Assembly: GCF_004210375.1 (NCBI RefSeq) | Contig: NC_134831.1 | Location: 98,825,522 to 98,889,521 of the forward strand | Direction of reading: 5' to 3' | From: Tachypleus tridentatus | Taxonomy: Eukaryota | DNA: 64,000 nt | Part shown: in pieces, positions 1-64,000 of the stretch | How the letters are laid out: each line of letters starts with the position of its first letter | How positions within the stretch are numbered: position 1 is the first letter of the stretch | Notes under the pieces: model-generated | The model's database searches: none | The model's input: the letters and a program-made list of their open reading frames with translations, nothing else | Told to the model about the DNA's origin: nothing | Made by a program: the position numbers and the translations under genes

Positions 1-150
1 ACTGTACAAAAGTGTTAGAAGTAGCTTAGAAAGAAAACTATATACACATATATAGTACTGTACAAAAGTGTTAGAAGTAGCTTAGAAAGAAAACTATATA
101 CACTTATATATAGTACTGTACAAAAGTGTTAGAAGTAGTAATCCTTCCAT
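1..150. repeat. ~60-bp tandem repeat, about 2.5 copies, truncated by the window edge
   Basis: The unit actgtacaaaagtgttagaagtagcttagaaagaaaactatatacac(a/t)tatatatagt recurs at 1, 61 and 119. Confidence 0.8.
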
Positions 151-835
151 GTCATTACAAAATGTAAATTTCAACATCGTGGTAACGCTTCACTGATCCA
201 TGTTGACATGAGCCAGGGTGAGAATACTTATCATTCGTTATAATTAACATAAACTTGTACCAAGGGAATATCATAAGGGTTCTGCTTGAATGAAAAGATC
301 GATCATATTTAGGGTCTAAAATAACTGCCATAGTTAGCATATGGTTCCAATATATACTAAAAGAAATCAACTTAATAGCAGTGCATAAAAAACCTTGATA
401 GAAAACAAAAAAAGCAATATTGGACACTATATATTAAGTTTGTTGTCATTCCACGTCTCAAAAAGTGTAGAGAATTATCAATGTAACAAAGGGTTCACAT
501 GATAACTTCACGTGATGCTGGTTAGACTCTTCAACAAATTACTCAAGACACCCTAGATCGTGGGACTGAGACAGATACATTTGAATACATGAAAGGAAGA
601 GACAAAACAACTTAACTAAATAATGATACTGATGTTTATGCAGCCTTCGGGTCAGAAGGAAGACTTCTTCTGATCTCAAGCATTGTATAATCAATAATGT
701 ACCAAAAGACAGAAAAGTGTCCAAACCTACAGTATCAAGACAATTCAATTAGAATAGAATATTTAGTCATGTAGCAGTAAGAAAAACATTACTTAGATCT
801 CCAAACATTGTCAAGAGACTGAAAATTGCTAAAAG

Positions 836-1420
836 TACAAAAACTGGACTGTTGATTTCTGGAGAAGAATGCTATGGACGAAAAAGTCCAAGCTGTATGT
901 ACGACAGAAGAAAGGTGAAAGGTATTTACCTGAACGTATAGCACCAACCATAAGTCATGGGAAAGGTATTGCGATGGTTTGGGGTGCTGAGGCACAGGAG
1001 GTATTTACAAAATAGATGGAACAATGATCCACCGCAAGTACCATAAGGGAGTGATCTATTATGGTGCACCCAGTGGTTTGCATTTTATCGGCGAAGGATT
1101 CTACTAACAAGACGATAATGATCACAAACACTCATCTAACCTGTACAGAAATTACGTATCTGAGAAGGAAGCTGCTGGAGTAATCTAAATAATGCATTGG
1201 TCCTCATAGGATCCCAATCTCAACCCAATTGAGCAGATCTGGGATGTAATGAATCAAAATAATAACAAATCAACAGTTATTTCCAAAGAAATTTTATGAA
1301 AGTGTATTAGAGACATTTGAAGTAAAACCCCAAAGGACACTTTGATTAAATATGTTGAAACAATGCCTGAAAGACTGTCCGCAGTTATTAAAGATAAATG
1401 GGGACACACAACATATTAAT
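836..1420 (+). mobile_element. Tc1/mariner-family transposase pseudogene fragment (DDE region, multiple stops and frameshifts)
   Basis: Three-frame translation gives ERIAPTISHGKGIAMVWGA, then IDGTMIHRKYHKGV, then QDDNDHKHSSNLYRNY ... MHWSS*DPNLNPIEQIWDVMNQ. These match the Tc1 transposase motifs (PTVKHGGGSVMVWGCF, FQQDNDPKHTS, WPSQSPDLNPIENLW), but they are spread over different frames and interrupted by stop codons. Confidence 0.75.
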
Positions 1421-1599
1421 TATTTTCTGAACTCAAGCAGTTCCACTGAGTTTCTAGTTATGAACATTAATAAAATTTTACTATTTCACCTGTGATGTAC
1501 CTTCATGTTGTTCTCTGAAAGTATCCTCAAATCTCTAATGTTTGATTCTGTCTTAACACTTTTGCACAGTACTCCATATTAGATTCGAGCTTGATATAT

Positions 1600-1885
1600 A
1601 ACGGTCTAGGTCACATCAGCTTACAGAGGCAACAACCAACTTAATTTTATAGGTCGTATCAGCCTACAGGGGCAAAAACTATTTTAATTGTGTAGGTCGC
1701 ATCAGCCTACAGAAATAAAAACTGTCTTAACTACAAAGGTCACATCATCTTACAGGATCAACAGCTATCTTAACTCAATAGGCCACATCATCTTATAGGG
1801 TCAACAACTATCTTAATTAGAAAGGCAACATCATCTTATAGGGTCAACACCAATCTTAACTCAATAGATCACATCATTTCTGAAG
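1600..1885. repeat. degenerate ~56-bp tandem repeat, about 5 copies
   Basis: The unit aggtcacatcagcttacagaggcaacaaccaacttaat is repeated with point divergence (aggtcgtatcagcctacagg..., aggtcgcatcagcctacag..., ggccacatcatcttatagg...). Confidence 0.6.
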
Positions 1886-2397
1886 ATTTGTGAAATCTTC
1901 TATTTACCACAGAGCCAACTGAGTCAGACATGTTCATGAAATAGATAAATCAGATATACTTCAACAACTGCTGCTGGGACGTTTTGGACCAAGGTGTGAG
2001 TGATAACATTACGTTAAAGAGGCCTAGAACCCAGATAGCCATTTGTCAACTTATGTGTCGAATTAACATTTTTTTATAACTTCTTTTAGTTATTCACTCA
2101 TAACGTTTAGAGAAATATATTACAATATTAAGAAGAAGCACAACAACACGATCATTTTGAAAAATAGGAATTTTAATTAATATTTGTTATGATTTGTTTA
2201 CATAGAGTGGATGCCACAGGTGTTATAATGGTCGACTAGCGTGTAAAAATTTCAAATTCTGTTCAACTCGGTTTTTACTTCAATTTGTTTATCATTATAT
2301 TTATCTTATAATAAGTTCATTATAATATTTAAAAACACTTTTAATATTCGAAAAAATAAGAATAGCAGTATGTTTGTGAGTTAAGCACAAAGTTATA

Positions 2398-2487
2398 TAA
2401 TGGGCTATCTGTGGTCTGCCTACCGCGGGTATCGAAACCCGATTTTAGTGTGTAAGTCCGCAGACATACCACTGTGCCACTGGGGGG
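2398..2487 (-). mobile_element. short tRNA-derived SINE, family B (tRNA-Ala-like head)
   Basis: The reverse complement reads ccccccagtggcacagtggtatgtctgcgga...aaaatcgggtttcgatacccgcggtaggcagaccacagatagccc. It has the same architecture as the copies at 8470, 25565, 54575 and 59225: a GGGGG..CAGTGG tRNA-like 5 prime end, a GGTTTCGAT T-loop-like box, and a cagatagccc tail module. Confidence 0.55.
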
Positions 2488-2632
2488 CTACAAATATGTA
2501 TTAACTAATGGATAATATCATATTATATAATGAACATCAGTGACTGTATGTAAAAAAACAATCAAAGCAACAAATAACGTTACCGTAGGCGGAAAGCATC
2601 ATTAATAACGTACTGTGACGCCCTTTTTACTA

Positions 2633-2793
2633 AAAATAGTTATGGCTTCGTGAATTTGCCCCTCGCCATAAAATCCATTGCCTTTGCTGTCACAATTAAT
2701 AAATCACAGGGTCAGACATTTGACGATATAGGAGTATTTTCTCGAGATCAGACTTTATTGTATGGTTCAGTCTGTAAGATTTTATGAAGAGTC
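2633..2793 (+). mobile_element. Helitron/PIF1-like helicase C-terminal fragment (remnant)
   Basis: The in-frame translation YGFVNLPLAIKSIAFAVTINKSQGQTFDDIGVFSRDQTLLYGSVCKIL* resembles the conserved helicase C-terminal motif of PIF1/Helitron proteins (LPL..A.A.TIHKSQGQT.D.VGV ... FSHGQLYVALSRV). It is a short isolated fragment followed by a stop codon. Confidence 0.45.
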
Positions 2794-4058
2794 AAAATTA
2801 TAGTCAAGGACAACAGACATAGAAAAACACGAGGTTTTGTGAAATTCTAGAAAAAAAAAATTTACATTTTTTTCTATATGTATGACATTACTACATTATA
2901 ATTACTTTCTAGAAAGCGTGTTCATGAAACATTTATTTACATGTAACTGTTAGAAAAAAAGTACATAAGCATTTGCCGTCATATGACAGGCAATCAACTA
3001 GTTGGGTATGATGTTTTATATAGACATTACGTACTTAGTAACTATCAATAAAAAACATATCTCTGTCTAAAGTACATTTGTTTTACTCACGTTAAAAAAG
3101 TCCCACTTGATTTCCACAGATTATCCTTGATTATTATGATAAGTTTAAGAGTTGAAAGTCCCAAGATTTACGACTCTTTGTTTTGATTTATCAACAGTTC
3201 CAAAAAATGACCTCTTAAGTATTTATAAAAACCTTCATCTTTGTTACAGAAACGTTAACAGGGCACTAGGTTATGCCAGTAGATCGAAGTCATATTGTTT
3301 ACACTTTTTAGGTGTGATATTTATTTTGTTAAGTACTAAAGAAATTCGTGTTATTTTAAAGTAATATTATCGTTGTAATGGTTAAGATTATGCTAGCTGT
3401 AGCTCTGCGATAAGATTTTTTCAACGGAAATGTGTGGAAATCTGTGTACGATAATTCAAACTACAAAATCGTTTAATTATCTCACGTTTATTTTTAATCT
3501 ATATTCTTAAGTTAATTATGCCAGAAAAAACTTCTACAGTTACTGTTACATGAAATTGTTTTTCGTTCAATGTGAAAAAACAACAAAAAATATGAGCAGT
3601 TAACATGATTTTTATTTTAACTTTTAGGCCTATTGGATTCTAATGCTTTTCCAGCTTTCAGCGTGACTTTAAAAATATTTTCATGTTTTTATCCTAGTTT
3701 TAATAATACTCAAAAGATGGCGTTCGATTAATAATCACGTGGCACGTAGCACTCTGGTATATATAATGGATAGTAGAGGATTGAAGCTTCAGAATGTAAG
3801 GTACGAATGGAGATGTTGAATGTACGTAGTAGAGTAATGTGTGCGTTGTTTTCTAAGTCTGGCATGATGATTATGAGTTTGACACATAGACTGGTTACTC
3901 TTCTGTTACTTAAAAGTTGTTGAAGAGTAGAATTGCTAAGCCTATAATTTTCAGTGCTAGACTGGGTGTGTTGGAATTTTATCGATACGTACCGAGGTAT
4001 AATCGATCGTTCTGAATGTAGCAAGCAACCGAGGCCTGAGAAGTTAGATAAGAAGACC

Positions 4059-4732
4059 ATGGCAAATGAAGAAACGATAGAAGTAAGTGGACGTGTTGAA
4101 TGTCGAGAGGTAGAATTTCATGCGATGCATTTGGAACCACGATCTTTTCGACCTTTCAAGTCTAGTGAAGAGTACTTGTATGCCATGAAGGAAGACCTCG
4201 CTGACTGGTTAAACACCCTATACGGTTTGTCCATCACCGCCGAAACTTTTCTAGATAGCTTAGAAACGGGAGTTATTCTCTGTCGGCATGCAAATCACGT
4301 CGTCAGGGTAGCCAGAGATTGGCGGCACTCTTGCCAGGATAGCCTTAATATTACAATCCCGGAACGCGACATAGTGTACCGTAATGACGTCCAACCCGGC
4401 ACGTTTCATGCTCGAGACAACGTCTCCAACTTTATCACATGGTGTAGGGTCTCTCGATCATGGAATGCTTGCTCTTCGAGACAGACGACTTGGTATTAAG
4501 GAAGAATGAGAAAAGCTTTGTCCTTTGTCTGCTAGAAGTGGCTCGACGGTGTTCAAAATTCGGAATGCCCGCGCCACTGTTGGTGCAGATGGAAGATGAA
4601 ATTGATGCGGAGTTAGCCAAAGCTGGGTTCGAGTCTGATGGGCACGAGGCTGATGACGACTCTGATACGTCGGGGGTTGGAGAACCACCACCTCAAATAG
4701 TCACCAACGATCTTCGAAGTCTTCACGAAAGG
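4059..4732 (+). CDS. GAS2-like protein, first coding exon: calponin-homology (CH) domain plus acidic linker. Contains an apparent 1-nt frameshift near 4446-4449.
   Basis: The ATG at 4059-4061 sits in a good Kozak context (aagaccATGg). Translation gives MANEETIEV...[52 protein letters not shown]...[17 protein letters not shown] (frame 0). It then continues in the +2 frame as [58 protein letters not shown]...LRSLHER. The match to the GAS2/GAS2L CH domain (YLLPMKEDLALWL...LCQLA...[45 protein letters not shown]...LIKLEKEIEQE) is strong on both sides of the shift. The exon ends at a consensus donor AGG|GTAAGA (GT at 4733-4734) in phase 0. A possible acceptor (cctataattttcAG at 3953-3954) upstream suggests a 5 prime UTR exon boundary. 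Confidence 0.8.
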
Positions 4733-4902
4733 GTAAGAAAAAAGAAAACTGTAGTTTCGGAATGGTAATAAACAATACATAAGTTAAATTATTGTAATTT
4801 GTAAAGAACGAATTTCACATATACGAAATACGATTTATCTAGAACAAGGTAAATATGAAAACTGTTTGTTGCTCAGTGTCAACAGTTTTCATTGACAGAG
4901 AA

Positions 4903-5178
4903 AAGCGGCCCGGCATGACCAGGTGGCTATGGCACTCGACTCGTAATCCGTGAGTCGCGGGTTCGAATCCCCGTTTTACCAAACATGCTCGCCCTTTCAG
5001 CCGTGGGGCGTTATAATGTGACGGTAAATCACACTATTAGCTGGTAAGAGTAACCCAAGAGTTGGCTGTGGGTGGTGATGACTAGCTGACTTCCCTGCAG
5101 TCTTGCACTGATAAATTAGAGACTGCTAGCGCAGATAGCCCTCGTGTAGCTTTGCGCGAAACTCAAAACAAACCACGT
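4903..5178 (+). mobile_element. SINE family A copy (~270 bp, tRNA-derived)
   Basis: The head ggcccggcatgaccaggtggctatggcactcgactcgtaatccgtgagtcgcgggttcgaatcc carries an A-box-like TGGCCAGGTGG and a B-box/T-loop GGTTCGAATCC. The body reads gtcaatcccactattcgttggtaagagtagcccaagagttggcggtgggtggtgatgactagctgccttccctc. The tail reads gcgcagatagccctcgtgtagctttgcgcgaaa(c/t)tcaaaacaaa. Confidence 0.85.
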
Positions 5179-6391
5179 CTTATATCATCCTTGTAGTCTT
5201 CTGTCTTATTCTTTCGTCCATTTATAGCTGTCGAACCGCTTGATCGATTGCGAACACTTAAGAACACGACTTTCAAAGTTTTTTATGAAAACAGAAATCT
5301 CGGAAAGCGGAGTTTCAAAGTTAAAACTGTTCTGAAGCAACAACTGCGAAAGAGACCACTTCCCTACCCAAAAAAAAACACAGTAAACGCTACGATAATG
5401 TTAAACGTACCTTCTGGTACCGTTAACAAGACAATATACAATAATTTGTAAGTGACGGAAACTCAGGTTGTTAGCTACATCTGGAAATCAGCAGTTAGTC
5501 CAATAAACTAAAACACAACGATCCAGTTTGACCATATACTTTGACCACGTATGTCTTAATTTTTGGTTAAATGTAGGTGACCTCCAGTAAAAGGTCAATG
5601 GACAGTTTGTCAAGAAGTGTGGTTTAAAATAGATTTGATCGTTCGTTACAGAAGCTTGTTGAAAAATAAACTGGTGTTGGGTAATTATGGCCACCAGGTT
5701 TAGCAGCATCTGTAATGGAGTTCAAAGTGCATTTCAGTTCATTGTTCACATAAATATTGAATATCTCTGTTCATGCCTTTTCCTGGCCAATTTATTCTTA
5801 TTACACACCCGGCTCTCGTTTCATACGTACTGAAACCGTTTATCTGTCTGAATACATAACTTTAAACTTTTTTTCCAAACATGTTATGGAGCAACCCATT
5901 TGGAATACGTGGGTCATTTCAAAAACAAAACTGTATATTTTTGGAAGCATAGAAAAAATAAATGTACTCTAATATTTCAGCAACAAATATTCAGATTACA
6001 CGATTACAACTGCTTCTTCAACTCTGTTTAAATAGAAATTATTTCCCAGGGTAGGAATTGTAATTTTATAAACCATACATCGATTAAAATGTGCAATGAA
6101 ACGTATGTTTAAGTATTCTTTACTTTCCCTATTTTTTATCGTTAAACATTGTGTGTCATATTACCACTGTGAATATATCGGTGATATGTAGAACGTGTAT
6201 TATTGTAATTTTATTTTATTAACCATATAACTTCTTTCTTATACGGTGGTGTAACAAATGGACAGGCAGGAAGTAAGTGGAGAGGGAAAGAAACCATAAG
6301 ATAGATTTATAATCTTTACATCGGTAGTAAATAAGTTAAATCGGTAGCTGGGTATATGTTTAAGATGTATACAAGTTCTCTGAAATTTGTT

Positions 6392-6642
6392 TGTTTTGAA
6401 TTTCGCGCAAAGCTACTCGAGGGCTATCTGCGTTAGCCGTCCCTAATTTAGCAGTGTAAGACTAGTCATCACCACTCACCGCCAACTCTTGGGCTACTCT
6501 TTATCAACGAATGTGATTCACCGTAATATTATAACGCCCCCACAGCTCAAAGGGCGAGCATATTTGGTGCGACCGGTATTCGAACCCGCGACCCTCGGAT
6601 TACGAGTCGAACGCCTTAACACGCTTGGCCATGCCGGGCCGT
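6392..6642 (-). mobile_element. SINE family A copy
   Basis: Reverse complement of the family A consensus, running from tail (gaatttcgcgcaaagctactcgagggctatctgcg) to head (ggccatgccgggcc). Confidence 0.85.
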
Positions 6643-7960
6643 TCTCTGAAAGGAAAACGTACACTTCTCCGACATGCTAATTAAAGCTGCTAAGATATAC
6701 TAAAGCTTAGTGTGTTAGATTTAGGTAAGAAAGAAAGATTTTATTAAAACAGCACATAATTTCCAATGAGAGGCAAGATAAGATGAGTCACGACTCGTAG
6801 TAGATGAGTCATATTCATATGAAATAACTGTTGTAATGAAAGTTTTCTATCCGTTGCGGAAAATATATTCTAACAATGAGTTGAATGTTTATAATAATTC
6901 TAATCTCAGCCATTCCTGGGAACGAATATAGATGGTATAATAGCCGCATGTGTACTAACGTAATAATTCAGGCCTTCAGGTATATCTTTTGTCTCCTACA
7001 AGTCACTGCCAAAGATGCCTTTCGTTAGATGTTAGTTAGTTTAGCATGACAATGAGACAAGTTCACCAGAGACACTGTTCTTACATACAGTGTAGTGAGT
7101 TAAATTACGACTTGAAAGATGAAAATCACAGCTAGCGAAAAGTTCAATCTTTGTTAAAAGCAGAAAGTTAGCGAAACATTGAAATCTACTTTTTGGTTAA
7201 ATTACTTGTTGGAGATGTTTTCTTATTTTTGTTATGTTCCTCTTTAGGGATTTCATAACAGTTGGTGTGTAAAAACAGTATATGAATGAAAAACTACAAT
7301 AATGCCCTCGGTTTCTATTGTGAGAAACAATCCATGACATTGGCCTTAGAGATTCGAACAGTAAATGTTTTCTAAACGATGACCCTATCACGCGAGAAAT
7401 TTCCGTTTCGCTCGTAGTTCTGAAAATTGTTATTTGTTTTCAAATTATCTCGTGCTCTCTTCTGATTTACAAGAACTAGCACTGAAAATGTATTGAAATG
7501 CTAGATTTTCTTGGCAACACTGTTTTTATGTATTAAGTCTAACATTGTGCAAGACTTCCAAACAGAACTACGTCTAGCGAGTCTAACATTGCAACAGGAC
7601 TTCTGAAGCGGGAAACCAACTTATTAAATTGAGTTTTTACTTGGTTTTCTTTTTATTTATTTACAATGAAAAATAATGGAATTAGCCATATAAAAGATGC
7701 AATTAAAACAATCATTAACATGAATATATGTAAAAACTTAATTTTTGTTGCCATGGTGACCTGTTATACGATTTTAACAAGCGAGTTTATTCATTTAATT
7801 GGAAGAATATGTAGTTTCGGTCTCAATGGCAGCTTACCGACTCGCCAGCCAAACAGCTGGAGTTCCCTAGTCCAGTGAGCAGGCGAAAGATGGCCAGTTG
7901 TCAGCCGTAAGGGCTTTATCCATTTCGCCGAACCACATAATGAGATTGTCTAATAACGAG

Positions 7961-8165
7961 ACAACCTTGTTACTAACCAGCATGGCCAGGTGGTTACAAC
8001 CTTGTTACTAACCAGCATGGCCAGGTGGTTACAACCTTGTTACTAACCAGCATGGCCAGGTGGTTACAACCTTGTTACTAACCAGCATGGCCAGGTGGTT
8101 ACAACCTTGTTACTAACCAGCATGGCCAGGTGGTTACAACCTTGTTACTAACCTGTTTGGCCCAG
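7961..8165 (+). repeat. 35-bp tandem repeat (about 5.5 copies) built from the SINE A 5 prime head plus 16 bp of flank, fused to a full SINE
   Basis: The unit acaaccttgttactaaccagcatggccaggtggtt recurs at 7961, 7996, 8031, 8066, 8101 and 8136. The last unit runs directly into the SINE head cagcatggccaggtggttaaggcactcg at 8166. Confidence 0.85.
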
Positions 8166-8428
8166 CATGGCCAGGTGGTTAAGGCACTCGACTCGTAATC
8201 CGAGGGTCGCGGTATCGAATCCTCGTCACAAAAAACAGGCTCGCTCTTTCGGTCGTGAGGGCGTTATAATGTGACGGTCAAGACCACTGTCCGTTGGTAA
8301 AAGAATAGCCCAAGAGTTGGCGGTGGATGGTAATGACTAGCTGCCTTCCCTCTAGTCTTACAATGCTAAATTAAGGACAGCTAGCGCAGATAACTCTCGT
8401 GTAGCTTTAAGTGAAATTCAAAAAACAC
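8166..8428 (+). mobile_element. SINE family A copy
   Basis: Full head, body and tail (catggccaggtggttaaggcactcgactcgtaatccgagggtcgcggtatcgaatcc ... gcagataactctcgtgtagctttaagtgaaattcaaaaaac). Confidence 0.85.
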
Positions 8429-8469
8429 TTAAGGATGCTTTTGTACTTATGTGTTTTGTTTGTAGTTAA

Positions 8470-8560
8470 GTACAAAGGGTTTTGTGTACTGTGCCCACTA
8501 CGGGTATTGGAACCCGTTTTAAGCGTATGAATGCATAGATCTTACTACTGTTCCACAGGG
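8470..8560 (-). mobile_element. SINE family B copy
   Basis: gtgcccactacgggtattggaacccgttttaagcgtatgaatgcatagatcttactactgttccacaggggc is collinear with the 2398-2487 copy. Confidence 0.5.
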
Positions 8561-8689
8561 GCATGAGTTAGGGATAATTTCATCTTTTGAAAGTTAAGTT
8601 TTAGAATTTAATTCAATAGAAATGGCATACGCTTTTTATTTGAACAGTTTCTCTGGATAATAGAACGCAAGTGTTGGTAATTGAAATAA

Positions 8690-10920
8690 AAACTTTTGAA
8701 AAATTACTGTTAAGTCATAGCAACCAAACGGTACAGAAATATCATGTTTCTGTTTATTTAATAACTTTTGAAAAATCACTGTTAAGTCATAGCAACCAAA
8801 CGGTAGAGAAATATCATGTTTCTGTTTATTTAATAACTTTTGAAAAATCACTGTTAAGTCATAGCAACCAAACGGTAGAGAAATATAATGTTTCTGTTTA
8901 TTTAATAACTTGTGAAAAATCACTGTTAAGTCATAGCAACCAAACGGTAGAGAAATATCATGTTTCTGTTTATTTAATAACTTGTGAAAAATCACTGTTA
9001 AGTCATAGCAACCAAACGGTAGAGAAATATCATGTTTCTGTTTATTTAATAGCTTTTGAAAAATCACTGTTAAGTCATAGCAACCAAACGGTAGAGAAAT
9101 ATCATGTTTCTGTTTATTTACTAGCTTGTGAAAAATCACTGTTAAGTCATAGCAACCAAACGGTAGAGAAATATCATGTTTCTGTTTATTTACTAGCTTT
9201 TGAAAAATCACTGTTAAGTCATAGCAACCAAACGGTAGAGAAATATCATGTTTCTGTTTATTTACTAGCTTTTGAAAAATCACTGTTAAGTCATAGCAAC
9301 CAAACGGTAGAGAAATATCATGTTTCTGTTTATTTACTAGCTTTTGAAAAATCACTGTTAAGTCATAGCAACCAAACGGTAGAGAAATATCATGTTTCTG
9401 TTTATTTACTAGCTTGTGAAAAATCACTGTTAAGTCATAGCAACCAAACGGTAGAGAAATATCATGTTTCTGTTTATTTACTAGCTTTTGAAAAATCACT
9501 GTTAAGTCATAGCAACCAAACGGTAGAGAAATATCATGTTTCTGTTTATTTACTAGCTTTTGAAAAATCACTGTTAAGTCATAGCAACCAAACGGTAGAG
9601 AAATATCATGTTTCTGTTTATTTACTAGCTTTTGAAAAATCACTGTTAAGTCATAGCAACCAAACGGTAGAGAAATATCATGTTTCTGTTTATTTACTAG
9701 CTTTTGAAAAATCACTGTTAAGTCATAGCAACCAAACGGTAGAGAAATATCATGTTTCTGTTTATTTACTAGCTTGTGAAAAATCACTGTTAAGTCATAG
9801 CAACCAAACGGTAGAGAAATATCATGTTTCTGTTTATTTACTAGCTTTTGAAAAATCACTGTTAAGTCATAGCAACCAAACGGTAGAGAAATATCATGTT
9901 TCTGTTTATTTACTAGCTTGTGAAAAATCACTGTTAAGTCATAGCAACCAAACGGTAGAGAAATATCATGTTTCTGTTTATTTACTAGCTTGTGAAAAAT
10001 CACTGTTAAGTCATAGCAACCAAACGGTAGAGAAATATCATGTTTCTGTTTATTTACTAGCTTGTGAAAAATCACTGTTAAGTCATAGCAACCAAACGGT
10101 AGAGAAATATCATGTTTCTGTTTATTTACTAGCTTGTGAAAAATCACTGTTAAGTCATAGCAACCAAACGGTAGAGAAATATCATGTTTCTGTTTATTTA
10201 CTAGCTTGTGAAAAATCACTGTTAAGTCATAGCAACCAAACGGTAGAGAAATATCATGTTTCTGTTTATTTACTAGCTTTTGAAAAATCACTGTTAAGTC
10301 ATAGCAACCAAACGGTAGAGAAATATCATGTTTCTGTTTATTTACTAGCTTTGAAAAATCACTGTTAAGTCATAGCAACCAAACGGTAGAGAAATATCAT
10401 GTTTCTGTTTATTTACTAGCTTTTGAAAAATCACTGTTAAGTCATAGCAACCAAACGGTAGAGAAATATCATGTTTCTGTTTATTTACTAGCTTTTGAAA
10501 AATCACTGTTAAGTCATAGCAACCAAACGGTAGAGAAATATCATGTTTCTGTTTATTTACTAGCTTTTGAAAAATCACTGTTAAGTCATAGCAACCAAAC
10601 GGTAGAGAAATATCATGTTTCTGTTTATTTACTAGCTTTTGAAAAATCACTGTTAAGTCATAGCAACCAAACGGTAGAGAAATATCATGTTTCTGTTTAT
10701 TTACTAGCTTTTGAAAAATCACTGTTAAGTCATAGCAACCAAACGGTAGAGAAATATCATGTTTCTGTTTATTTACTAGCTTGTGAAAAATCACTGTTAA
10801 GTCATAGCAACCAAACGGTAGAGAAATATCATGTTTCTGTTTATTTACTAGCTTGTGAAAAATCACTGTTAAGTCATAGCAACCAAACGGTAGAGAAATA
10901 TCATGTTTCTGTTTATTTAA
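8690..10920. repeat. 72-bp satellite, about 31 tandem copies
   Basis: The exact period is 72 bp (aaaaatcact at 8771 and again at 8843). The unit is tcactgttaagtcatagcaaccaaacggtagagaaatatcatgtttctgtttatttactagcttttgaaaaa, with the variants ttttg/ttgtg and taataact/tactagct. Because 72 is divisible by 3, the tandem copies stay in frame, and this is the sole source of the long ORFs at 8636-10291, 8671-10368 and 10345-10938. Confidence 0.95.
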
Positions 10921-11149
10921 TGCGTATTTCTTTTTCATGTTTTATTCAAATATCTTGCATAAGATGGACATGTTTTGAATGGCTTAGTTTACCACGTTTT
11001 TTAAAAACTGACGAGTTTATATCTTAACGTGTGGATGAAATCAGAGCTTAGCAACTTTATCTAATGGTTAGTATAGTTGGTTGAGGATCTCGGATTTGAG
11101 ATGTATACTACCAAATATTTTCTGTTGTAGGTGTGTTATAAGAATCGCA

Positions 11150-11260
11150 GTCAATCCCATGCACTAATCGGTTAAGAGTAGCCACTTTACTCGGCAAGTG
11201 CTTTAACTGGTTGCCTTCCTTCTGGTCTGCAGTTCAGAGTCAGGCATAACTATGTATGAA
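11150..11260 (+). mobile_element. ancient diverged SINE A body fragment
   Basis: gcagtcaatcccatgcactaatcggttaagagtagccactttactcggcaagtgctttaactggttgccttccttctggtct parallels the SINE A body gtcaatcccactattcgttggtaagagtagcccaagagttggcggtg...ctagctgccttccctctagtct. Confidence 0.4.
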
Positions 11261-12318
11261 TCATATGAAGACGCAAACAAATATGGCTAATGATCGTCTA
11301 AGAATAGCAAAAGGCACAACCTTTCTTTGAATAGAACATACTCCGCAGTAGTCATGACGCTCTACTCATTCCATATGCTTTAATCTCAACGAAAATTCTC
11401 ACAATTTCTTAAGAATGCAACCTGCTTGTTGACTTACCCCCACAGCTGTAACTTGAGGTATGTACACTGAAGGGAATCCTTGAACCCTCTTGTTTTTAGA
11501 TACGTGCAATCTGCGCATTTTTGCATCTGAACATATTGTTATTTTAACATTTTCTCGGGACTCCTCAAAGCAAATTACAGGTTGGCGGAATGTAAAGAGA
11601 TTCAACCACAATAAAAGGTCTCACGGCCGAGCTTCTGGTCGTCATGGACCAGTAAGCAAGAAATTCGCTCGTTAAGAAGGAGGGGGGGAATACATCAGTG
11701 ATGCTTTAAGAGAGTCGTGAAAAATGTATCATATCAGAATATTTTTAATTGCTCAGTAACACTAAAACTTTGGTATCTAGCGGAAAGGTACAACAAACAA
11801 AAGATCAGGTTACTGTGAAGAGAGAACCAGGTTAGTGTAAACTTAAGCCTATTTTCGATTCCTTTTTTTTTTTTTTTTTATCTATAACTAATATATTGCA
11901 CGCATTTAGTTCTGCTGTATTGTGTTTATGTTCGTACGTAGAAGTATCATAAACAGCAGTGATGAAGTGAGGAAATATTAATCATTATAATTATATGTAC
12001 GATATCATGCACTAGTGTTAATGTCCATTTCGTATTGACCACAAATAACTTTGCAAAACGAAGATGCGTGGGTATACGTCAATGTCGAAAATATTCTGTA
12101 TGTTTTTTTGTTTTTTTGAGAGTCGACTGTGTATTTATAAATGATCCGAGGTCGTTGACAGTGCACAACTGTTAACATTTTTCTTCATGTTCGTCTTTTA
12201 CCCAATCTAACAAAATGAAAATAACGAAACCGTGAATTCATCAACTAAGACTATGCTTTCTACGTTCACCAAGTGGTGGCGCTTACAATAAAGTTTGCTC
12301 TCGATTCTTCAGTACTAG

Positions 12319-12592
12319 TCCCGGCATGGCCACGTGGTTATAACACTCAACTCTTAATCTGAGGGTCGTGGGTTCGAATCCCCATCAAACCAAACATACT
12401 CGCCCTTTCATTCGTGGGGGCGTTATATTGTTACAGTCAATCCCACTATTCGTTGGTAAAAGAGTAGCCCAAGAGTTGGCGGTGGGTGCTGATGACTAGC
12501 TGCCTTCCCTCTAGTCTTACACTGCTAAATTAGGGACGACTAACGCAGATAGCCCTCGAGTAGCTTTGCGCAAAATTCAAAACAAACAATCC
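12319..12592 (+). mobile_element. SINE family A copy
   Basis: cccggcatggccacgtggttataacactcaactcttaatctgagggtcgtgggttcgaatcc ... cgcagatagccctcgagtagctttgcgcaaaattcaaaacaaaca. Confidence 0.85.
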
Positions 12593-14430
12593 CAGCCCTG
12601 GAGCGCGCCCCACAGTTTGGAAAACACTGCTCTACATTACTGCTACACGCGATGGTCACAGCTTCCTTTACCTTTGTTATCCATTTTTACTAATACTACT
12701 GTGTATATGTTATTGTTTATACACAATTAGAAACTAATCGCCTAAATACAAGTAGCTTACATAACAACTTGAATATTTTCCCTGCTTAAAAGGATACAAC
12801 ACTGTTTAATGAAATGATGATCGAAATACTATTTAGACATCTCCTTACAACAAGAGACATATTACGGCCGACTACACCTATCCACAAAAATTTGATTTAA
12901 CGTTCCCCCTCATATTTTTTAAGGCCAAAGAAAGAATTACAAACACTGCTTTCGGCAACTTTAAACAGTTTTCTATTTTTTTCCCTCTGTAGCGACATAA
13001 GGAAAAGTGAATTTCAGTTTCTACTTTGATATGGTATAAAAGGATTAGTTAGGATGTTGTGAAAAACACAAATACTGGTGACGTTTATTTAACATACTTT
13101 AACCTTTTCCAGTGTTAAACTGAATGACCATTTCTTACTGTTTTATTCGGCACAATGTTATCATTATTATGTTAATATTTATGAAACCTGGAATTTCAGT
13201 GCTATAAACTACAGTTACAGGTTTACACATCGACTGTACAGCGGTTTGAACTAAAATCCAGATTTGAAATAAAAATAAGGTAGAGATTCATAACAATAAA
13301 ACTAAACATGTATAATTTATTCGTGAATGTGCAGAAAGTAAAAATAAGGTGTAACAGACGACATTGGTTTAAGGTCACGAACAACAGCAGGTGGTGTTTG
13401 TCTTCACTCAGGCGCGGTATAAGTGGGTAATGAGGCGTGATTTCTTCACTGAAGACAAATAGTTGATGTTGCTAGTAAAAATTATTGTGGACGCGTGCAC
13501 TTTTGTCATGATTCCCGAATGCCATGATTAAGACTAAACATCTTAGTTTAATAATATGTTATTTAATAAGGCAGTAGTACTGCAAACTGAGGTAACTGTT
13601 TCTCGCGGTTTTTGTTGCTTGTTCGTTGAAAATGTTTTGATTTGAATGTACTATGCTACAGGCATCACTTTAAATTAGCAAGAGCTTGTAACTGGCGAAT
13701 TGGAAGCCTCCAGTTTGTAGATATGGCTTTTAAAACTTACTTTTTAGATATTGGTACAAGTGTCATTCGATCAGTTTTTTTTAATGTTGTTAAGGTAGAA
13801 CACTCGTATAGAAACCTAATTTTTACAGCCAGCTAAAACGAACGCCAAAGATTTTTTGGTGGATTTTTGTGAGTGTGCGACACGCAAGTTAACCACCCAT
13901 AATTTAGTGGATATTAGAAACTCAAAGTCTGTGTATTAGGGGCTTGTATTCCAATTTATTTGTGGTGGAAATAAATAAGCTTTCTTTCCTCGGCGACAAC
14001 ATTGCTTTATTCAAAGATGGCCTACAACAATACAATATAAATATTCCTACAACGTGAAACTATAGTTATTACCCAATAATCACAAACGTCTTGCGGTGAA
14101 CTCTGTTTATATCAGTGTTGTATAAACACAAACTGTTGTAAATTATACATAAATGTTTAACATTTCTAAGTCGCAGTGTTAAGATTTAAAAGTATAGTAA
14201 TGTACCGAGGTAACATAAAGTATTTAGAACTTCAAACAAAAAAACGTTAGTTATTTTTAATTATCTTCCTACTGTATTTTGTACAACTTCATATTTAGAT
14301 TAACATATGAGAATTTGATAACAAATCGTAAGTAGTTTGAAAACATTATGTACATTAAAATAATTCTGAAGACATCTTGTGCAATTTGAAAGAAACAGCG
14401 GCCATTTAACTTTCACGCTGAAACAATGAC

Positions 14431-14507
14431 TTTCTGAGTTGATTGATTGATTGATTTAGTGTTTTATGGCACAAAGCAGCGAGGCTATCTGCGCCAGGAC
14501 TTTCTGA
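14431..14507. mobile_element. 62-bp SINE-tail-like fragment insertion flanked by a 12-bp target-site duplication
   Basis: gactttctgagt occurs at 14431-14442 and again at 14496-14507. Between the two copies lies ttgattgattgattgatttagtgttttatggcacaaagcagcgaggctatctgcgccag, where the ggcacaaagcagcgaggctatctgcgc part matches the SINE tail module. Confidence 0.55.
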
Positions 14508-14796
14508 GTGATATTCTATTAGTACTTTATATTGAGGTCTTCAGGTCGAAGTAGCAGCCAATTTAGGTGCTGTAAAAGTAAACCAAGAATATACACACAG
14601 TTAACCATGATCAGAAGTAGTAGTAACTTATATTTTTGTTATATTCACCCGAATTAAATTTAAGCTTCAAGAATATTAGACAATAGGTGTATTGGCCTTC
14701 CAAAAGCGACATGATCACCCAGAGTGGTTTATAACTAATAGGGAATTTAATATACACGTTTGTACAGAGACACCTTGTAGGGTGACTTTAATAGTA

Positions 14797-15165
14797 CCGT
14801 GTTTCTCCGATAATAAGACCTACCCATAAAATAAGACCTAGTGTGATTTTTGGGGATAGTTTTAATATAAGCCCTACCCTTAAAATAAGCCCTAGTTAAG
14901 AGTGGCAGGAAGAGGAAAGAATTTAAAAAAAAACAAATTAATTTATTAATTTGTTTAATAGTTAGTTAATTAGTTTGTTTAAGTATTAATCAGTTAGTTT
15001 AATAGTTTAATAATAGTTTATTTTAAATGGTTAGTTTAATAGTTTTACTTTGTAACTTCATTTTTTTAATATATCAAAATAAGACATCCCCCGAAAATAA
15101 GCCCTAGTGTCATATTTTGGAGTGAAAATTAATATAAGCCCTGCCTTATTTTCGGAGAAACACTG
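14797..15165. mobile_element. MITE copy 1 (~369 bp), TA-flanked, Tc1/mariner (Stowaway-like) type
   Basis: The terminal inverted repeat is ccgtgtttctccgataataagacc ... ccttattttcggagaaacactg. TA is present on both flanks. Internal aataag(a/c)cct(a/g) subrepeats are present. The whole element is near-identical to 51466-51818. Confidence 0.8.
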
Positions 15166-15761
15166 TATGTACAAGATGATGAAATACAATAATTTAAGGG
15201 AGTCACCTCCAAGGGCGGAAAATCAATTGAAATTGTCTCGGCGCGCGCGCGTCATACGTGAACGCATGAGACCGTTTGGCACTGTCGAGAACTTGATAAA
15301 AGCAGGCTCGCTGAAAGTCGTTTTATGTGAATGAGGGGCGGTCACGCGTTAGTATTGTATATAATAATAGTAAGAAAAAGATACTTGTAATAAGTTCAAG
15401 TGTTCTTACTGAACGCTGTGTAACCATTTGTGAACTGAATTTTTGAGAGGTCTTTTACAACGTGTTCTGTTTGACCGAGTATTTTGACAATAGTAGTACC
15501 ATAGTTTCCATTACAAAAAGGTTCATAAGTATGCGACGACTATCGCATGCCATTTTCTCCCTACTTGCTTTCCACATTAATCTACTGAGCTAAGGTGATG
15601 ATTTACCTAGTGCCTTGAGCTGACTCATACAAGTTTGTTTTTCAACATTAAGTTTAAGAGATATTCTTGCCTTAAATTCTGTATTCCTAATTTAACATAT
15701 CGTTATGATGTCGGTGTATGAATATTTTGCTTCAAAAACGACATGTTGCAAAAACTTCTCA

Positions 15762-18448
15762 AAGGTAATAATCTATTAGTAGCATCACACTGCTTACCAG
15801 ATGTCAAAATATAGTTCTGATCAATAATCTATTAGTAGCATCACACTGCTTACCAGATGTCAAAATATAGTTCTAATCAATAATCTATTAGTAACATCAC
15901 ACTGCTTACCAGATGTCAAAATATAGTTCTGATCAATAATCTATTAGTAGCATCACACTGCTTACCAGATGTCAAAATGTAGTTCTAATCAATAATCTAT
16001 TAGTAGCATCGCACTGCTTACCAGATGTCAAAATGTAGTTCTAATCAATAATCTATTAGTAGCATCGCACTGCTTACCAGATGTCAAAATGTAGTTCTAA
16101 TCAATAATCTATTGGTAGCATCGCACTGCTTACCAGATGTCAAAATGTGGTTCTGATCAATAATCTATTAGTAGCATCACACTGCTTACCAGATGTCAAA
16201 GTGTAGTTCTAATCAATAATCTATTAGTAGCATCACACTGCTTACCAGATGTCAAAATGTAGTTCTAATCAATAATCTATTAGTAGCATCACACTGCTTA
16301 CCAGATGTCAAAATGTAGTTCTAATCAATAATCTATTAGTAGCATCACACTGCTTACCAGATGTCAAAATGTAGTTCTAATCAATAATCTATTAGTAGCA
16401 TCACACTGCTTACCAGATGTCAAAATGTAGTTCTGATCAATAATCTATTAGTAGCATCACACTGCTTACCAGATGTCAAAATGTAGTTCTAATCAATAAT
16501 CTATTAGTAGCATCGCACTGCTTACCAGATGTCAAAATGTAGTTCTAATCAATAATCTATTAGTAGCATCGCACTGCTTACCAGATGTCAAAATGTAGTT
16601 CTAATCAATAATCTATTGGTAGCATCGCACTGCTTACCAGATGTCAAAATGTGGTTCTGATCAATAATCTATTAGTAGCATCACACTGCTTACCAGATGT
16701 CAAAATGTAGTTCTGATCAATAATCTATTAGTAGCATCACACTGCTTACCAGATGTCAAAATGTAGTTCTAATCAATAATCTATTAGTAGCATCACACTG
16801 CTTACCAGATGTCAAAATGTAGTTCTGATCAATAATCTATTAGTAGCATCACACTGCTTACCAGATGTCAAAATGTAGTTCTAATCAATAATCTATTAGT
16901 AGCATCACACTGCTTACCAGATGTCAAAATGTAGTTCTGATCAATAATCTATTAGTAGCATCACACTGCTTACCAGATGTCAAAATGTAGTTCTGATCAA
17001 TAATCTATTAGTAGCATCACACTGCTTACCAGATGTCAAAATGTAGTTCTGATCAATAATCTATTAGTAGCATCACACTGCTTACCAGATGTCAAAATGT
17101 AGTTCTGATCAATAATCTATTAGTAGCATCACACTGCTTACCAGATGTCAAAATGTAGTTCTGATCAATAATCTATTAGTAGCATCACACTGCTTACCAG
17201 ATGTCAAAATATAGTTCTGATCAATAATCTATTAGTAGCATCACACTGCTTACCAGATGTCAAAATGTAGTTCTGATCAATAATCTATTAGTAGCATCAC
17301 ACTGCTTACCAGATGTCAAAATATAGTTCTAATCAATAATCTATTAGTAGCATCACACTGCTTACCAGATGTCAAAATGTAGTTCTAATCAATAATCTAT
17401 TAGTAGCATCACACTGCTTACCAGATGTCAAAATATAGTTCTAATCAATAATTTATTAGTAGCATCACACTGCTTACCAGATGTCAAAATATAGTTCTAA
17501 TCAATAATCTATTAGTAGCATCACACTGCTTACCAGATGTCAAAATGTAGTTCTGATCAATAATCTATTAGTAGCATCACACTGCTTACCAGATGTCAAA
17601 ATGTAGTTCTCATCAATAACCTATTACTAGCATCACACTGCTTACCAGGTGTCAAAATGTAGTTCTAATCAATAATCTTAGTAGGATCACACTGCTTACC
17701 ACATGTCAAAATATAGTTCTAATCAATAATCTATTAGTAGCATCACACTGCCAACCATATGTCAAAATGTAGTTCTAATCAATAATCTATTAGTAGCATC
17801 ACACTGCTTACCAGATGTCAAAATGTAGTTCTAATCAATAATCTATTATTAGCATCACACTGCTTACCAGATGTCAAAATGTAGTTCTAATCAATAATTT
17901 ATTGGTAGCATCACACTGCTTACCAGATGTCAAAATGTAGTTCTAATCAATAATCTTAGTAGCTTCACACTGCTTACCAGATGTCAAAATATAGTTCTAA
18001 TCAATAACCTATTAGTAGCATACACTGCTTACCAGATGTCAAAATGTAGTTCTAATCAATAACCTATTAGTAGCATACACTGCTTACCAGATGTCAAAAT
18101 ATAGTTCTAATCAATAACCTATTAGTAGCATACACTGCTTACCAGATGTCAAAATGTGGTTCTGATCAATAATCTATTAGTAGCATCACACTGCTTACCA
18201 GATGTCAAAATGTAGTTCTAATCAATAACCTATTAGTAGCATCACACTGCTTACCAGATGTCAAAATGTAGTTCTGATCAATAACCTATTAGCAGCATCA
18301 CACTGCTTACCAGATGTCAACATGTAGTTCTGATCAATAATCTATTAGCAGCATCACACTGCTTACCAAATGTCAACATGTAGTTCTGATCAATAATCTT
18401 TTTGTAGCATCACACTGCTTACCGGGTGTCAAAATATAGTTCTAATAT
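15762..18448. repeat. 56-bp satellite, about 48 tandem copies
   Basis: The period is 56 bp (cttaccagat at 15961 and again at 16017). The unit is tcaataatctattagtagcatcacactgcttaccagatgtcaaaatgtagttctaa, with the variants a/g (aaaatatag or aaaatgtag), ctaatc/ctgatc and catcacac/catcgcac. Copies become progressively more diverged toward the 3 prime edge (17600-18448). Confidence 0.95.
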
Positions 18449-19089
18449 TTGTCATTCCTCTACGATTATATTGGCTCTGGTTGTCGCGTAACTTGCTGAT
18501 TTGCATATTCAAAATATTTTTCGTATAACTTATTCAACCTTCTACATATACAGTATATGGTGGTTAAGGTCTCTGTCATATATAAACACACTAATGTTTT
18601 TTACCTGCATATACTAATATAGAATTTTTCAGAATTGTTATTTTTCATACCATTTTGGTAAAAAAAAAAGTTAAATTATTTTCACTTCTTCGAGTACCCA
18701 CTGTACAGTCACCTGTGCAGAGTAACACATTGTCTTCTCATTTGCAAAATGTAAGGTGTTGTTTTTCCACTGTAAAGGTAACGATTTCTCTTGTATTTCA
18801 TTGTGGAAATTGGAATCACTAGTCACGTGTATAATGCTAGTTGCTCTCCTGGACTTTTGTTAATGGTGTAAATGGATATTTAGATTTTTTTTAAATCTAC
18901 ACATGTAGATGAACGTTTGACACGTAAGTTGTTTTACATCACATTTTCAATAAATTTTTGATATGAGTTCTCGAATTTTGAACGTTCCTGTAAAACAAAG
19001 GACAAAACGTTGTCCTACTGGCCAGTGTAGTTTTTCTCATCCTAGTGTTTCTCCAGGTATTTACTGCGCTGAATGATGGAAGGTTTTTT

Positions 19090-19348
19090 TCTTTTTGAAT
19101 TTCGCACAAAGCTACACGCCGACTATCTGCGCTAGCCGTCTCTAATTAGCAGCGTAAGACTAGATGGAAATCAGTTAATCATCACCACCAACTCTTAGGC
19201 TACTTTTTCCAACGAATAGTGGACTTAACCGTCACATTATAATGCCCCCACGGCTGAAAGGACAAGCATATCTATGACGGGGATTCGAACCAGCGACCCT
19301 CGCATTACGAGTCTCGCGCCCTAACCACCTCACTGGCCATCCTGGGCC
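19090..19348 (-). mobile_element. SINE family A copy
   Basis: Reverse complement from tail (gaatttcgcacaaagctacacgccgactatctgcgctagc) to head (gggattcgaaccagcgaccctcgcattacgagtc ... ggccatcctgggcc). Confidence 0.85.
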
Positions 19349-19352
19349 GATG

Positions 19353-19520
19353 CTGGAAGGATACGTACAATTCATTGACGTCGTCAAGTGTTCTGAAGCT
19401 GATTCCTCTGGAAGGATACGTACAATTCATTGACGTCGTCAAGTGTTCTGAAGCTGATTTCTCTGGAAGGATACGTACAATACATTGACGTCGTCAAGTG
19501 TTCTGAAGCTGATTCCTCTG
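19353..19520. repeat. 55-bp tandem repeat, 3 copies, abutting the SINE head
   Basis: ctggaaggatacgtacaattcattgacgtcgtcaagtgttctgaagctgattcctct recurs at 19353, 19408 and 19463. Confidence 0.8.
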
Positions 19521-21939
19521 GTGTTGCAGGTAATCCATGCTCGGTGTGAAGGTGAAAGACAACTAAGTTATTATCAACTCCATACTGGGAACGTGACTAT
19601 TCTCTGGAAAATTGTTTTGGACCGTTGCCCAAATTGTCGTAACGTATTCTTTTTTCTTTAAGATTAACAATTGGATAATCGAGACACTATAATACAATCA
19701 AATTGATGTGATTGTTTTTACTAAGGTAGTTAAAATAAGACAGTTTGCCTTACTTTTGTGATTGAAATCTACTTTTGAAATGGTGTATAGTATATCTAGA
19801 TATGGTAAATAACAACCAACGATTATTACCATTTAGTAAGTCACAGGTATTCCACAGATTAACTAGTTCCTGAGAGGTAAGATCGAGGCAAGAAACTTAC
19901 CCTTTGATTCAGAGACAGTTTTTTCATGATTATTCGAACACTTCTTTTGATTTTATCAATTATGGTTAAGATTTGATATAGTATTTGTATTTTACCACAT
20001 GGTATTTTCATTATGAAGTTTTAGATGGTTTTAGTTTTATGTATTGTTTATTCAGAAATTTTCAAATTAAATATTTCTTCCTGTTATCTTAGTATATACA
20101 AAATTGTTTGTTTTGGACACAATTCTTGAAGTACATATTTTTTAGCAAAATGCTCCATCTTGTCTCGCTGTATGTCATTGATCGAGATGACACCTCGTGG
20201 TGCGTTGTCTTTCAACTGTATCTGTACAGTTTACCATATCTTACACAAAAACTGTCCACAGATTCCGAGCCCCTCTTTCTGGGTCTACAAGTTTAATGAA
20301 ACCATTCAGAATCCAGGTTTTTAAAACAACCAGTGTTGATAATTTTAAGAAAAGTTTTGTAACAAGAGAAGTAAGCCTCAAGAGGTCGCAGTGAAGAGTT
20401 GGTAATGTACAGTATTAATGATTGTAATAACGTGTGATGTTATGTAGTGACTTGGTTAAAAACGTGTGATGATATATCTTGATTTGTAGTTGTACTGAAA
20501 GTAGTTAGGATTACAATGTCAGACTTCCTTCGCAGCGTTAACTGTGTGCTGCGACTGATAGGTAAATAACGTGAACATGTATCTGTTTTATTGTAGTAAT
20601 CCGTTAAGGTTTTAGTCGGGTAGATAATTCACAATACTTATTCATACAGTGCTTCTATCAGTAAACATTTGTACACGTGTATATTAATACCAATAATATA
20701 ATTCTCCTCATGACGTAACAGTCAGTTCCTTTGTGTGTGGAGTTTTGTCTCGTACTATTAAAGTGTTGTATATGTGCATGTTTTATTTTACCGTTATCAA
20801 AGGTTTTACTTTACTTACATTCAAATGTTTGTATTTCTATTCATTGTATTTCATTTTCCTATAAATATTTTCTATAACAATTTATTTTGTAAGAATATTT
20901 TTATAGTGTTGTTTTTCATCTTGTTATGGAGATTTCTGTGTATTATCTTATGTAATACAGTATACATTATGGTTGAATAGGGGTTTCGTTTCTGTTCTCT
21001 TGCAACCACTTGTTTTTTTAACTTAGAACACTTCGCCTTTTGAAGGGTCAATTTTGACATCTCGAGCTGTGGTATCAACATTAGAATTTTTGTATGGTAT
21101 TACTGTTGGTTATTCCGACTGACCATATTACATATCCACTTTTACTTAACTCGTCAGTTTTATTTTAAAGGTTATTTTTTATCTGTAATCACTGTTAACG
21201 TGTTTTCATTCGTTAAATGGCGTTTGTGAGGTTGCACTCGTGATTTTCTTAAAGGGTTTCAGCTGTAATGATTTAATGATTTTTTTTCTATCTAAAGAAC
21301 TGTTCTCTGTTCTTGTAAGTGTGAAAGAAAACTAAACCACAATTTAATTAATATGGTTTTGTAAACTTTATTGAATTTAAAGTTAAAATTAACTGTTACT
21401 TGTGGACAAACCTGAAGGAAAGATGAGAGTATTGTATGAACTAACCATCTTTTTTGCTGAGTTCAGTTGGTATTACTTGAAAACTACGTGTTATCGCTAA
21501 AATGACTCACTTGTCAGTTTGCTATGTTGTGTGTGGAAAGTTTACCTCTCCACTTGATGGTTCAGCAATATGTCTGACAGCTTATGTTACAAATTTGGTT
21601 TCGGTGCTCATGGTTGGCAGAGCACATATGGTTCATTGTGTAGCTTTAATTCGCAACAAGCGAGCGCACAAAGCATTTAAAATGTATTTCATTAAAACAG
21701 TAAAATGTGCAGTAGCTTAAAACCAAATAAAGGACTTAAGGTTCCCACAATGTATTTCCAATCATCATACGTATTCATATTGCGTTTAATTATGTATGTT
21801 TTTATATGGTATAATACCAGTGCACTATCACAAAAACAAAACAAAGCTGAAATACAGTGAATCAAGGAAAGTGGTTATTGAATCATTTTGTCACTGACAA
21901 GGGTAAAAGGAAACTTGTCATTAATGCATCTTTAAAGTA

Positions 21940-22200
21940 AGACTAAAACGTTTGCACAGTTTTGTTTTCGTACAAAGCTACTCGAAAAGGTTTAAGTGTC
22001 AAAAACGATAGACTAGAAGAAAGGCGGACAGTCAATATCACTTGCTTTTAACTCTTGTGATACTCAAATCAGATAGTGGGATAGACTATCACATTATGAC
22101 ACTAACAGTTGAAAGGACAACATGCTTGAAGGTGAAATTTATACCTGTGACCCACAATTTGAGTTTCACACTAACTTCCAGGCCCTGCCAGACTCGCTTG
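21940..22200 (-). mobile_element. old degraded SINE A-like copy
   Basis: gttttcgtacaaagctactcgaaaagg ... cacattatgacactaacagttgaaaggacaacatgcttg parallels the reverse complement of the SINE A tail and body (cacattataacgcccccacggctgaaagggcgagcatg). Confidence 0.35.
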
Positions 22201-24117
22201 CGCAAACCAATAGAAAGGTAATTATCATTTTTAATATGATGCCTGTGACCAGGCCAAACTACTATTAGACATTTCAATCACTTCTCAATTCATTGTAACT
22301 CAAGGTTATCCAATCAGTGATCAGGTCTAAAAAAGCAGATTGTTCACCAAGTTGGACTTTCCACACTAGCTAGACAGCAACAAGTCTATAGACTTGCAAT
22401 GCTAGTGTTTCAAGTTTCGATCTCTCGTGATGAATAGAACATGTACTATGTGGCTTCATTCTCTGAAGAAAAATGTAAAGTACAGAGCTTAACTGTTTGA
22501 ATCTTGTTAATGGACCACAAAAGATTTTGTACGTTTCACAATATGGAAGTTAGTCAATCACAAACTGTTGCTAATTGGATACACGTCTCTCTGAAACCAG
22601 TGGAACAGAGGACAAAACGGGCCAGCAGTGTAGGACATTAGTAAAAAAGTTTCGTAAGCCTGACTAGTATACGAAACATCAGATGTTGCAATTTTCTCGC
22701 GGAAAGGGACAAAACAGCTCGCTGGCAACAGTGCCATAAACACGTGTAGCAGATTAACACTGCAAATTAATATCTTTACGGACGAGCTGCACTTTACCCG
22801 CCCCCTAACGGATCAGTAGTAAGTCTGAGAATTTATGGCTTTGTCTTAGTGTTTACTGAACTATAATTTTATTATTGCTTATTTTGTTAAATATCGCACA
22901 AAACTACTTGAAGGTTGTCTGTCTTAGTTGTCTCTAGTAGGACTTACAGTCACATCGTAACGACACTGGTTCAAATGGAGCAGATCTGGAGTCCAGTGAC
23001 TTTACCACTAAAATAACTAGATCATATGAATCAAGCTATCACACATAACAAAAATGTTTGTCTAATGTTACGAATTGCTGTGAGGAATTGGCCAAACCAA
23101 TTTTGATGAAATTTGATAGAATTGGAGTGGATCTCGCAAACTTATCTGTGAAACGGATAAGTAATCTGAAAACATTTCGAGTGTGTTTAGCCGTTTCAAT
23201 TTTACCTCGTTAATGTCGCGACTGGGCGCTCAAAACAATATATATATATATAGGGCTATATCCCAACAAATCGTTCATCCAGGGCATAAGCAAGTTTGTA
23301 ATATTACTTTACAAACCAATTTCTTTTCTTGTTATTTTATGTATTGTACGTAAAGTAATTTTTATCACGATCTCTAACTTGTCAGGACTGGTTGGTTGGT
23401 ACTTTTTTTTGTGTATGTGTACAGTTATTGTCACTTGTCACAGTATTCGTCCGCCGTGTTTTAATTTTTATTATCAACTAAGGACTTGTTGACTTGCACT
23501 GTAAAACAGTTCACCTAATTTTATCTGACATACCTATCCTACAACCCACGAATTAAGATAACTGTTTTTCATTTCTTGCTTTTCAAGTTCATGTGTTATT
23601 GTGTTATAACCTACAGTGTAATTTGCTCGTGATTCAAAACATGGGCACGTTTTAGTGACGTCACGACAGTACAAGTTATTATAACGTTAAGCATAGCTTC
23701 CAGACATTATTTTAGTATCTATTGGTTTACTGACAGACCACACACTACTGCAGAGTGGTATAAATGATTACGACATGTGACTCCCTCTAGGTGTACTTCG
23801 GCTTCCTTTTGGGGAAAAACATTTAACAAAATTCTTCAAATACTAAGAAATCTTGTCTTTATATGATTATAAACTAGAATTTGCAATTCAGTATTCGCGG
23901 CGGAAACAGCCTGTTGTACAACAAAAACAAATTATTTTAATTGTATTTTGTTAGCTCACGTTGTTTAGGTTAATCACCGTATCGTCCGTCCATTGGGTCA
24001 AACTTCCATCCCTGACATGCAGTTCCCATTAAAGCCAAAGTCCAGTTGTCATACTCTCATATTGCTTACCTATTTTATTTTATTCAAACGTTTGTAGTTA
24101 ACGAGTTTCAATGATCA

Positions 24118-24215
24118 TCTCTTATTTTTATGTAATCATACAGTCCTCCTTACCCACACTATCATACAGTCCTCCTTACCCACACTATCATACAGTTCTC
24201 CTTACCCACACTATC
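24118..24215. repeat. 26-bp tandem repeat, about 3.5 copies
   Basis: tcatacagtcctccttacccacacta is repeated in tandem. Confidence 0.7.
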
Positions 24216-24257
24216 TCCTCAGTGTCGCTGACACGCACGATAAATTGTTTCTATAAA

Positions 24258-25345
24258 CTATTAAATCTTGGGTTTTACAAGCTGATATACTGGTATATAT
24301 ACACTTTATAAAGCCCACGACCGTGGTAGAATATTATTAAATCTTGTGTTTTACAAGCTGATATACTGGTATATATACACTTTATAAAGCCCACGACCGT
24401 GGTAGAATATTATTAAATCTTGTGTTTTACAAGCTGATATACTGGTATATATACACTTTATAAAGCCCACGACCGTGGTAGAATATTATTAAATCTTGTG
24501 TTTTACAAGCTGATATACTGGTATATATACACTTTATAAAGCCCACGACCGTGGTAGAATATTATTACAATCTTGGGTTTTACAAGCTGATATACTGGTA
24601 TATATACACTTTATAAAGCACACGACCGTGGTAGAATATTATTAAATCTTGTGTTTTACAAGCTGATATACTGGTATATATACACTTTATAAAGCCCACG
24701 ACCGTGGTAGAATATTATTACAATCTTGGGTTTTACAAGCTGATATACTGGTATATATACACTTTATAAAGCCCACGACCGTGGTAGAATATTATTACAA
24801 TCTTGGGTTTTACAAGCTGATATACTGGTATATATACACTTTATAAAGCCCACGACCGTGGTAGAATATTATTACAATCTTGGGTTTTACAAGCTGATAT
24901 ACTGGTATATATACACTTTATAAAGCCCACGACCGTGGTAGAATATTATTACAATCTCGGGTTTTACAAGCTGATATACTGGTATATATACACTTTATAA
25001 AGCCCACGACCGTGGTAGAATATTATTACAATCTCGGGTTTTACAAGCTGATATACTGGTATATATACACTTTATAAAGCCCACGACCGTGGTAGAATAT
25101 TATTACAATCTCGGGTTTTACAAGCTGATATACTGGTATATATACACTTTATAAAGCCCACGACCGTGGTAGAATATTATTACAATCTCGGTTTTACAAG
25201 CTGATATACTGGTATATATACACTTTATAAAGCCCACGACCGTGGTAGAATATTATTACAATCTCGGGTTTTACAAGATGATATACTGGTATATATACAC
25301 TTTATAAAGCCCACGACCGTGGTAGAATATTATTACAATCTCGAT
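24258..25345. repeat. 77 to 79-bp satellite, about 14 copies, with block-wise variants
   Basis: The unit is (attaaatcttgtg | attacaatcttggg | attacaatctcggg)ttttacaagctgatatactggtatatatacactttataaagcccacgaccgtggtagaatatt. The three variants occur in consecutive blocks along the array. Confidence 0.9.
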
Positions 25346-25564
25346 AAATTACGTTTCTACAAAGAATTGCTTCCAATGTACATATTTCTCTATTTTAATT
25401 AAGAATATATCAAGCAAAGCCTCACTCTTCAAGTTTATTCAGATATTTTTTATATATTATCCCAGTCGATCATTGGTCAAGATATGATGTACAATATATT
25501 CATATTTAATAGTTTTCTGACACTAAATTATAATTCGTTTAAACATAAAATATTCGCTCACTTT

Positions 25565-25972
25565 ACCCCAGTGGCGCAGCTGTATATCTGCGGATTACAT
25601 CGCTAGAAACCTGGTTTTTAAAACCCGTGGTGGGTAGAGAACACAGATAGCCCACCGTGAAGCTTTTGTTCTAAACCCGTGGTGGGTAGAACACAGATAG
25701 CCCACCGTGAAGCTTTTGTTCTAAACCCGTGGTGGGTAGAACACAGATAGCCCACCGTGGAGCTTTTGTTCTAAACCCGTGGTGGGTAGAACACAGATAG
25801 CCCACCGTGGAGCTTTTGTTCTAAACCCGTGGTGGGTAGAACACAGATAGCCCACCGTGTAGCTTTTGTTCTAAATCCGTGGTGGGTAGAACACAGATAG
25901 CCCGCCGTGTAGCTTTTGTTCTAAACCCGTGGTGGGTAGAACACAGATAGCCCGCCGTGTAGCTTTTGTTCG
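25565..25972 (+). repeat. SINE family B head followed by a 7-copy 50-bp tandem array of its tail module
   Basis: 25565-25625 reads ccccagtggcgcagctgtatatctgcggattacatcgctagaaacctggttttta (B-type head). The 50-bp unit aaacccgtggtgggtagaacacagatagcccaccgtgaagcttttgttct then recurs at 25621, 25673, 25723, 25773, 25823, 25873 and 25923. Confidence 0.8.
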
Positions 25973-27784
25973 TAACTTCAAACATAAGATCTTCCGTAAA
26001 ATTTAAGTTATGAACAGCATTCATATAGCATGCAACTTATACTGTATATCTAACTGTGGCCGGTAATAGGATCGAGTCTCTGAAACTTGCCAGAATAAGA
26101 TGTTGTTTATAGAAGATTTCTAGAAACTCGCTTATTCGATGTGTTGTTGGTTAGTGGTCATCGATTAGTGGTAAAAAACCCAACAATTTCATGTTGTTCA
26201 TTCTTATGGTGCTTTCCCTCATGTGACGGAATATCACTAAATCTTGAAGCTGGACATTGTTACACCGTAATTATATGAACAGTAAAATCAATAACATAGT
26301 TCATACGTTAGATTATTTTACGACCACATGTCCCCTTCAATTTTCCTTCTGCTTTTAACTTCGATCTGCAATAACATTTAACTAGAAAACCGAAGTTATA
26401 TTTTATTAAACATCTTTACGTATGTAATATTGTTAGTTATTTTGGTAAAACGAAATAAGAGAATGTTGGTTGTTTTGGAGCTTTTTAAAACAAAATCGAA
26501 ACTAAAGTTGTTACTGCTGTCGTGTGGGTAATTCCTGGTATCAATATGTTCATAATACTTTAAATCCTCGTGTTATAAGGTTACCAGTCGTGACCTGTAA
26601 GCTGATAACATACATACGAATCGTAAAACGAGACTATGGTATCAGTTCCCTTAAGACGTTGGTAGTAAACAACTTAAAGTCGGCCAGTCTTTGAAGTACG
26701 AATTGTCCGTTGTTTTGGATCTGATAAGCATTGTTTTCGCTAACAGCACACTGATGTACTTGTTAATGTAGAGATGCATCGTGAAACTTGCATTTGTGGA
26801 GCCATTTGAAACAATGTCTATAGATATCGTGCTGTGAATTAAAAAACAGTTTAGTCAAACAATTGCACGAGCATGCATTGCCTCCCCCTCGCGGTGGGCG
26901 GGCAACCCTTCCATTTTCATAAGACCCGCATCTGGCACATCATGGGAAACGTTTGCCTATTGTTTACCTTAAACCTGATAAACTGGTTCGAGTATGCTTA
27001 ACTCGTACTTAATTTGATTATTAACTTAGTCCGTTGAAAATAGGGTTAGTTTGTATCGTGCAAAATGTACCCATCACCGAGAGTTCCGGGCTCTGAACTA
27101 AAGAACTAAAGTTTATTCTTAGAGAGGGAAAAAAAAGAACAAGAAAAACAAACGTCGTGTCTGTAGTATACTTTCAGCTATGTTTAAGTAATTGGGCCTA
27201 ACGAAGGTTGAACTTTATGATCACGATTAGAGTAAGTAAATTAAATTATAGAACTAGCCAATCTTTGGCCTACTTTACGAAAGTTTTTAAATACAGAAAA
27301 TGTGTTTAGTGGTCTATATAGGTCGCTATCCTTTAGTTAAAAAGTGTTCGACGTTTACTAGTTGGTATCTAAAATGATTAGAAACACGAAAGCAAGTGAA
27401 CTTCTGCCTTGTTATAACAGAATAGCCCGAATCAAGGCACACAAACGTATAGAACCAGTTGATAAACTTTTAAACTGGTTGTTCAAGGAAGAAATAATTT
27501 CATGAAGAGATTTGTTGAATACAAATGTGGTATTAAATTAGGCTATTTGTTTGTTTGTTTTATTGCTAAAAATGGAGAAACTGAAGGCGATAACCTAGTA
27601 TACAATAGTCTTGTATTCTATATTCAGTTGTTTGTAGCCCCTAAACAACAGTCTGTAATGGGCCCTGACTTACAATCTACAGCATGACCAATTTTCCATG
27701 TTCTAAGCAGTATGTTTATAGAGCAGTAACGAACTCTAAAATAGTCCATCCATATCCTATAGTGGCAGTGTCCTGCACGCTCGC

Positions 27785-28195
27785 AACTATACAATAAACC
27801 TACTGAACAGCACAGAAATAATACAATAACGAACTGCATAACAGACCACTAGTTTTGAACTAAATAGAGATCGAGGTAACGCCCTCGACTGTACAATAAA
27901 CCTACTGAACAGCACAGAAATAATACAATAACGAACTGCATAACAGACCACTACGTTTTGAACTAAATAGAGATCGAGGTAACGCCCTCGACTGTACAAT
28001 AAACCTACTGAACAGCACAGAAATAATACAATAACGAACTGCATAACAGACCACTACGTTTTGAACTAAATAGAGATCGAGGTAACGCCCTCGACTGTAC
28101 AATAAACCTACTGAACAGCACAGAAATAATACAATAACGAACTGCATAACAGACCACTACGTTTTGAACTAAATAGAGAGCGAGGTAACCAAGTG
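27785..28195. repeat. 103-bp tandem repeat, about 4 copies
   Basis: ctgtacaataaacctactgaacagcacagaaataatacaataacgaactgcataacagaccactacgttttgaactaaatagagatcgaggtaacgccctcga recurs at 27889, 27992 and 28095. The short ORFs at 27624-28147 are repeat artefacts. Confidence 0.9.
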
Positions 28196-30230
28196 GGCAG
28201 TAGACTCCGTTTATGATCTAATGACGAAACTACAAGGAGTTTAAACACACTCAAATTAGTTGAACGATTTACATGTGTAAGTTCAGAGAGATGTTACCAC
28301 AGATATGTGGCAATACAGGCGACATAACTTGAACCTAATGTATATTTGATTCACGGCGAATTTCGAGCACTAAAGGATCTGTAGAATGGCCGTCAAGATA
28401 TTTGATTTAAGACTGACCTTGCAAATAGAAATAGCGGTATTTGGAAATATGGGTACTAATCGTGACTACCAGAAGACAACCGTGAAACGCTGTTTATTAT
28501 TTTATAAAATTAAACACCTAGTTAAATTGTAACATTTTTAACGAATTAATCAACGTGATAAGTGGCTGTTAATAAACAAAACGCATAACAATGTGTTAGT
28601 TGACCAAGTTGTCTTACTTGAGCTTTATGACTTGGCCTGTTTATTGCAGCTGGAATAAACAGAAATTAGTTTATAACTAACTTATCAGAATTACACATTC
28701 GAGTAATATATTCCCATCTTCATGATGAAAAATCAATTTCGGTTCAAAGGAAGACTAAAGGCAGTTCAACATAGTTTTTATTTTACTGTCGCAAGATTAG
28801 GTTACAAATATACACCGGTGAAGAGAGAAGACTATAAATGTCAAGGTATAACAATGTCCTGGATAGGATACTTGTCCGGTAAGACAACGGTATCTAATAA
28901 GCGCATGTGTATCGCGTCCATGAAGTCTCAATGCTAAACTTACAAAAGATGGAAGACGGTGGTAAAATTAAAGCAATTCTACTGTTAGACTTGTGGAGCC
29001 ACGTGATTCGTGAAGCGTACATTATCGTCCGAGCGGACTTCCCAATGAGCAGATCGATGTGTAGGTTTTCACTTTTTGAAGAATGATTCGTACGTTTACT
29101 TTTTAACATCGCTACCACGCGCATAAATTTATTGGGTACGATTTGTGCCATAAAGGCAAGGTGGCGCTAGTGTTCTTGTGTCACGAAACACGCCACCATT
29201 GTATGCAGTTTGATAATGTACAAGAAACGTTACGACAATTGTCTACATTTATATATTTCGCAAAGTCTGGTAAACACGAGCCCAATGAACTTTTAGTAAC
29301 TGTCCTTAACCACGTGAAAGGACTTCTCGTTCCAGAGTGATTTATATTGTTCTTTAAATCTAGGTTAAACAATTCATACTGACTTAACACTGTGTCGAAT
29401 TCTGTGATTTAAGTGACAACCGACTCGGTTCTGTGGGTTTCATCGACATGATCGTCATTTTAATCCACCGTGTCAGTATCTCTGGTCAGGGGTGACCCCA
29501 GCCTTTCCCAGCGAGGGGACTGTACATCTTGTGGACACACTCACCCACACTGTAGCACTTGGGAAGTCAACCAAGTGCACGTGTAGTAACTACTGCTCAT
29601 TAAGTGCGGAGACTATACGGGAGGTTAAGGCACATGTTTGGGTAGATTCAATCTTATTAACCAACTTTCCTGTCTGTGAAGTTGTCAGGTACTTGTACTG
29701 TTCCGACATGGAATAAAAGTAAATAAGGAACATGGCGGTTGACCAGTAGTCCAGTGTTGGACTTGACACCGAAGTAAACGTTTACTGTTTGTGTATCACT
29801 ATTGGACTTATACTTTCTGTGCTACAGTACGTGTGTACGTGATATTCACTAATACGGTGTTGGACGTGTACTATAGTGCACTTTGTTTGACGCCGCTGCC
29901 TTCGGTTTTATCTGTCCAGATATTTGTTTACAATAAACTTAGCTTTCTTTTGTTATATTCAATCATCTTCTAACAGCTCTTAACAAAACGTAAGGTCTAA
30001 AGTCTATACATTTATACCACTGTGAACTTTGTTCTGTTCCAGTGTGATAATGGATTTGATTGGCAGGTAAAGTATGGTGGGAAACGATTACCCTAATGAA
30101 AGAACATCGTATTGAAACTGAAATACAAGTATTGTCTTAACGATATGTGCTGTTTCGTTCGGTTCTTTCTGACACCTGGAACAAATTCTAGGAACTTAAA
30201 ACTTTAGAAGTTTAGAAAATTTATTACATA

Positions 30231-31851
30231 CAGTTACGTCAGAAAGTGTTCGTACCCCTGCGTCGTGAGTAGTTTTTTTCCTCATAACTTAAAGTATCAC
30301 GATTAGGATAATGTAAATATAGTGTATTATAAATATTACACTAACACACATCTACATAAATTTTTATCTAAATTGAACGTAATAAACTGTTTATAAACAA
30401 ATAACCAAACATAGGAGGGGCAGAAAGTGTTCGTGCGTCTACTTTAATGGTCAGTTGTGTAGCCTTTCAGGTGAATTACTTGGCACAATCTCTCCTCATA
30501 GTCCTCCATGATCGTTTGACAGTACTCGACTGGTATTTTCTTCCATTCTTCTTTACAGAAGGCCTCCAACTCTTGCAAGTTTTTCAGATGATGCTGATGA
30601 ACCTTGGTCTTCAACTCATGCCAAACGTTTTCAATTGGGTTGAAATCGGGTGACTGCGATGGCCATTCCAGAACGTTTATATGGTTCCTCTGCAACCATG
30701 ATTGCACATATTTTGATGTGTGCTTAGTCATTGTCGTGCTGGAAGATCTAACGACGCCCAAGCCACAAGTTCCGAGCATCATTCTTAATATAAGTGCCTA
30801 ATATATCAACTTACTCTTCTTTTTTCATGATTCTGTTGACACGGTGAAGGCTGCCTACACTAGAAGAGCTGAAGGAACCCCATAGCATGATCGAGACGCC
30901 TCCGTGTTTAGCTTTAGGGATGGTGTTCTTTGGAAGATTTCGTTCTCCCTTCTTAAGGAAAATATAGCGAACATCATTGTGGCCGAAAAGCTCGATTTTA
31001 GTTTCGTCTGACCAACAAATACTCTTCCAATAGGTAAAGGGTTTATCTACATGCTTTCTTGCATACCTCAATCGTGCTTCTAAATGAACAGGCTTTAAAT
31101 ATGGAGTTCTACGAGGACAGCATGTTTTGAACCCAGAAGAGCGTAACATGTTCATAACTGTAAAGGTGCTTATTTCAACCCCAGTTTCCCTTACCAGTTT
31201 CTGTGTGTCATTACGTGTTAAACGAGGGTTCTTACTAACTTCTCTGAGAACCTACCTCTCGGTTCTCTCTGGAATTTTGGTGGGGCATCCAAAACAAGGG
31301 AGGTTAGCAGTTGATCCTGTAAGCTTAAACTTGGCAATTATGCTTTAAACAGTAGATTTTGGCACATTAAGTTGGGTAGCAATACCAGAAAGAGACACAC
31401 GAGACTTGTATTTTACAATTATTCGTTTTTTTTAAATCACTGGACAGTTGTTTCCTGTTCGCCATGTGACCAAGCAGATAATGACGGAGACGGCGCTAAA
31501 TTGCCGGAAGTACATTTTTTGCTGGCTAAATTCCAATAATTATGAACCCAGTGTCTAGTTCTGGAATGGTATAATGTAGTTTGTTTGCCAAACTAAACAA
31601 AGTGTTTACGGGAATATCAGTGTTTTCACACGTTCTGAACTGTACGAACACTTTCTGCTTCTCCTGTTTTTTGGTTGTTTGTTTATAAACAGTTTATTTA
31701 TCGTTTAATTTACATAAAATCTATGTAGATGTGTGTTAGTATAATATTTTATAATGTATTATAAGTCTATTAGCTTGATCGTGATACTTTTTAAGTTGTG
31801 AGCAAAAAACTACTCGGGACGCAGGGGTACGAACACTTTCTGTCGTAACTG
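30231..31851 (-). mobile_element. Tc1-like DNA transposon, IR/DR type (~1.62 kb) with ~200-bp terminal inverted repeats and TA target-site duplications; non-autonomous or degraded
   Basis: The left end reads ta|cagttacgtcagaaagtgttcgtacccctgcgtcgtgagtagttttttt. The right end reads aaaaaactactcgggacgcaggggtacgaacactttctgtcgtaactg|ta. A second inner copy of the gaaagtgttcgt(a/g)c motif sits ~180 bp inside each end (30421-30439 and 31652-31670), and the subterminal 30292-30420 mirrors 31690-31800. This two-sites-per-inverted-repeat layout is the architecture of the Sleeping Beauty/Tc3 type elements. Confidence 0.9.
30444..31465 (-). pseudogene. Tc1-family transposase, disrupted (in-frame stop, frameshift, DDE motif altered)
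   Basis: The minus-strand reading MANRKQLSSDLKKRIIVKYKSRVSLSGIATQLNVPKSTV then hits a stop. It resumes as ...LRSSGFKTCCPRRTPYLKPVHLEARLRYARKHVDKPFTYWKSICWSDETKIELFGHNDVRYIFLKKGERNLPKNTIPKAKHGGVSIMLWGSFSS...VNRIMKKEE then stops, then frameshifts into ...SSSTTMTKHTSKYVQSWLQRNHINVLEWPSQSPDFNPIENVWHELK... These are classic Tc1 motifs, but the FQQDNDPKHTS box reads SSTTMTKHTS. Confidence 0.85.
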
Positions 31852-31902
31852 TATGTCAACCCCATCGTATCTGTTAACTCTGTTATATTCAACTTTGTGA
31901 GC

Positions 31903-32078
31903 TCGGCATTGCCAGGTGGTTATGGGGCTCGACTCGTAATCCGAGGGTCACGGGTTCGAATCCCCGTCATACCAAACATGCTCGCCCTTTCAGCCGTGGG
32001 GACGTTATAATGTAATGGTCAACCTCACTATTCGTTGGTAAGAGTAGCCCAAGAGTTGGCGGTGGGTGGTGATGGCTA
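31903..32078 (+). mobile_element. SINE family A copy, 3 prime truncated
   Basis: gctcggcattgccaggtggttatggggctcgactcgtaatccgagggtcacgggttcgaatccccgtcataccaaacatgctcgccctttcagccgtgggg...ggtgggtggtgatggctat, then unrelated sequence follows. Confidence 0.8.
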
Positions 32079-32584
32079 TATGGGAGCTTAATGCACATGT
32101 TTGGGTAGATTCATTACAAAAGTGTGCGAAAACCCACTTGACAGGAGTAGCAGCGCTCACAATGTACGTTTTATCTCTCTTGTAAACTTGTATTTTTATA
32201 AATATTATTAATATCACGCTATCTGGTTTTAATATACACACAGTATGGTCTGGCAACATGCTTTATGAAAACTTGAGAAATAGTATTGTAAGTTTTCCTA
32301 TATATTTATCGTTATCAAGACGTTTCAGATAAAACGATTAATATTTATAACATTAATATATAAATTAATATTTATTTTAATCTTGAAAGAAATAGGCTTA
32401 TCTTCCAAAAATTATGAAGTTGTTTGGTAAATTGTATGACAAACCTGAAGATCTGAGTGTACCTTAGTGGGACAGCGGTAAGTCTTCTGAGTTACAAATG
32501 CTAAAACCAGCGGTTTTGTTCTCCTTAGTGGACACAGCTGATGTCACTTCGTGACATCAAAATCTAAAACAATCAATTAATTTA

Positions 32585-32665
32585 GCCGGTCTTCCGGTGG
32601 GACATTAGTACTTTTAAATATTTACTACTCAAGAATTCAGGGCTCGATTCCCCGCAGTGCACATA
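32585..32665 (+). mobile_element. SINE family B fragment
   Basis: ccggtgggacattagtac...cagggctcgattccccgcagtgcacatacccataggtc contains the GGCTCGATTCCCCGC T-loop-like box shared with the 54575 and 2398 copies. Confidence 0.4.
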
Positions 32666-34170
32666 CCCATAGGTCTTAAAACAAAGCAAACAAATCAGTT
32701 AGCCAATAACTTTTAATAACCAAAAGCTTGGATACTAGAATAAATTTATTTGTAATTACGAAGATGGTTCTCGTAAATAAATTAATAAATGTTTGAAATT
32801 ATTAGCAAATTAAGAACAAAAATAAAAACTTGCGATAATTCTTGTATTATGTTAAAACTGCTTTTTCTCCAGTCAACAGAAAACGTTGAGCTAACTACAT
32901 TACTGCTAAGAAGGCATTTAGTGATAATTTATTATCGTAACAATCAATATTAAATACTAGCGAAAATACCTGGCTTCGCTCGGGTTATTAGGTTGATTTA
33001 TTATAGATTGTCATTCTGTGTATTCTAACGTATATACTTTGTCGTTTTGCACGGGATGTGACATATTTAATAAAGGTAAATTTCCTCTGGCTGTTCTCCG
33101 ATTTTAAACTTATAATTTTGAAATTTTGTTAGAGGTTTTATTTATCATCATTTAAGTTTTATCGGTTTATATATTTCACTATGTTTACAGCGCACTCTTG
33201 ACAGCAGTATCAGGTTTATACTTTTATTGCTAAGAAACGATAAAAAGCCATTGTTGGAACGTATTATCAAAACGCACTAGCTTTTCTATATATTAGAAGT
33301 TGTATAAATAATCACTGTGTTTTCACTAGTTTGCTTCATTAAAAAGTTGAGCACGCACGTGCGTGTATCTGCCGGTCTACCTGCTGCTCTGTAAGTAGTA
33401 GGATAATTAAGTGAATATTAGGTTCGAGACGTCATTACATGTAAAATTTACTCAACGTTAAGACTAACGAAATATGGAGATTTAAATTGAGTGTTAAAGT
33501 AAGTTTTTGTATTAAATATATATTAAACTTCTCAATTATAGTAACAATGTTTTCATGATGTCACAATTGTTTCGTATACTTTTAGTATTGCATAAGTTGA
33601 AAACTACTCCCTTCTAATTGGCAGGAAGCCAAACGACTTAAATGACGTAATAAGTTGCTATGACATCAGTGCGTGGTCGAGAGACAGATACTGTGTTTTT
33701 ATACTGTTAGATTTAACTGAAAAAATCGAACGACTTGCAATTTTTGATTTCTCAGTTATAAGAGCACCGACTTTTGTTTCTTACAATTCCACTCCCCGGA
33801 GTATTTCTTTTTTCATTTAAATATTTAATATTATTTCTACAGATATATGGTTATGTAGAGTGCGTTCGTGTTGGTCTCCAAAATATTGAACAACGTTAAT
33901 GATAGAAACAAGCTTTAAACGATGCAACAGAGGGAGGAATTTTAATGAAATTATGACGTTTTAAGACGTCAAATGTTATGGCTGATTACAACAAAACTAA
34001 CGAATTATAATTCATCGTTATCTGAATTACATTTAATCAGAGTAAGCTTATCACAATTATAAAAGCACATCCTTCTTTATGGCCAACAACCTGATATACC
34101 AGTTCTCATTTCGAGTTATGAACTGGAGAAAGCAACATGGGGGTGGATGCTATGATAAATAACATAAAAG

Positions 34171-34445
34171 GCCCGGTATGGCCAGGTGGTTAAGGCGCTC
34201 AACTCGTAATATGAGGGTCGCGGGCTGGAATCACAGCCACACCAAAAATGCTCGCCTTTTCAACTGTGGAGGAATTATAATGTGACTGTCAATCCCACTA
34301 TTTCTTGGTAAGAGTAGCCCAAAAGTTGGCGGTTTGTGGTGCTGACTAGCTACCTTCCCTCTAGTTTGACATTGCTGAATTAGAGAATGCCTACGAAGAT
34401 AGCTCTTGTGTAGCTCTTTATGCGAAATTTAAAAACAAAACAAGA
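34171..34445 (+). mobile_element. SINE family A copy
   Basis: gcccggtatggccaggtggttaaggcgctcaactcgtaatatgagggtcgcgggctggaatc ... gaagatagctcttgtgtagctctttatgcgaaatttaaaaacaaaaca. Confidence 0.85.
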
Positions 34446-36377
34446 CAAAAGCCCTAACTTTCATACAATTTATATTTATAACGTAACATATTACAGTATT
34501 AATTATTACTTCACCAAGAGTTGCGTAAGGTTTAAGAACTCGGTATATTTGAAACATGGTCAGGGTGACTTTGTAGGATGTGTCAGAGGACAATATAGTG
34601 ACAGTAGGGGTGCTTTCTGTTACCCACTTTCAACACCCATCTTTCTCCACAGTGTTTCACGTGACTAATTCACAATTGTTAGCTGCAGAAGTGTCTTACG
34701 GGCTTAAGGTCATGGGTCAAAGTAAGAGGTGGGTAAAACAACAGAAAAGGACTTCATATCAACCCTATGATAGCTTTTGGGTAGAAACTTCTAAGTTTAT
34801 GTATTACTGCAATAGTGGCGGCCATTGCTTTAACTGCATTCCTCCATATAGGGATAAACAAGGGGTCGTGTGTGCACATTGAACAGTCCACATAAGTGGT
34901 TGCAAAAATCATCCCCCCTCATCGGGTGTAATAAATCTTCGCCTCTGCGTATAAGGTATGTGCAATCAAAATTAAATGTATCAGCTGCTATGTGTTCTGC
35001 TTCTAGTATTCGTCCTTAATCGAAAGGAGAGAAACGGAAAACAAATTCAACAACCATTAAGACTTGTAAACATCTGATATTGTCGTTCATGGCTACTACG
35101 GAGACTTCAAAATTTTCAACAAACTAGCAGAAAAATAAAACGTAAATAGTTTATTATAGTGCTGAAATATTTTATGAAACTTAACGACTATTTTGGGCTG
35201 GGCGTGGGTAAGTTGTTAGCGTGCCCGGATTGTGAATCTAAGGATTTATGGTGCGTGACCCATTTCCGTTAAAACTAGTTCCACACTTTAGAGTGCTGTG
35301 GACACGTTTTAAGATGAACGGTCAAATTCCACCATTCAAACTGGCAATAGTAGAACAATAAATAATTGGTTAGTTGCTTTCGTTCTAGTCTGTCGACAGC
35401 TGTTCATGATAGCTGTATGTAGTCTTACATGGAGTTCTGAAACAGACTATAATAAACCTCTCTGAAACTGGATATATAAAGACGTTTTGTATTAATTAAC
35501 CAATAAATAAATATCTTCTTGTTACTAGAGTTAAATTATCGCGGATGAAAGTTTATTTGCATGTACCAGTTGCTTTCTGCGCGTAACTACTGCGTAATTA
35601 TCGACAGGAAACTGAACCATGTCACATTGAGTAAACACTGTTATTTGTGCCAGTGGAAAGTGACATCACAAAATTCCATTTCTGTTTTCCCAAAATATTT
35701 ACCAGGTATTTTTTGTCTCATTATATAAAAGACTTTATTTTTACTGTAGCTTTTTCAAGAAGTCTTAAATGTACTGTATTACAAACGTAAAAAATCAAAG
35801 TAAATCATGAAAAGCAACAAAGCAGAAGAAACTTTTAATTATCTTAATTCTAGAATTGTCTGCGTGCGGTTTGATTTTTAAACATTTTATAGACCAAATT
35901 TCTTGTTGGTCTATATTTTGTTCGTTGTAAGACTTCTAGTAGCATACAAGTAAAAAAAAAAAAAAAAATAAACATTTACACTATTGCTATTAGTTCTACT
36001 AATTACTGCTAGGGTTTCCAGTTTTCTCTGTTCTCGCACAAAAGCAGGGAATTACTGAAGATGATACAGTATCTGAAACCCACCAGTATCAAAACAAATC
36101 CAATTTAAGGGTTCATTATTTGACTTTTTCTCTAAAGGAGTCCGTAAGTTTATTAATAATAAATCTACTAAATGGATAAATAATCGTAAGTCGAGATGTG
36201 ATATTTTGAAGTTAATCGTAAGTTGTAAATTTAGAAAAGGTGAAATGCACTTGCTTTAACATTTCGCTAATGTGAACGTAAAGCTATGACTCATGTTGAA
36301 AATATTGAATTTCAGAGGATAAACATTATAATGTATCACATCAAGAAACCACATCCTATTTGCTGTTACTTTATAAA

Positions 36378-36632
36378 CAGCCATGTGGTTAAAGTGCTCG
36401 ACTCGCAATCTGAGGATCGCGAGTTCGAATTCCTGTCCTACCAAACATGTTTGCACTTTCAGCCGTGGTGGCGTTATAATGTCAGTCAATCCCAGTGTTC
36501 GTTGGTGAGAGTAGTTCAAGAGTTAGTGGCGGGTGGTGATGATTAGCTGCCTTCCCTCTAATTTATCAATACTAAATCAGGGCCGAGAAACGCTGACCTC
36601 TCGTGTAGCTTTGCGCAAAATTTAAACCACGT
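36378..36632 (+). mobile_element. SINE family A copy (diverged)
   Basis: cagccatgtggttaaagtgctcgactcgcaatctgaggatcgcgagttcgaattcc ... ctctcgtgtagctttgcgcaaaatttaaacc. Confidence 0.8.
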
Positions 36633-36796
36633 CAAACCTTCATGAGCGATAACAGAAACTAGAAATATTTTATGTCTTGAATGTCGCACATAGCTCTACT
36701 AGAGCTGTCTGCACATAGCTCTACTAGAGCTGTCTGCACAAGCCACTTAGCAGTGAATGAATAGAGGAAGTTCTTGGACTACTCTTTTACTAACAA

Positions 36797-36918
36797 ATGG
36801 TGTGATCGGCTGCAACATTCTAACGCCATAACGGCTGAAAGGACGAGTATGTTCATTAAAGGGCATTCAAACTCGCGACTCCCAGCTTGCGAGTCGAGTG
36901 TTCTACCCACCGGATGGC
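36797..36918 (-). mobile_element. SINE family A partial copy (head half only)
   Basis: Reverse complement of the head: ccataacggctgaaaggacgagtatgttc ... ttcaaactcgcgactcccagcttgcgagtcgagtgttctacccaccggatggct. Confidence 0.7.
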
Positions 36919-37457
36919 TAAAATATTAGCTTTTTTTAGTGTTTTGAATTATCACTTTTTATTTGTAATTTTAATACGCTAACCGGCGCGATTTCTGTAT
37001 TACAAGTCTGACTTTTGTGATATATAATGACAAGTGAAGTTGAACCTTACAATAAATATATTTTACAGGTAATAAATTTTATAGTTGTCTAAAACTTAAC
37101 TAACTATAAAATTTATCTGTAAAGTTCTAGACACGTATAGCGGAAATTGAAATGATACTGAAAAAGTTATTTTTTTTGTAAAAAGCAATTTCAAGCTACA
37201 AAATTAAGAGATTATTTTACTTCATATTTATAGTTACAGGTGGCGTTGGATCAAACTTAGAGAATTTATAGTTCTACTGAAGATATACCAACTAAAACTG
37301 ACACAAATTTAACGGTGCGTTCTTGAATATCCTAACTGAAATAGACATTTCGTGATATGTTCATTTGAAAAAAAGTTCCAGACAGGCACAAAAGTTCGTT
37401 TTTAGGTAGTTCTGAATTAATCATTACTTAATACAAGCTGTAATTACACGGTATTTT

Positions 37458-37704
37458 AGGCCTAGCATGGTCAGGTGTTTACAGCGCTCGACTCGTAATC
37501 TGAGGGCCGCGAATTCGAATCCCCGTCACATCAAATATGCTCAATGTAACAGTCAATCCTCCTTTTCGTTGGCAATAGTATCCCACGAGTTGGCGGTGGG
37601 TGTTGATGACTAGCTGCCTTCCCTCTATTTTTACTGCTAAATTAGAGACAGCTAGTGCAGATAGCTCTCGTGTAACTGCGCGAAATTAAAAAAACAAAGA
37701 AAAC
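37458..37704 (+). mobile_element. SINE family A copy with an internal deletion
   Basis: ggcctagcatggtcaggtgtttacagcgctcgactcgtaatctgagggccgcgaattcgaatccccgtcacatcaaatatgctcaatgtaacagtcaatcc ... gtgcagatagctctcgtgtaactgcgcgaaattaaaaaaac. Confidence 0.8.
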
Positions 37705-38704
37705 ATGCCTTTGCTTGTGGTTAGTGATTTTTTTTTTTTTACAAATAAAGCCTGTTCATAGAAAATGACTTAATTTAAAAACAAATATGGACGGTCGACA
37801 TTCGTATGCAGAACGGCCTAAAGTGAATAACATATACTTATGCTTATTTGAGTACATATGCAAATTATGTTGAGGTATATACTGTACTAGTGTTTCTATA
37901 GTATTAGTTCATTTCTCTTCGTGTTCAAGCAGATTGGAAGGAGAAAATGGAACAGTCCAGTTGTAAAAACTGCAGCATATATAAAAACTAAACCAGGAAG
38001 TCGTGTGTTCTAGAAACAAACAGTTTAATTGTAGGTTAAAAAAACCAAAACGAAACATTTGTCATGTAAATGTGGAAAATACTGATTAATATTTATATTT
38101 TAAATTGATATTCAAGAACAAATTAAAAAGCTTTTTCCATGTTTGTATTTTTCCTACCTATCACGTTTTCAGTCTTCTCGCACATCTGGCGTCAGCCACC
38201 CTGTCAACCCATCTTAAATGTAATGCCTCTTATGTTTTTCTCACTGTCCACTACAAAATAAATTTATAAACGTGACTGGCGATGAAACGACGTAGTTTCC
38301 AAACTTCCCATGATCCTCAGCGACACCAGAGTTTAGATAACAGAAGAAAAAACCGAGTAAAAATGATTAATTCGGATATTTATGCGAGAACGAACTAGAT
38401 CGAAGTTTGTAACGATTACAGAAATACTGTACATTGGAATGAGGAAACCCAAATGACTTCTGTGTTTTTAATGAAAGCAGACTAACATTTGAAGTTTTAT
38501 ACCTGCTTAAAACATCACAGCGCTGTCCTTTTTCTCTCTCCTAGTATCTGTATCTGAAGAAATGACTGTTTACTCTAAAGCTGCGTCGTATATAACAGAG
38601 CAAACAAGTTGTACGTTCCACAAATAATTAATTTATTCCAGCCAGGGTTTCGCTGATAAGTTTCTTTGCAGTTGTCCGGTGTCCTTAATTCTGTTTTTAT
38701 TTGT

Positions 38705-38897
38705 TGTTGTTTTTTAATTTCGCGCAAAGCTACATGAGGGCCATCTGCTCTAGCCGTTCCTAATTTAGCAGTGTAAGACCAGACGGAAGGCAGCTGGTCA
38801 TCACCAACCACCGCCAACTATTGGGCTACTATTTTATCAACGAATAGTGGGATTGCCCGTGACATTATAACGCCCCTGCAGGGGCGAGCATGTTTGT
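38705..38897 (-). mobile_element. SINE family A copy, head-truncated
   Basis: taatttcgcgcaaagctacatgagggccatctgctctagccgttcctaatttagcagtgtaagac ... gtgacattataacgcccctgcaggggcgagcatgtttg. Confidence 0.8.
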
Positions 38898-39224
38898 AAA
38901 AAAAAAACAAAAACCGCACAAATACAGAATTACGGTCAAAGTCCTAAAGGTTTGAAGTATTAATTATTTTTACTTCGTGTGTTAATGTGTGTGTCTGTTA
39001 AACGATCACCGGAGTTTTGTTTTACACCCATCTCGATGGGCTGTTTAGCCCACCAGTATATCCTAAAACAAAATAGCAATGCTTGGGCAAACTATTTATC
39101 TTGGTTTTGATTTTCTTATTCGGTGTTAATACTGCAGAATAATAGCTTACCCTAAGAAGCTGGTGTGTTCTCACTGGATTTTGAAGCATGGATAGCACTG
39201 AAAGTTTTGTTTACCAGTTACTTA

Positions 39225-39560
39225 GTTTAGAAAGGCATGATGCATACAATACAACTTGTATAATTAGAAAGGCATGATGCATACAATACAACTTGTATAA
39301 TTAGAAAGGCATGATGCATACAATACAACTTGTATAATTAGAAAGGCATGATGCATACAATACAACTTGTATAATTAGAAAGGCATGATGCATACAATAC
39401 AACTTGTATAATTAGAAAGGCATGATGCATACAATACAACTTGTATAATTAGAAAGGCATGATGCATACAATACAACTTGTGTAATTAGAAAGGCATGAT
39501 GCATACAATACAACTTGTGTAATTAGAAAGGCATGATGCATACAATACAACTTGTGTAAT
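39225..39560. repeat. 37-bp tandem repeat, about 9 copies
   Basis: ttagaaaggcatgatgcatacaatacaacttgtataa is repeated with period 37 (aaaggcatga at 39231 and again at 39268). The last copies carry tgtgtaa instead of tgtataa. Confidence 0.9.
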
Positions 39561-41065
39561 TAAATTATTTTTTGAAAATTTTACATGTCTTCCACATGTG
39601 GGTGTTGATAATTTTTCAGTTACAGGTAGCTTTAGTGTTTGGTTTATCCTTATCAGATAAGCTATTTTCACAAATTAAGTTGTTGTTTTTTTGTTATATT
39701 CACCCATAAGAGTTTGTCTTCCCACGCATCGTTCTTGCGCTTACCACCCCATCCGCCCATCTTAAATATAATACTTTCTATATGTCGCTCTAGAAAGCGG
39801 ACCACACTAGTCGCGTCACACTTTATGGGAGGAGCTAGATAGAAATTTGTTTAAACCATTGAATTTTAAGCTGTTAGATATAACCTGACTGTAAACTTGC
39901 TGAAAAATGTAAAACAATCTTTATATAACACAAAGCCAAAAGACTAAAATTGCATGTATTAGTATGGACGTGATACTTTAGAACTGGTTCGGTAAATAGT
40001 TCGACAGCTTCGTTCTTACTGAGATACATCTCAAGTACTCATTTCTTTCTTAAAAACGGACAATCTCGGTCTTAACCAGAACCAAATGCGTTATCATGTG
40101 ACTAGTCATTCTCTTACGACAGGTTGTGTGTCGTCTAGATGTGTAAACTTTATATTACAGGTTTAGTTTATCTAGATGCGGTTGTTTTGTTTAGAACTTT
40201 CTCGATATTTTTCGTGTAATATAGGATGTATAATTTACTAAGGTCAGAGGTTACAGTAAGTATGAGTCAATGTTTTGTCACGACTAAAACTTGCTTGCAA
40301 ATACTTTACCTAACAGTGTAGTCTTAGCTTATATTTTAAGCTACGTGTAGTTAAAGTAGAATTAGCTTAGCTGTAATCGAGATTAGTTTAAAATAGACCA
40401 TTTTCTAATCCATACGCAGGACTTTAGCAAGTTTTGGGTAAACATTACAACTTAAAGGTGTCTACAACCCGTTTTTCTCTTTGTTGCTGAGCAGTGTTTT
40501 CATCTCGGACAAGTTATGTTACAACAAACAAAAACTATCGATGTACGGGTAGTAACTAAGGTCTTACTCTCGTATTTTAGTTTAACCCATACAAGAGCTT
40601 GACATCTCACGTACAAAATACTCAAAAATAACATTGGTAATTCTCTCTCATATAAATCAGTTTAAGTTACGGTAAGATAGCATCTCACGTTCGATGTGAC
40701 AGTCAACTTTTCATGTTAATTCGTGAGTTCATTGTTTGTCTTTCTTGGTTTAGCTCTATGTTGCATCGCAGAAGATCAGGTTAGCAAAGTTCTAATTTTC
40801 CTTATGTAAAACCCTCGAAGTTATTGATCATTAGCCTCGTATGTCTAGGAAAATTGTAGTGTTGCTTTCAGTATAAACGTATTGGGCTGTAAGTTTATAC
40901 TAGTTCTTAAACAGTATGTTCTACACACGACCTCATTTTATGTACAATAATATATTAAATATTTTTTTTACTTTGTTTCACCTACAGTTCTGTTACGTCA
41001 GTCAAAACGTATACTGTGAACGTGCAATGACTGACGTTTGTTTCAGTCACAATAGATACAGATAT

Positions 41066-41297
41066 CGCCCTGCATGGCCCATCGTAATCTGAGGGTCTCG
41101 AGTTCGAATCCCAGTAACAACAAATACACCCGCCCTTTGGGGGCATTATAATGTGACGGTCAATCCCATTATTCTTTGGTAAAAGAGTTGGCGGTGGGTG
41201 GTGATGACTAGCTACCTTTCCCTCTAGTTTTACACTTAAATTAGGGGCGGCTAGTAGCCATCGTGTAGCTTCGCGCGAAATTCAAAAACATACAGAA
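41066..41297 (+). mobile_element. SINE family A copy (diverged, small deletions)
   Basis: ctgcatggcccatcgtaatctgagggtctcgagttcgaatcccagtaacaacaaatacacccgccctttgggggcattataatgtgacggtcaatccc ... gtagccatcgtgtagcttcgcgcgaaattcaaaaaca. Confidence 0.8.
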
Positions 41298-43268
41298 ATT
41301 GCGGAATGACAAAAAAAAAAATACTGAACTTAGTTTTACCCATTTAAAGGTGTGTATAAAACAGGCGTCGCTAGGTGCTTACAAGGTTCGAGGGTCGAGA
41401 CCATAGGCGCGGGAATTTCCGGCGTTTCAGTATGATATTGGTTATGGTTTCTTATTCTGATTTTCAGAGACAACTGGATATTCGAGGGCACGTGTACCAT
41501 ACTTAAGTTAACTCTAAAGCATAACATGTCTTTTAAATCTTGAAAAACCTAGCTTTAACGTTTTCTTGTTGTCATAATAATTCTATAGAAGTGAATGTTT
41601 TCTGTCGAATGAGGCTGGCTGTCGTAACGAATAGCCCAAGATAAAATGTTTCTCGCCGTAAATTATACTTGCTTCAAATTGAAGACGGGCAACTGAGTTT
41701 GTCACAGTTTATTGACAAAGTGTTTAACACATGTTAAGGAAACATGAGGTGACAAAGTAATACAGTGAGTTCCGAACTGACTGTAGCCAAAATGGCGCTC
41801 GGGATGCAATAAATAATTTGTCGCCCTATAAATGTTTCATCATCTTTATTTGATTTTTTTCACTTTGTTAACGTGGTATTTCAGTTTCTCAACGTTTTCA
41901 CACCATTTCAACAGTACTACTGTTAAAATAGCGTGTGGGCGTGTACATGAAGTCTATCTAAAACTAGGACTTAACCACAGATACTACTGGGCTCTTTTTA
42001 GGCATGTCTTAAGGATCGCATTAATGCAACTTTTGTAATTTGTACGAGGGGCTCTTGACGCCCCCAATACAGTTGCGTCCTGTCAGTAGCCTTCTTGCTT
42101 TGTCTGTAAAATATTCTTTGTTAATCTGATGACTAAACGTAATGTGTCCAAGTGGCCTCAACTTCTGTTGTATTATAATAATACATCGGTGCTGGGTTAA
42201 TTTTTCTCCTGACTGGGCAGTTCGAACGAGTGATTGACAGTGTTAGTCCATCATATGTTCCCCTTTAGAATTTAGCTATTACTGTACACAGTTTATTCAA
42301 AAGCTCTCATAAATTAAACAAAACTTACTGATTTATAGGGAGTTTAGCTGCCTGACTCTGAATTCCTTACAAAGTGGTGGCAGAATTTCTTTATATGACG
42401 CAAGAATAAAATAATTCCATCTTGGTTTTATATCTTGAGTTAAATACAACAAAAACTGTTTACAATAATATGTATGGAGTAAGATCTTGGATCTTACTGA
42501 ACTGTGTCAACAGACATGTAGACAGGACCGTACAAACTAAACGGTCAGTTCGTAGGCCCTATAGTCTTGAACCACTGCTCCATCACTTGAACTTACCACT
42601 GCAAAGGCAGTAAGTTAGCAGTACCCGCCACGCAAGGGATTTGTCCATCTTTTTAAACCGGATAATTGTTCCCTATCAACAACTCAGCTATAGCTGAAAG
42701 TGTGGAATCGCCTTTCAGACTAAAGACCACGCGATCTGCAACCAAGGACATTAATCCCTAGATCAGACGTACATGTTGGGATATGTACAAAAATATACGA
42801 GTAACCAATATTAATTTCCCATTTTACTGTCACAAGTCGGTTTTCTGAAGGAGGGTGAGAGAAAGATCTATTTCCATGGTACGTTCGTCCATTTAAAAAA
42901 CAATGTATGAATAGTTGGTCCACTTAAACAATTCATGAATACACACGCATGTGGTGTGTTGTGAACCTAATCGAATTTTAAGTTAACTTTTGTTAACGAT
43001 CGTGGTTTAACTTCCCCCACTCTTCCACATAAACCATTAAATCCGATTAACCACGACTTTTATGGTGAGTATCCAACTGTACTCACGAACGTTAAAGGCA
43101 GTGCTGAGGTCAGAGTAACTTGTTCTCAAACTGTCGAATTAAAACTGGATTCACTGTTTGTGGCGAGAGATAAGGAGGGTACGTTACAATAAGCTGGTGA
43201 GTGTATGTTGTACGTACTTAGAATAGGTCAAAATATACAGTGTGTGTGTATTAATTTCAACTTACATA

Positions 43269-43307
<39 letters not shown>
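43269..43307. repeat. (TG)n microsatellite, about 19 units
   Basis: gtgtgtgtgtgtgtgtgtgtgtgtgtgtgtgtgtgtg. Confidence 0.95.
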
Positions 43308-43309
<2 letters not shown>

Positions 43310-43582
43310 TCAACTTACCAGTAAAGGATGTAACTTCACATAAATTAACAATGTTTTTGTTGCTTATTTGGGAACTTCAGACCCACACTACGCGTCTCTG
43401 GGAAAATTCGTCTGTCCTCAAAAATATGTATGGTATCAATTTTATTTTACTTTTCTTGTAGTTAAACCAATTTATCCGACTAATGTCAGATGCTAACTAT
43501 CCTGATTATTAGATTTTAAAATGTTACAAAATTTACCTTTAAAAAACTAAATAAACACAAACGAACAAAACAATAGTACCAG

Positions 43583-43853
43583 CATTTTGGTTAAAGTTGA
43601 AGGCACTCGTCTCGTAATCTGAGGGTCGCGGGTTCTAATCCCCGTCACACCAGACATGCTCGCCCTTTAAGCTGTAGTGGCGTTATAATGTTACGGTCAA
43701 TTCCACTATTCGTTGGTAAGAGTAGCCCAAAAGTTGGGGGTGGGTGGTGATAACTAGCTGCCTTCCCTCAAGTCTTTGCTAATTTAGGGATTGCTAGCAC
43801 AAATAGCCCTCATGTAGCTTTGCGCGAAATTCAAAAACAAACAAACAAACAAG
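43583..43853 (+). mobile_element. SINE family A copy with a (caaa)n tail
   Basis: ggttaaagttgaaggcactcgtctcgtaatctgagggtcgcgggttctaatccccgtcacaccagacatgctcgccc ... gcacaaatagccctcatgtagctttgcgcgaaattcaaaaacaaacaaacaaacaag. Confidence 0.85.
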
Positions 43854-46384
43854 AGCCCTCTATTCGACTTTTTAATAACTTTAGAACGTGGTCAACTACA
43901 CCATTTAGATAAATAATTTGAAGGTAATGAAAGATAGGTTATAAATCTTGACTCATTTCAAACGAATAAAGAAAGGTATAGTTTAAAACTCGGTTAAAAT
44001 ATTGTTAAAATTCATATATTGTTAATGATACTAGTACCTTTTTGATACAAAAATACGTAAAACAATGTACAATATTGTACTGACATCTTCTAATGTAGTG
44101 GTTCCCAACCAGCGGTCCGCTAAGGTAACACCGTCTCATTAACCAAGTAAGTTTTAAACACTGCTGTTTACTAAATTGTACACTGAGTTATGTCTTATTT
44201 GATAGTGAAAAATTGGAAAACGAGTTAATTATTAGTTAATAAAAACAATTTGGGTATACGACATCTTTCAGAAATTAATAACAATAATGAAGTTCTTGAT
44301 GGTGAAAATGGCTGAGAATCACTGCTGTGATTTCTTAAAATGTGACTATTGACTCCAAGCTTATATTAGATAGCATATGAAACGTTCACCTTTGTTTGGG
44401 AGTCCACATTTTTGTTACATTAATGACTACATAGACACTATCTTCGCGCCATCTAGTATTACAAAGATTGTTTTGGTTGTGCCTAACTTTTTACACACTG
44501 CTTCGTTCACTAATTAGGACAAATCCTTCATCTAGTGACGTATACGTAACGCTCACAAGTACTTAATTTCTAGATGGAAAAAAGAGAAAAGAACCGGCAC
44601 TCTTTTGATTGGTGGGGATATTTTGGAAAGTAAAAATTTAATATTGTTGGTTACTGCCTCCAGGGGGCTCTAGGAAATAATGTAGTTGATTGATGTCAGT
44701 CAAAAATCAACTCCAGATAAAATTGAGGCATTCTTTAAGTATAGTTACAGGATTTCCATCTATTTCTATATTCAAAACAGTTTACGGATCTCCGATGAAA
44801 CAAATTAAGCACTGATGGTTAGCATTTGTAACATGTTAATTAACATTACTGACACCAATAAACCTATGCTCAAACAAAACCTTAGAAGAATCAGCGTAAC
44901 CACACTGATTTTGTCAAGTATTTCCGTACGTTAAACCTGACGAATTTTCTTCACAGTATTCAACATAAATCATGTTTGAAATTTAATGTCTGACTTCAAC
45001 AGTAATGTGACAGTTGCGTCTATGACCTTATTTTGTTGGCCGATAATTCTTATGACTGTGTAAGTTCATTCACATGTTTGCTACTCGACGTAAATATGAC
45101 GCACAATGGGAAAGTGACACCCACATTTTGCAGGTTATGAGTGACATGCACGTGCATGTAGAAAATTATTACTCATATAAACTTTAGTTTGTTTTCCCAG
45201 GGATGACTATCTGTGTCTAGTCTTTATTCATTGTAATATGTCGAACGTTTGTTATAGGAGTCATGTTATAAATACTATATTATATTCGTTCTTAGAATTG
45301 GACGAGGTTCGTCAAACGACAATATGAAAAGTTACGACAAATGATAAATTTGGTGTTTGGTGACGCACAGAGAACTTTATCCTTAAACATAAATTACGTT
45401 CCAAGTAACTGTTAATGTAGACTTAAGATTACCAGATATTCTAGTTTCAAAATCGACTAATATTTAAAAGATGTATTTTTATAAACTCTACCATCATTAT
45501 ATATTAAAATCTATTTTCAGTTAATCTAACTTGGTTTGTTTAATAGCTAGAATATTATTCATAATGTTTCTTTGTTATATCTAGCAAGCATACCAAAATA
45601 TTCTGGTTTTACCGTCGTACTAAGTAAAAAAAACAACAACAAACAAACTCCGATATAATTTAAAAACATTGTTTGGACCATATTTGATCATGTGACTCAA
45701 ACTTAACATAGTACCGTTATTTTGTTAAAACTAAAAGGTCAGATTTGAAGCAACTTTAGGTAAAATTATTTTCGAAGTAAGAGTACACAAACAAAATTTA
45801 ATGACCAGTTCTACATGTAGCAGCAATATTACTTAAAATAACTTCGCTACGTACGAAGAAGGTATGAGCGTACTGACACAACTGTCTCGCATATGGAAAA
45901 CTCATCTGACGTCTCACCATCCACCTCCATCTTTTGGGTTATTCTTGTCTGATCGAATAGCACCATTGGACTGATAGTCACGTAACGAGCACACTTACTG
46001 TCTGAAAATGCTAAGCGCGTTTTTCTAGAAACCAGAAGCGAACCGTTGGGATGTATCCTATTGGTTAACACAACCATACTCCATCTTATATTTTCAACTA
46101 AAAGTACGCAATAGCAAATTATAGCTATAATGTTATTATACAATGTTTATTACTGGAAACCCGTACTGGGCCGGTTTAGAATGATGTGCTTTAAGTTAGT
46201 TTGAGTTGCTTTGTTATACAGAAATATTATTATTAAACGTCGTGAGAGAACTTCCTTGTGGAACGTTTTATGAGAAGTAACGTCAAGATATAACGTTAGT
46301 TTTATAACCAATTTTGACTTTAGTTATACTGATGTGTGGAGTGCGAGAAAATTATAATTTAACACCACAAGTTTTCTTTTACAC

Positions 46385-46480
46385 GAGGTTCATATTTCTT
46401 AAGCTTACCCTGGAAAACAAATCAGTTAACACACGAGGTTCATATTTCTTAAGCTTACCCTGGAAAACCAGTCAGTTAAC
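46385..46480. repeat. 45-bp direct duplication
   Basis: acacgaggttcatatttcttaagcttaccctggaaaac(a/c)a(a/g)tcagttaac occurs twice in tandem. Confidence 0.8.
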
Positions 46481-46822
46481 AAAATACTTATCTTAATTAG
46501 CATTACGAAAAGTTGAAAGAATGCATCTTTTGAAGTTTCGTGTTACTCATGTTTATAGCTTTGGTCATCGTACTGGTCATCTTTGTTTATGTATTATTTT
46601 TTTAATCTGCCTTAAAGATAGGCTGTCTGTGCAACGTAATTGCCCGGAATCGCAAGATTTTTAGGGCATCACTTTAAATTACTGTTCACCCACGTCACTG
46701 TTTGGGTCTCACCTGTAGTAACCTTTATAATACAGGAGGGCATGATTGTTGTGTCACAAATTAGGCTTTGTTTATAAAACCAGTGCATCATTGATGACGA
46801 GAAACCCACTTGTTGAGAGATT

Positions 46823-46934
46823 TATATGCAAAACGGCTCGTTTGGGCTGAAAACACTTTTACATAGAAGGTCGAAACGTTGTTCGCTCTTCTATGTAAAA
46901 GTGTTTTCAACCCAAACGAGCCGTTTTGCATATA
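46823..46934. repeat. ~112-bp near-perfect palindrome (47-bp perfect arms, 18-nt partly self-complementary loop) flanked by a 16-bp direct repeat
   Basis: Left arm tatatgcaaaacggctcgtttgggctgaaaacacttttacatagaag (46824-46869). Loop gtcgaaacgttgttcgct. Right arm cttctatgtaaaagtgttttcaacccaaacgagccgttttgcatata (46888-46934). The direct repeat tataaaaccagtgcat lies at 46784-46799 and 46932-46947. Confidence 0.9.
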
Positions 46935-47569
46935 AAACCAGTGCATGTTATCTTTAGAACAATAAGCTACCGTTTATTTGAAGGACGATATTCACGTGGC
47001 ACGCACAACAAAACATCTCAGTTGTTCACTCAGGACTCGTTACTGTATCTCAAGCACTTTGAATTGAGTGTTTTGGCGAATCAAAATATTTTAACTGTCT
47101 AAAACAATTCCAATCAAAATAGCCGATTCAAACAAATGTAATGATTTAATTGTATTAAGGGCGTAATGATAAATACTTAAAGCTTAGTCTTTATAACTGA
47201 TTTTTCTAGCTGTTTTCGTGCTTGTTATCTTTCGTATATATAACTTGAACAAATGTTTGTTTGGACAGCCAAAATTAACTTAAAATGTCATTTTATAGTT
47301 TTAACTGGTGTTTCTACATTTATCTCGAATTAGAAATCTACGTTCCACCCTTCAGTTTTTTTTTTTACAAGGTTTTTCATTCCAAAAACATATACGTGAC
47401 AGTTACTTTATAAATTGATTATTCAGTATAATCATTAAACATTTTGTGAAGATCGCTTCTCACCTTGTTCACAAAATACATGTGTTATGTGATTAGTGTC
47501 GCGAAATTCTACAAAAGTAAGATCAGTGTATTAATTTTAAGAACATTTCGAAAACGTCTACGGATTTAC

Positions 47570-47640
47570 AACGCTAAAATCAAGGGTTCGATTTCCTTCA
47601 GCGGACTCCGCAGATAGCCCAATGTTGCTTTGCTATAAGG
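47570..47640 (+). mobile_element. SINE family B fragment (5 prime truncated)
   Basis: gggttcgatttccttcagcggactccgcagatagcccaatgttgctttgctataagg contains the T-loop box plus the cagatagccc...gctttgctataagg tail, as at 59310-59525. Confidence 0.5.
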
Positions 47641-48403
47641 ACGCGCGCGCTTCAAAAGGTAAAAATCCCACTGTGACTGGTTTATATAAACGTAATTTAC
47701 ATAGGAGGCTGGTTTGCCCAAGTGAACACCCAGTGTTACATAGGAGGCTGGTTTGCCCATTCTTAGCCTTTAATATTCCATATAGTTGATCAGAAGGTCT
47801 GTGTTGCTGATCGCCGTGCATCTATATATATTAGTTTCACAAGCCTGGCTAGTATACGAAACGTCTGTCTGTTTATCCTTTACCTAACTACTCCTAGATA
47901 GGTTGGCCAATGTGAAACAAATTTTGTGGGGTGATAGTTTGGAATAAACGGCATGCTATTGGAGGATTCACAATCACCTCTACCTCCAGTTATTGCTGTT
48001 ATTCAGCCTCTATTATTGTCTACGTAAGCTGACGTTAACTACATTCATAGATGGCACCACGACTTTACAAAAACAACAAACTATTATATAACGTGGCCAG
48101 TCAAATAATTATATGAAGACAAAAGGGGTCGCTGTTAACTTCCTTTCCGCCTCGATATTAATTGTAAGTAAATAGTATGTGATTCTTATAATCAGTATTA
48201 AATAGTAATTTCAAAAACAATGAACTTTATATCGTACGCACGCACGATGTCCAAACGAAAGAAGCTGTCACGAGGTAAAGATAGGAAAGTGACAGGTGGA
48301 AGAGCACTAGAGACAGCTGATGAAACTTCTGTAAGAAGGAAGTCGTCACAGAAAGAATCAGCTGCAGAAGTTATTGTTAGAGGAGAGTAAAATAAGAGAA
48401 CAT

Positions 48404-48612
48404 CAAGCTTAAAGAAAGGTTGTTGTTACTGGATGGAAATCTAGAATGTACCTCTAAACAGCTTATGGTTCAAGCTTAAAGAAGGGTTGTTGTTGTTATT
48501 GGATGGAGATCTAGAATGTACCTCCTAAACAGCTTATGGTTCAAGCTTAAAGAAGGGTTGTTGTTGTTATTGGATGGAGATCTAGAATGTACTTCTAAAC
48601 AGCTTATGGTTA
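48404..48612. repeat. ~70-bp tandem repeat, 3 copies
   Basis: caagcttaaagaa(a/g)g(g)ttgttgtt(gtt)a(c/t)tggatgga(a/g)atctagaatgtacct(c)ctaaacagcttatggtt recurs at 48404, 48471 and 48542. Confidence 0.85.
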
Positions 48613-48805
48613 CGATCCATATCATAGCTGTGAATCAAAGTATGTATGTGACGTTGGAAAAAGATGTATGTAACGTACTTTTTGTAGAGCAAAACGTCAG
48701 GACTATTTTGTGATAATGGCAAAATTGAATTGTACTCTTTAAGTGAACCGCCGTATCTTAATATACTTCAAGGAAATACTGAAATATCTAAAAACATACT
48801 AATAT

Positions 48806-48826
48806 TTGTGTGTGTGTGTGTGTGTG
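48806..48826. repeat. (TG)n microsatellite, about 10 units
   Basis: tgtgtgtgtgtgtgtgtgtg. Confidence 0.9.
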
Positions 48827-50704
48827 GCACAAAGCCTGTTTGTCCGTCTTAAATTACCCGTTGGTCCCATCTTAATTGAACTTTATGGGATGGAACAATG
48901 GCCATGTTAATGTTCACAGCCTTTCCAGCACCACTTTTGATATTGGCCATTTATTATATATTACGTTAACTACGTTTACAAATAACGAGACGTCAATACG
49001 TCATAAACACAATTTCTACAGCACAACATATACAGTGTAGGGGAGGGCACTAGCATTTTTTTTTCTAAAGGAATGTAATTTAAAAAATGGCCGCAACTAT
49101 TGTAGTACTACGTAAACTCAACTGAAGTTTCTATTCTAATATCTACCATGAAGATAGTCATTCAAGTTGTATTCACTTCCTTCACTGACTCGTAACCTTT
49201 CAACTTCGGTTGGTAAGATACTTCTGCGGCCAGTGACCCTTAACTGAAACACTGTGTAGGAAGAGGTAGAGAAAAATGTAGTGACGGTAGTTGTGCTTTC
49301 TGTGGCTCTTATTGCCATTCCAAAGACATACTGACCATCGCACAGTGTATATCATTATTTAAGTTTATACATACTAAAATCTTGTGTAAACTTTTGTGAA
49401 GTAATGACGTAATAACATGTTAAGTTGTGAATACATCGTGTCAAAATTAACAGATCCTTCAAGTTGTACACATCAAAGATGCGGAACTCAATGCGAGTAC
49501 TCTGGATTAGGTTCTCGAGTTTCGATACTAGAATGTACAATCGACTCGGCCACTGATGTAGCTGCTTCAGTGACCTCCTCCTGAGGCCGTCACTACTTGT
49601 ACAAGTATAGTTTCCGGCTCCTAAGTTAAGTGTTTCATTGTTTCTATATATGAATGAAAGTATTCTGTGTTTATAGATACATTTGCAGTGTAACTTGTTT
49701 CAACTAAATACCTCTTAAGCAGAAAAGATTAGGCCAGTTGTGTATTGTAATTTTGTTACAATCGTGTCTTTTTAGTAGGTTTATCCCCATTACACAACAC
49801 GTCAGCGAGTAATATTAAACAGGGGCGAATTATACAACCTTTTTTGCTACTGTTTATCAAAAGAAACTCTGTAGGTCTCGTACCAGTCCTGTCCCATTTC
49901 ATTGAAACAACGAAATTACGTTTGTAAACCGCAAGTCTTGTGATAACAATGGACCTCGTAGATCATCAGTTTTGAAACAATTGAAATTAGATGCGTAGAA
50001 AGTAATGCGGTTATTGATACGATAAAATCTCCATCTAATGATATTTATTTATTTAGTTAGTTATATTTTTAACACTTCATAGTACACGACCTCTATGAGC
50101 CAATAATCCACTTATAAGTTCCAGACAGCAACATTGTTGTTTATGCAAGCGATCTCACATTATGTATGTCTGCGAATCACTTTAACACTGTGTGAAATTT
50201 ATATGGTTTGGAGTATAATGAACCCACATTCAAATACCGTGGAGCTTGTCGCTGTTTGAAGCGCTGTTGTATGACTATCTTTTGTTTTCATAATGACGTG
50301 TAAGCTATCTTGAGAAGCCGTCAACAGCTGTCTACTGAAGATTTACTAACGTCGGGCATCAGTTGTTTCTTTTTATAAACTAATATTGTAGGTCACGAAT
50401 GTATGGTGATACTAGTTGGTATTTGGTTTGGTCGAAAGGCCTTTCACTAATGATGTAATTGTTACTTCTTGGGGTTTGACTCTCTGCACGTGCTGTTTAA
50501 AAGAGCCAACAGTTGTCTTTGAAAACTAATCAGATTCCATGTATGGAAATAAAAACATGTTAAGAGGTCGAATACTTTTATTCTCAGCATATGGTATTTA
50601 AAGTACAAGTTTTACAAGTACTAGTTAAAATACATTATTAGAGATAGGAACTTAACGTGATTTCATTCGTAGCAACGTGTTAAAAAAAAAATTAATGTTG
50701 TTAC

Positions 50705-50920
50705 TTTAATCCGAGGGTCGCGGGTTCGCGCCCGCGTCGCGCTAAACATGCTCGCCCTCCCAGCCGTGGGGGTGTATAATGTGACGGTCAATCCCACTAT
50801 TCGTTGGTAAAAGAGTAGCCCAAGAGTTGGCGGTGGGTGGTGATGACTAGCTGCCTTCCCTCTAGTCTTACACTGTAAATTAGGGACGCCAGCACAGATA
50901 GCCCTAGTGCAGCTTTATGA
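50705..50920 (+). mobile_element. SINE family A copy, 5 prime truncated
   Basis: Starts inside the head (taatccgagggtcgcgggttcgcgcccgcgtcgcgctaaacatgctcgccc) and runs through gacgccagcacagatagccctagtgcagctttatg. Confidence 0.8.
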
Positions 50921-51465
50921 TGGTGTTATTATACTGTTCACAACTTTACTTTGTTTAGGTTTATACTTTTTCATGAAATACACATTCGAGAACACTTTGC
51001 AGAGTTTTTCCTTGCACAGGTTCGTATAATACTGGGGGGAAAAGAAAACTATTGAATATTTTGAATTAAACGACAAAATAATGACAAATATTGCTAGAAT
51101 TGAATTATCACCTAAAACTGAGAGGAGCTGAGTTTTCATGACAACACTACCTTTGAAGTAGACGATGTTTCAGAAACAATCATATCGAGGGAACAACATG
51201 GTGGCAATACCTCCCGTACATCGAATGTTTTTATACGAATTTAGCCTTTTTTTTTCTTTTTTTTTTCAATATACATTTTCATTTTGTCGAACTTGAGGGC
51301 CTTTGATACACGATGTATTGATAAAATATCACATGGAATTCCAAGGTTATCCGATACGTTTCTACCTACGATGTATCAGAATACATTATCACTTATTTGT
51401 TGTGGTTTGTACTTTCACAGATAACAATACTATTAGAAGTTACCTATTGTTACTACCGTGTTTCT

Positions 51466-51818
51466 CCGATAATAAGACCTACCCATAAAATAAGACCTAG
51501 TGTGATTTTTGGGGATAGTTTTAATATAAGCCCTACCCTTAAAATAAGCCCTAGTTAAGAGTGGCAGGAAGAGGAAAGAAATAAAAAAAATAATTTATTA
51601 ATTTGTTTAATAGTTAGTTAATTAGTTTGTTTAAGTATTAATCAGTTAGTTTAATAGTTTAATAATAGTTTATTTTAAATGGTTAGTTTAATAGTTTTAC
51701 TTTGTAACTTCATTTTTTTTAATATATCAAAATAAGACATCCCCCGAAAATAAGCCCTAGTGTCATATTTTGGAGAGAAAATTAATATAAGTCCTGTCTT
51801 ATTTTCGGAGAAACACGG
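51466..51818. mobile_element. MITE copy 2 (~353 bp), TA-flanked
   Basis: ta|ccgtgtttctccgataataagacctacccataaaataagacc ... gtcctgtcttattttcggagaaacacgg|ta. It is near-identical over its whole length to 14797-15165, including the internal (ttagtt/taat) low-complexity core. Confidence 0.8.
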
Positions 51819-53515
51819 TAGGTGATGTAAGAACCTTGCTATACTCAGTTATTTTGTTCGTGCTTTTCATTTGTCCCAAAAAATGTAACTACAATTTTTA
51901 ATATATTGTACTTGATATATAAGCGCACACATTGGGGGTAAACACACGCTTGGCTCATAACATTTTTAATTGTGGTATTCGAATGCTGGAAGTTTATAAA
52001 ATATTAAGTTTATTTAAAACATTTAATAGAGTTAAGTGACCTGCCGAGACTAGGCACGTATGAAATGTAGTCTCTGAACTAATCGGGTTATCCTCACATT
52101 TTCTGTTTCTTGTAATTAAACCAATGTTTATTTAGTAAGTCTGCTTCATTACACTTAGTCTTAAAGGAGTTTAGTTTTTTGTTATTTTCTCCCATTACAA
52201 AAAAAGTGTTGTCGCTTCTTTTGTTTCCAAATCCGTTTTAATATTGAGTGTTACTGGAGAACTGAATTATCATATTAGGTATAGCATTTAGTCTGTCCGC
52301 AGTTTAACATGAGAATCCAGTTCCACATACGTCTGATGTAACGAATGAAATCTCTCAAACAGCACTTTTCCCCACATTTGACATTCATGAATTAGGCTAC
52401 TCTAAATATTAATTAACGGACAAAGGGAATAGGGTGGTACGAACTTTTAAACCATACGTGGTTTCTTTCTTCACACCCTCAGAAATATTTCTAACACACC
52501 ATGCGAAATGCAGTTTGGAAAACGACGATATTACTAAATTTTGTCTTTTCAAATACTGTGAATATATTTTTTTAATTCAACGTCTGAACTTGACTAAATA
52601 TTTTTTAAATTTTGTCTTTTGAAGTGATAACTTTTCTGTGTGATTTCCAGACGTTCCAGAATATTTTACTCCACTCGCAAAACCTAGACCTTTCAAGAGT
52701 CTATATCTTGCTTAGTCTTCATTTAAGCCTACTCACGACCACCAATATTTCATGAGTCGTCATCTTGCCTATTTATTTAAGCCTTGTATTGACTACCGAC
52801 AAAGATTGAAAGTTATTTTCAATAAAATGTAAAATAAAAACATGTGAATGCAAGATATCAAGATAATAATCCTATTTCTTATTTGAATATATTTTGAACC
52901 AAAAATTAAGTAAGAATGACATCGAAAAACGTTAATTTTAATTGGTAACAACAACACTGGTACCTTAGGTTTTCTTGTAACAAGCACTTCCTGCTTCGAT
53001 GTTGGATCACGCTTCGAAAAATGACCGCGTGTCGATGCGTTCAGTTACAAGGCACGTTCGTGTAGAAATAAATTAGAAAATTGATACTTGCATTGAAGAA
53101 TTACTAACCATATGGTACACGCCTTTATTTTGTTTGGAACTACCATTACCTAATCATTCTAATGGCTACGTTAAATATATTATGTAGGTCATTCAGAACG
53201 ACATAATTATTCGGTATAAACCCGCAGTCATATATTTGTTTAGTGAAAACTAGGTTGACAGTTTTGTTACCTACATGTATACGAAACCCGAAAAGTAAAT
53301 AACATATCAGTATATTAATTTCTACTAATGCAAAGTCAGACTCGTTTGTGAATAAAGTTGATTTTTTAGCATCAATTTAAACATTACCATTACAAGTATC
53401 GTATCTTTACCAACTTATTAGATTAATAACTTTCTCTAGTGTATATCTAGGAAAGTTTAAAGGAAAACTGAAACACGAATTTTAATCCATTGTTTATTTT
53501 CCACATATCTTTCAG

Positions 53516-53623
53516 GTTGTGGAACTTTTGAATCGATGTACCTGCCCTTTCCAGTTCCCAATGATTAGAGTATCAGATGGGAAATATCGCATTGGAGACA
53601 CAAAAACTCTCATTTTTGTTAGG
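53516..53623 (+). CDS. GAS2-like protein: GAR (GAS2-related) domain exon, N-terminal half
   Basis: The acceptor is ccacatatctttcAG|gttgtgg (AG at 53514-53515). Translation VVELLNRCTCPFQFPMIRVSDGKYRIGDTKTLIFVR matches the GAS2 GAR domain (CKCPNKFCVERLSQGRYRVGEKILFIR). The donor is AGG|GTGAGT (GT at 53624-53625). The exon is in phase 0 at both ends, which is compatible with the phase-0 end of the 4059-4732 exon. Confidence 0.8.
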
Positions 53624-54574
53624 GTGAGTACTACCGCCATCTAGTAGCGATAACTGTCACTACATTGTTCGTTTTAAATATTACATAACTCGTTTTCCTT
53701 TTTTTGATGTATAATTTATGGGTATATACGTTTACATAAAACATCCGCATACAATTTCACTTAAAGTGTAATGAAGCTACAGTTCAACAGTTACCACAAG
53801 TGACTGAAACAACTTATTTTATTCGAAACAAATCAGAACTAGTGTACTTTCTGTATAGCCTATTTTGTTAACATCCAAATCGGTTACCAATAAGATATAT
53901 TTTTTACCTTAAAGGCATACTTGGTTCGCCCGTTTTTTGTTTCTTTACGCCCACGGACGATGTGTATGTACTATTACTAGGTTATTTAAAACCGTACCCA
54001 ATGATACAAGTTTTCTAGTGCCTTTTATGTAAAACTAATTAAATATAAACATTTTGATGCGTCGTAAAATGTCCAGATTTCTTTGGCTTCTGAAAATCTA
54101 AAATGCTTGGTATGGATTTATTTACGCTATCGATTCTGGTTCATTTATTGGCTGTGTATGTAGGATTATTGTATGTTTTGAAATGATTTTAAAAAGGACA
54201 AAGTAGGACATGCCAGAAGATATGTCCCCGAGGGGATGTGGTTCCGCTTCGTATTTTAATTATTTATACAGATTTTAATGCTAATGAAATTTCAGTGGAA
54301 AGACAGTATGTATATGCTGTTGCCACATTTCTACCTTCAGTATATGGGTTGGCAATAAAAAGTATGCAAGAATGTTTGGGCGGAGCAACTTTCTTAGCGG
54401 GCTAAACGCTGTGAAGAACCCGTATGAACCCGTCACGTGATGTGCATTTTCGTTTTTATATTGTTTCACTTGTGACATGGATTGTATACCACAGTACTCA
54501 AAATTTAGTGCTATTAACTGCAATTTTGATTTTAGTACAGTTAAAAATTATTCCGAAAGCTAGTTTCTAATCAA

Positions 54575-54700
54575 CTCAAAGGGGGGGATTCCTCAGTAGG
54601 TTAGAGGTAAGTGTACGGACTTGTAATGCCAAAATATAGGTTTCGATTCCCCGCGGTGGACAAGAGTGCAGATAATCCATTGCGTAGCTTTCCATAAGAA
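54575..54700 (+). mobile_element. SINE family B copy, tRNA-Ala-like
   Basis: ggggggattcctcagtaggttagaggtaagtgtacggacttgtaatgccaaaatataggtttcgattccccgcggtggacaagagtgcagataatccattgcgtagctttccataag. Its 5 prime end and T-arm resemble tRNA-Ala (GGGGGTGTAGCTCAGTGGTAGAGC ... GGGTTCGATCCCCGGCACC), but the anticodon arm does not fold canonically. Confidence 0.55.
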
Positions 54701-56357
54701 AACGGAAGAACATAGCGAACTATGGGAAGGAAGTCATTATAAAGTAATTTCAGTGTTAGTTCTCGAAATTTTCGAGTAAACTGACTTCAGATCTGTCTAC
54801 GCACAGCCGTCTCTAATGTTGAACTGGAGAGAAGATTGAATACTGGGGATCGACCGTCATTATCGTAGCGCAACCACTGACACAAAGTGGGGAGCACGAT
54901 TGGTTTTTACCATGTTAAGTAAGATCTGACCCCAAATACTTCTGAGGGTAGCCCTTTCTTCTCTCTCTATTCCTTGGTACTTAAAGGGTAGGGATAATAT
55001 GTGAGTGAAAGTTTCAAACACATTATGGTAGTTAAATAGGATATTTCAGCACACAGCAGAGTTCCAGGCTGAAATTAAGGGTAGGCAATATAAGCGGATG
55101 TCTAGGGCGTCACATACATCGAGTACCCTTAGTCGATGCAATAGGCACAAATTAAGGTTGTGCTTTTTAATCACAAAGCTGTTTTCAGTCCTGCACAGTT
55201 CCTGTTGGTCAATTCGGTCCGAAGGAATCATTATATTTGTGCATTCTAAACAGAAGTTACACAATGGGTCGTGTGTTGTGTCTATCACAGAGTATCAAAC
55301 CACAAATTTTGAACATAACCCACCAACCTTAATGCCGAGTCATCGAAGGGCGTATTTATAGGTATATTTGAAGGATGGAATTTGGAAGGAAATGTAAGAG
55401 GTGTTTCAGTCCGTCTTTGTGTATTTCACTTAAAAACTATAAAAATGTTCTAGTTTATGTATTGTTGGCAGCAGTGCAAAACATAAAACTATACGCGCAA
55501 AATGCAAATAAAATATTTAAATTAGAACTGTTTGCTCATAATTAAACTATTTAATATTTGTAATTTAGTGACCATTAGTTTAACTTCTGTTAGGCCAAGA
55601 AACCCTGAATATTGTGCGAAAATAAACAGAAAACCTCTGTTCAAAATTAACTTCCAAATGAATTGTAAGATATCAGGTGTATTAATTAAAACCTGCCGAT
55701 TACCTGTGGTGCCAATGTTTACTTGGGGCGCCAGTCGGCGGTAGAGATGAAAGTGTATTGTGGCTATGAGAGATTTGCAGCCTTGTATAGTAATCACTTT
55801 TGAATTTTTTCCTTCTTCAAAGATACAAAAAATGTCGAATCTGCGTGTGACCTTTTCACCTTCGTTTTGCTCCACTACGCGCAGCAGATTCTGCTGTCCA
55901 TTTTGTTTCTGTACATACGAATGGATGAAAGTTCTCCGTGACGGGAAACGGAGGCGAAACTGGAAAATCGTGACCCCTATAGCAAATCTACATGAAAGTC
56001 TGATAAAAAAATGTCTCGAAGTTGGGGGTTTCACGTCACGTGACTTAAAGTTTTTTCACTATCATACATGTAAAAGCAAGGGTTTCATTTTTGTATATTA
56101 AACTCTACGTTTTACTGACTATCTGTTTCCTTCTTATTGGCAAGTTAAACCAAGATGATCACCTTACAAATATCTTACTACAGTTTGGGGTCAGAATATT
56201 AAATAGCATAAATGCAATATAAATATTAACTGCAAAAACAAAGCAAAAAGTCCTTAAGTATGTTAATCTAATACCTAAAATTTCAATTAACAGTTCAACT
56301 GCACTAGACTGACACTTACAAGCACAGAATAGTCGATATTTTATCTTCCAGACAGGT

Positions 56358-56622
56358 ATGGCATGACAAAGTCAGGGAATTCGACTCGTAATCTGAGGGG
56401 TCGTGGGTTCGAATCCCCTTCCCACCAAACATGTTCATCTTTCCAGCCCTGGTCAAGTTATATAAAGTTACGGTTAATCCTACTCTTCGTTGGTAAAAGA
56501 AACCCAAGAGTTGGCGGTGGGTTGTGATGACTATCCGCCTTTCCTCTAGTTTTTCACTGCTGAGTTCGGGACGGCTAGCGCAGATAGCCCTCGTGTAACT
56601 TTGGGCAAGATTTAGAATATAC
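56358..56622 (+). mobile_element. SINE family A copy (diverged), intronic, ~250 bp upstream of the second GAR exon
   Basis: atggcatgacaaagtcagggaattcgactcgtaatctgaggggtcgtgggttcgaatccccttcccaccaaacatg ... ggctagcgcagatagccctcgtgtaactttgggcaagatttag. Confidence 0.8.
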
Positions 56623-56877
56623 CAAACTGTCTCGGATATCTCGTGTGTCGAAACAAAGCGACACAGTGGCAGCTGGGACACGACTATGTATCAACACATC
56701 ATCTGGTGATATAAACTAAATCAAGGCAGCTGTTGGCAGACAGGTTCACTTAATGGTCCTCTTGACATATTTGAACAGTTTAACGAAACACAATTTTAAT
56801 GATGCTATTAGTAAAGCTTTTGGAGCAGTAGGTCAAAGGTCTAGTTAATGTTATAAGTGAGCTGTTTGTCTTCTTAG

Positions 56878-56971
56878 ATTCTTCGGAACCACGTGATGGT
56901 ACGGGTAGGAGGTGGGTGGGACACTCTGGAGCATTATTTAGATAAGCACGACCCCTGTCAATGCCGAATTG
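56878..56971 (+). CDS. GAS2-like protein: GAR domain exon, C-terminal half
   Basis: The acceptor is tttgtcttctTAG|attcttcgg (AG at 56876-56877). Translation [31 protein letters not shown](G) matches the GAS2 core [29 protein letters not shown]. The donor is TTG|GTAAGT (GT at 56972-56973). The exon ends in phase 1. Confidence 0.85.
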
Positions 56972-57109
56972 GTAAGTTTGCTTGTTTTTTCATTAATAGT
57001 AATAGTTCACCGTGTACCTCCGCTTCACCATATTCCTCCGCTTTTTGTTTTGCTATTAAATTCAGACACTGGATTTGTTTTTAATTTTGGTTCCTTAAAC
57101 TTAACATAA

Positions 57110-57195
57110 GAAATTCTTACTTAAATGTTACAACATGGCGAGTTTCCTATTACCACTTAAATGTTACAACATGGCGAGTTTCCCATCACCAATAT
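57110..57195. repeat. 41-bp direct duplication
   Basis: cttaaatgttacaacatggcgagtttcc(t/c)at(t/c)acca occurs twice. Confidence 0.7.
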
Positions 57196-58161
57196 AGGTT
57201 TCCTTGACTATCACTTTCCCAACGTTGTGTAGAACACGAGCGTAAGTTGTTCTAGATGGCAATTAAGTGTTTGGGAATAGATTTTTGTCAACCGATTGGC
57301 CAAAACATGTGGTACTTTAGTTATGGTTGAATATAAATTTTGCCCACTACCGAACGTGCATTAGACATAACTTTTCGAAATGCATGCCTACAACAATATT
57401 GGTATGGAAGTAACACAGGTGCACAACACACTTACAATCACACTATGTGTACTATAGTTAGTGTCGACGAGGCCTTTCGCCCCCAAACCAGGGCTCTTCG
57501 GGCTGATTGGGATACCACAAACATGGTACTGGTGGAGACGTTGTTTGACAGTACTTCCTACTGGAGCGAGTAGGTTTCTGTTAATATTACGTCACAATAC
57601 GTCATAATTAAGGTATCATTTGTTTATTTATTTAAACATGTTTATTACCTTTATTCAATTAACGTGTTCATCACTCGAAAGAACTGTCGAGTTCGCATGC
57701 TAGTTTTTCTTCAACTAACCAGTTAATGAACAGTAGGTAATTTGAAAGTTACGTTATCGGGTGGATATTCCGACTTCGAAAATTCCAATTGTGCGAGTTC
57801 TCGCACAAACACAACCTGCCACAAACAAAATGTTTGCATTGTGTTTTCCAAGTGTTAACGGTAAATATTTCTGCTTTAACATAGTTTGCAACGTACAATT
57901 TGAACAATCGAAACTGTACTCACTGTGGGCCTGCATAAGAATATTCTAGAAAAAAAACTTGTCGCATGCCACCGGTGAAAGAATTACACCAATGTTGATG
58001 TGTATTCTTTTCACGTGAAGAGATTTTACGTGCGTTTGCTTCTACGCTAATATAAGTTATCACTCGTTTCCACTCGCTCAGGTGCAACACAGACGTAGTA
58101 CTTCATCATAAAGGTCACAAAGTTTCTACTCGTCTGCAATGTTAATGAAATGGAATATTAA

Positions 58162-58465
58162 TTTTCACACTATGGGAACAAAACGACTGTTGAACGATGT
58201 TTGGTCAGGACATATTTAATGATTTTCACACTATGGGAACAAAACGACTGTTGAACGATGTTTGGTCAGGACATATTTAATGATTTTCACACTATGGGAA
58301 CAAAACGACTGTTGAACGATGTTTGGTCAGGACATATTTAATGATTTTCACACTATGGGAACAAAACGACTGTTGAACGATGTTTGGTCAGGACATATTT
58401 AATGATTTTCACACTATGGGAACAAAACGACTGTTGAACGATGTTTGGTCAGGACATATTTAATG
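58162..58465. repeat. 61-bp tandem repeat, 5 copies, ending 35 bp upstream of a splice acceptor
   Basis: ttttcacactatgggaacaaaacgactgttgaacgatgtttggtcaggacatatttaatga recurs at 58162, 58223, 58284, 58345 and 58406. Confidence 0.9.
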
Positions 58466-58500
58466 AAGTTTTTGCGATGTAATTTTGAAATTAATTACAG

Positions 58501-58582
58501 GCCACAGGTCATCGTCATCGGCTAAAGTGTCCATGACTCCAGGAAAGGACGGGTCAACTAATATGAAGGTTACGTACAACAG
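58501..58582 (+). CDS. GAS2-like protein: short linker exon (82 bp)
   Basis: The acceptor is gaaattaattacAG|gccacagg (AG at 58499-58500). With the one carried-over nucleotide g, translation reads G HRSSSSAKVSMTPGKDGSTNMKVTYN plus ag. The donor is CAG|GTACGT (GT at 58583-58584). The exon runs from phase 1 to phase 2, which fits exactly the phase left by the 56878-56971 exon and the phase required by the 59875 exon. It contains no stop codon. Confidence 0.6.
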
Positions 58583-58984
58583 GTACGTGTTTGTACTGTA
58601 TAACATATTAACACGTATGTTTTTTTTTTTTATTTCGAATGTTTCAAGTTGACGGTGCAAAATGCTATTCAAAACTACACACCCATCAAATACATCTTCC
58701 TCAATGTTTGGTTAAATCGGAACAGTTAGTATTTATCTCTTGATTTGATGTTTATGATTTTTAACAGTGGTAAAAGAAATGTTACAAATCGTAAATTGTT
58801 CCAACGCTATAATTTGCACAAAATAGTTATATATTTTTATTTCCACTATTATAATAAATTTATCAATCCAATAATCAACGTGTTTCAAAACTCTTGGGCC
58901 CTTTATTTACAAGGGGTGGGTTATTTAATAACTAGTATAAATTAACATGACGTCACCTATACTTTTAATTAAAGTTTGTTGTGT

Positions 58985-59075
58985 TTAGCGCAAAGCTACA
59001 CAACGGGCTTTGTGCGCCTTGACTACCATTGGGAGTCGAACCCCGGATTTAGCATTGTAAACTTGTAAACTTACT
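58985..59075 (-). mobile_element. SINE family B-like fragment
   Basis: gcgcaaagctacacaacgggctttgtgcgcc...gggagtcgaaccccggatttagc is, on the minus strand, a GGTTCGACTCC T-loop box plus a gtgtagctttgcgc tail module. Confidence 0.4.
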
Positions 59076-59224
59076 GCTGATCTGCCAGGAGACGCAAGTT
59101 TACTAATAACGTAAAATTGTGAATGTTTTGATACAATAAAAGAGCAAATATTAATTTCCTTAACAACCAACACTTGAACACGATCCACACTGTCAGAAAA
59201 TAATTTCCATTTTAAGTCGCATCA

Positions 59225-59345
59225 AGAAGCATCACTTAATATTTCGGTGCCTCACCCTCCCCCGCGGCATATCTGAAGATTAATAATGCCAAAAATTGGG
59301 TTTCGACACCCGTGGTGAGCAAAGCACGGATAGCTGATTGTGTAA
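59225..59345 (+). mobile_element. SINE family B copy
   Basis: cccccgcggcatatctgaagattaataatgccaaaaattgggtttcgacacccgtggtgagcaaagcacggatagctgattgtgtaacttag, with a further tail fragment ctacgtggctttgctataagg at 59505-59525. Confidence 0.5.
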
Positions 59346-59874
59346 CTTAGTACTTAAATCAAACATATTTCGATGGGGGGCTGAATGTATTGTTGATCCA
59401 GCAAGACTGAATGTTCTGGAAACAGTGAAGAAACAATAGGAAGATTAATACATTAGGGTTACTACATCTGGAGAAATGTTAGTGAAGGAAGTTTGAAGTT
59501 ACACGAGGCTACGTGGCTTTGCTATAAGGAACACACACACACCTTGCATTTTTCTTATTTTAAAACATGCAAGTAGACAAACCATACTTCATACATATAA
59601 CTATTTTCTAATGAACAAAAAAAACCGTAAATGAAAATAAAACTCTGCACAAATCAAAAGGTTCCACAGGGTATATAGTCTGTAATATGGGGTATAGAAT
59701 TACCCTGGGTTTTGGAGTTGGCTAAAGAAGTGTAACTCTCATTGCGATGGTGATACACCGTCTATTAGTCTTAACCTCTGTTCGCCAGTCTCGTATATGT
59801 ACTGTTTCTAAATCACACAAGGTTTGTCTTGATGTAAATCATTTTAATGATTATATTTTTTAAATTCCTTGCAG

Positions 59875-61264
59875 ATCTTCACCGTACAACTTCAGTCTCT
59901 CCACGTCACCACAAACACGTCGACGCATGTTGGCCATTTCTTCGGGTCAGCAAGACATTGGCCCATCTACTGACACACATGACATTCCACCACGTGAACC
60001 GTCAAGAAGTTCTCACTACAGCGACGACTCGTCGACATCTAGTGCCAGCCTATATTACTATAGTGAAAGTTCATCTCAAGAGGAAGGCAAGTTTGCAAGG
60101 TCATCGCGGCCACTACCCTGCACTGCAGATAGTTCTTCCGAATTCTCTGAAGGAGAAAGTCGAGCAGGTTCTCGAATCTCTAGTCAACCCCGAAAATCCA
60201 GTCTTCGGAAGTTGTATTGCATGTCAGAAAATGGGGACATGGTTGACAACTGTTCCCGTGTATATTTGTCAGATGGTTGTGACTCTGGCTTTGGTCCCGA
60301 ATCGTCAGAAACAAGTTCAGTCCTTTCGGGAGATGACCAGCGAAAAGTTAGGGACATGGGAAAAACTAGGTTAAAGGACACAAAGCAAACTCCTGGACAA
60401 GTCTCTAAAGATGCCCCTGTGGATTCAAGTTTGTCCGACGGTAGCACACCAACTTTAAAGTCTGTAAAGAAAGTCAAACAAGTTTCAGTAAGCCCATCTG
60501 GAAGGAAAATGACACCAAACATTAGTTATAAATCTCAAAGCACGGAAAATTTATACTGGTGCAAATATAGCGAAAGAGTCCAGATGAATCGCCAGAACAG
60601 TTCCAGATCATCAGTTTATGGTCATAAAGACCGATGTTCGTTAACAGATTCTTCAAGCTGTACATCAACTATTCCTAGATGTTATTCTCAAGCTAGTGAT
60701 ATTGGTGGACTTGGATCATCTTTGACCAGAAACACTCCAGGACGGTTTTCATATAAACCCCCGACAGACGTTCGGCCAAAAGTGGACACAGGAAGTAAAA
60801 CGTGGGCTTTCAGACAGCGTTCCACTAGATCTTCCATCAGCCCCGATTTCTGTCGTAACCCTTCTAGAGGAAGCAACATTTCTCCTATTAAGACTAAAAC
60901 AAACCTCAAGTCCCGAAGTGCCGAATCAAGCCCTGCCAAATCGATTGTAACAGCTACTAAAGTGCAGAAACTTCTAGAAGACATTGATTTAGCCACAGAT
61001 GACACATTTTTCAATGAAATGCAGAGATTTATAAGTAACTATCGAGAGAAAATCGAGAATAAATTACAAAATGAACAAGAAGATTCACATTTGAACGATG
61101 TTGAGAGCACTTCATCAACACCAACCATGTTATACTCTCCAGATTCTGATCGCCCACCAAGTCGTGGTTTCGGTTATAATCAACAGTCCCCCAAGTTTCG
61201 ACCTAGGAGAGAAAGTCAGGGAGGATCCACAAAAATTCCACTACCAGTTTGGTATAACAAATAA
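59875..61264 (+). CDS. GAS2-like protein: terminal exon encoding the long Ser-rich low-complexity tail, with a C-terminal TKIP (SxIP-like) motif. Stop TAA at 61262-61264.
   Basis: The acceptor is ttatattttttaaattccttgcAG|atcttc (AG at 59873-59874). With the two carried-over nucleotides ag, translation reads R SSPYNFSLSTSPQTRRRMLAISSGQQ ... The open frame then runs 1.39 kb, corresponding to the 445-aa ORF at 59927-61264. It is Ser/Thr-rich and basic, as the GAS2L C-terminal tails are, and ends ...GGSTKIPLPVWYNK*. AATAAA signals lie at 61365-61370 and 61600-61605. Confidence 0.75.
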
Positions 61265-61364
61265 CACCCACGAGTTTTTGGGGTCAGTAACCATGTCTTC
61301 TTTCGCTTCGTATTTTGAGATCTTAAGCAAAACTTACAAAAAAAAAAAAAGTTTGTCGTAGAAG

Positions 61365-61370
61365 AATAAA
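61365..61370 (+). other. candidate polyadenylation signal AATAAA for the GAS2-like gene
   Basis: The first AATAAA is 100 bp downstream of the stop codon. A second lies at 61600-61605. A genomic A12 run at 61339-61350 precedes the first. Confidence 0.4.
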
Positions 61371-64000
61371 AATGAGTTAAATTCTTCCAGATTTTCAACC
61401 AAAATTTACAAAAACAACTCTTTATCAGTATTATAGAAAGAAGCCGCTTTTTTGTAGATTGTCCATTAACTGAAGAATCACTCATTTCATCAGAAATGTT
61501 TAGGAAAATCAATATGGTAGGAGGTCATACGATTCAACACGTGTTTGTATCACATTTGTAGAGGGATGCTAGTCGTTCCTTTTCTTCCTATGAATGGGTA
61601 ATAAACACTAAATAAACAAAACAACAATAAACTAATTGATTTCGATTAAAGCAGAGCCATTTCAGTATTTACTACTACAGTAATGACCGTGATTCATCCA
61701 GTTCGGATATTATTTTAGAGACAGAGGTCAGTAGAGTTTTTAGTGTGCTATAGACTTCAAACAAATATAATACACAAGTGATTCAATGTCAACGTTTGTT
61801 TACTTTAGGATAACCTGGAGCAATATTTTTTCTTGTGGAATTTTCGTGTTTGCCAGTAAAATTGAGGATAATATTCTTAAAATAAACTCAAACAAGCAAA
61901 CTTAATGTAATGAGGGTATACTTGTGTGGTTCCTTTGAGTGTAGTTAGGTAACAGAGCAGTTCAGTGAGAGCAAAAGGGTATACCCATAGGTATTCATAG
62001 TTGTAGTTGTATAGCAGAACGAGCCAATTAATTCAGAAAGGATGTATTCAAAGATACCCTTGGCTATAACACAGAAGACTGTTGTAGAAATAGTGTACCT
62101 AGATACCTTTTGTTATTGTAAAACAAAACGGGACAACTAACACACACTCTTGACTGTAGTTAAAATAAGCCAGTTGGTACATAAACAGACTAGGATATGA
62201 CACTGTCATTATATAACAGAGTAGATATAACTGAGAATTTCTGGTTTTAGTAAATGTTTGTTTTTCTCTTTTTTTGGGCGAAAGAGAGCAATGTACTGCT
62301 TGCTTGAATTTCACTTGTTTATTGAGGATCTCTTGATAAACAATCACTGATGATTTTTAACTTCTTTTTCGGATAGTTTTAAAAGCTGGATTTCTAGTGC
62401 CTCGTGTAATTTTAATGTATTTAGTTTGTGATATTAGATAATCAAAGTTTTGAATGAATAATATTGACGAATAGAACGTATAATATTTATTAAGTGGCAT
62501 ATTAGACTTTAAGAACCGCGATATTTTGTCTAAAGACGGTTTTATCTAATCTTTATGAAGTGATGACTGCTTTTACCAAAGTCGCTGTGGACGACGAGTT
62601 TACCTAATTTTGTATGTGCAATGATGACCGGTTGTAGTTTTAGTACAATGTAAACTAAATTGTTTTACAAACTCCTTTTATAATGGTGACTGGTTTTAAA
62701 TGGTCTTTGTGTAGTGATGACTGGTTTACCTCAATTTTTCTGAAATAACTGGTTCTCCTAAATCTTTTTGGTAATTACAACTAGTTTAATAAAATTTGTG
62801 TGGTGATAACTGGTTTATCTGACTCTTTTTGTAGTAATGACTAGCTTTAGAAACTGTGTGGTGATAACTGGTTTATCTTACCCTTTTTGTAGTGATGACT
62901 GGTTTTATCAAATTATTTTTGTTTTTCTGAATGCATGACATGCGAAATCTTGAATGAATATATTTTAGTTTAACTATCCATGCTGAGCTTATGTCCATAT
63001 CGACTACCCATGGGCTGGTTTGAATAATTAAATAAATCTGATTACTTAGATCTATTGCTCTAAACAAAGGGTAGTTCTAATAGTCTGTATAGCTACTGAG
63101 ACTTCAGAAAGCCAGCTTGTTTTTACATGTAACATGGACGATTCCCGATGCTGTGTATTTGTATGCACAAATGTAAATTTGTTTTAAGAAAGGATTTCGT
63201 AAGATCGGTGACCTCAGTAACTGTACGGCTTAATATTTGTCAAATATTTAAACTGCCATCACACAAAGTCCGTTTCTTTGTTTACTTGTTATTGTTGATT
63301 TGTGTCGTTTATTTCCCGATACTTTATAATAATTACATAAAAGCATTATTATTTTAAGAAATATTCAGTTCAATCGAAAATCCCAAAGTTTAGAAACAAA
63401 GACGATTCCTTTGAACTATTTTTACAAGAAATACTTAATACTCACTGTACACGTGGCACGAGTTTGGTGGAAAAGCTCAGTATTGATTTTACACACGCAT
63501 TTACTAACAAATAGTCATAGTTTTGTCAGTGAATGAATATAGAAAATCTATCATTGTTACTAGTTGTTACAGACATTGTTAGACTACTCGTTTCGTTTTG
63601 AAGACAACTTGTTAAAATCTTCGTATCATAATAACTTTGATTTGAAAATCTCAATTGTTATTTGCGTACATTTAAATATTCTGAAATGAAGCTTTAGATA
63701 TTTCAATATGGTACTTTTTCTGCGATAAAGATAATCCGAGTTCCTTTTTCTTTATCGCTAAAGAACTTTGTTTTCGTTCGGACTTTTCGGCAATTATAAA
63801 TATGCCGACCATAATGTGGTTGAAATGCTATTATTATATACTCTACTAATTCTTCAGAATCCCTAATGAACGGGAAAATAATGTAGTGTTACAAGATTTA
63901 ATACTAATAATGTTTAACTCATTACAGTCATGCTACGCCATTTTGGAAATGTTCGCACCATAACGAATGATTTAAGTTGCATTTGTTTCAACTGTTAAAA

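Follow-up and report, generated by a model that had tools for sequence, protein, structure and literature searches.

The 64-kb window, meaning the whole stretch of DNA that was analysed, very probably carries an orthologue of the Limulus polyphemus 'GAS2-like protein 1' gene, which is built of the five exons proposed earlier, encodes a CH/GAR/SxIP cytolinker and lacks one base. The gene is of an ordinary, already annotated kind, namely the horseshoe-crab copy of the actin–microtubule cross-linker GAS2-like/Pigs. Both the gene type and the orthologue are already known, and the importance of the locus beyond annotation is slight. It illustrates that careful reading of raw sequence can yield a correct model of five exons, three of which span 27–36 codons, and a 49-kb intron, and also that a frameshift can hide behind conserved peptide pieces.

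Orthology and exon–intron structure

A protein search with the repaired product returned about 1700 homologues with the CH+GAS2 architecture. The top protein match was Limulus GAS2-like protein 1 (P0001, 796 aa), with 89% amino acid identity at 100% coverage, versus at most 65% identity to the other horseshoe-crab paralogues. Judged from this comparison, the window gene is the orthologue of the Limulus gene and belongs to the arthropod Pigs/vertebrate GAS2L1–3 group; the dS between the two orthologues is 0.36. Judged from this distance and the 89% identity, the source is another horseshoe crab than Limulus polyphemus, probably Tachypleus or Carcinoscorpius. Duplication in horseshoe crabs and the split among the vertebrate paralogues were independent events, and one-to-one orthology to GAS2L1, GAS2L2 or GAS2L3 is therefore not claimed despite the NCBI name.

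The first-pass annotation had described a GAS2-like CH plus GAR cytoskeletal cross-linker in five plus-strand segments, and the Limulus, Pfam and PDB matches bear out this identity. All five segments were recovered where it had placed them (Table 1), including the two exons between which it had split the GAR domain, the linker exon and the Ser-rich tail exon. Its four junctions (4732/53516, 53623/56878, 56971/58501 and 58582/59875) match those of the annotated Limulus orthologue, and the splice motifs agree with its description as well: the donors are GTAAGA, GTGAGT, GTAAGT and GTACGT, and each acceptor AG is preceded by a pyrimidine-rich tract.

Table 1. Features of the GAS2-like gene in the window
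Feature	Position	Strand	Description
Coding exon 1	4059..4732	+	674 nt; ATG at 4059 (context gaccATGG) to donor GTAAGA; N-terminus, CH domain and acidic linker
CH domain	4185..4555	+	Residues 43–166 of the repaired protein; Pfam PF00307; interrupted by the frameshift
One-base deletion	between 4448..4449	+	Codon 131, inside the CH domain; nucleotide alignment of Limulus AGG AGT CTG with window AGG -GT CTC
Premature TAA	4497..4499	+	Literal reading from ATG 4059, after 146 codons (ORF 3954..4499)
Intron 1	4733..53515	+	48.8 kb, phase 0; collinear orthologue of the 51-kb intron in Limulus
Coding exon 2	53516..53623	+	108 nt; first half of the GAR domain; Limulus exon also 108 nt
Coding exon 3	56878..56971	+	94 nt; second half of the GAR domain; 100% amino acid identity to Limulus
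Coding exon 4	58501..58582	+	82 nt; Ser-rich linker; enters in phase 1, exits in phase 2; Limulus exon also 82 nt
Coding exon 5	59875..61264	+	1390 nt including TAA stop at 61262–61264; Ser/Pro/basic-rich tail
SxIP-type motif T-K-I-P	61229..61240	+	Within the C-terminal ...RRESQGGSTKIPLPVWYNK, which runs to the stop
Candidate poly(A) signal AATAAA	61365..61370	+	About 100 nt past the stop; predicted from sequence

When the Limulus orthologue was used as a tblastn query, exons 1 to 5 were matched with E values of 1e-123, 1e-17, 3e-17, 6e-10 and 0, respectively, and no matches were found elsewhere in the 64-kb window. By these values, the per-exon matches are far beyond chance. The exon 1 product is 91–96% identical to residues 1–226 of the Limulus protein, and that of exon 5, presumably a disordered tail, is 86% identical to residues 329–796. 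The annotated Limulus gene (locus KI894836.1) is likewise divided into five coding exons, joined at the same positions and by homologous splice sites, and its exon sizes are 675/108/94/82/1432 nt versus 674/108/94/82/1390 nt here, exons 2–4 being equal in length. Orthology includes its first intron (about 50 kb), and its introns and flanking regions lie collinear with the window; blastn chains run from 1.6 kb to 64 kb with intron 1 included. At the 3′ end, identity to Limulus stays high as far as about 61386 (HSP 59843–61386 at 84.8%, falling to about 66% thereafter), and the AATAAA listed in Table 1 lies within this block as a candidate poly(A) signal.

That these pieces are aligned by coincidence, or represent a processed or dead fragment instead of a spliced gene, can be given almost no credence: the frameshift alone speaks for it, and it is refuted by the per-exon tblastn matches (E from 6e-10 down to 0), by exon sizes matching the annotated orthologue and by the 64-kb synteny, while the presence of introns indicates that the locus is not a processed copy.

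Domain architecture and proposed function

Both domains predicted by the first-pass annotation were recovered above the Pfam cut-offs, solely after the one missing base had been restored. The repaired protein matches the CH profile PF00307 with 41.2 bits (cut-off 26; E 2.1e-10) and the GAR profile PF02187 over its full length with 111.8 bits (cut-off 21.3; E 1.4e-32; residues 223–290). In the raw sequence, the CH domain is divided over two frames at 4448/4449. Structural homologues agree with these assignments, with human GAS2 (9kbx; E = 3e-28) as the match for the CH domain, and MACF1 (5x57; E = 8e-17, the CxC...DPC motif being aligned) and GAS2 (1v5r; E about 1e-16) as matches for the GAR domain. 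The residues that serve as zinc ligands in GAR domains were reportedly defined by Lane et al. in 2017. The RCTCP and DPCQC segments of the window protein line up with qCkCa and DPCra in the MACF1 GAR domain, a fold that binds zinc (PMC12084551).

The GAR domain is followed by a Ser-rich tail of about 490 residues that ends in ...GGSTKIPLPVWYNK. The terminal TKIPLP, which had been read as an SxIP-type motif, is present, and this reading is strengthened by the homologues, 114 of 120 of which carry a [ST]x[IL]P motif among their final 30 residues. GAS2 proper is a short protein without an SxIP tail; by its CH, GAR and SxIP content, the product is assigned to the GAS2-like subgroup rather than to short GAS2.

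By homology, the N-terminal CH domain would bind F-actin, the zinc-stabilised GAR domain would bind the microtubule lattice, and the terminal TKIP of the Ser/basic-rich tail would dock on EB1. Because of this docking, the protein is proposed to track growing microtubule plus ends and to guide them along actin. We infer binding to EB1, F-actin and microtubules by analogy with Drosophila Pigs (PMC4732294) and vertebrate GAS2L1–3 (PMC4058111), and the gene is presumed to be expressed, with identical junctions in the annotated Limulus model as indirect support for the predicted splicing.

Known systems show the same organization to different degrees. The Limulus protein has the same C-terminal ...RRESQGGSTKIPLPVWYNK, and human GAS2L1, GAS2L2, GAS2L3 and GAS2 have CH and GAR domains in common with the window protein. 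GAS2L1–3 bind EB proteins via C-terminal SxIP/SxLP motifs (PMC4058111). Drosophila Pigs (pickled eggs) shares the order of CH domain, GAR domain and long tail, with an SxIP motif a few residues from the C-terminus, although the motif is SKIP in Pigs and TKIP in the horseshoe-crab protein, where it is known from sequence. The positionally equivalent SxIP3 of Pigs (S964–P967) is needed for EB1-dependent plus-end tracking (PMC4732294). Many arthropod matches are named 'GAS2-like protein pickled eggs'; those from insects have about 50–62% identity, aligned over only the N-terminal 36–50% of the window query, and their tails have diverged from that of the window protein except for the terminal motif.

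A one-base deletion in exon 1 and its possible causes

The claim of the first-pass annotation that does not stand is that the gene is complete and phase-consistent, since it overlooked the deletion at 4448/4449 that breaks the frame. At the lesion the window reads AGGGTCTC, where an intact codon state would be AGG NGT CTC (4446–4453). The reading frame changes at this point, with residues 1–130 in one frame and residues 132–225 in another, and the tblastn alignments of five different homologues pass from one frame to the other between residues 130 and 132. The window copy of exon 1 is thus one base shorter in codon 131 than that of Limulus, and its length is not a multiple of three. Literal concatenation of the five exons gives 2348 nt (2348 mod 3 = 2), everything past the stop at 4497–4499 is out of frame, and the sequence as it stands would yield a 146-residue product. 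Of the proposed phase chain, 0|0 at exon 2/3, 1|1 at exon 3/4 and 2|2 at exon 4/5 hold, whereas the 0|0 phase of the first junction fails because the literal frame stops at 4497–4499 and leaves the remainder out of frame. Exon 1 is not rescued by a very short intron or by a second, frame-restoring indel, because homology to Limulus is contiguous on both sides of a single 1-nt gap. Left uncorrected, the defect at 4448/4449 would lead an automatic pipeline to score this conserved cytolinker gene as a pseudogene or to truncate it.

The coding sequence bears the marks of purifying selection on both sides of the lesion. In comparison with Limulus, dN/dS is 0.13 for the whole coding sequence, 0.10 in the 130 codons upstream, 0.136 downstream and 0.04 in residues 132–292, the remainder of CH plus GAR. 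Apart from the lesion, the coding sequence shows three indels relative to Limulus, which remove 5, 8 and 1 aa from the tail without shifting the frame (15, 24 and 3 nt in exon 5, every one a multiple of three), whereas alignable non-coding DNA shows 0.030 gap events per bp, 79% of which are not multiples of three. On this neutral expectation along one lineage, about 23 further frameshifts would have arisen in the 1958 nt downstream, and none was observed. The downstream constraint and this deficit point either to an assembly or sequencing error or to a very young or heterozygous null allele.

We consider it probable that the gene is otherwise functional and that the base was lost through an error in sequencing or assembly. 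Isolated 1-nt homopolymer contractions near 10352 and 25192, in otherwise identical minisatellite copies, are suggestive of occasional base-dropping in the assembly; they could also be real variants. Relative to Limulus, the A of AGGAGT has been lost; such a change does not shorten a homopolymer present in Limulus, and a typical homopolymer error is thus not an obvious cause.

A genuine deletion, in a very recently inactivated paralogue or as a segregating or heterozygous null allele, is possible but clearly the less probable of the two; nonsense-mediated decay would then be expected for the transcript of the 146-residue product. The deletion is unambiguous in the sequence, the change relative to Limulus is not a simple homopolymer one, and horseshoe crabs have no fewer than four or five GAS2-like paralogues (in Limulus, P0001, P0004, P0006 and P0031), which could buffer a loss. 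Among the matches, moreover, none is an intact orthologue of Asian horseshoe-crab origin. No protein more than 89% identical was found in the database searched, which contains Tachypleus tridentatus RefSeq proteins of three paralogues, so the closest relative with an annotation may lack a protein-coding entry for this orthologue. When the exon 5 ORF (59927–61264) was looked up in public assemblies, no exact match was obtained. Against a genuine deletion stand the dN/dS of 0.14 downstream of the lesion and 0.04 in the domains, the lack of further stops or frameshifts where about 23 frameshifts are expected under long-term neutrality, and the intact start codon, splice sites and SxIP motif. Because constraint persists without further frameshifts, a real lesion would be confined to at most about the last 10–13% of lineage history since the Limulus split.

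Somewhat less likely again is a deletion that is both real and fixed, in which case the gene would be a duplicated paralogue only a few per cent of the way into its decay, all other features being intact, or would survive as a CH-less, microtubule-only GAR+SxIP protein starting from Met135. Such a locus would record, at a dated stage, how a paralogue is lost or subfunctionalised following the genome duplications of horseshoe crabs. Taken by itself, a tolerated frameshift with a GAR, tail and SxIP protein made from Met135 (ATG 4460–4462) or from a promoter in intron 1 appears very improbable. An in-frame ATG does lie 11 nt past the deletion, a conserved block of intron 1 (11124–11758) could be regulatory, and purifying selection acts on the coding sequence downstream; yet Met135 is conserved as an internal residue in all orthologues and is thus no evidence of a new start, and the equal constraint on the upstream 130 codons (dN/dS 0.10) indicates that the full-length protein is the selected product.

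Content of intron 1

Intron 1 is packed with copies of tRNA-derived SINEs, with minisatellites and with one Tc1/mariner remnant, and differs from its Limulus counterpart in lineage-specific minisatellite expansions and in the Tc1 remnant. In agreement with the first-pass model, tblastn with five homologues revealed no homologue-matching coding exon between 4733 and 53515, and an extra coding exon in this 48.8-kb intron is not needed because the orthologue residues continue directly over the 4732/53516 junction. Nested genes were also rejected, as the long ORFs in the intron are translated minisatellites and a Pfam scan of ten intronic or antisense ORFs detected solely the Tc1/mariner remnant. 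Rfam (gathering threshold) and ARAGORN searches of the whole window gave no match. The conserved block mentioned above is a non-coding segment of about 630 bp with about 91% identity to Limulus.

Gene structure and orthology

The window contains a GAS2-like gene of five coding exons (table). Tblastn searches of the window with P0001 (Limulus polyphemus 'GAS2-like protein 1', 796 aa) and four other homologues gave matches confined to these exons, with P0001 E-values of 1e-123, 1e-17, 3e-17, 6e-10, and 0 for exons 1–5 in order, and the residues of P0001 are continuous over every junction, so that the intervening 48.8 kb of intron 1 needs no extra coding exon. When the segments were read and translated, exons 2–5 had the coordinates, donors, acceptors, and phases proposed by the first-pass annotation: their lengths chain in phases 0, 1, and 2, and the peptides it had quoted were all found (GAR domain, Ser-rich tail, and C-terminal ...STKIPLPVWYNK*). 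The acceptors of the proposed exons read as AG, each preceded by a pyrimidine-rich tract.

The Limulus coding exons recovered from locus KI894836.1 (675, 108, 94, 82, and 1432 nt) reproduce P0001 exactly and have donors and acceptors homologous to those of the window. By blastn, collinearity with this locus holds between ~1.6 kb and 64 kb of the window and takes in intron 1 (48.8 kb vs 51 kb in Limulus), which indicates that the gene is the orthologue of the Limulus gene in a different horseshoe-crab species. The dS between the two is 0.36. The species is presumably a Tachypleus or Carcinoscorpius; an exact sequence search matched no publicly deposited copy.

Features of the window
Feature	Position	Details
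Coding exon 1	4059-4732	674 nt; ATG at 4059; donor GTAAGA
Coding exon 2	53516-53623	108 nt; donor GTGAGT
Coding exon 3	56878-56971	94 nt; donor GTAAGT
Coding exon 4	58501-58582	82 nt; donor GTACGT
Coding exon 5	59875-61264	1390 nt; Ser-rich tail
SINE copies 1-5	4909-5173, 6387-6638, 8161-8423, 12320-12589, 19093-19312	
SINE copies 6-10	31904-32078, 34172-34439, 36380-36629, 36772-36910, 37465-37697	
SINE copies 11-15	38704-38896, 41082-41287, 43604-43844, 50706-50916, 56381-56612	
Largest minisatellite arrays, intron 1	8693-10919; 15767-18446	72 bp x 31; 56 bp x 48
Other minisatellite arrays	24259-25341, 27786-28189, 39227-39562, 58161-58466, and others	
Tc1/mariner transposase remnant	30447-31251	minus strand; degenerate; split over two ORFs
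Conserved non-coding block, intron 1	11124-11758	~630 bp; Limulus locus KI894836.1 about 18960-19700

A one-base deletion in exon 1

The first-pass annotation had described the gene as complete and phase-consistent; its exon structure stands, but completeness and phase do not, because the length of exon 1 is not divisible by three and literal concatenation of the five exons meets a stop after 146 codons, with off-frame sequence thereafter. The frame from the ATG is good through ...NFITWCR (4446-4448) and is followed by 16 off-frame residues and TAA at 4497-4499, while the conserved continuation of the CH-domain exon starts at 4451 in another frame. In tblastn, the change of frame falls at one and the same residue for each of the five homologues. 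Aligned with Limulus (TGG TGT AGG AGT CTG TCG), the window reads TGG TGT AGG -GT CTC TCG, and this gap between 4448 and 4449, at codon 131, is the sole one in the 675-nt alignment of exon 1. The model thus correctly recovers a gene of an ordinary kind that is already annotated, with one missing base overlooked.

Nei–Gojobori dN/dS between the window gene and Limulus is 0.13 overall. Within exon 1 it is 0.10 for codons 1-130 and 0.07 for the remainder; the GAR exons give 0.01, the tail 0.18, and the whole region downstream of the lesion 0.136. Three other coding indels separate the two genes (15, 24, and 3 nt). In alignable non-coding DNA of the window, gap events occur at 0.030 per bp and 79% have lengths not divisible by three, a rate at which neutral drift in one lineage would produce ~23 further frameshifting indels in the 1958 nt downstream of the lesion; none was observed there. 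Together with the low dN/dS, this shows that the full-length protein has been selected for over essentially the whole history of the lineage.

Either the deletion is a sequencing or assembly error, or it arose within roughly the last tenth of the time elapsed since the lineage separated from Limulus. We regard an artefact as the probable cause. Two findings count against it: the lost base is the A of AGGAGT (the Limulus state) and so is not a plain homopolymer change, and the protein database holds no orthologue above 89% identity, though it does contain Tachypleus tridentatus RefSeq entries for three paralogues. A real deletion, recent or segregating, is possible if rather doubtful, and it could be a heterozygous allele; explanations of any other kind appear very improbable.

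Elsewhere in the window, otherwise identical minisatellite units show one-base homopolymer contractions, each in one copy, near 10352 (TTTT to TTT) and near 25192 (GGG to GG). They may be genuine slippage variants or may reflect a base dropped now and then by the assembly, a choice that affects how the exon 1 frameshift is read; they are consistent with such base-dropping without proving it.

Domains, predicted function, and paralogues

Restoring one base after 4448 gives a conceptual protein of 782 residues that matches both expected Pfam domains above their curated cut-offs, CH (PF00307; 41.2 bits, E = 2.1e-10, residues 43-166) and GAS2/GAR (PF02187; 111.8 bits, E = 1.4e-32, residues 223-290). 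Among ~1700 homologues, P0001 ranks first (89% identity, full coverage), followed by other horseshoe-crab paralogues (48-65% identity, at least 69% of the query covered) and then by ticks, spiders, and insects, many labelled 'GAS2-like protein pickled eggs'. Sequence matches to known structures include the human GAS2 CH domain (9kbx, 3e-28) and, for the GAR domain, MACF1 (5x57, 5ve9) and GAS2 (1v5r, 9kbw), with which the CxC...DPC motif aligns.

By analogy with its homologues, the CH domain would bind F-actin and the GAR domain would attach to the microtubule lattice, as described for this zinc-stabilised alpha/beta fold (PMC12084551). GAS2L1-3 work largely via EB proteins, which bind their C-terminal SxIP/SxLP motifs (PMC4058111). 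In Drosophila Pigs, the CH and GAR domains are mutually inhibitory, and plus-end tracking depends on just one of the three motifs, the one nearest the C-terminus (SxIP3, S964-P967) (PMC4732294). The window protein has TKIP at 61229-61240, seven residues from its C-terminus and preceded by RRESQGGS. A [ST]x[IL]P motif lies within the last 30 residues in 114 of 120 homologues, so the SxIP-type motif suggested earlier is well supported as a conserved feature, and TKIP may, by the same analogy, bind EB1.

The GAS2-like paralogues of horseshoe crabs number at least four or five, and each of them ends in a [ST]KIP motif (proteins counted: P0001, P0004, P0006, and P0031 of Limulus; P0002, P0007, and P0008 of Tachypleus); the orthologue of the window gene is absent among the Tachypleus tridentatus proteins returned by the search. 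Drosophila, in contrast, has a single Pigs gene. Whole-genome duplications have been reported for horseshoe crabs, and the paralogue number fits them. One annotated paralogue isoform, P0002 (Tachypleus tridentatus LOC143253691 isoform X2), reads ...LRSLHER and then omits, in frame, the 36-codon equivalent of exon 2, so losing the N-terminal half of the GAR domain; such a skip would be possible at the window locus too.

Repeats and a conserved block in the introns

We found no nested gene in intron 1, and Rfam and tRNA scans gave no matches. A tRNA-derived SINE of ~270 bp (tRNA-like head …GGTTCGAATCC…) occurs in 15 copies in both orientations, 14 in intron 1 and the fifteenth in intron 2, which share 73-86% identity with the reference copy (12320-12589); ARAGORN called none of them as a tRNA. 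The family is abundant in Limulus too, with ~19 matches in the 78-kb locus.

The introns are also rich in minisatellite arrays (35-103-bp units, 96-100% copy identity), among them one of 77 bp x 14, which yield long but spurious ORFs (551-565 aa) on either strand. At the orthologous site, Limulus has a single, partial copy of the 72-bp unit, and neither the 56-bp nor the 77-bp unit has a match in Limulus; these arrays are lineage-specific expansions. The Tc1/mariner remnant (Pfam HTH_Tnp_Tc3_2, 8e-16; Pfam DDE_3, 3e-10) lies in a stretch of intron 1 without a collinear Limulus match and is therefore probably a lineage-specific insertion.

In its identity to Limulus (~91%), the conserved block in intron 1 equals the coding exons. 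All six of its frames contain stops, it carries indels whose lengths are not divisible by three, and Rfam gave no match; candidate identities are an enhancer, an unclassified RNA, and an alternative non-coding exon.

Follow-up and report, generated by a model that had tools for sequence, protein, structure and literature searches.

The closest described relatives of the gene studied here are Drosophila Pigs (pickled eggs) and the vertebrate proteins GAS2L1 and GAS2L2, which appear to share one order of parts, namely an N-terminal CH domain, followed by a GAR/GAS2 domain and by a disordered tail of SxIP type at the C-terminus. A cytolinker function of the GAS2-like family is the subject of two reports (PMC4058111, PMC4732294), as is the binding of EB by SxIP motifs in these proteins. 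Human GAS2, with structures of its CH domain (PDB 9kbx) and GAR domain (1v5r, 9kbw), is short, without the long tail. With regard to gene loss, Nong et al. (2021; PMC7815833) describe segregating pseudogenising deletions in duplicated genes of horseshoe-crab populations, and for homeobox genes the continuing loss of duplicates has been documented in populations. One case is Unpg-A1 of C. rotundicauda, a whole-genome-duplication paralog with a disabling deletion, which was confirmed by population resequencing.

We have analysed a stretch of 64,000 nucleotides of Tachypleus tridentatus DNA (hereafter the window; NC_134831.1, positions 98,825,522 to 98,889,521) that contains a GAS2-like gene interrupted by a single missing base. 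In contrast to Pigs and GAS2L1/GAS2L2, the window copy as written cannot yield the full protein. Our main reading, to which we assign a probability of about one half and which we slightly favour over an assembly error, is that the lesion is genuine and very young, a loss-of-function allele that still segregates or has become fixed only recently. It would then resemble Unpg-A1 in being a disabling deletion in one whole-genome-duplication paralog, although in a different gene and known from one assembly.

Gene structure and orthology

The gene lies on the forward strand and consists of five exons, all with canonical GT-AG splice sites. Exon 1 (4059..4732) contains the start codon, the CH domain and the frame break, and was delimited by tblastn, splicing and the Pfam CH match obtained after repair; it measures 674 nt versus 675 nt in the Limulus ortholog. 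The first part of the GAR/GAS2 domain is encoded by exon 2 (53516..53623; AG/GT boundaries, tblastn) and the second by exon 3 (56878..56971; tblastn, splice sites and the Pfam GAS2 match), followed by exon 4 (58501..58582; tblastn, splice sites). Exon 5 (59875..61264; ORF, splicing and homology) encodes a Ser-rich low-complexity tail of 463 codons that terminates in ...GGSTKIPLPVWYNK and ends with the stop codon TAA at 61262-61264. The open reading frame that an earlier sequence-only reading described as a 445-codon exon is present at 59927-61264, but it forms only part of exon 5. The same reading held the remaining exons to be intact, which agrees with the canonical splice sites, with length differences that are all in frame, and with a frame that is open for 782 codons once repaired.

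After the one-nucleotide repair, the product matches Pfam PF00307 (CH) with 42.9 bits over residues 43-166, covering positions 3-108 of the 109-position profile, whereas the unrepaired product breaks off at profile position 73. Exons 2 and 3 give a match of 111.8 bits to PF02187 (GAS2/GAR) at residues 223-290, and the GAR domain also matches PDB entries 5x57, 1v5r and 9kbw. The alignment to the GAS2 CH domain across the break, which the sequence-only reading had proposed, was reproduced with the human structure 9kbx (E = 2.3e-28). Near the C-terminus the tail contains the SxIP-type motif TKIP (61229..61240, forward strand), kept in all horseshoe-crab paralogs retrieved, which is a candidate EB-binding motif. 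The intact protein, with its CH domain, GAR domain, Ser-rich tail and SxIP-type motif, would be an actin-microtubule cytolinker.

The best protein matches are horseshoe-crab entries named 'GAS2-like protein pickled eggs' or 'GAS2-like protein 1'. Queried with exons 2-5, the search returned the Limulus polyphemus 'GAS2-like protein 1' (P0121, 796 aa), which is 87% identical over the whole tail. This protein likewise has CH and GAR domains and a Ser-rich tail, terminating in ...STKIPLPVWYNK. The collinearity of its locus (L002, on KI894836.1) with the window extends across the introns, and about 29 kb can be aligned; intron blocks are 64-78% identical, and those that cover exons 1 and 5 about 85%. 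The two loci share the five exons and their intron phases, and the repaired window protein is 88.7% identical to P0121 overall and 93.3% in exon 1. The Limulus exon 5 is longer by 14 codons through in-frame indels. On these sequence comparisons, the window gene is the ortholog of Limulus 'GAS2-like protein 1'. Orthology to an annotated member, together with the CH and GAR domains, places it in the GAS2-like (GAS2L/Pigs) family, as a five-exon, 782-codon horseshoe-crab gene of the pigs/GAS2L1 type with a long Ser-rich tail; the earlier identification as GAS2 itself does not hold, since the long tail marks the GAS2-like branch.

Protein searches found several paralogs in both Limulus and T. tridentatus. 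A second Limulus locus (L001, protein P0001) is an ohnolog with an exon 1 that is 78.6% identical, and its flanks have no similarity to the window except for dispersed repeats. The divergence between the T. tridentatus and Limulus members of the ohnolog pair is similar to that between the window gene and its Limulus ortholog (dS 0.36), which places the window in a horseshoe crab other than Limulus, of Asian type.

Two further observations concern gene structure. Intron 1 (4733-53515) is about 48.8 kb long here and about 51 kb in Limulus (L002 5676-56678); its position and phase are conserved, and it has many collinear non-coding blocks that are 65-77% identical at a dS of about 0.36. The T. 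tridentatus ohnolog protein P0123 (LOC143253691, isoform X2) does not contain the first half of the GAR domain, the segment that matches window exon 2 (…SLHER|ILRNHVMV…); this is either an exon-skipping isoform or a gap in the gene model.

The frame break and the missing base

Three-frame translation of 4059-4760 shows an open frame from the ATG at 4059 (forward strand) that reads MANEET...NFITWCR, of which the last codon is the AGG at 4446-4448. The original frame then runs through 16 aberrant codons to a premature TAA at 4497-4499, also present in the ORF list, with four exon junctions further downstream. Homology to the CH domain past the break, up to ...SLHER, is read solely in the -1 frame, starting at 4448. 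In tblastn alignments all 120 homologs switch frame between 4448 and 4451, and because they all do so at one place the break is not a matter of chance similarity. The spliced coding sequence of 2348 nt leaves a remainder of 2 on division by three, and one added base gives the open 782-codon frame. The single +1/-2 frame break within the CH domain, placed by the sequence-only reading at 4440-4465 in a G-run (GGG, at 4447-4449), is thus seen both in translation and in tblastn. It had also been said to fall inside the most conserved CH motif; this needs correcting, as the residue following WCR is Q, K, H, S, A or G in the family, and the break adjoins conserved motifs rather than striking an invariant residue.

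The identity of the missing base can be read from the relatives. The Limulus ortholog and the ohnolog both have AGGAGTCT at the break site. In the DNA alignments both Limulus genes read TGG TGT AGG AGT CT (Arg-Ser-Leu) where the window reads TGG TGT AGG-GT CT, and the T. tridentatus ohnolog protein carries WCRSLSIMEC. The Limulus ortholog has an intact AGG AGT CTG. Measured against AGG-A-GT (Arg-Ser) at both Limulus loci, the window site AGG|GT (4446..4450, forward strand) lacks a base between 4448 and 4449. Since both Limulus copies read AGG-AGT-CT, the lost base would most simply be the A of the Ser codon following WCR and not a G of the G-run; deletion of this A is the sole single-base deletion that turns AGGAGTC into AGGGTC. 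The GGG run would then most simply be a product of the deletion, the ancestral context GGAGT having a lone A between Gs and no homopolymer.

An extra G, which the sequence-only reading had proposed as the repair, restores the frame equally well (WCRG), but the relatives read Ser, so an additional Ser to Gly substitution would be needed. Where that reading had suggested a comparison with the ortholog in related species, the Limulus ortholog and ohnolog were found in frame with AGG AGT and not GGGG. The loss of an A flanked by Gs weakens the argument for a homopolymer miscall. Other members of the family do have Gly after WCR, and for this reason a change from GGGG to GGG keeps some plausibility.

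Selective constraint and competing explanations

Substitution ratios between the window gene and its Limulus ortholog were calculated by the Nei-Gojobori method. The dN/dS value is 0.10 in exon 1 before the break and 0.07 after it, 0.03 in the GAR exons, 0.18 in the tail (exon 5) and 0.13 for the whole gene (dS 0.36). Besides the break, the two coding sequences differ in length by in-frame gaps only, 14 codons in total. Aligned non-coding sequence has 0.032 indel events per bp, 77% of them not multiples of three. At this rate, a coding sequence free of constraint ever since the split should have acquired about 28.7 frame-shifting indels on the window lineage; 1 is observed. With zero further lesions, any loss of constraint would fall within roughly the last 10% of the lineage, and the lesion, if real, would be roughly of the order of 10 My old or less, given a split near ~135 My, the figure in the abstract of PMC7815833.

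A relative-rate test assigned 28 amino-acid changes to the window lineage alone and 15 to Limulus alone (p = 0.066). Gene-specific relaxation was considered as a cause and rejected, as the intact and functional ohnolog pair has the same asymmetry, with 33 changes in T. tridentatus and 19 in Limulus (Fisher p = 1.0); the equal asymmetry points to a lineage effect and not to relaxation of the window gene.

These results bear directly on the view that the gene is an old, fixed pseudogene, a dead copy from whole-genome duplication. Such a history would suit a lineage that arose through polyploidy and has lost many of its duplicates (PMC7815833). Against it are the low dN/dS in every part of the gene (0.03-0.18), the single frame-shifting indel where about 28.7 would be neutral expectation, the multiples of three among all other coding indels, and a rate asymmetry no different from that of the ohnolog pair. 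The constraint analysis therefore excludes an old pseudogene, which we regard as very improbable. One lesion, retained introns, dN/dS of 0.13 and no gene-specific acceleration are not the marks of a decayed copy, be it processed or unitary. A second possibility that we consider highly improbable is that the gene functions despite the deletion, by programmed -1 frameshifting at 4446-4450, by a frame-restoring GT-AG splice or by initiation at the ATG at 4460. Conservation of the downstream frame would suit such a rescue, as would the ATG 12 nt past the break in the correct frame and the existence of frame-restoring GT..AG pairs, but the youth of the lesion already accounts for the conserved frame. 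Programmed -1 ribosomal frameshifting was rejected, as the site (U GUA GGG / UGU AGG GUC) has no canonical X XXY YYZ slippery heptamer, the frameshift is not conserved in the Limulus ortholog and ohnolog, which are plainly in frame here, and no stimulatory structure was found downstream, the 125 nt from 4436 folding no better than shuffled sequences (-29.7 kcal/mol versus a shuffle mean of -30.0; z = 0.09). The earlier opinion that programmed frameshifting or editing is unlikely is in line with these results. Frame-restoring cryptic introns were likewise rejected; many GT..AG pairs occur by chance, the shortest 'introns' would span 26-90 nt, and all have poor donors and would delete conserved residues of the CH core. 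The ATG at 4460..4462 (forward strand; M of SIMECLL), the first in the downstream frame, opens a spliced ORF of 648 codons that would be without about two thirds of the CH domain, and several ATGs lie upstream of it, so that its use is speculative. Less likely to our mind than a null allele is that the copy is kept as a CH-less, GAR- and SxIP-containing microtubule-only protein started there, a case of sub-functionalisation by truncation.

The question is then mainly whether the base is absent from the animal or from the assembly. In an assembly or consensus error, the animal's gene would be intact (AGG AGT CTC or AGG GGT CTC), a base having been dropped in long-read consensus or polishing. 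Where long-read assemblies retain errors, these are typically single-base deletions. The 64 kb contain not a single N and resolve near-identical tandem arrays of 2.2-2.7 kb, which suggests an assembly of this kind, and the site is now a G-run. That the gene is otherwise intact, strongly constrained and free of signs of decay fits an error well and counts against a null allele, since a consensus error is expected to leave the same pattern. In 7.7 kb of arrays, four singleton units fall short by 1 nt; these may be further errors or real variants. On the other side, the relatives have GGAG where the window has GGG, and the ancestral GGAGT, a lone A between Gs, is not a homopolymer; an undercounted G-run would require the additional Ser to Gly substitution at the same codon. 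Hundreds of homopolymers within repeat units lack length noise, those of 3-5 nt being constant in length in nearly all array copies, and in the 72-nt array 29 of 30 units have exactly that length; the indel is also the only one in 2.35 kb of coding sequence. The ancestral context and the constant homopolymers favour a real allele, and we hold an assembly error to be a strong contender at somewhat under even odds.

A real and very young null allele is the reading that we prefer, with chances that we judge to be about even. The deletion would probably be present in the animal itself and not in the assembly alone. It would remove the A of the Ser codon after WCR, changing AGG AGT CTC to AGG GTC TC, and the mRNA as written would specify 130 correct and 16 aberrant residues before a stop within exon 1. 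Such a product, with its CH domain incomplete and both the GAR domain and the tail missing, would be null, and the frameshifted transcript would probably be subject to nonsense-mediated decay. The null state could be tolerated through the several whole-genome-duplication paralogs kept in the lineage; this history of whole-genome duplications, which left several paralogs, adds to the plausibility of a real null allele, as do the segregating disabling deletions documented in duplicated genes of horseshoe-crab populations (PMC7815833). The loss of this ohnolog may have only just begun, with a real deletion as a still-segregating null allele of a strongly constrained cytolinker gene, a proposition that we would neither bet on nor against. 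The sequence-only reading had named an assembly indel and a very recent or heterozygous null allele as the realistic alternatives, and the constraint together with the single lesion leaves these two standing. Both are ordinary explanations. A real lesion would be a single dated instance, no older than about a tenth of the lineage, of duplicates still being lost in horseshoe crabs long after their genomes were duplicated; an artefact would call for no more than the correction of a single gene model. In either case, current knowledge of GAS2-like proteins, frameshifting or polyploid genome evolution is unchanged.

Searches for the product itself gave the following. With the tail as query, no protein was found closer than the 87%-identical Limulus ortholog, T. 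tridentatus RefSeq proteins included; the absence of a T. tridentatus ortholog protein would fit a locus not annotated as protein-coding. Exact look-up of six ORF variants, among them the frameshifted, G- or S-repaired, downstream and exon-5 ORFs, returned none. For the frameshifted product, a homology search returned no sequence nearer than those of Limulus, and the negatives from exon-1 queries are weak, because in these word-indexed protein searches exon-1 queries also missed P0121, 93% identical there, which the tail query returned. A metagenome scan for both forms of the break site, one carrying the extra base and one lacking it, returned 0 matches.

Repeats in the window

A dispersed repeat family of about 270 nt with a tRNA-like head (e.g. 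...GGTTCGAATCCCCG... at 4955-4975) occurs on both strands. Copies in the first half of the series lie at 4905-5175, 6385-6640, 8158-8430, 12316-12590, 19085-19348, 31901-32078 and 34159-34449, and those in the second half at 36380-36629, 37459-37705, 38686-38896, 41082-41298, 43602-43852, 50708-50919 and 56371-56626. Copies are also found in both Limulus loci. The family is probably a tRNA-derived SINE; ARAGORN detected no intact tRNA in the window.

Intron 1 contains five very homogeneous tandem arrays, of 72 nt x 31 (8693-10919), 56 nt x 48 (15767-18446), 77 nt x 14 (24259-25341), 103 nt x 4 (27786-28189) and 37 nt x 9 (39227-39562). The 72-nt array gives rise to spurious ORFs of 551-565 aa on both strands. 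In the 56-nt array three adjacent units have a common 1-nt deletion and two others a common 2-nt deletion; being shared within the array, these short units have been propagated and are real variants.

Two perfect tandem repeats were also found. One, of 35 nt x 5.5 (7961-8153), has a unit, …CCAGCATGGCCAGGTGGTT, similar to the 5' head of the SINE-like repeats (GGCATGACCAGGTGGCT, near 4910), and the array may be derived from the SINE head. The other, of 61 nt x 5 (58161-58466), stops 34 nt short of the acceptor site of exon 4 (58501), on its upstream side.

Follow-up and report, generated by a model that had tools for sequence, protein, structure and literature searches.

What is the repeat of about 270 bp that recurs in the introns of a GAS2-like gene of horseshoe crabs, and does the orientation of its copies carry any meaning for that gene? 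The repeat, here called family A, was taken in the preliminary description for a tRNA-derived SINE with A and B boxes, present in about 15 copies and mostly oriented as the host gene. The window, which is the whole 64-kb stretch of horseshoe-crab DNA analysed here, was examined together with two Limulus polyphemus loci.

Copies of family A and the host gene

The host gene is encoded on the plus strand, with the following exons.

4059-61261, plus strand: host gene, GAS2-like 'pickled eggs' homologue
4059-4756, plus strand: exon (CH domain)
53561-53626, plus strand: exon
56878-56973, plus strand: exon
58500-58583, plus strand: exon
59894-61261, plus strand: exon

Family A is represented in the window by 15 dispersed copies, 11 on the plus strand and four on the minus strand, and by one marginal fragment. 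Its sequence makes up 5.7% of the window. BLAST searches, first with a single copy as the query and afterwards with the consensus, recovered all 15 copies of the preliminary description on the strands listed there, and the coordinates were right to within a few bases. An 18-mer across the B box, GGTCGCGGGTTCGAATCC, occurred 13 times in the window when up to three mismatches were allowed, against 0 occurrences expected from shuffles. The consensus derived from the window is 272 nt long, and the element itself measures about 265-272 bp.

4907-5175, plus strand: full-length copy (consensus 1-269), 90% identity to the consensus
6386-6640, minus strand: full-length copy with a perfect 11-bp TSD (GTTCTCTGAAA on the plus strand) at 6375-6385 and 6641-6651
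8159-8424, plus strand: full-length copy, its 5' end adjoining a 35-bp-unit minisatellite at 7961-8153
12318-12589, plus strand: full-length copy, 91% identity to the consensus
19084-19348, minus strand: full-length copy with a 12-bp TSD (10/12 identical) at 19072-19083 and 19349-19360
22010-22100, minus strand: marginal body fragment (consensus 105-198), 70% identity, absent from the preliminary list
31901-32078, plus strand: copy 3'-truncated at consensus position 179, 93% identity
34170-34442, plus strand: full-length copy, 85% identity
36378-36626, plus strand: copy with a degenerate 5' end, 82% identity, forming an inverted pair with the next fragment
36772-36911, minus strand: fragment (consensus 16-155), 74% identity
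37459-37702, plus strand: copy with an internal deletion, 78% identity
38700-38896, minus strand: copy 5'-truncated at consensus position 74
41066-41289, plus strand: copy whose head has lost an internal stretch, with a 10-bp TSD (9/10 identical) at 41056-41065 and 41290-41299
43583-43851, plus strand: copy of 90% identity, its head degenerate and its tail (CAAA)4
50705-50917, plus strand: 5'-truncated copy reaching from about consensus 38 to about 248, with the variant B box GGTTCGCGCCC
56358-56624, plus strand: copy of 84% identity in the intron between exons 53561-53626 and 56878-56973

Every copy is intronic in the GAS2-like gene, and 14 of the 15 lie in its first intron of about 49 kb. 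The flanks of the copies are unrelated, and stops interrupt each of the six frames of the consensus. Head, body and tail sequences agree with those given before, the 5' end GGCCCGGCATGG being placed about 5 nt upstream of the head quoted there. The body is a non-coding stretch of about 150 nt between the head and the 3' module.

Family A was also found in two independent L. polyphemus contigs (KI896516.1 and KI897778.1). About eight further copies or fragments lie in 42 kb of Limulus DNA, and the younger ones are 93-96% identical to the window-derived consensus. Identity to the consensus ranges from 74 to 93% for the window copies (K2P 0.07-0.30), so no copy in the window is near-consensus. 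Near-consensus copies, with 96% identity, occur in the Limulus loci only.

Three tandem arrays with units of 35, 55 and 50 bp were observed at SINE junctions in the window. The unit of the 35-bp minisatellite at 7961-8153 includes ~18 nt from the start of the SINE head, and the array adjoins the copy at 8159. The 'half-head' upstream of this copy had been considered as a dimeric subfamily, and this was rejected because it is that minisatellite. The 5' junction of the copy at 19084-19348 runs into a minisatellite of 55-bp units at 19353-19521. The arrays are a small example of tandem arrays seeded by SINE ends. The window also holds a Tc1/mariner remnant at 30444-31251 and a palindromic MITE-like hairpin at 46822-46935.

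The tRNA-like head

The first ~75 nt of family A are a degenerate tRNA, in which the D-arm and the T-arm carry an A box (positions 10-20) and a B box (positions 54-64). The A box, TGGCCAGGTGG, departs from TRGCNNAGTGG at a single position; for the B box, GGTTCGAATCC, the match to GGTTCGANNCC is exact. The spacing between the two boxes is 33 nt. The Rfam tRNA model (RF00005, gathering score 29) aligned with the head of a young Limulus copy at 23.7 bits (E=0.014, model positions 8-63) and with the window copy at 8159 at 15 bits. Scores below the gathering score are expected for the head of a SINE. The alignment covers the D, anticodon and T arms, and the acceptor stem is absent. When the whole window was scanned with Rfam at E<=1, no copy had a tRNA match; the sub-threshold alignment is visible in scans of short stretches only. 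Family A had no match to 5S, 7SL or any other small-RNA family in Rfam. ARAGORN with default settings detected no tRNA in any copy of the window or of the Limulus loci, and with the threshold lowered to 80% the consensus yielded a cloverleaf whose register was different (Ile/AAT). No TTTT terminator occurs in the consensus.

Conservation of the boxes was also determined among the dead copies of family A. The values are 0.87 for the A box, 0.91 for the B box and 0.87 for the whole element, so the boxes are hardly better preserved than the remainder of the sequence. Such a small difference is expected of neutrally decaying insertions, and the SINE model is not refuted by it. The earlier assignment to tRNA-derived SINEs is supported by the Rfam alignment of the head, the spacing of the boxes, the lack of TTTT and of terminal inverted repeats, the TSDs of variable length and the tail common to a second SINE.

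The 3' module and insertion signatures

The last ~50 nt of family A are a conserved module, AGCGCAGATAGCCCTCGTGTAGCTTTGCGCGAAATTC, that could form a short interrupted hairpin. The 3' terminus reads AAATTCAAAA(CAAA)n and has one to four repeat units, so the tail described earlier is a variable (CAAA)n. The hairpin was paired in 86.5% of cells compared with 19-56% in slid controls. One compensatory difference, G-C to A-U, separates family A from the second family described below, and this support is a single event inherited by many copies.

TSDs adjoin the element ends in three window copies (11/11, 10/12 and 9/10 bp) and in three Limulus copies (9-12 bp), one of which is 5'-truncated at consensus position 56. 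Their observed scores were 11-12, whereas the 95th and 99th percentiles of the cross-paired control were 7 and 9.6. The TSDs have no fixed sequence and vary in length from 9 to 12 bp. A recognisable TSD is absent at several full-length copies, which is expected from their age yet weakens the TSD count. Copies are often 5'-truncated. Terminal inverted repeats were not found, the best identity between the ends of family A being 20%.

Family B and the partner LINE

A second SINE of about 125 bp, here family B, has a different tRNA-like head and shares the 3' module with family A. It matches consensus positions 222-271 of family A at about 84% identity. Its draft consensus of 133 nt consists of the element of about 125 nt and a few flank bases.

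2368-2488, minus strand: family B copy with the different tRNA-like head and the family A 3' module
25566-25971, plus strand: family B copy, the 3' part expanded to a tandem array of seven 50-bp units at 25621-25971
58974-59060, minus strand: family B copy, in the first BLAST search a 'tail-only' match of family A
59264-59365, plus strand: family B copy, inverted relative to the preceding one

In one Limulus locus, family B is inserted in a family A copy and consensus positions 130-139 are duplicated. Each occurrence of the tail in the 106 kb comprising the window and the Limulus loci belongs to family A or B. Unrelated heads joined to the same 3' module suggest that both families probably use the same LINE. 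A partner LINE sharing the tail, which the preliminary description proposed to look for, was not found in these 106 kb: the Pfam scan of the window and the two Limulus loci, covering 104 of 108 ORFs of at least 75 aa with four minisatellite reading frames excluded, gave no reverse transcriptase or endonuclease ORF. Neither a body 21-mer nor the shared tail motif had any match in metagenome scans, and a search of a protein collection with the longest reading frame of the consensus likewise gave 0 matches. The published label 'tRNA-RTE' of the dominant horseshoe-crab SINEs makes an RTE-clade LINE the prime candidate for the partner of both families.

Relation to the CORE-SINE Lipo

Whether family A is already known under another name was considered with Lipo, a CORE-SINE of L. 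polyphemus that is 265 bp long, begins with a tRNA-related head carrying A and B boxes, and has an AT-rich tail (Luchetti & Mantovani 2016, Curr Zool 62:667, PMC5804259). Identity of the two would place family A in the CORE-SINE superfamily, in which the body holds the ancient CORE domain, and would change its classification and not its mechanism. We regard this identity as evenly balanced. The two are alike in the Limulus lineage, in length (265 against about 265-272 bp), in the type of head with its boxes and in the AT-rich 3' end, and family A is the most abundant SINE of its size in both Limulus contigs sampled. However, Lipo is defined by its CORE domain, and none was detected in family A, although Lipo itself was compared by description only and the CORE comparator was an approximate MIR sequence. 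With this query, Smith-Waterman alignment of the MIR CORE to the family A body was not above shuffled controls. BLAST of this core against the window and the Limulus loci had a best E of about 1, and the family A profile HMM detected no similarity to it above controls among 1000 decoys. Similarity among the COREs of invertebrates is only about 63% (PMC5804259). A V domain was also looked for; by eye there was a resemblance to the central region of DANA, but the family A profile did not pick out an approximate DANA sequence from 2000 decoys. A literal match of four family A fragments in literature text gave nothing.

Orientation relative to the host gene

The count of 11 sense and four antisense copies given in the preliminary description is right, with the host gene on the plus strand. 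Its reading as a meaningful bias is not borne out: the two-sided binomial test gave p=0.12 for the 15 intronic copies and p=0.21 with the marginal minus-strand fragment included. The genic copies in the Limulus paralogue loci are 2 sense versus 3-5 antisense, and pooling them with the window copies gave 13/20 (p=0.26) or 13/22 (p=0.52). If the excess of 11 among 15 were real, family A would be tolerated or selected in the transcribed orientation, for example because of antisense splice or polyadenylation signals or because of a functional sense copy. With the statistics above, this explanation is quite unlikely. The ratio had also been called opposite to the usual antisense bias of intronic retroposons. 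In introns it is mainly LINE and LTR elements that show a strong antisense bias, and for SINEs the bias is weak. Therefore, 11:4 is not clearly opposite to any expectation.

DNA transposon or tRNA gene

A MITE or another non-autonomous DNA transposon with a tRNA-like segment by chance would belong to the largest repeat class of horseshoe crabs, the DNA elements (PMC7815833), and the Tc1/mariner remnant (30444-31251) and MITE-like hairpin (46822-46935) are present in the same window. However, the ends of family A are at most 20% identical as terminal inverted repeats, the TSDs are variable (9 to 12 bp) without a fixed sequence, the 3' end is a variable simple repeat, and 5'-truncated copies carry TSDs. 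A DNA-transposon identity is thus effectively refuted and has only a very small chance of being right. Least likely of all is that the copies represent tRNA genes, tRNA pseudogenes, or the products of segmental or tandem duplication. This reading draws on the perfect B box and the good D arm of the head and is refuted by the anatomy of the element: the head lacks an acceptor stem, ARAGORN makes no tRNA call in either the window or the Limulus loci, and every copy has the same ~200-nt non-tRNA body and tail between unrelated flanks.

Origin and meaning of family A

Overall, family A is very likely a tRNA-derived SINE of horseshoe crabs (Xiphosura), a non-autonomous retroposon of about 270 bp. 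Judging from the promoter boxes, Pol III would produce the RNA from a master copy. A partner LINE may supply the reverse transcriptase, which would recognise the 3' module and its repeat in trans. Target-primed reverse transcription would then copy the RNA at a nick in the target DNA and leave TSDs and 5' truncations. The window copies are intronic insertions that are old and in decay, and nothing points to a function for them.

As a SINE, family A is ordinary; earlier publications already document this class in horseshoe crabs and how abundant it is there. A wider proposal is unlikely, namely that the two families together make up a SINE system specific to Xiphosura and undescribed at the sequence level, with a hairpin-(CAAA)n read stringently by one LINE, a genome-wide sense preference in introns and minisatellite seeding at the junctions. 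The result has little importance beyond annotation. The 272-nt consensus of family A and the 133-nt draft of family B can be used for masking these introns, and the shared 3' module is a precise query for the partner LINE. Dated insertions, scored for presence or absence, could be markers for ordering the whole-genome duplications and species splits of horseshoe crabs.

Comparison with known systems

Nong et al. (2021, PMC7815833) counted 345,070 and 364,667 SINE elements in two horseshoe crabs, which amount to 3.34% and 3.57% of the respective genomes. 'tRNA-RTE elements' are the largest SINE class in Carcinoscorpius rotundicauda and Tachypleus tridentatus (PMC7815833). This class is tRNA-headed like family A, and its abundance fits the family A density of 5.7% in the window. 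However, SINE/tRNA-RTE is a class label from an automated library without a consensus (PMC7815833), and the likeness is by class description only. MIR/Ther-1 and other tRNA-derived SINEs are generally known to share the modular structure, the internal Pol III promoter, the old and diverged intronic copies and the CpG decay of family A, whereas the approximate MIR sequence has no detectable similarity to it beyond the tRNA-related head.

SINE pairs with a common LINE-derived 3' tail are recognised in the 'stringent' manner, through a 3' stem-loop and a terminal short repeat, as in UnaSINE1/UnaL2 of the eel. This model of stringent LINE recognition of SINE tails was reportedly reviewed by Ohshima and Okada in 2005. 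Unlike in that system, no LINE with the tail of families A and B was found in the 106 kb, and their hairpin is backed by one compensatory change. They resemble it in the common 3' end of about 50 nt, in the potential hairpin, and in a short tandem repeat, (CAAA)n, in place of poly(A).

Copies and consensus of family A

The repeat that the preliminary description had called family A, a tRNA-derived SINE of ~270 bp, was regained as described there. BLAST searches, first with a single copy and later with the consensus, recovered all 15 listed copies on the same strands and one extra marginal fragment at 22010-22100 (-). An 18-mer over the B box occurred 13 times in the window (≤3 mismatches) and never in 100 shuffles. 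The head quoted for the copies was correct as far as it went; alignment with flanks in MAFFT placed the true homology start at GGCCCGGCATGG, ~5 nt further upstream, and the 3' end at AAATTCAAAA(CAAA)n. The majority consensus of 272 nt is GGCCCGGCATGGCCAGGTGGTTAAGGCGCTCGACTCGTAATCTGAGGGTCGCGGGTTCGAATCCCCGTCACACCAAACATGCTCGCCCTTTCAGCCGTGGGGGCGTTATAATGTGACGGTCAATCCCACTATTCGTTGGTAAGAGTAGCCCAAGAGTTGGCGGTGGGTGGTGATGACTAGCTGCCTTCCCTCTAGTCTTACACTGCTAAATTAGGGACGGCTAGCGCAGATAGCCCTCGTGTAGCTTTGCGCGAAATTCAAAAACAAACAAA. The window copies are 74–93% identical to it (K2P 0.07–0.30), with faster decay at CpG sites (mean identity 0.82 vs 0.88 elsewhere), and occupy 3,620 bp, or 5.7% of the window.

Family A is also present in two Limulus contigs carrying host-gene paralogues, KI896516.1 (L001) and KI897778.1 (L002). 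Relative to the consensus built from the window, identity is 96% and 93% for two full-length copies in L002 and 96% for a 5'-truncated L001 copy. The close copies in two contigs indicate that family A is genome-wide in at least Limulus. Since the K2P values of these young copies are 0.02–0.04, the family was active in Limulus more recently than any insertion in the window. The two youngest, L002 6677-7023(+) and 13870-14185(-), are preceded by an identical 27-nt leader, ACAACTAGCACTACTTTACTTCTTTAA. Ahead of the leader, one of the two has a head with an internal deletion that keeps the A and B boxes. They may stem from a local duplication, or belong to a subfamily that is composite or arose by read-through.

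Anatomy and class of family A

The Rfam tRNA model aligned with the young L002 copy at positions 8-63 (23.7 bits, E=0.014) and with window copy 8159 at 15 bits, both below the gathering score of 29. The aligned part of the L002 head comprises the D, anticodon and T arms; the acceptor stem is absent. No other small-RNA family in Rfam matched the head, and ARAGORN called no tRNA in any copy. The A box TGGCCAGGTGG departs once from the canonical consensus, while the B box GGTTCGAATCC, 33 nt away, is perfect. Neither TTTT nor terminal inverted repeats were found in the consensus, and all six of its frames are interrupted by stop codons. Target-site duplications (TSDs) abut the element ends of three window copies:

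6375-6385/6641-6651, TSD of copy 6386-6640(-), 11/11
19072-19083/19349-19360, TSD of copy 19084-19348(-), 10/12
41056-41065/41290-41299, TSD of copy 41066-41289(+), 9/10

Three Limulus copies also bear TSDs, one of them truncated at consensus position 56. The observed TSD scores were 11–12, against 9.6 for the 99th percentile of cross-paired controls. The tRNA-like head, the A and B boxes, the lack of TTTT and terminal inverted repeats, and the TSDs together uphold the reading as a tRNA-derived, LINE-dependent SINE. This combined anatomy rules out that the repeat is a MITE, a satellite or a cluster of tRNA genes. The boxes, said earlier to be shared by the copies, are intact in the consensus and young copies; in dead copies their conservation (A 0.87, B 0.91) is barely above the element mean (0.87), as neutral decay predicts. 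The mechanism would be a conventional one: Pol III would transcribe from the head, a LINE would recognise the tail, and new copies would be inserted through target-primed reverse transcription.

Family B and the shared 3' module

The apparent tail-only fragments belong to a second, shorter SINE of ~125 bp, family B (draft consensus 133 nt, a few flank bases included):

2368-2488, -, window
21612-21657, +, window
25566-25676, +, window
58974-59060, -, window
59264-59365, +, window
1366-1492, 1700-1828, 6937-7058, 7083-7186 and 19139-19220, L001
4598-4659 and 6329-6449, L002

Its head differs from that of family A and is tRNA-like (…CAGTGGCACAGCGGTATGTCTGCGGACTTACAACGCTA…GGGTTTCGATACCCG…), with an A-box-like motif TGGCACAGCGG and a B-box-like motif GGTTTCGATACC, and gave no Rfam tRNA model match at E≤10. 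Its 3' module of ~50 nt and (CAAA)n tail are those of family A (consensus A 222-271, ~84% identity), with the pattern AGCRCAGATAGCCC(N2-4)GTGTAGCTTTGYGC...(CAAA)n. An interrupted 8-bp hairpin is possible in this module; among 24 tails of both families, 86.5% of cells were paired vs 19–56% with slid partners. At the third pair, family A has G-C where family B has A-U, a single compensatory event that is at most suggestive of the hairpin. At L001 2250-2643(-), a family B copy (2392-2498) is nested within family A, with consensus 130-139 (~10 nt) duplicated. Therefore, both families insert by one and the same TSD-generating mechanism, and that family B insertion is the later of the two.

Host gene and orientation

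The host gene, a GAS2-like 'pickled eggs' homologue, has a calponin-homology (CH) domain in ORFs at 3954-4768, and tblastn placed these exons:

4059-4756, +, exon
53561-53626, +, exon
56878-56973, +, exon
58500-58583, +, exon
59894-61261, +, exon

In a collection of 5.8 billion proteins, the large 3' ORF (59927-61264) matched only four, every one from a horseshoe crab. 'GAS2-like protein pickled eggs' of Limulus polyphemus ranked first (63% identity) and a protein of Tachypleus tridentatus second (57%). These matches identify the window as xiphosuran DNA, and its gene probably represents an ohnologue other than those annotated. To keep matching the Tachypleus protein (…FITWCR/…), the CH-domain exon has to shift frame by 1 nt within a G run (TGTAGGGTCTC, ~4446-4451), which points either to an assembly error in the homopolymer or to decay of this ohnologue.

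All family A copies are intronic, 14 of 15 within the ~49-kb first intron. The count of 11 sense to 4 antisense copies was correct, but the excess of sense copies was not significant (two-sided binomial p=0.12; 11/16 and p=0.21 with the marginal minus-strand fragment). Genic copies at the Limulus paralogue loci are skewed the opposite way, and the pooled count is 13/20 (p=0.26) or 13/22 (p=0.52). Family A thus has no significant orientation bias. The proposed contrast with the usual antisense bias of intronic retroposons is not established either, as it is mostly LINEs and LTR elements that show a strong antisense bias in introns. Family A shows no sign of function in the window. Two inverted SINE pairs, 36378-36626(+)/36772-36911(-) of family A and 58974-59060(-)/59264-59365(+) of family B, the latter ~500 bp 5' of the last exon, could form long pre-mRNA hairpins.

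Minisatellites and other repeats

Three near-perfect minisatellites are made from SINE ends:

7961-8153, 35-bp unit x 5.5, 100% match, directly 5' of copy 8159; unit is the first ~18 nt of the family A head plus flanking sequence
19353-19521, 55-bp unit including the TSD-bearing flank next to the 5' end of copy 19084-19348(-)
25621-25971, 50-bp unit x 7, from the family B 3' part

Long minisatellites of very high homogeneity (96–100% matches) are unusually abundant in the first intron. Further arrays in the window are:

8693-10919, 72 bp x 31, with spurious ORFs >500 aa on both strands
15767-18446, 56 bp x 48
24259-25341, 77 bp x 14
27786-28189, 103 bp x 3.9
39227-39562, 37 bp x 9
58161-58466, 61 bp x 5

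A Tc1/mariner transposase remnant (30444-31251, -; HTH_Tnp_Tc3_2 and DDE_3, split over two reading frames) is consistent with Tc1 as the reported main DNA-element class of horseshoe crabs. Against Rfam MIR1888 (gathering score 72), both strands of a nearly perfect palindromic hairpin of ~114 nt at 46822-46935 scored 57–59 bits; a MITE-like inverted repeat is a likelier reading of this hairpin than a conserved miRNA.

Comparison with known horseshoe-crab SINEs

Of the 108 ORFs of ≥75 aa in 106 kb of window and Limulus contigs, 104 were scanned, and none matched a reverse transcriptase or an endonuclease. Within these 106 kb, each tail motif is part of a SINE body, either of family A or of family B. 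The literal family A sequence had no match in the paper texts searched, and neither metagenome scans for the element nor a protein collection searched with the translated consensus gave any match. With approximate comparator sequences, neither a CORE domain (MIR comparator) nor a V domain (DANA comparator) was detected in family A, which is assigned to no conserved-domain superfamily. 'Lipo' from Limulus polyphemus is a 265-bp CORE-SINE with a tRNA head (Luchetti & Mantovani 2016, PMC5804259); compared by description only, it has roughly even chances of being family A. Nong et al. 2021 (PMC7815833, supplement) list 364,667 SINE elements (3.57%) for T. tridentatus and 345,070 (3.34%) for C. rotundicauda, the largest class being 'tRNA-RTE elements'. 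This label points to an RTE-clade LINE as the leading candidate partner of families A and B. With 15 copies in 64 kb, escape from published de novo libraries is very unlikely. As a kind of element it is therefore known already, and this particular family almost certainly is too. Family A is a real, rightly recognised horseshoe-crab SINE of the ordinary tRNA-derived type.

Follow-up and report, generated by a model that had tools for sequence, protein, structure and literature searches.

The tandem array that adjoins a full-length SINE at 7961-8180 of the 64-kb window (the whole stretch of 64,000 nucleotides analysed here) is very probably a locus-specific minisatellite, formed after insertion of the SINE by ordinary DNA-level processes unconnected with retroposition. 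In the TRF output for the 64-kb window, 7961-8153 is an array with a period of 35 bp (5.5 copies, 100% matches, no indels, score 386), and this perfect 193-bp periodicity cannot be due to chance. The first-pass annotation had described 5.5 copies of a 35-bp unit running into a complete SINE. The tandem array, its five identical units and its continuation into the SINE (8159-8424/8426) are as described, but the figure of 5.5, which is that given by TRF, is better replaced by six units, five of 35 bp and one of 45 bp, the longer unit being SINE-proximal and the whole structure occupying 220 bp. The five 35-bp units (ACAACCTTGTTACTAACCAGCATGGCCAGGTGGTT; 7961-8135, plus strand) are letter-for-letter identical on direct comparison (0 differences in 175 bp) and represent a derived form with a 10-bp deletion. 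The sixth unit (ACAACCTTGTTACTAACCtgtttggcccAGCATGGCCAGGTGGTT; 8136-8180, plus strand) is the ancestral form and corresponds to the intact flank/SINE junction, with 23 bp of flanking sequence (8136-8158) followed by SINE nucleotides (nt) 1-22 (8159-8180). It continues, unbroken and colinear, into the full-length SINE at 8159.

The intact junction at 8136-8180 reads ACAACCTTGTTACTAACC-tgttt/ggccc-AGCATGGCCAGGTGGTT, with the slash marking the start of the SINE, and each 35-bp unit reads ACAACCTTGTTACTAACC-AGCATGGCCAGGTGGTT. The ten bases tgtttggccc (8154-8163, plus strand), consisting of 5 bp of flank and SINE nt 1-5, are missing from all the 35-bp units, and this gap, which is bounded by CC/CC microhomology, removes the true 5' terminus of the SINE. 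Each 35-bp unit is composed of acaaccttgttactaa (flank -23 to -8), cc and agcatggccaggtggtt (SINE nt 6-22); the cc is ambiguous, corresponding to flank -7 and -6 or to SINE nt 4 and 5, and the unit can therefore be written as flank -23 to -6 (18 bp) plus SINE nt 6-22, with the CC assignable either way. The earlier division of the unit into 16 bp of flanking sequence and 19 bp of SINE head has to be revised accordingly, as TSD-bounded copies of the element place SINE nt 1 at 8159. The SINE part of each unit, 17-19 nt in length (SINE A nt 4/6-22), matches the resident copy exactly and the consensus at 95% identity. The outer boundaries of the array are the same as its inner joint (gag/ACAACC ... 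GGTT/aaggc, with slashes at the boundaries), indicating a simple head-to-tail tandem multiplication of one segment. The proposal that slippage was seeded at the SINE/flank junction fits in this respect, since a single junction-spanning segment has been multiplied head-to-tail with the same boundaries throughout. The two novel joints of the 35-bp array are GGTGGTTACAACCTT and CTAACCAGCATGG. From a reading of the sequence, the joint between units, ggtt[a]caacc, has a microhomology of only 1 bp (A), and an alternative 4-bp microhomology, GTTA, was left unused.

The resident element (8159-8426, plus strand; BLAST, MAFFT and nhmmer) is a full-length copy, about 266-271 bp long and with a tail ending in ...gaaattcaaaaaac, of a family designated SINE A. 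It is 89.5% identical to the consensus of the window copies, i.e. 10.5% diverged (BLAST), and it covers positions 1-265 of the nhmmer profile of the family (E = 4e-85). SINE A is dispersed, with at least 21 copies or fragments within the 64-kb window (nhmmer), and the tails of the aligned copies end in ...AAATTCAAAAACAAAC (MAFFT). The copy at 6389-6640 has the TSD tttcagagaac on both sides and the copy at 19088-19348 has the TSD ccttccagcatc / ccttccatcatt; the TSD is 11-12 bp long at these copies and directly abuts GGCCCGGCATGG in both. These two clean, TSD-bounded copies identify SINE nt 1 as the first G of GGCCC in GGCCCGGCATGG, at position 8159 in the resident copy. A comparison of 8136-8158 with the sequence past the tail yielded no clean TSD for the resident SINE A, the flank of which is putatively delimited from the consensus 5' end of other copies. 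A SINE-B-like copy on the minus strand (8437-8558; alignment, BLAST at 8455-8520 and repeat search) lies tail-to-tail with the SINE A tail and may obscure this TSD; the tails are inverted repeats of each other over 12 nt, at 8422-8433/8446-8457 (AAAACACTTAAG / CTTATGTGTTTT).

The head of the resident SINE A is tRNA-like, the segment 8167-8226 scoring 15 bits with the Rfam tRNA model (below the gathering score of 29); in the whole window, ARAGORN found no tRNA and Rfam returned nothing at gathering thresholds. A box-A-like motif (TGGCCAGGTGG) and a box-B-like motif (GGTATCGAATCC, or GGTTCGAATCC in the consensus) are recognizable by eye, and SINE A appears to be a tRNA-derived element with putative pol III boxes A and B. 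The family is also found in Limulus polyphemus, at the locus L001 (GCA_000517525.1), where it is 91% identical to the window consensus and where SINE B is present too. SINE A and SINE B have a similar 3' module (...CAGATAGCCC..GTGTAGCTTTG.GC..AA.T.CAAA), which suggests that they may have a partner LINE in common. SINE A is probably Lipo, a CORE-SINE of 265 bp reported from Limulus polyphemus (Luchetti and Mantovani, 2016, PMC5804259), the two being matched by length (265 bp versus about 266-271 bp) and host clade, not by sequence.

The age of the array can be gauged against that of the SINE, as the extra units show no differences in 175 bp, whereas the resident SINE A is 10.5% off its consensus. 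For independently evolving units that date from the insertion, the probability of finding no change in 175 bp would be 0.895^175, or about 4e-9, and it would still be only about 1e-4 for a post-insertion divergence of 5%. The array is, thus, much younger than the insertion, or the perfect identity of its units could alternatively reflect the ongoing homogenisation of an older array; both point to a DNA-level property of minisatellites and argue against an origin during integration. SINE nt 6 is A in all the units but the G of a CpG in the family consensus (MAFFT), which would fit with the units having been copied from an already decayed genomic copy, but this argument is weak because some other SINE A copies also have an A.

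From this anatomy, these boundaries, the unit identity and the age contrast, we infer an order of events and a likely enzymology, with the order and the recency of the expansion being read from one haplotype. A SINE A copy would first have inserted into an intron of a GAS2-like gene. Much later, the 45-bp junction segment (23 bp of flank and SINE nt 1-22) would have been tandemly duplicated, and the 1-bp microhomology of the joint ggtt[a]caacc suggests that this might have occurred by end-joining or by a replication template switch. This first duplication step has no clear mechanistic signature, as the proto-unit is flanked by 1 bp and not by short direct repeats. A deletion of 10 bp between two CC dinucleotides of an upstream copy would then have generated the 35-bp unit and created the quasi-palindrome TAACCA-gca-TGGCCA-gg-TGGTTA; the duplication and the deletion could also have been a single complex template-switch event. 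Replication slippage or unequal sister-chromatid exchange would finally have raised the 35-bp variant to five copies, with the ancestral 45-bp unit staying at the edge of the array beside the SINE. The survival of an ancestral unit at the edge is usual for minisatellite arrays. Folded as plus-strand DNA, a dimer of the unit reaches -17 kcal/mol (z = -3.5), versus z = -1.05 for the intact junction; this predicted hairpin potential fits with slippage-prone DNA, and a hairpin may have aided the expansion. The array multiplies the box-A-like motif, but never box B, and it is probably without function.

The window contains a CH-domain exon at about 4059-4450 (plus strand; Pfam PF00307) belonging to a GAS2-like ('pickled eggs') gene, with the 'GAS2-like protein pickled eggs' of Limulus polyphemus as its best relative (75% identity). 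The Limulus locus L001 aligns to this exon at 78.6% nucleotide identity. These matches, together with the SINE A and SINE B copies at L001, identify the window as xiphosuran DNA. Horseshoe crabs underwent whole-genome duplications (PMC7815833), and L001 is therefore probably an ohnologue rather than an orthologue. A serine-rich open reading frame (ORF) of 445 amino acids at 59927-61264 (plus strand), to which Pfam assigns no domain, possibly represents the final exon of the GAS2-like gene, in which case the array would be intronic and most of the window would be intron. Exact look-ups of this ORF and of those at 7666-7878 and 4059-4499 returned no record. The remnant of a Tc1/mariner-type transposase, with two ORFs (Pfam HTH_Tnp_Tc3_2 and DDE_3), is present at 30444-31155 on the minus strand.

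The density of minisatellites in the window is unusually high. TRF detected 17 arrays with a period of at least 25 bp, covering 13.8% of the window, including 56 bp x 48 at 15767-18446, 77 bp x 14 at 24259-25341, 103 bp x 3.9 at 27786-28189, 37 bp x 9.1 at 39227-39562 and 61 bp x 5 at 58161-58466. A 72-bp x 30.9 minisatellite with 99% identity lies at 8693-10919, 265 bp downstream of the resident SINE A; a period of 72 bp corresponds to 24 codons, which accounts for spurious ORFs of 551, 565 and 197 amino acids on both strands of this array, and its unit has no similarity to the SINEs or to other sequences in the window or in L001. The Limulus locus has seven arrays in 18 kb.

Given this abundance, the question is whether SINE ends seed arrays more often than other sequences do. 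SINE sequence is found in only two of the 17 arrays, those with periods of 35 bp and 50 bp, and SINEs cover about 8.7% of the de-expanded sequence. In a simulation in which 17 seeds with the observed unit lengths were placed at random, 1.7 SINE-overlapping arrays were expected versus the two observed (P(>=2) = 0.52), and one or more seeds would straddle a SINE boundary with a probability of 34%. The counts match random seeding, so no SINE-specific property or mechanism is needed. The notion that a SINE end nucleated a new minisatellite at this site is, thus, acceptable as a description, but it implies no special role for the SINE. A stronger proposition would be that tRNA-derived SINE ends in horseshoe-crab genomes, especially the palindrome-rich 5' head and its junction, are preferential sites of minisatellite seeding and add measurably to the minisatellite load (about 14% of the window), with the 35-bp array as an example caught in the act, in which a deletion created a slippage-prone quasi-palindrome. 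We consider this very unlikely. It is likewise very unlikely that SINE 5' junctions are real hotspots in this genome, due perhaps to a persisting endonuclease target site or to the palindromic TGGCCA and GGTTA-TAACC motifs of the head. A hotspot would be consistent with the hairpin potential of the unit, which is above random, and with the proposal that the endonuclease site at the 5' end of Alu is a recombination hotspot (Ahmed and Liang, PMC3389668); three arrays in the 64 kb are associated with SINEs in some way (the 35-bp array of head and flank, the 50-bp array of SINE B and a 55-bp array abutting a SINE A head), and a duplication in Limulus begins inside a SINE-A-like copy. Against this, the random-seeding simulation fully explains the counts, 15 of the 17 arrays are without SINE sequence, and the four SINE-adjacent cases hit different parts of the elements, with no common breakpoint: a 5' junction, a 3' half, pure flank and a 3' part.

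The second of these cases had been noted before as a SINE B head followed by seven 50-bp copies at 25565-25972, and the present analysis agrees with that reading. SINE B, an element of about 122 bp, was defined from the copies at 2368-2488 and in L001. In the copy at 25566-25984 (plus strand; TRF, sequence, SINE B alignment and BLAST), a single head (25566-25620) precedes seven repeats of the 3' half, a segment of about nt 55-111 that begins at the end of box B and stops just short of the TAACTTCAAAC tail. TRF places the array at 25621-25971 (50 bp x 7.0, 97% matches), and the tail is found once, behind the final unit. This array is an internal duplication of the 3' half that includes no flank, a configuration unlike that of the 35-bp array. 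The third case, a 55-bp x 3.1 array at 19353-19521 (minus strand; TRF and sequence), ends 4 bp from the head of the minus-strand SINE A at 19088-19348, and its unit has no SINE similarity by BLAST. The last 8 bp of this array belong to the 12-bp TSD of that SINE, and the sequence beyond the SINE resembles a further, degenerate 55-bp unit. This arrangement could have come about if the SINE landed at the margin of an existing repeat and homogenisation subsequently affected only one side. The fourth case, in Limulus L001 (8817-9029, within the region 8636-9029; KI899285.1), is a 105-bp x 2.0 duplication with 97% identity, the start of which lies in the 3' part of an old copy resembling SINE A and which continues past this copy into sequence that is not SINE. 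A resemblance by eye between the SINE B unit and the 77-bp array at 24259-25341 (GCCCAC...CCGTGGTAGAA) was also considered, but BLAST revealed no significant similarity.

It is very unlikely that the 35-bp repeat belongs to a satellite present at many loci or to a composite mobile element (with the array and the SINE moving as one, or with the array forming the end of some other element), in which case the 'flank' half of the unit would not be local. Such units do exist in squamates, in which some SINE-derived satellites (sSats) have 30-44 nt of non-SINE sequence in their units (Vassetzky, Kosushkin and Ryskov, 2023, PMC10702118). At the locus studied here, however, the 18-bp flank half has no match outside the array in the 64-kb window or in 18 kb of Limulus DNA, and it is absent upstream of all the other SINE A copies (20 or more) in the window. 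The sixth unit runs on colinearly for 5 more bp to the intact 5' end of the SINE, as local flank would. The 35-bp unit as a whole is absent elsewhere in the window and in the 18 kb of Limulus DNA, so that an independent satellite without SINE association, which the first-pass annotation had named as the observation that would make the adjacency coincidental, was not encountered in these sequences. The 1.3 kb upstream of the array have no second copy in the window or in L001 (BLAST), and searches with 6641-7960 and 8425-8692 against the same sequences gave, as their sole match, a SINE-B-like piece downstream. The joint between units had no matches in the JGI metagenome contigs, but this negative result is uninformative, since the SINE A core also had none and the collection probably contains no horseshoe-crab DNA. 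The possibility that the flank half is itself an older, degraded SINE was raised by a resemblance to ATGGCCAGTTG...TCAGCCGTAAGGGC at 7890-7920 and was discarded, as nhmmer found no match to the SINE A profile upstream at E < 10.

LINE-mediated integration finishes at the 5' junction, by template jumping or microhomology joining (TPRT). The array lies exactly at this junction and its joints carry microhomologies of 1-2 bp, and it had accordingly been suggested that the units arose by repeated aborted or template-switched integration, i.e. by template switching during TPRT between the 5' part of the SINE RNA and the upstream target, or by a pile-up of aborted insertions. We regard such an origin as highly improbable. 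A TPRT junction would be as old as the element and would include its 5' terminus, but the units are 100% identical beside a SINE that is 10.5% diverged, and they lack both SINE nt 1-3/5 and the adjacent 5 bp of flank. Each unit would also have required two jumps at identical positions, repeated five times (ten jumps), with a microhomology of only 1-2 nt as a guide. The A at SINE nt 6 in all units, where the consensus has G, also speaks against integration, but weakly, given that other copies share it. It is extremely unlikely that the copy number or the entire array is an artefact of mis-assembly or over-polishing, as might be suspected from the perfect identity of the units and the many near-perfect arrays in the window, because the array spans just 220 bp, less than the length of any long read and of many short-read inserts, is anchored by unique sequence on both sides and shows a coherent internal organisation that includes an ancestral unit at the edge.

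A post-insertional, locus-specific minisatellite of this kind has well-documented relatives. In the human genome, 136 tandem repeats consist of part of an Alu reiterated next to the 5' end of a full Alu (Ahmed and Liang, 2012, PMC3389668), and Alu-derived minisatellites have also been described by Jurka and Gentles (2006, Gene 365:21, cited in PMC3389668), whose slippage model, in outline, has a proto-unit bounded by short direct repeats. As in the Alu minisatellites, head-to-tail copies of a short SINE segment lie in situ on the 5' side of the full parent, having arisen by local expansion and not by transposition, and the units are younger than the element. The horseshoe-crab array differs in that half of its unit is non-SINE flank (18 bp), with a 10-bp deletion removing the SINE terminus, and in that its proto-unit has only a 1-bp overlap in place of the direct repeats of the model. 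The element is also of a different origin, Alu being 7SL-derived and the SINE here apparently tRNA-derived, and the host is a horseshoe crab. The squamate sSats resemble the array in having units taken from the head, body or LINE-derived region of tRNA-derived SINEs, but they form many arrays per genome, whereas a single locus with six units and a flank half unique in the window and in 18 kb of Limulus DNA is seen here. Small 'nuclei' of a few units have been considered to be the starting stage of sSats (PMC10702118), and the present array is at most such a nucleus, not a satellite family.

The array has the features by which a TE-derived minisatellite beside its parent is recognized, namely units of at least 10 bp arranged head-to-tail, homology to a TE and colinearity with the parent copy, and it is a chelicerate example of a phenomenon documented mainly in primates and squamates. 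There is no evidence for a new mechanism; this is an ordinary minisatellite origin in a SINE- and minisatellite-crowded genome. Its import beyond the locus is small; possible uses are in teaching and as a variable marker within the putative GAS2-like intron. What it offers is a tidy and resolved case of minisatellite birth, in which the ancestral edge unit has been kept, a single microhomology-bounded deletion separates the two forms of the unit, and the SINE dates the event as post-insertional.

Follow-up and report, generated by a model that had tools for sequence, protein, structure and literature searches.

Passer and other pogo-type transposons

MITEs are commonly recognized by a length below ~800 bp, a lack of coding capacity, terminal inverted repeats (TIRs) combined with the target-site duplication (TSD) typical of the superfamily, and a moderate to high number of homogeneous copies. 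The human MER2 group consists of such MITEs, derived from Tigger. In older classifications, pogo elements were placed within Tc1/mariner. In the scheme of Gao et al. (2020; PMC7386202), pogo is a sister superfamily inside the IS630-Tc1-mariner group. One of its members, Lemi1, gave rise to the Arabidopsis MITE Emigrant (Feschotte and Mouches 2000, in PMC7386202).

Passer, a family of the pogo superfamily, is defined by the DD35D signature, short TIRs, duplication of TA, and POGK-like annotation (PMC7386202, PMC9976928). The published TIRs of PasserB are CCGTGTTTCCCCGAAAATAAGAC (Schmidtea mediterranea) and CCGTGTTTCCTCATATATAAGACA (PMC9976928), and the left end of S. mediterranea PasserB1 is given as TA-CCGTGTTTCCCCGAAAATAAGCCCTATGAAGATTTTTGG...ATATAAGCCCTCCCACGAAAATAAGCCCTAGTTAAAA and also as TACCGTGTTTCCCCGAAAATAAGCCCTATGAAGATTTTTGG...ATATAAGCCCTCCCACGAAAATAAGCCCTAGTTAAAA (PMC9976928, Table S1). 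Passer is reported from horseshoe crabs, with 130 copies in Tachypleus tridentatus (38 of them intact), 59 in Carcinoscorpius rotundicauda (14 intact), and 18 in Limulus (1 intact); the representative elements have CCGTA-type TIRs (PMC9976928). Transposition in human cells has been shown for fish Passer (PMC9976928). The main text of PMC7386202 and that of PMC9976928 contain no description of Passer-derived MITEs.

Two copies of a short element in a horseshoe crab intron

The window (the whole 64-kb stretch of horseshoe crab DNA analyzed here) carries two copies, A and B, of a short repeat. Both are very probably MITE insertions, an internal-deletion derivative of a Passer-family (pogo) transposon of the IS630-Tc1-mariner group. 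The features that delimit them are as follows.

14797-15165, + strand: MITE copy A, non-coding, 369 bp
51456-51818, + strand: MITE copy B, 363 bp
14795..14796: TA, left flank of copy A (putative target-site duplication)
15166..15167: TA, right flank of copy A
51454..51455: TA, left flank of copy B
51819..51820: TA, right flank of copy B
14797..14819, + strand: left TIR of copy A, CCGTGTTTCTCCGATAATAAGAC
15143..15165, - strand: right TIR of copy A, reverse complement CAGTGTTTCTCCGAAAATAAGGC, agreeing with the left TIR at 20/23 positions, second base mutated
51456-51478 and 51796-51818: left and right TIRs of copy B, matching at 22/23 positions

The two copies lie on the same strand, 36.7 kb apart, and are 96.5% identical over 368 columns (blastn, E 4e-175), which agrees with the earlier note on this DNA, where two near-identical full-length copies were described. 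The coordinates of copy A given there (14797-15165) stand, and the start of copy B moves 10 bp to the left, from 51466 to 51456. Between the copies there are 6 substitutions over 362 aligned positions (K2P 1.7%) and two indels, one of 7 bp and one of 1 bp, both in A/T runs. The 1.7% divergence, an uncalibrated figure from just two copies and an indication only, suggests a relatively young burst of transposition.

On all four sides, the similarity breaks off precisely at a TA, so that the TA flanks reported earlier for both ends of both copies are borne out. Beyond these dinucleotides, the flanks of A and B are unrelated to each other, and the 300 bp of each flank of both copies have no second match within the window. 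No third copy or fragment of the MITE is found in the window either (blastn, word size 7). The pair could alternatively represent a segmental duplication, or fragments of a larger composite repeat with inverted-repeat ends that arose by chance, and the presence of only two copies, in the same orientation and in one intron, would suit such an origin. It is nevertheless extremely improbable, given that the similarity ends at the same nucleotide beside TA on every side, that the flanks are unique, and that independent relatives (at least 12 contigs, described below, and the published Passers) end at the identical terminal nucleotides and are TA-flanked. With the two copies read as separate MITE insertions, the flanking TAs presumably reflect duplication of the target rather than a preference for particular flanks.

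The TSD of PIF/Harbinger (Tourist-like) elements is the 3-bp TWA, and that of piggyBac is the 4-bp TTAA. The 3-bp flanks of the copies differ (gta/tat, cta/tag) and there is no TTAA; PIF/Harbinger, piggyBac, and hAT were rejected on these grounds.

At 369 and 363 bp, the copies have the length and the lack of coding capacity that characterize MITEs, and they combine TIRs with TA on 4/4 flanks; the copy count is 2 in the 64-kb window. ORFs contained entirely within the MITE do not exceed 26 aa, and tblastn with the transposases P0007 and P0008 finds no homology anywhere in the window; the element is therefore a derivative and not an autonomous Passer.

The TIRs are 23 bp long, as previously proposed (copy A, 20/23 matching positions; copy B, 22/23), and are of the CCGTGTTTCTCCGA type. 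When up to 3 mismatches are allowed, the 21-nt terminal word matches the window four times, versus 0 matches expected (100 shuffles), and all four matches are ends of copies A and B. The right end of copy A carries CACTG in place of CACGG, so the earlier reading of this end as ...AAACACGG has to be replaced by ...AAACACTG. Because the second base of its right TIR is mutated, copy A may no longer be mobilizable.

Subterminal motifs and the AT-rich core

Inside the TIRs, each copy consists of two motif-bearing subterminal regions separated by an AT-rich core; the coordinates below are those of copy A.

14813..14896, + strand: left subterminal region, with two ~30-bp modules (14813-14842 and 14867-14896) that are 90% alike
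14921..15075, + strand: AT-rich core (approximately element positions 125-280)
14931-14956: 26-bp palindrome in the core
15078..15145, + strand: right subterminal region, with motifs that start at element positions 283, 301, and 338

Each copy contains the motif ATAAG[AC]C seven times, in every case on the + strand (element positions 17, 35, 71, 89, 283, 301, and 338), and 14 of the 21 occurrences of this motif in the 64-kb window fall in the two copies, which span 732 bp. Each of the left ~30-bp modules contains two RTAAGMC motifs that are 18 bp apart, and the modules themselves are spaced by 54 bp, with element positions 17-46 resembling positions 71-100 (90%). Element positions 16-82 recur as a direct repeat at 282-349 (79% over 68 bp, E 1e-10), and the only inverted motif is the one inside the right TIR. 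The aataag(a/c)cct repeats listed in the earlier note are thus present, but they are not inverted between the ends: 7/7 lie on one strand and form a direct repeat. There is no long hairpin, because the subterminal repeats are direct, and a reading of the element as a long hairpin or foldback was rejected.

The layout of the subterminal motifs is asymmetric; a mirrored layout is expected for TIR-proximal binding sites.

The core, recognized as AT-rich from the start, contains tandem repeats with periods of 8, 11, 12, and 24 bp within 14937-15023 (TRF). It can be aligned, though weakly, with the 3' UTR kept in two related MITEs from metagenome contigs (L009 and L004, see below).

Measured from the left end, the motifs are found at 17/35/71/89, and measured from the right end, at ~87/68/32, all on one strand. 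The same offsets and the same strand are found in autonomous relatives, namely the composite element from the Ga0307474 metagenome, the L033 element, and the element of the lizard Zootoca vivipara (L030). The MITE therefore appears to retain the full cis-acting architecture of its parent.

Host gene and neighboring repeats

Both copies are located in a long intron of a GAS2-like gene, which also contains several other repeats.

4757..56877, + strand: host intron of the GAS2-like ("pickled eggs") gene, ~49-52 kb, containing both copies in sense orientation
4059-4756, 56878-56973, 58500-58583, and 59894-61261: exons of the GAS2-like gene (tblastn)
30226-31856: Tc1 element in the same intron, with a degraded transposase on the - strand (Pfam DDE_3 and HTH_Tnp_Tc3_2)
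4909-5173, 6386-6638, 8165-8424, 12320-12589, 19085-19330, and 31905-32078: examples of SINE copies
34172-34449, 36380-36629, 38700-38896, 43600-43851, 50708-50916, and 56380-56625: further examples of SINE copies

A weak additional tblastn match at 53561-53626 may shorten the ~50-kb intron. The long exon (59927-61264 in the protein comparison) is closest to the "pickled eggs" GAS2-like protein of Limulus polyphemus (63%; a T. tridentatus protein is at 57%), and the exon that encodes the CH domain (4059-4756) is 81% identical to the Limulus sequence and 72% to that of Tachypleus. No protein identical to this GAS2-like product was found in the database, the best match being the one from Limulus at 81%. 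In the CH-domain exon, the frame shifts between 4448 and 4451, and a straight reading runs into stop codons. This frame change reflects either a pseudogenized ohnologue or an assembly error, and it may account for the missing identical database protein. Neither the MITE nor a Passer transposase is present in four Limulus loci (101.5 kb), which are paralogous or too diverged (78.6% even in the exon).

The intron contains three satellites: one with a 56-bp unit at 15655-~18200, which begins 490 bp past copy A and comprises at least 45 units that are 95-98% identical, one with a 72-bp unit at 8549-~11000, and one with a 76-77-bp unit at 24187-25482. The SINE, which is tRNA-related and ~270 bp long, occurs on both strands of the window in no fewer than 12 copies; these copies are 77-92% identical to those in the Limulus polyphemus loci L001, L002, L038, and L039. 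A near-perfect hairpin at 46821-46936, whose 55-nt arms (95% complementary) enclose a 6-nt loop, is perhaps a foldback element or a further MITE.

Nothing suggests a function for either copy in the GAS2-like intron. Exaptation of the element, as an intronic regulator or as a hairpin or small-RNA precursor, would be compatible with the sense orientation of both copies in the intron of one gene and with the predicted folding of the MITE as single-stranded DNA (-41.1 kcal/mol versus -24.6 kcal/mol in shuffles, z = -4.0). However, this fold comes from TIR pairing only, with a centroid of -2.9 kcal/mol, and neither Rfam (at the gathering threshold) nor ARAGORN has any match in the window. In addition, the substitutions and indels between A and B, the TIR mutation included, look unconstrained, and the host gene is itself frameshifted. 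Exaptation is accordingly very unlikely, and the copies are treated below as MITE insertions derived from Passer.

Relatives in metagenome contigs

An exact-word scan for GTGTTTCTCCGAWAATAAG covered metagenome contigs, prokaryote genomes, and viral contigs, and blastn then sorted relatives from chance seeds. Of the 21 metagenome contigs matched, 12 contain true relatives. The other 9, along with 6 prokaryote matches, were dismissed as chance, as they have neither the preceding TACC nor subterminal similarity, and so was the single viral-contig match, which agrees in the 19-nt seed alone. A second scan of viral contigs with the subterminal pattern gave 0 matches, and a literature search with the letters of the TIR returned nothing but unrelated primers.

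Four of the contigs with relatives carry MITEs of comparable size. Contigs L009, L005, and L008 represent one locus (99.4-100% mutually identical), and L004 is a separate locus.

L009, 3422-3832: related TA-flanked MITE, 411 bp (same locus as L005 and L008)
L004, 1597-1944: related TA-flanked MITE, 348 bp

These MITEs are 87-90% identical to the horseshoe crab MITE in the left ~68 bp and the right ~128 bp. They differ from it in lacking one left 18-bp motif and in keeping the last 14 transposase codons, LQDIPEDDDIIVFE-stop, which agree with the C-termini of intact transposases, e.g., ...DIPEDDDMIVLE in P0007. The MITEs in L009 and L004 are intermediate deletion derivatives.

Eight further contigs, all from Ga0307474, have 7 clearly delimited element ends, each of them TA-flanked, and overlap to give a TA-flanked element of ~1797 bp. 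The TIR of this composite, CCGTGTTTCTCCGAAAATAAG, is the same as the right TIR of the MITE at 21/21 positions, and its ends are 80-86% identical to those of the MITE. Its degraded ORF contains the Pfam domains HTH_Tnp_Tc5 (3e-10) and DDE_1 (1e-10), which is the pogo-type pair, and the corresponding pseudo-protein is 59-64% identical to intact relatives of 431-440 aa. Across the two copies and their relatives, TA flanks 9/9 left and 13/13 right ends, and the terminal nucleotides are the same.

The four MITE-bearing contigs and those from Ga0307474 are regarded as eukaryotic because they carry transposon debris. Apart from the MITE, they have nothing in common with the window, and the horseshoe crab SINE is absent from them. 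Their GC content is 38-42% (L004, L005, L008, and L009) and 27-33% (Ga0307474), compared with ~35% in the window. Judging by sequence content, the contigs with MITE relatives are not from a horseshoe crab.

The autonomous Passer lineage

The sources of transposases related to the Ga0307474 pseudo-protein include Zootoca vivipara, Crotalus, Xenopus, Hyla, bats, Stegodyphus mimosarum, Trichuris suis, and Helobdella; no horseshoe crab proteins are among the 51 transposase matches. The Z. vivipara protein is annotated as "pogo transposable element with KRAB domain." The following elements were delimited.

L033, 290-2087 (also L034 and L035): apparently intact Passer element, 1.8 kb, with a 432-aa DD35D ORF (P0016)
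L036, 2578-4442: element of the spider Stegodyphus mimosarum, 1865 bp, TIR CCGTCTTTTTCYGAAAATAAG
L030, 395-3475: element of Zootoca vivipara, TIR CCGTGTTTCCCCTTTTTTAAG

The elements of the intact relatives are TA-flanked, have the termini CCGT[G/C]TTT, and contain the same subterminal motifs as the MITE. The protein alignment identifies D175, D279, and D315 (numbering of P0016) as the catalytic residues, i.e., the DD35D spacing, and the C-termini of the intact transposases follow the pattern ...D(V/I)PE(E/D)DDM.V.E, as does the remnant in L009 and L004. The element in L033, L034, and L035, which has an intact ORF, is possibly active. It encodes the same protein, P0016, in each of three independent datasets, ENA ERZ27256860, JGI 3300031718, and Logan SRR8558719; L034 is from Ga0307474.

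The terminus CCGTGTTTC is common to the MITE, its lizard, spider, and metagenome relatives, and the planarian and leech PasserB elements. Among published elements, PasserB is the closest to the MITE: S. mediterranea PasserB1 and the PasserB of Helobdella robusta align to its left 100 bp. Like the MITE, PasserB (1738 bp with a 431-aa protein in S. mediterranea) has TA flanks, TIRs shorter than 30 bp, a CCGTGTTTC start, and an ...ATAAGAC end; it also has ATAAGMCCTA motifs at distances from each end that match those in the MITE, and its left ~100 bp can be aligned base for base. Unlike PasserB, the MITE has no transposase gene, is 363-369 bp long versus 1.6-4 kb, and differs at TIR positions 10 and 15.

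A longer, degraded transposon that shares the MITE TIR exists in the form of the Ga0307474 composite (21/21). Among the representative horseshoe crab Passers in PMC9976928, none is an autonomous element with the exact MITE TIR; the TIR of Limulus PasserC, CCGTATTTTTCAGAATATAAGAC, agrees with that of the MITE at 18/23 positions.

Assignment to Passer and proposed mechanism

The MITE shares with Passer the TA target, TIRs shorter than 30 bp of the CCGT(G/A)...ATAAG type, and termini homologous to those of elements whose DD35D transposase carries HTH_Tnp_Tc5. It does not encode a transposase of its own of 400-500 aa, which is what an autonomous Passer would have. In being short, TA-flanked, and non-coding, and in sharing just its termini with a pogo-type autonomous element, it resembles Emigrant and MER2, which come from other pogo families (Lemi and Tigger), have unrelated TIRs, and reside in other hosts.

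The core of the earlier interpretation, a non-coding MITE that targets TA and relies on a transposase supplied in trans, fits the absence of any ORF longer than 26 aa, the unique flanks, and the TA at the ends of the relatives, with the trans component being deduced. Its attribution to Tc1/mariner holds at the level of the IS630-Tc1-mariner group, but the lineage is pogo/Passer (HTH_Tnp_Tc5 and DDE_1, DD35D) and not Tc1 proper. A parent and mobilizer of the Tc1 type (DD34E, DDE_3) would also produce TA flanks and short TIRs, which are common throughout the group, and the same window contains an obvious candidate, the Tc1 element with its DDE_3 and HTH_Tnp_Tc3_2 remnant at 30226-31856. This element belongs to the IS630-Tc1-mariner group as well and is of the cut-and-paste kind; members of the group typically target TA. 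Its TIRs, however, are 53 nt long (94% complementary, starting ACATACAGTTACGTCAGAAAGTG) and have no similarity to the MITE, a difference already pointed out in the earlier note, and its domains are DDE_3 and HTH_Tnp_Tc3_2 rather than DDE_1 and HTH_Tnp_Tc5. Moreover, the longer elements that share the MITE termini all encode the pogo-type HTH_Tnp_Tc5 and DDE_1 pair. A Tc1-type source is thus very unlikely, and a Passer-type parent is strongly preferred.

The MITE very probably arose from a Passer element by deletion of the transposase gene, leaving the left ~100 bp and the right ~130 bp joined by an AT-rich stretch that is probably a remnant of the former 3' UTR. What it kept are the presumed requirements in cis, i.e., the 23-bp TIRs and the complete subterminal RTAAGMC set. 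A Passer transposase from elsewhere, with its Brk/HTH_Tnp_Tc5 DNA-binding domains and DD35D core, would bind the TIRs and the subterminal motifs; it would then excise the MITE and reinsert it at a TA dinucleotide, with duplication of the TA. We infer this mobilization in trans by analogy with the behavior of the family, given the activity of fish Passer; its timing is tentative.

Possible horizontal transfer and implications

Horizontal movement of the Passer lineage or of the MITE itself between horseshoe crabs and other eukaryotes, taken together with a strand-asymmetric subterminal layout, is a tentative joint reading, which we consider somewhat less probable than not. The transfer part draws on the 87-90% identity of non-coding termini, the agreement of TIRs at up to 21/21 positions, and the location of the relatives in contigs that have a different GC content and lack the horseshoe crab SINE. 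The close relatives of the transposase are scattered over lizards, snakes, bats, frogs, a spider, a whipworm, a leech, and a planarian. With their near-identical termini in unrelated eukaryotes, the metagenome relatives are a further candidate case of horizontal transfer of a pogo element. The motifs, on one strand at offsets that hold across phyla, would point to an asymmetric synaptic complex, which is not described for pogo elements.

The importance of these findings lies mostly in annotation, with little beyond it. A previously unclassified short repeat of horseshoe crabs can now be placed, with the confidence stated above, in Passer/pogo, and the MITE consensus could supplement horseshoe crab repeat libraries. 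For gene transfer with Passer, already functional in human cells (PMC9976928), the motif layout would provide a concrete minimal cis-element. For the family itself, the two copies indicate that Passer, known through its autonomous copies, very probably also yields MITEs in chelicerates.
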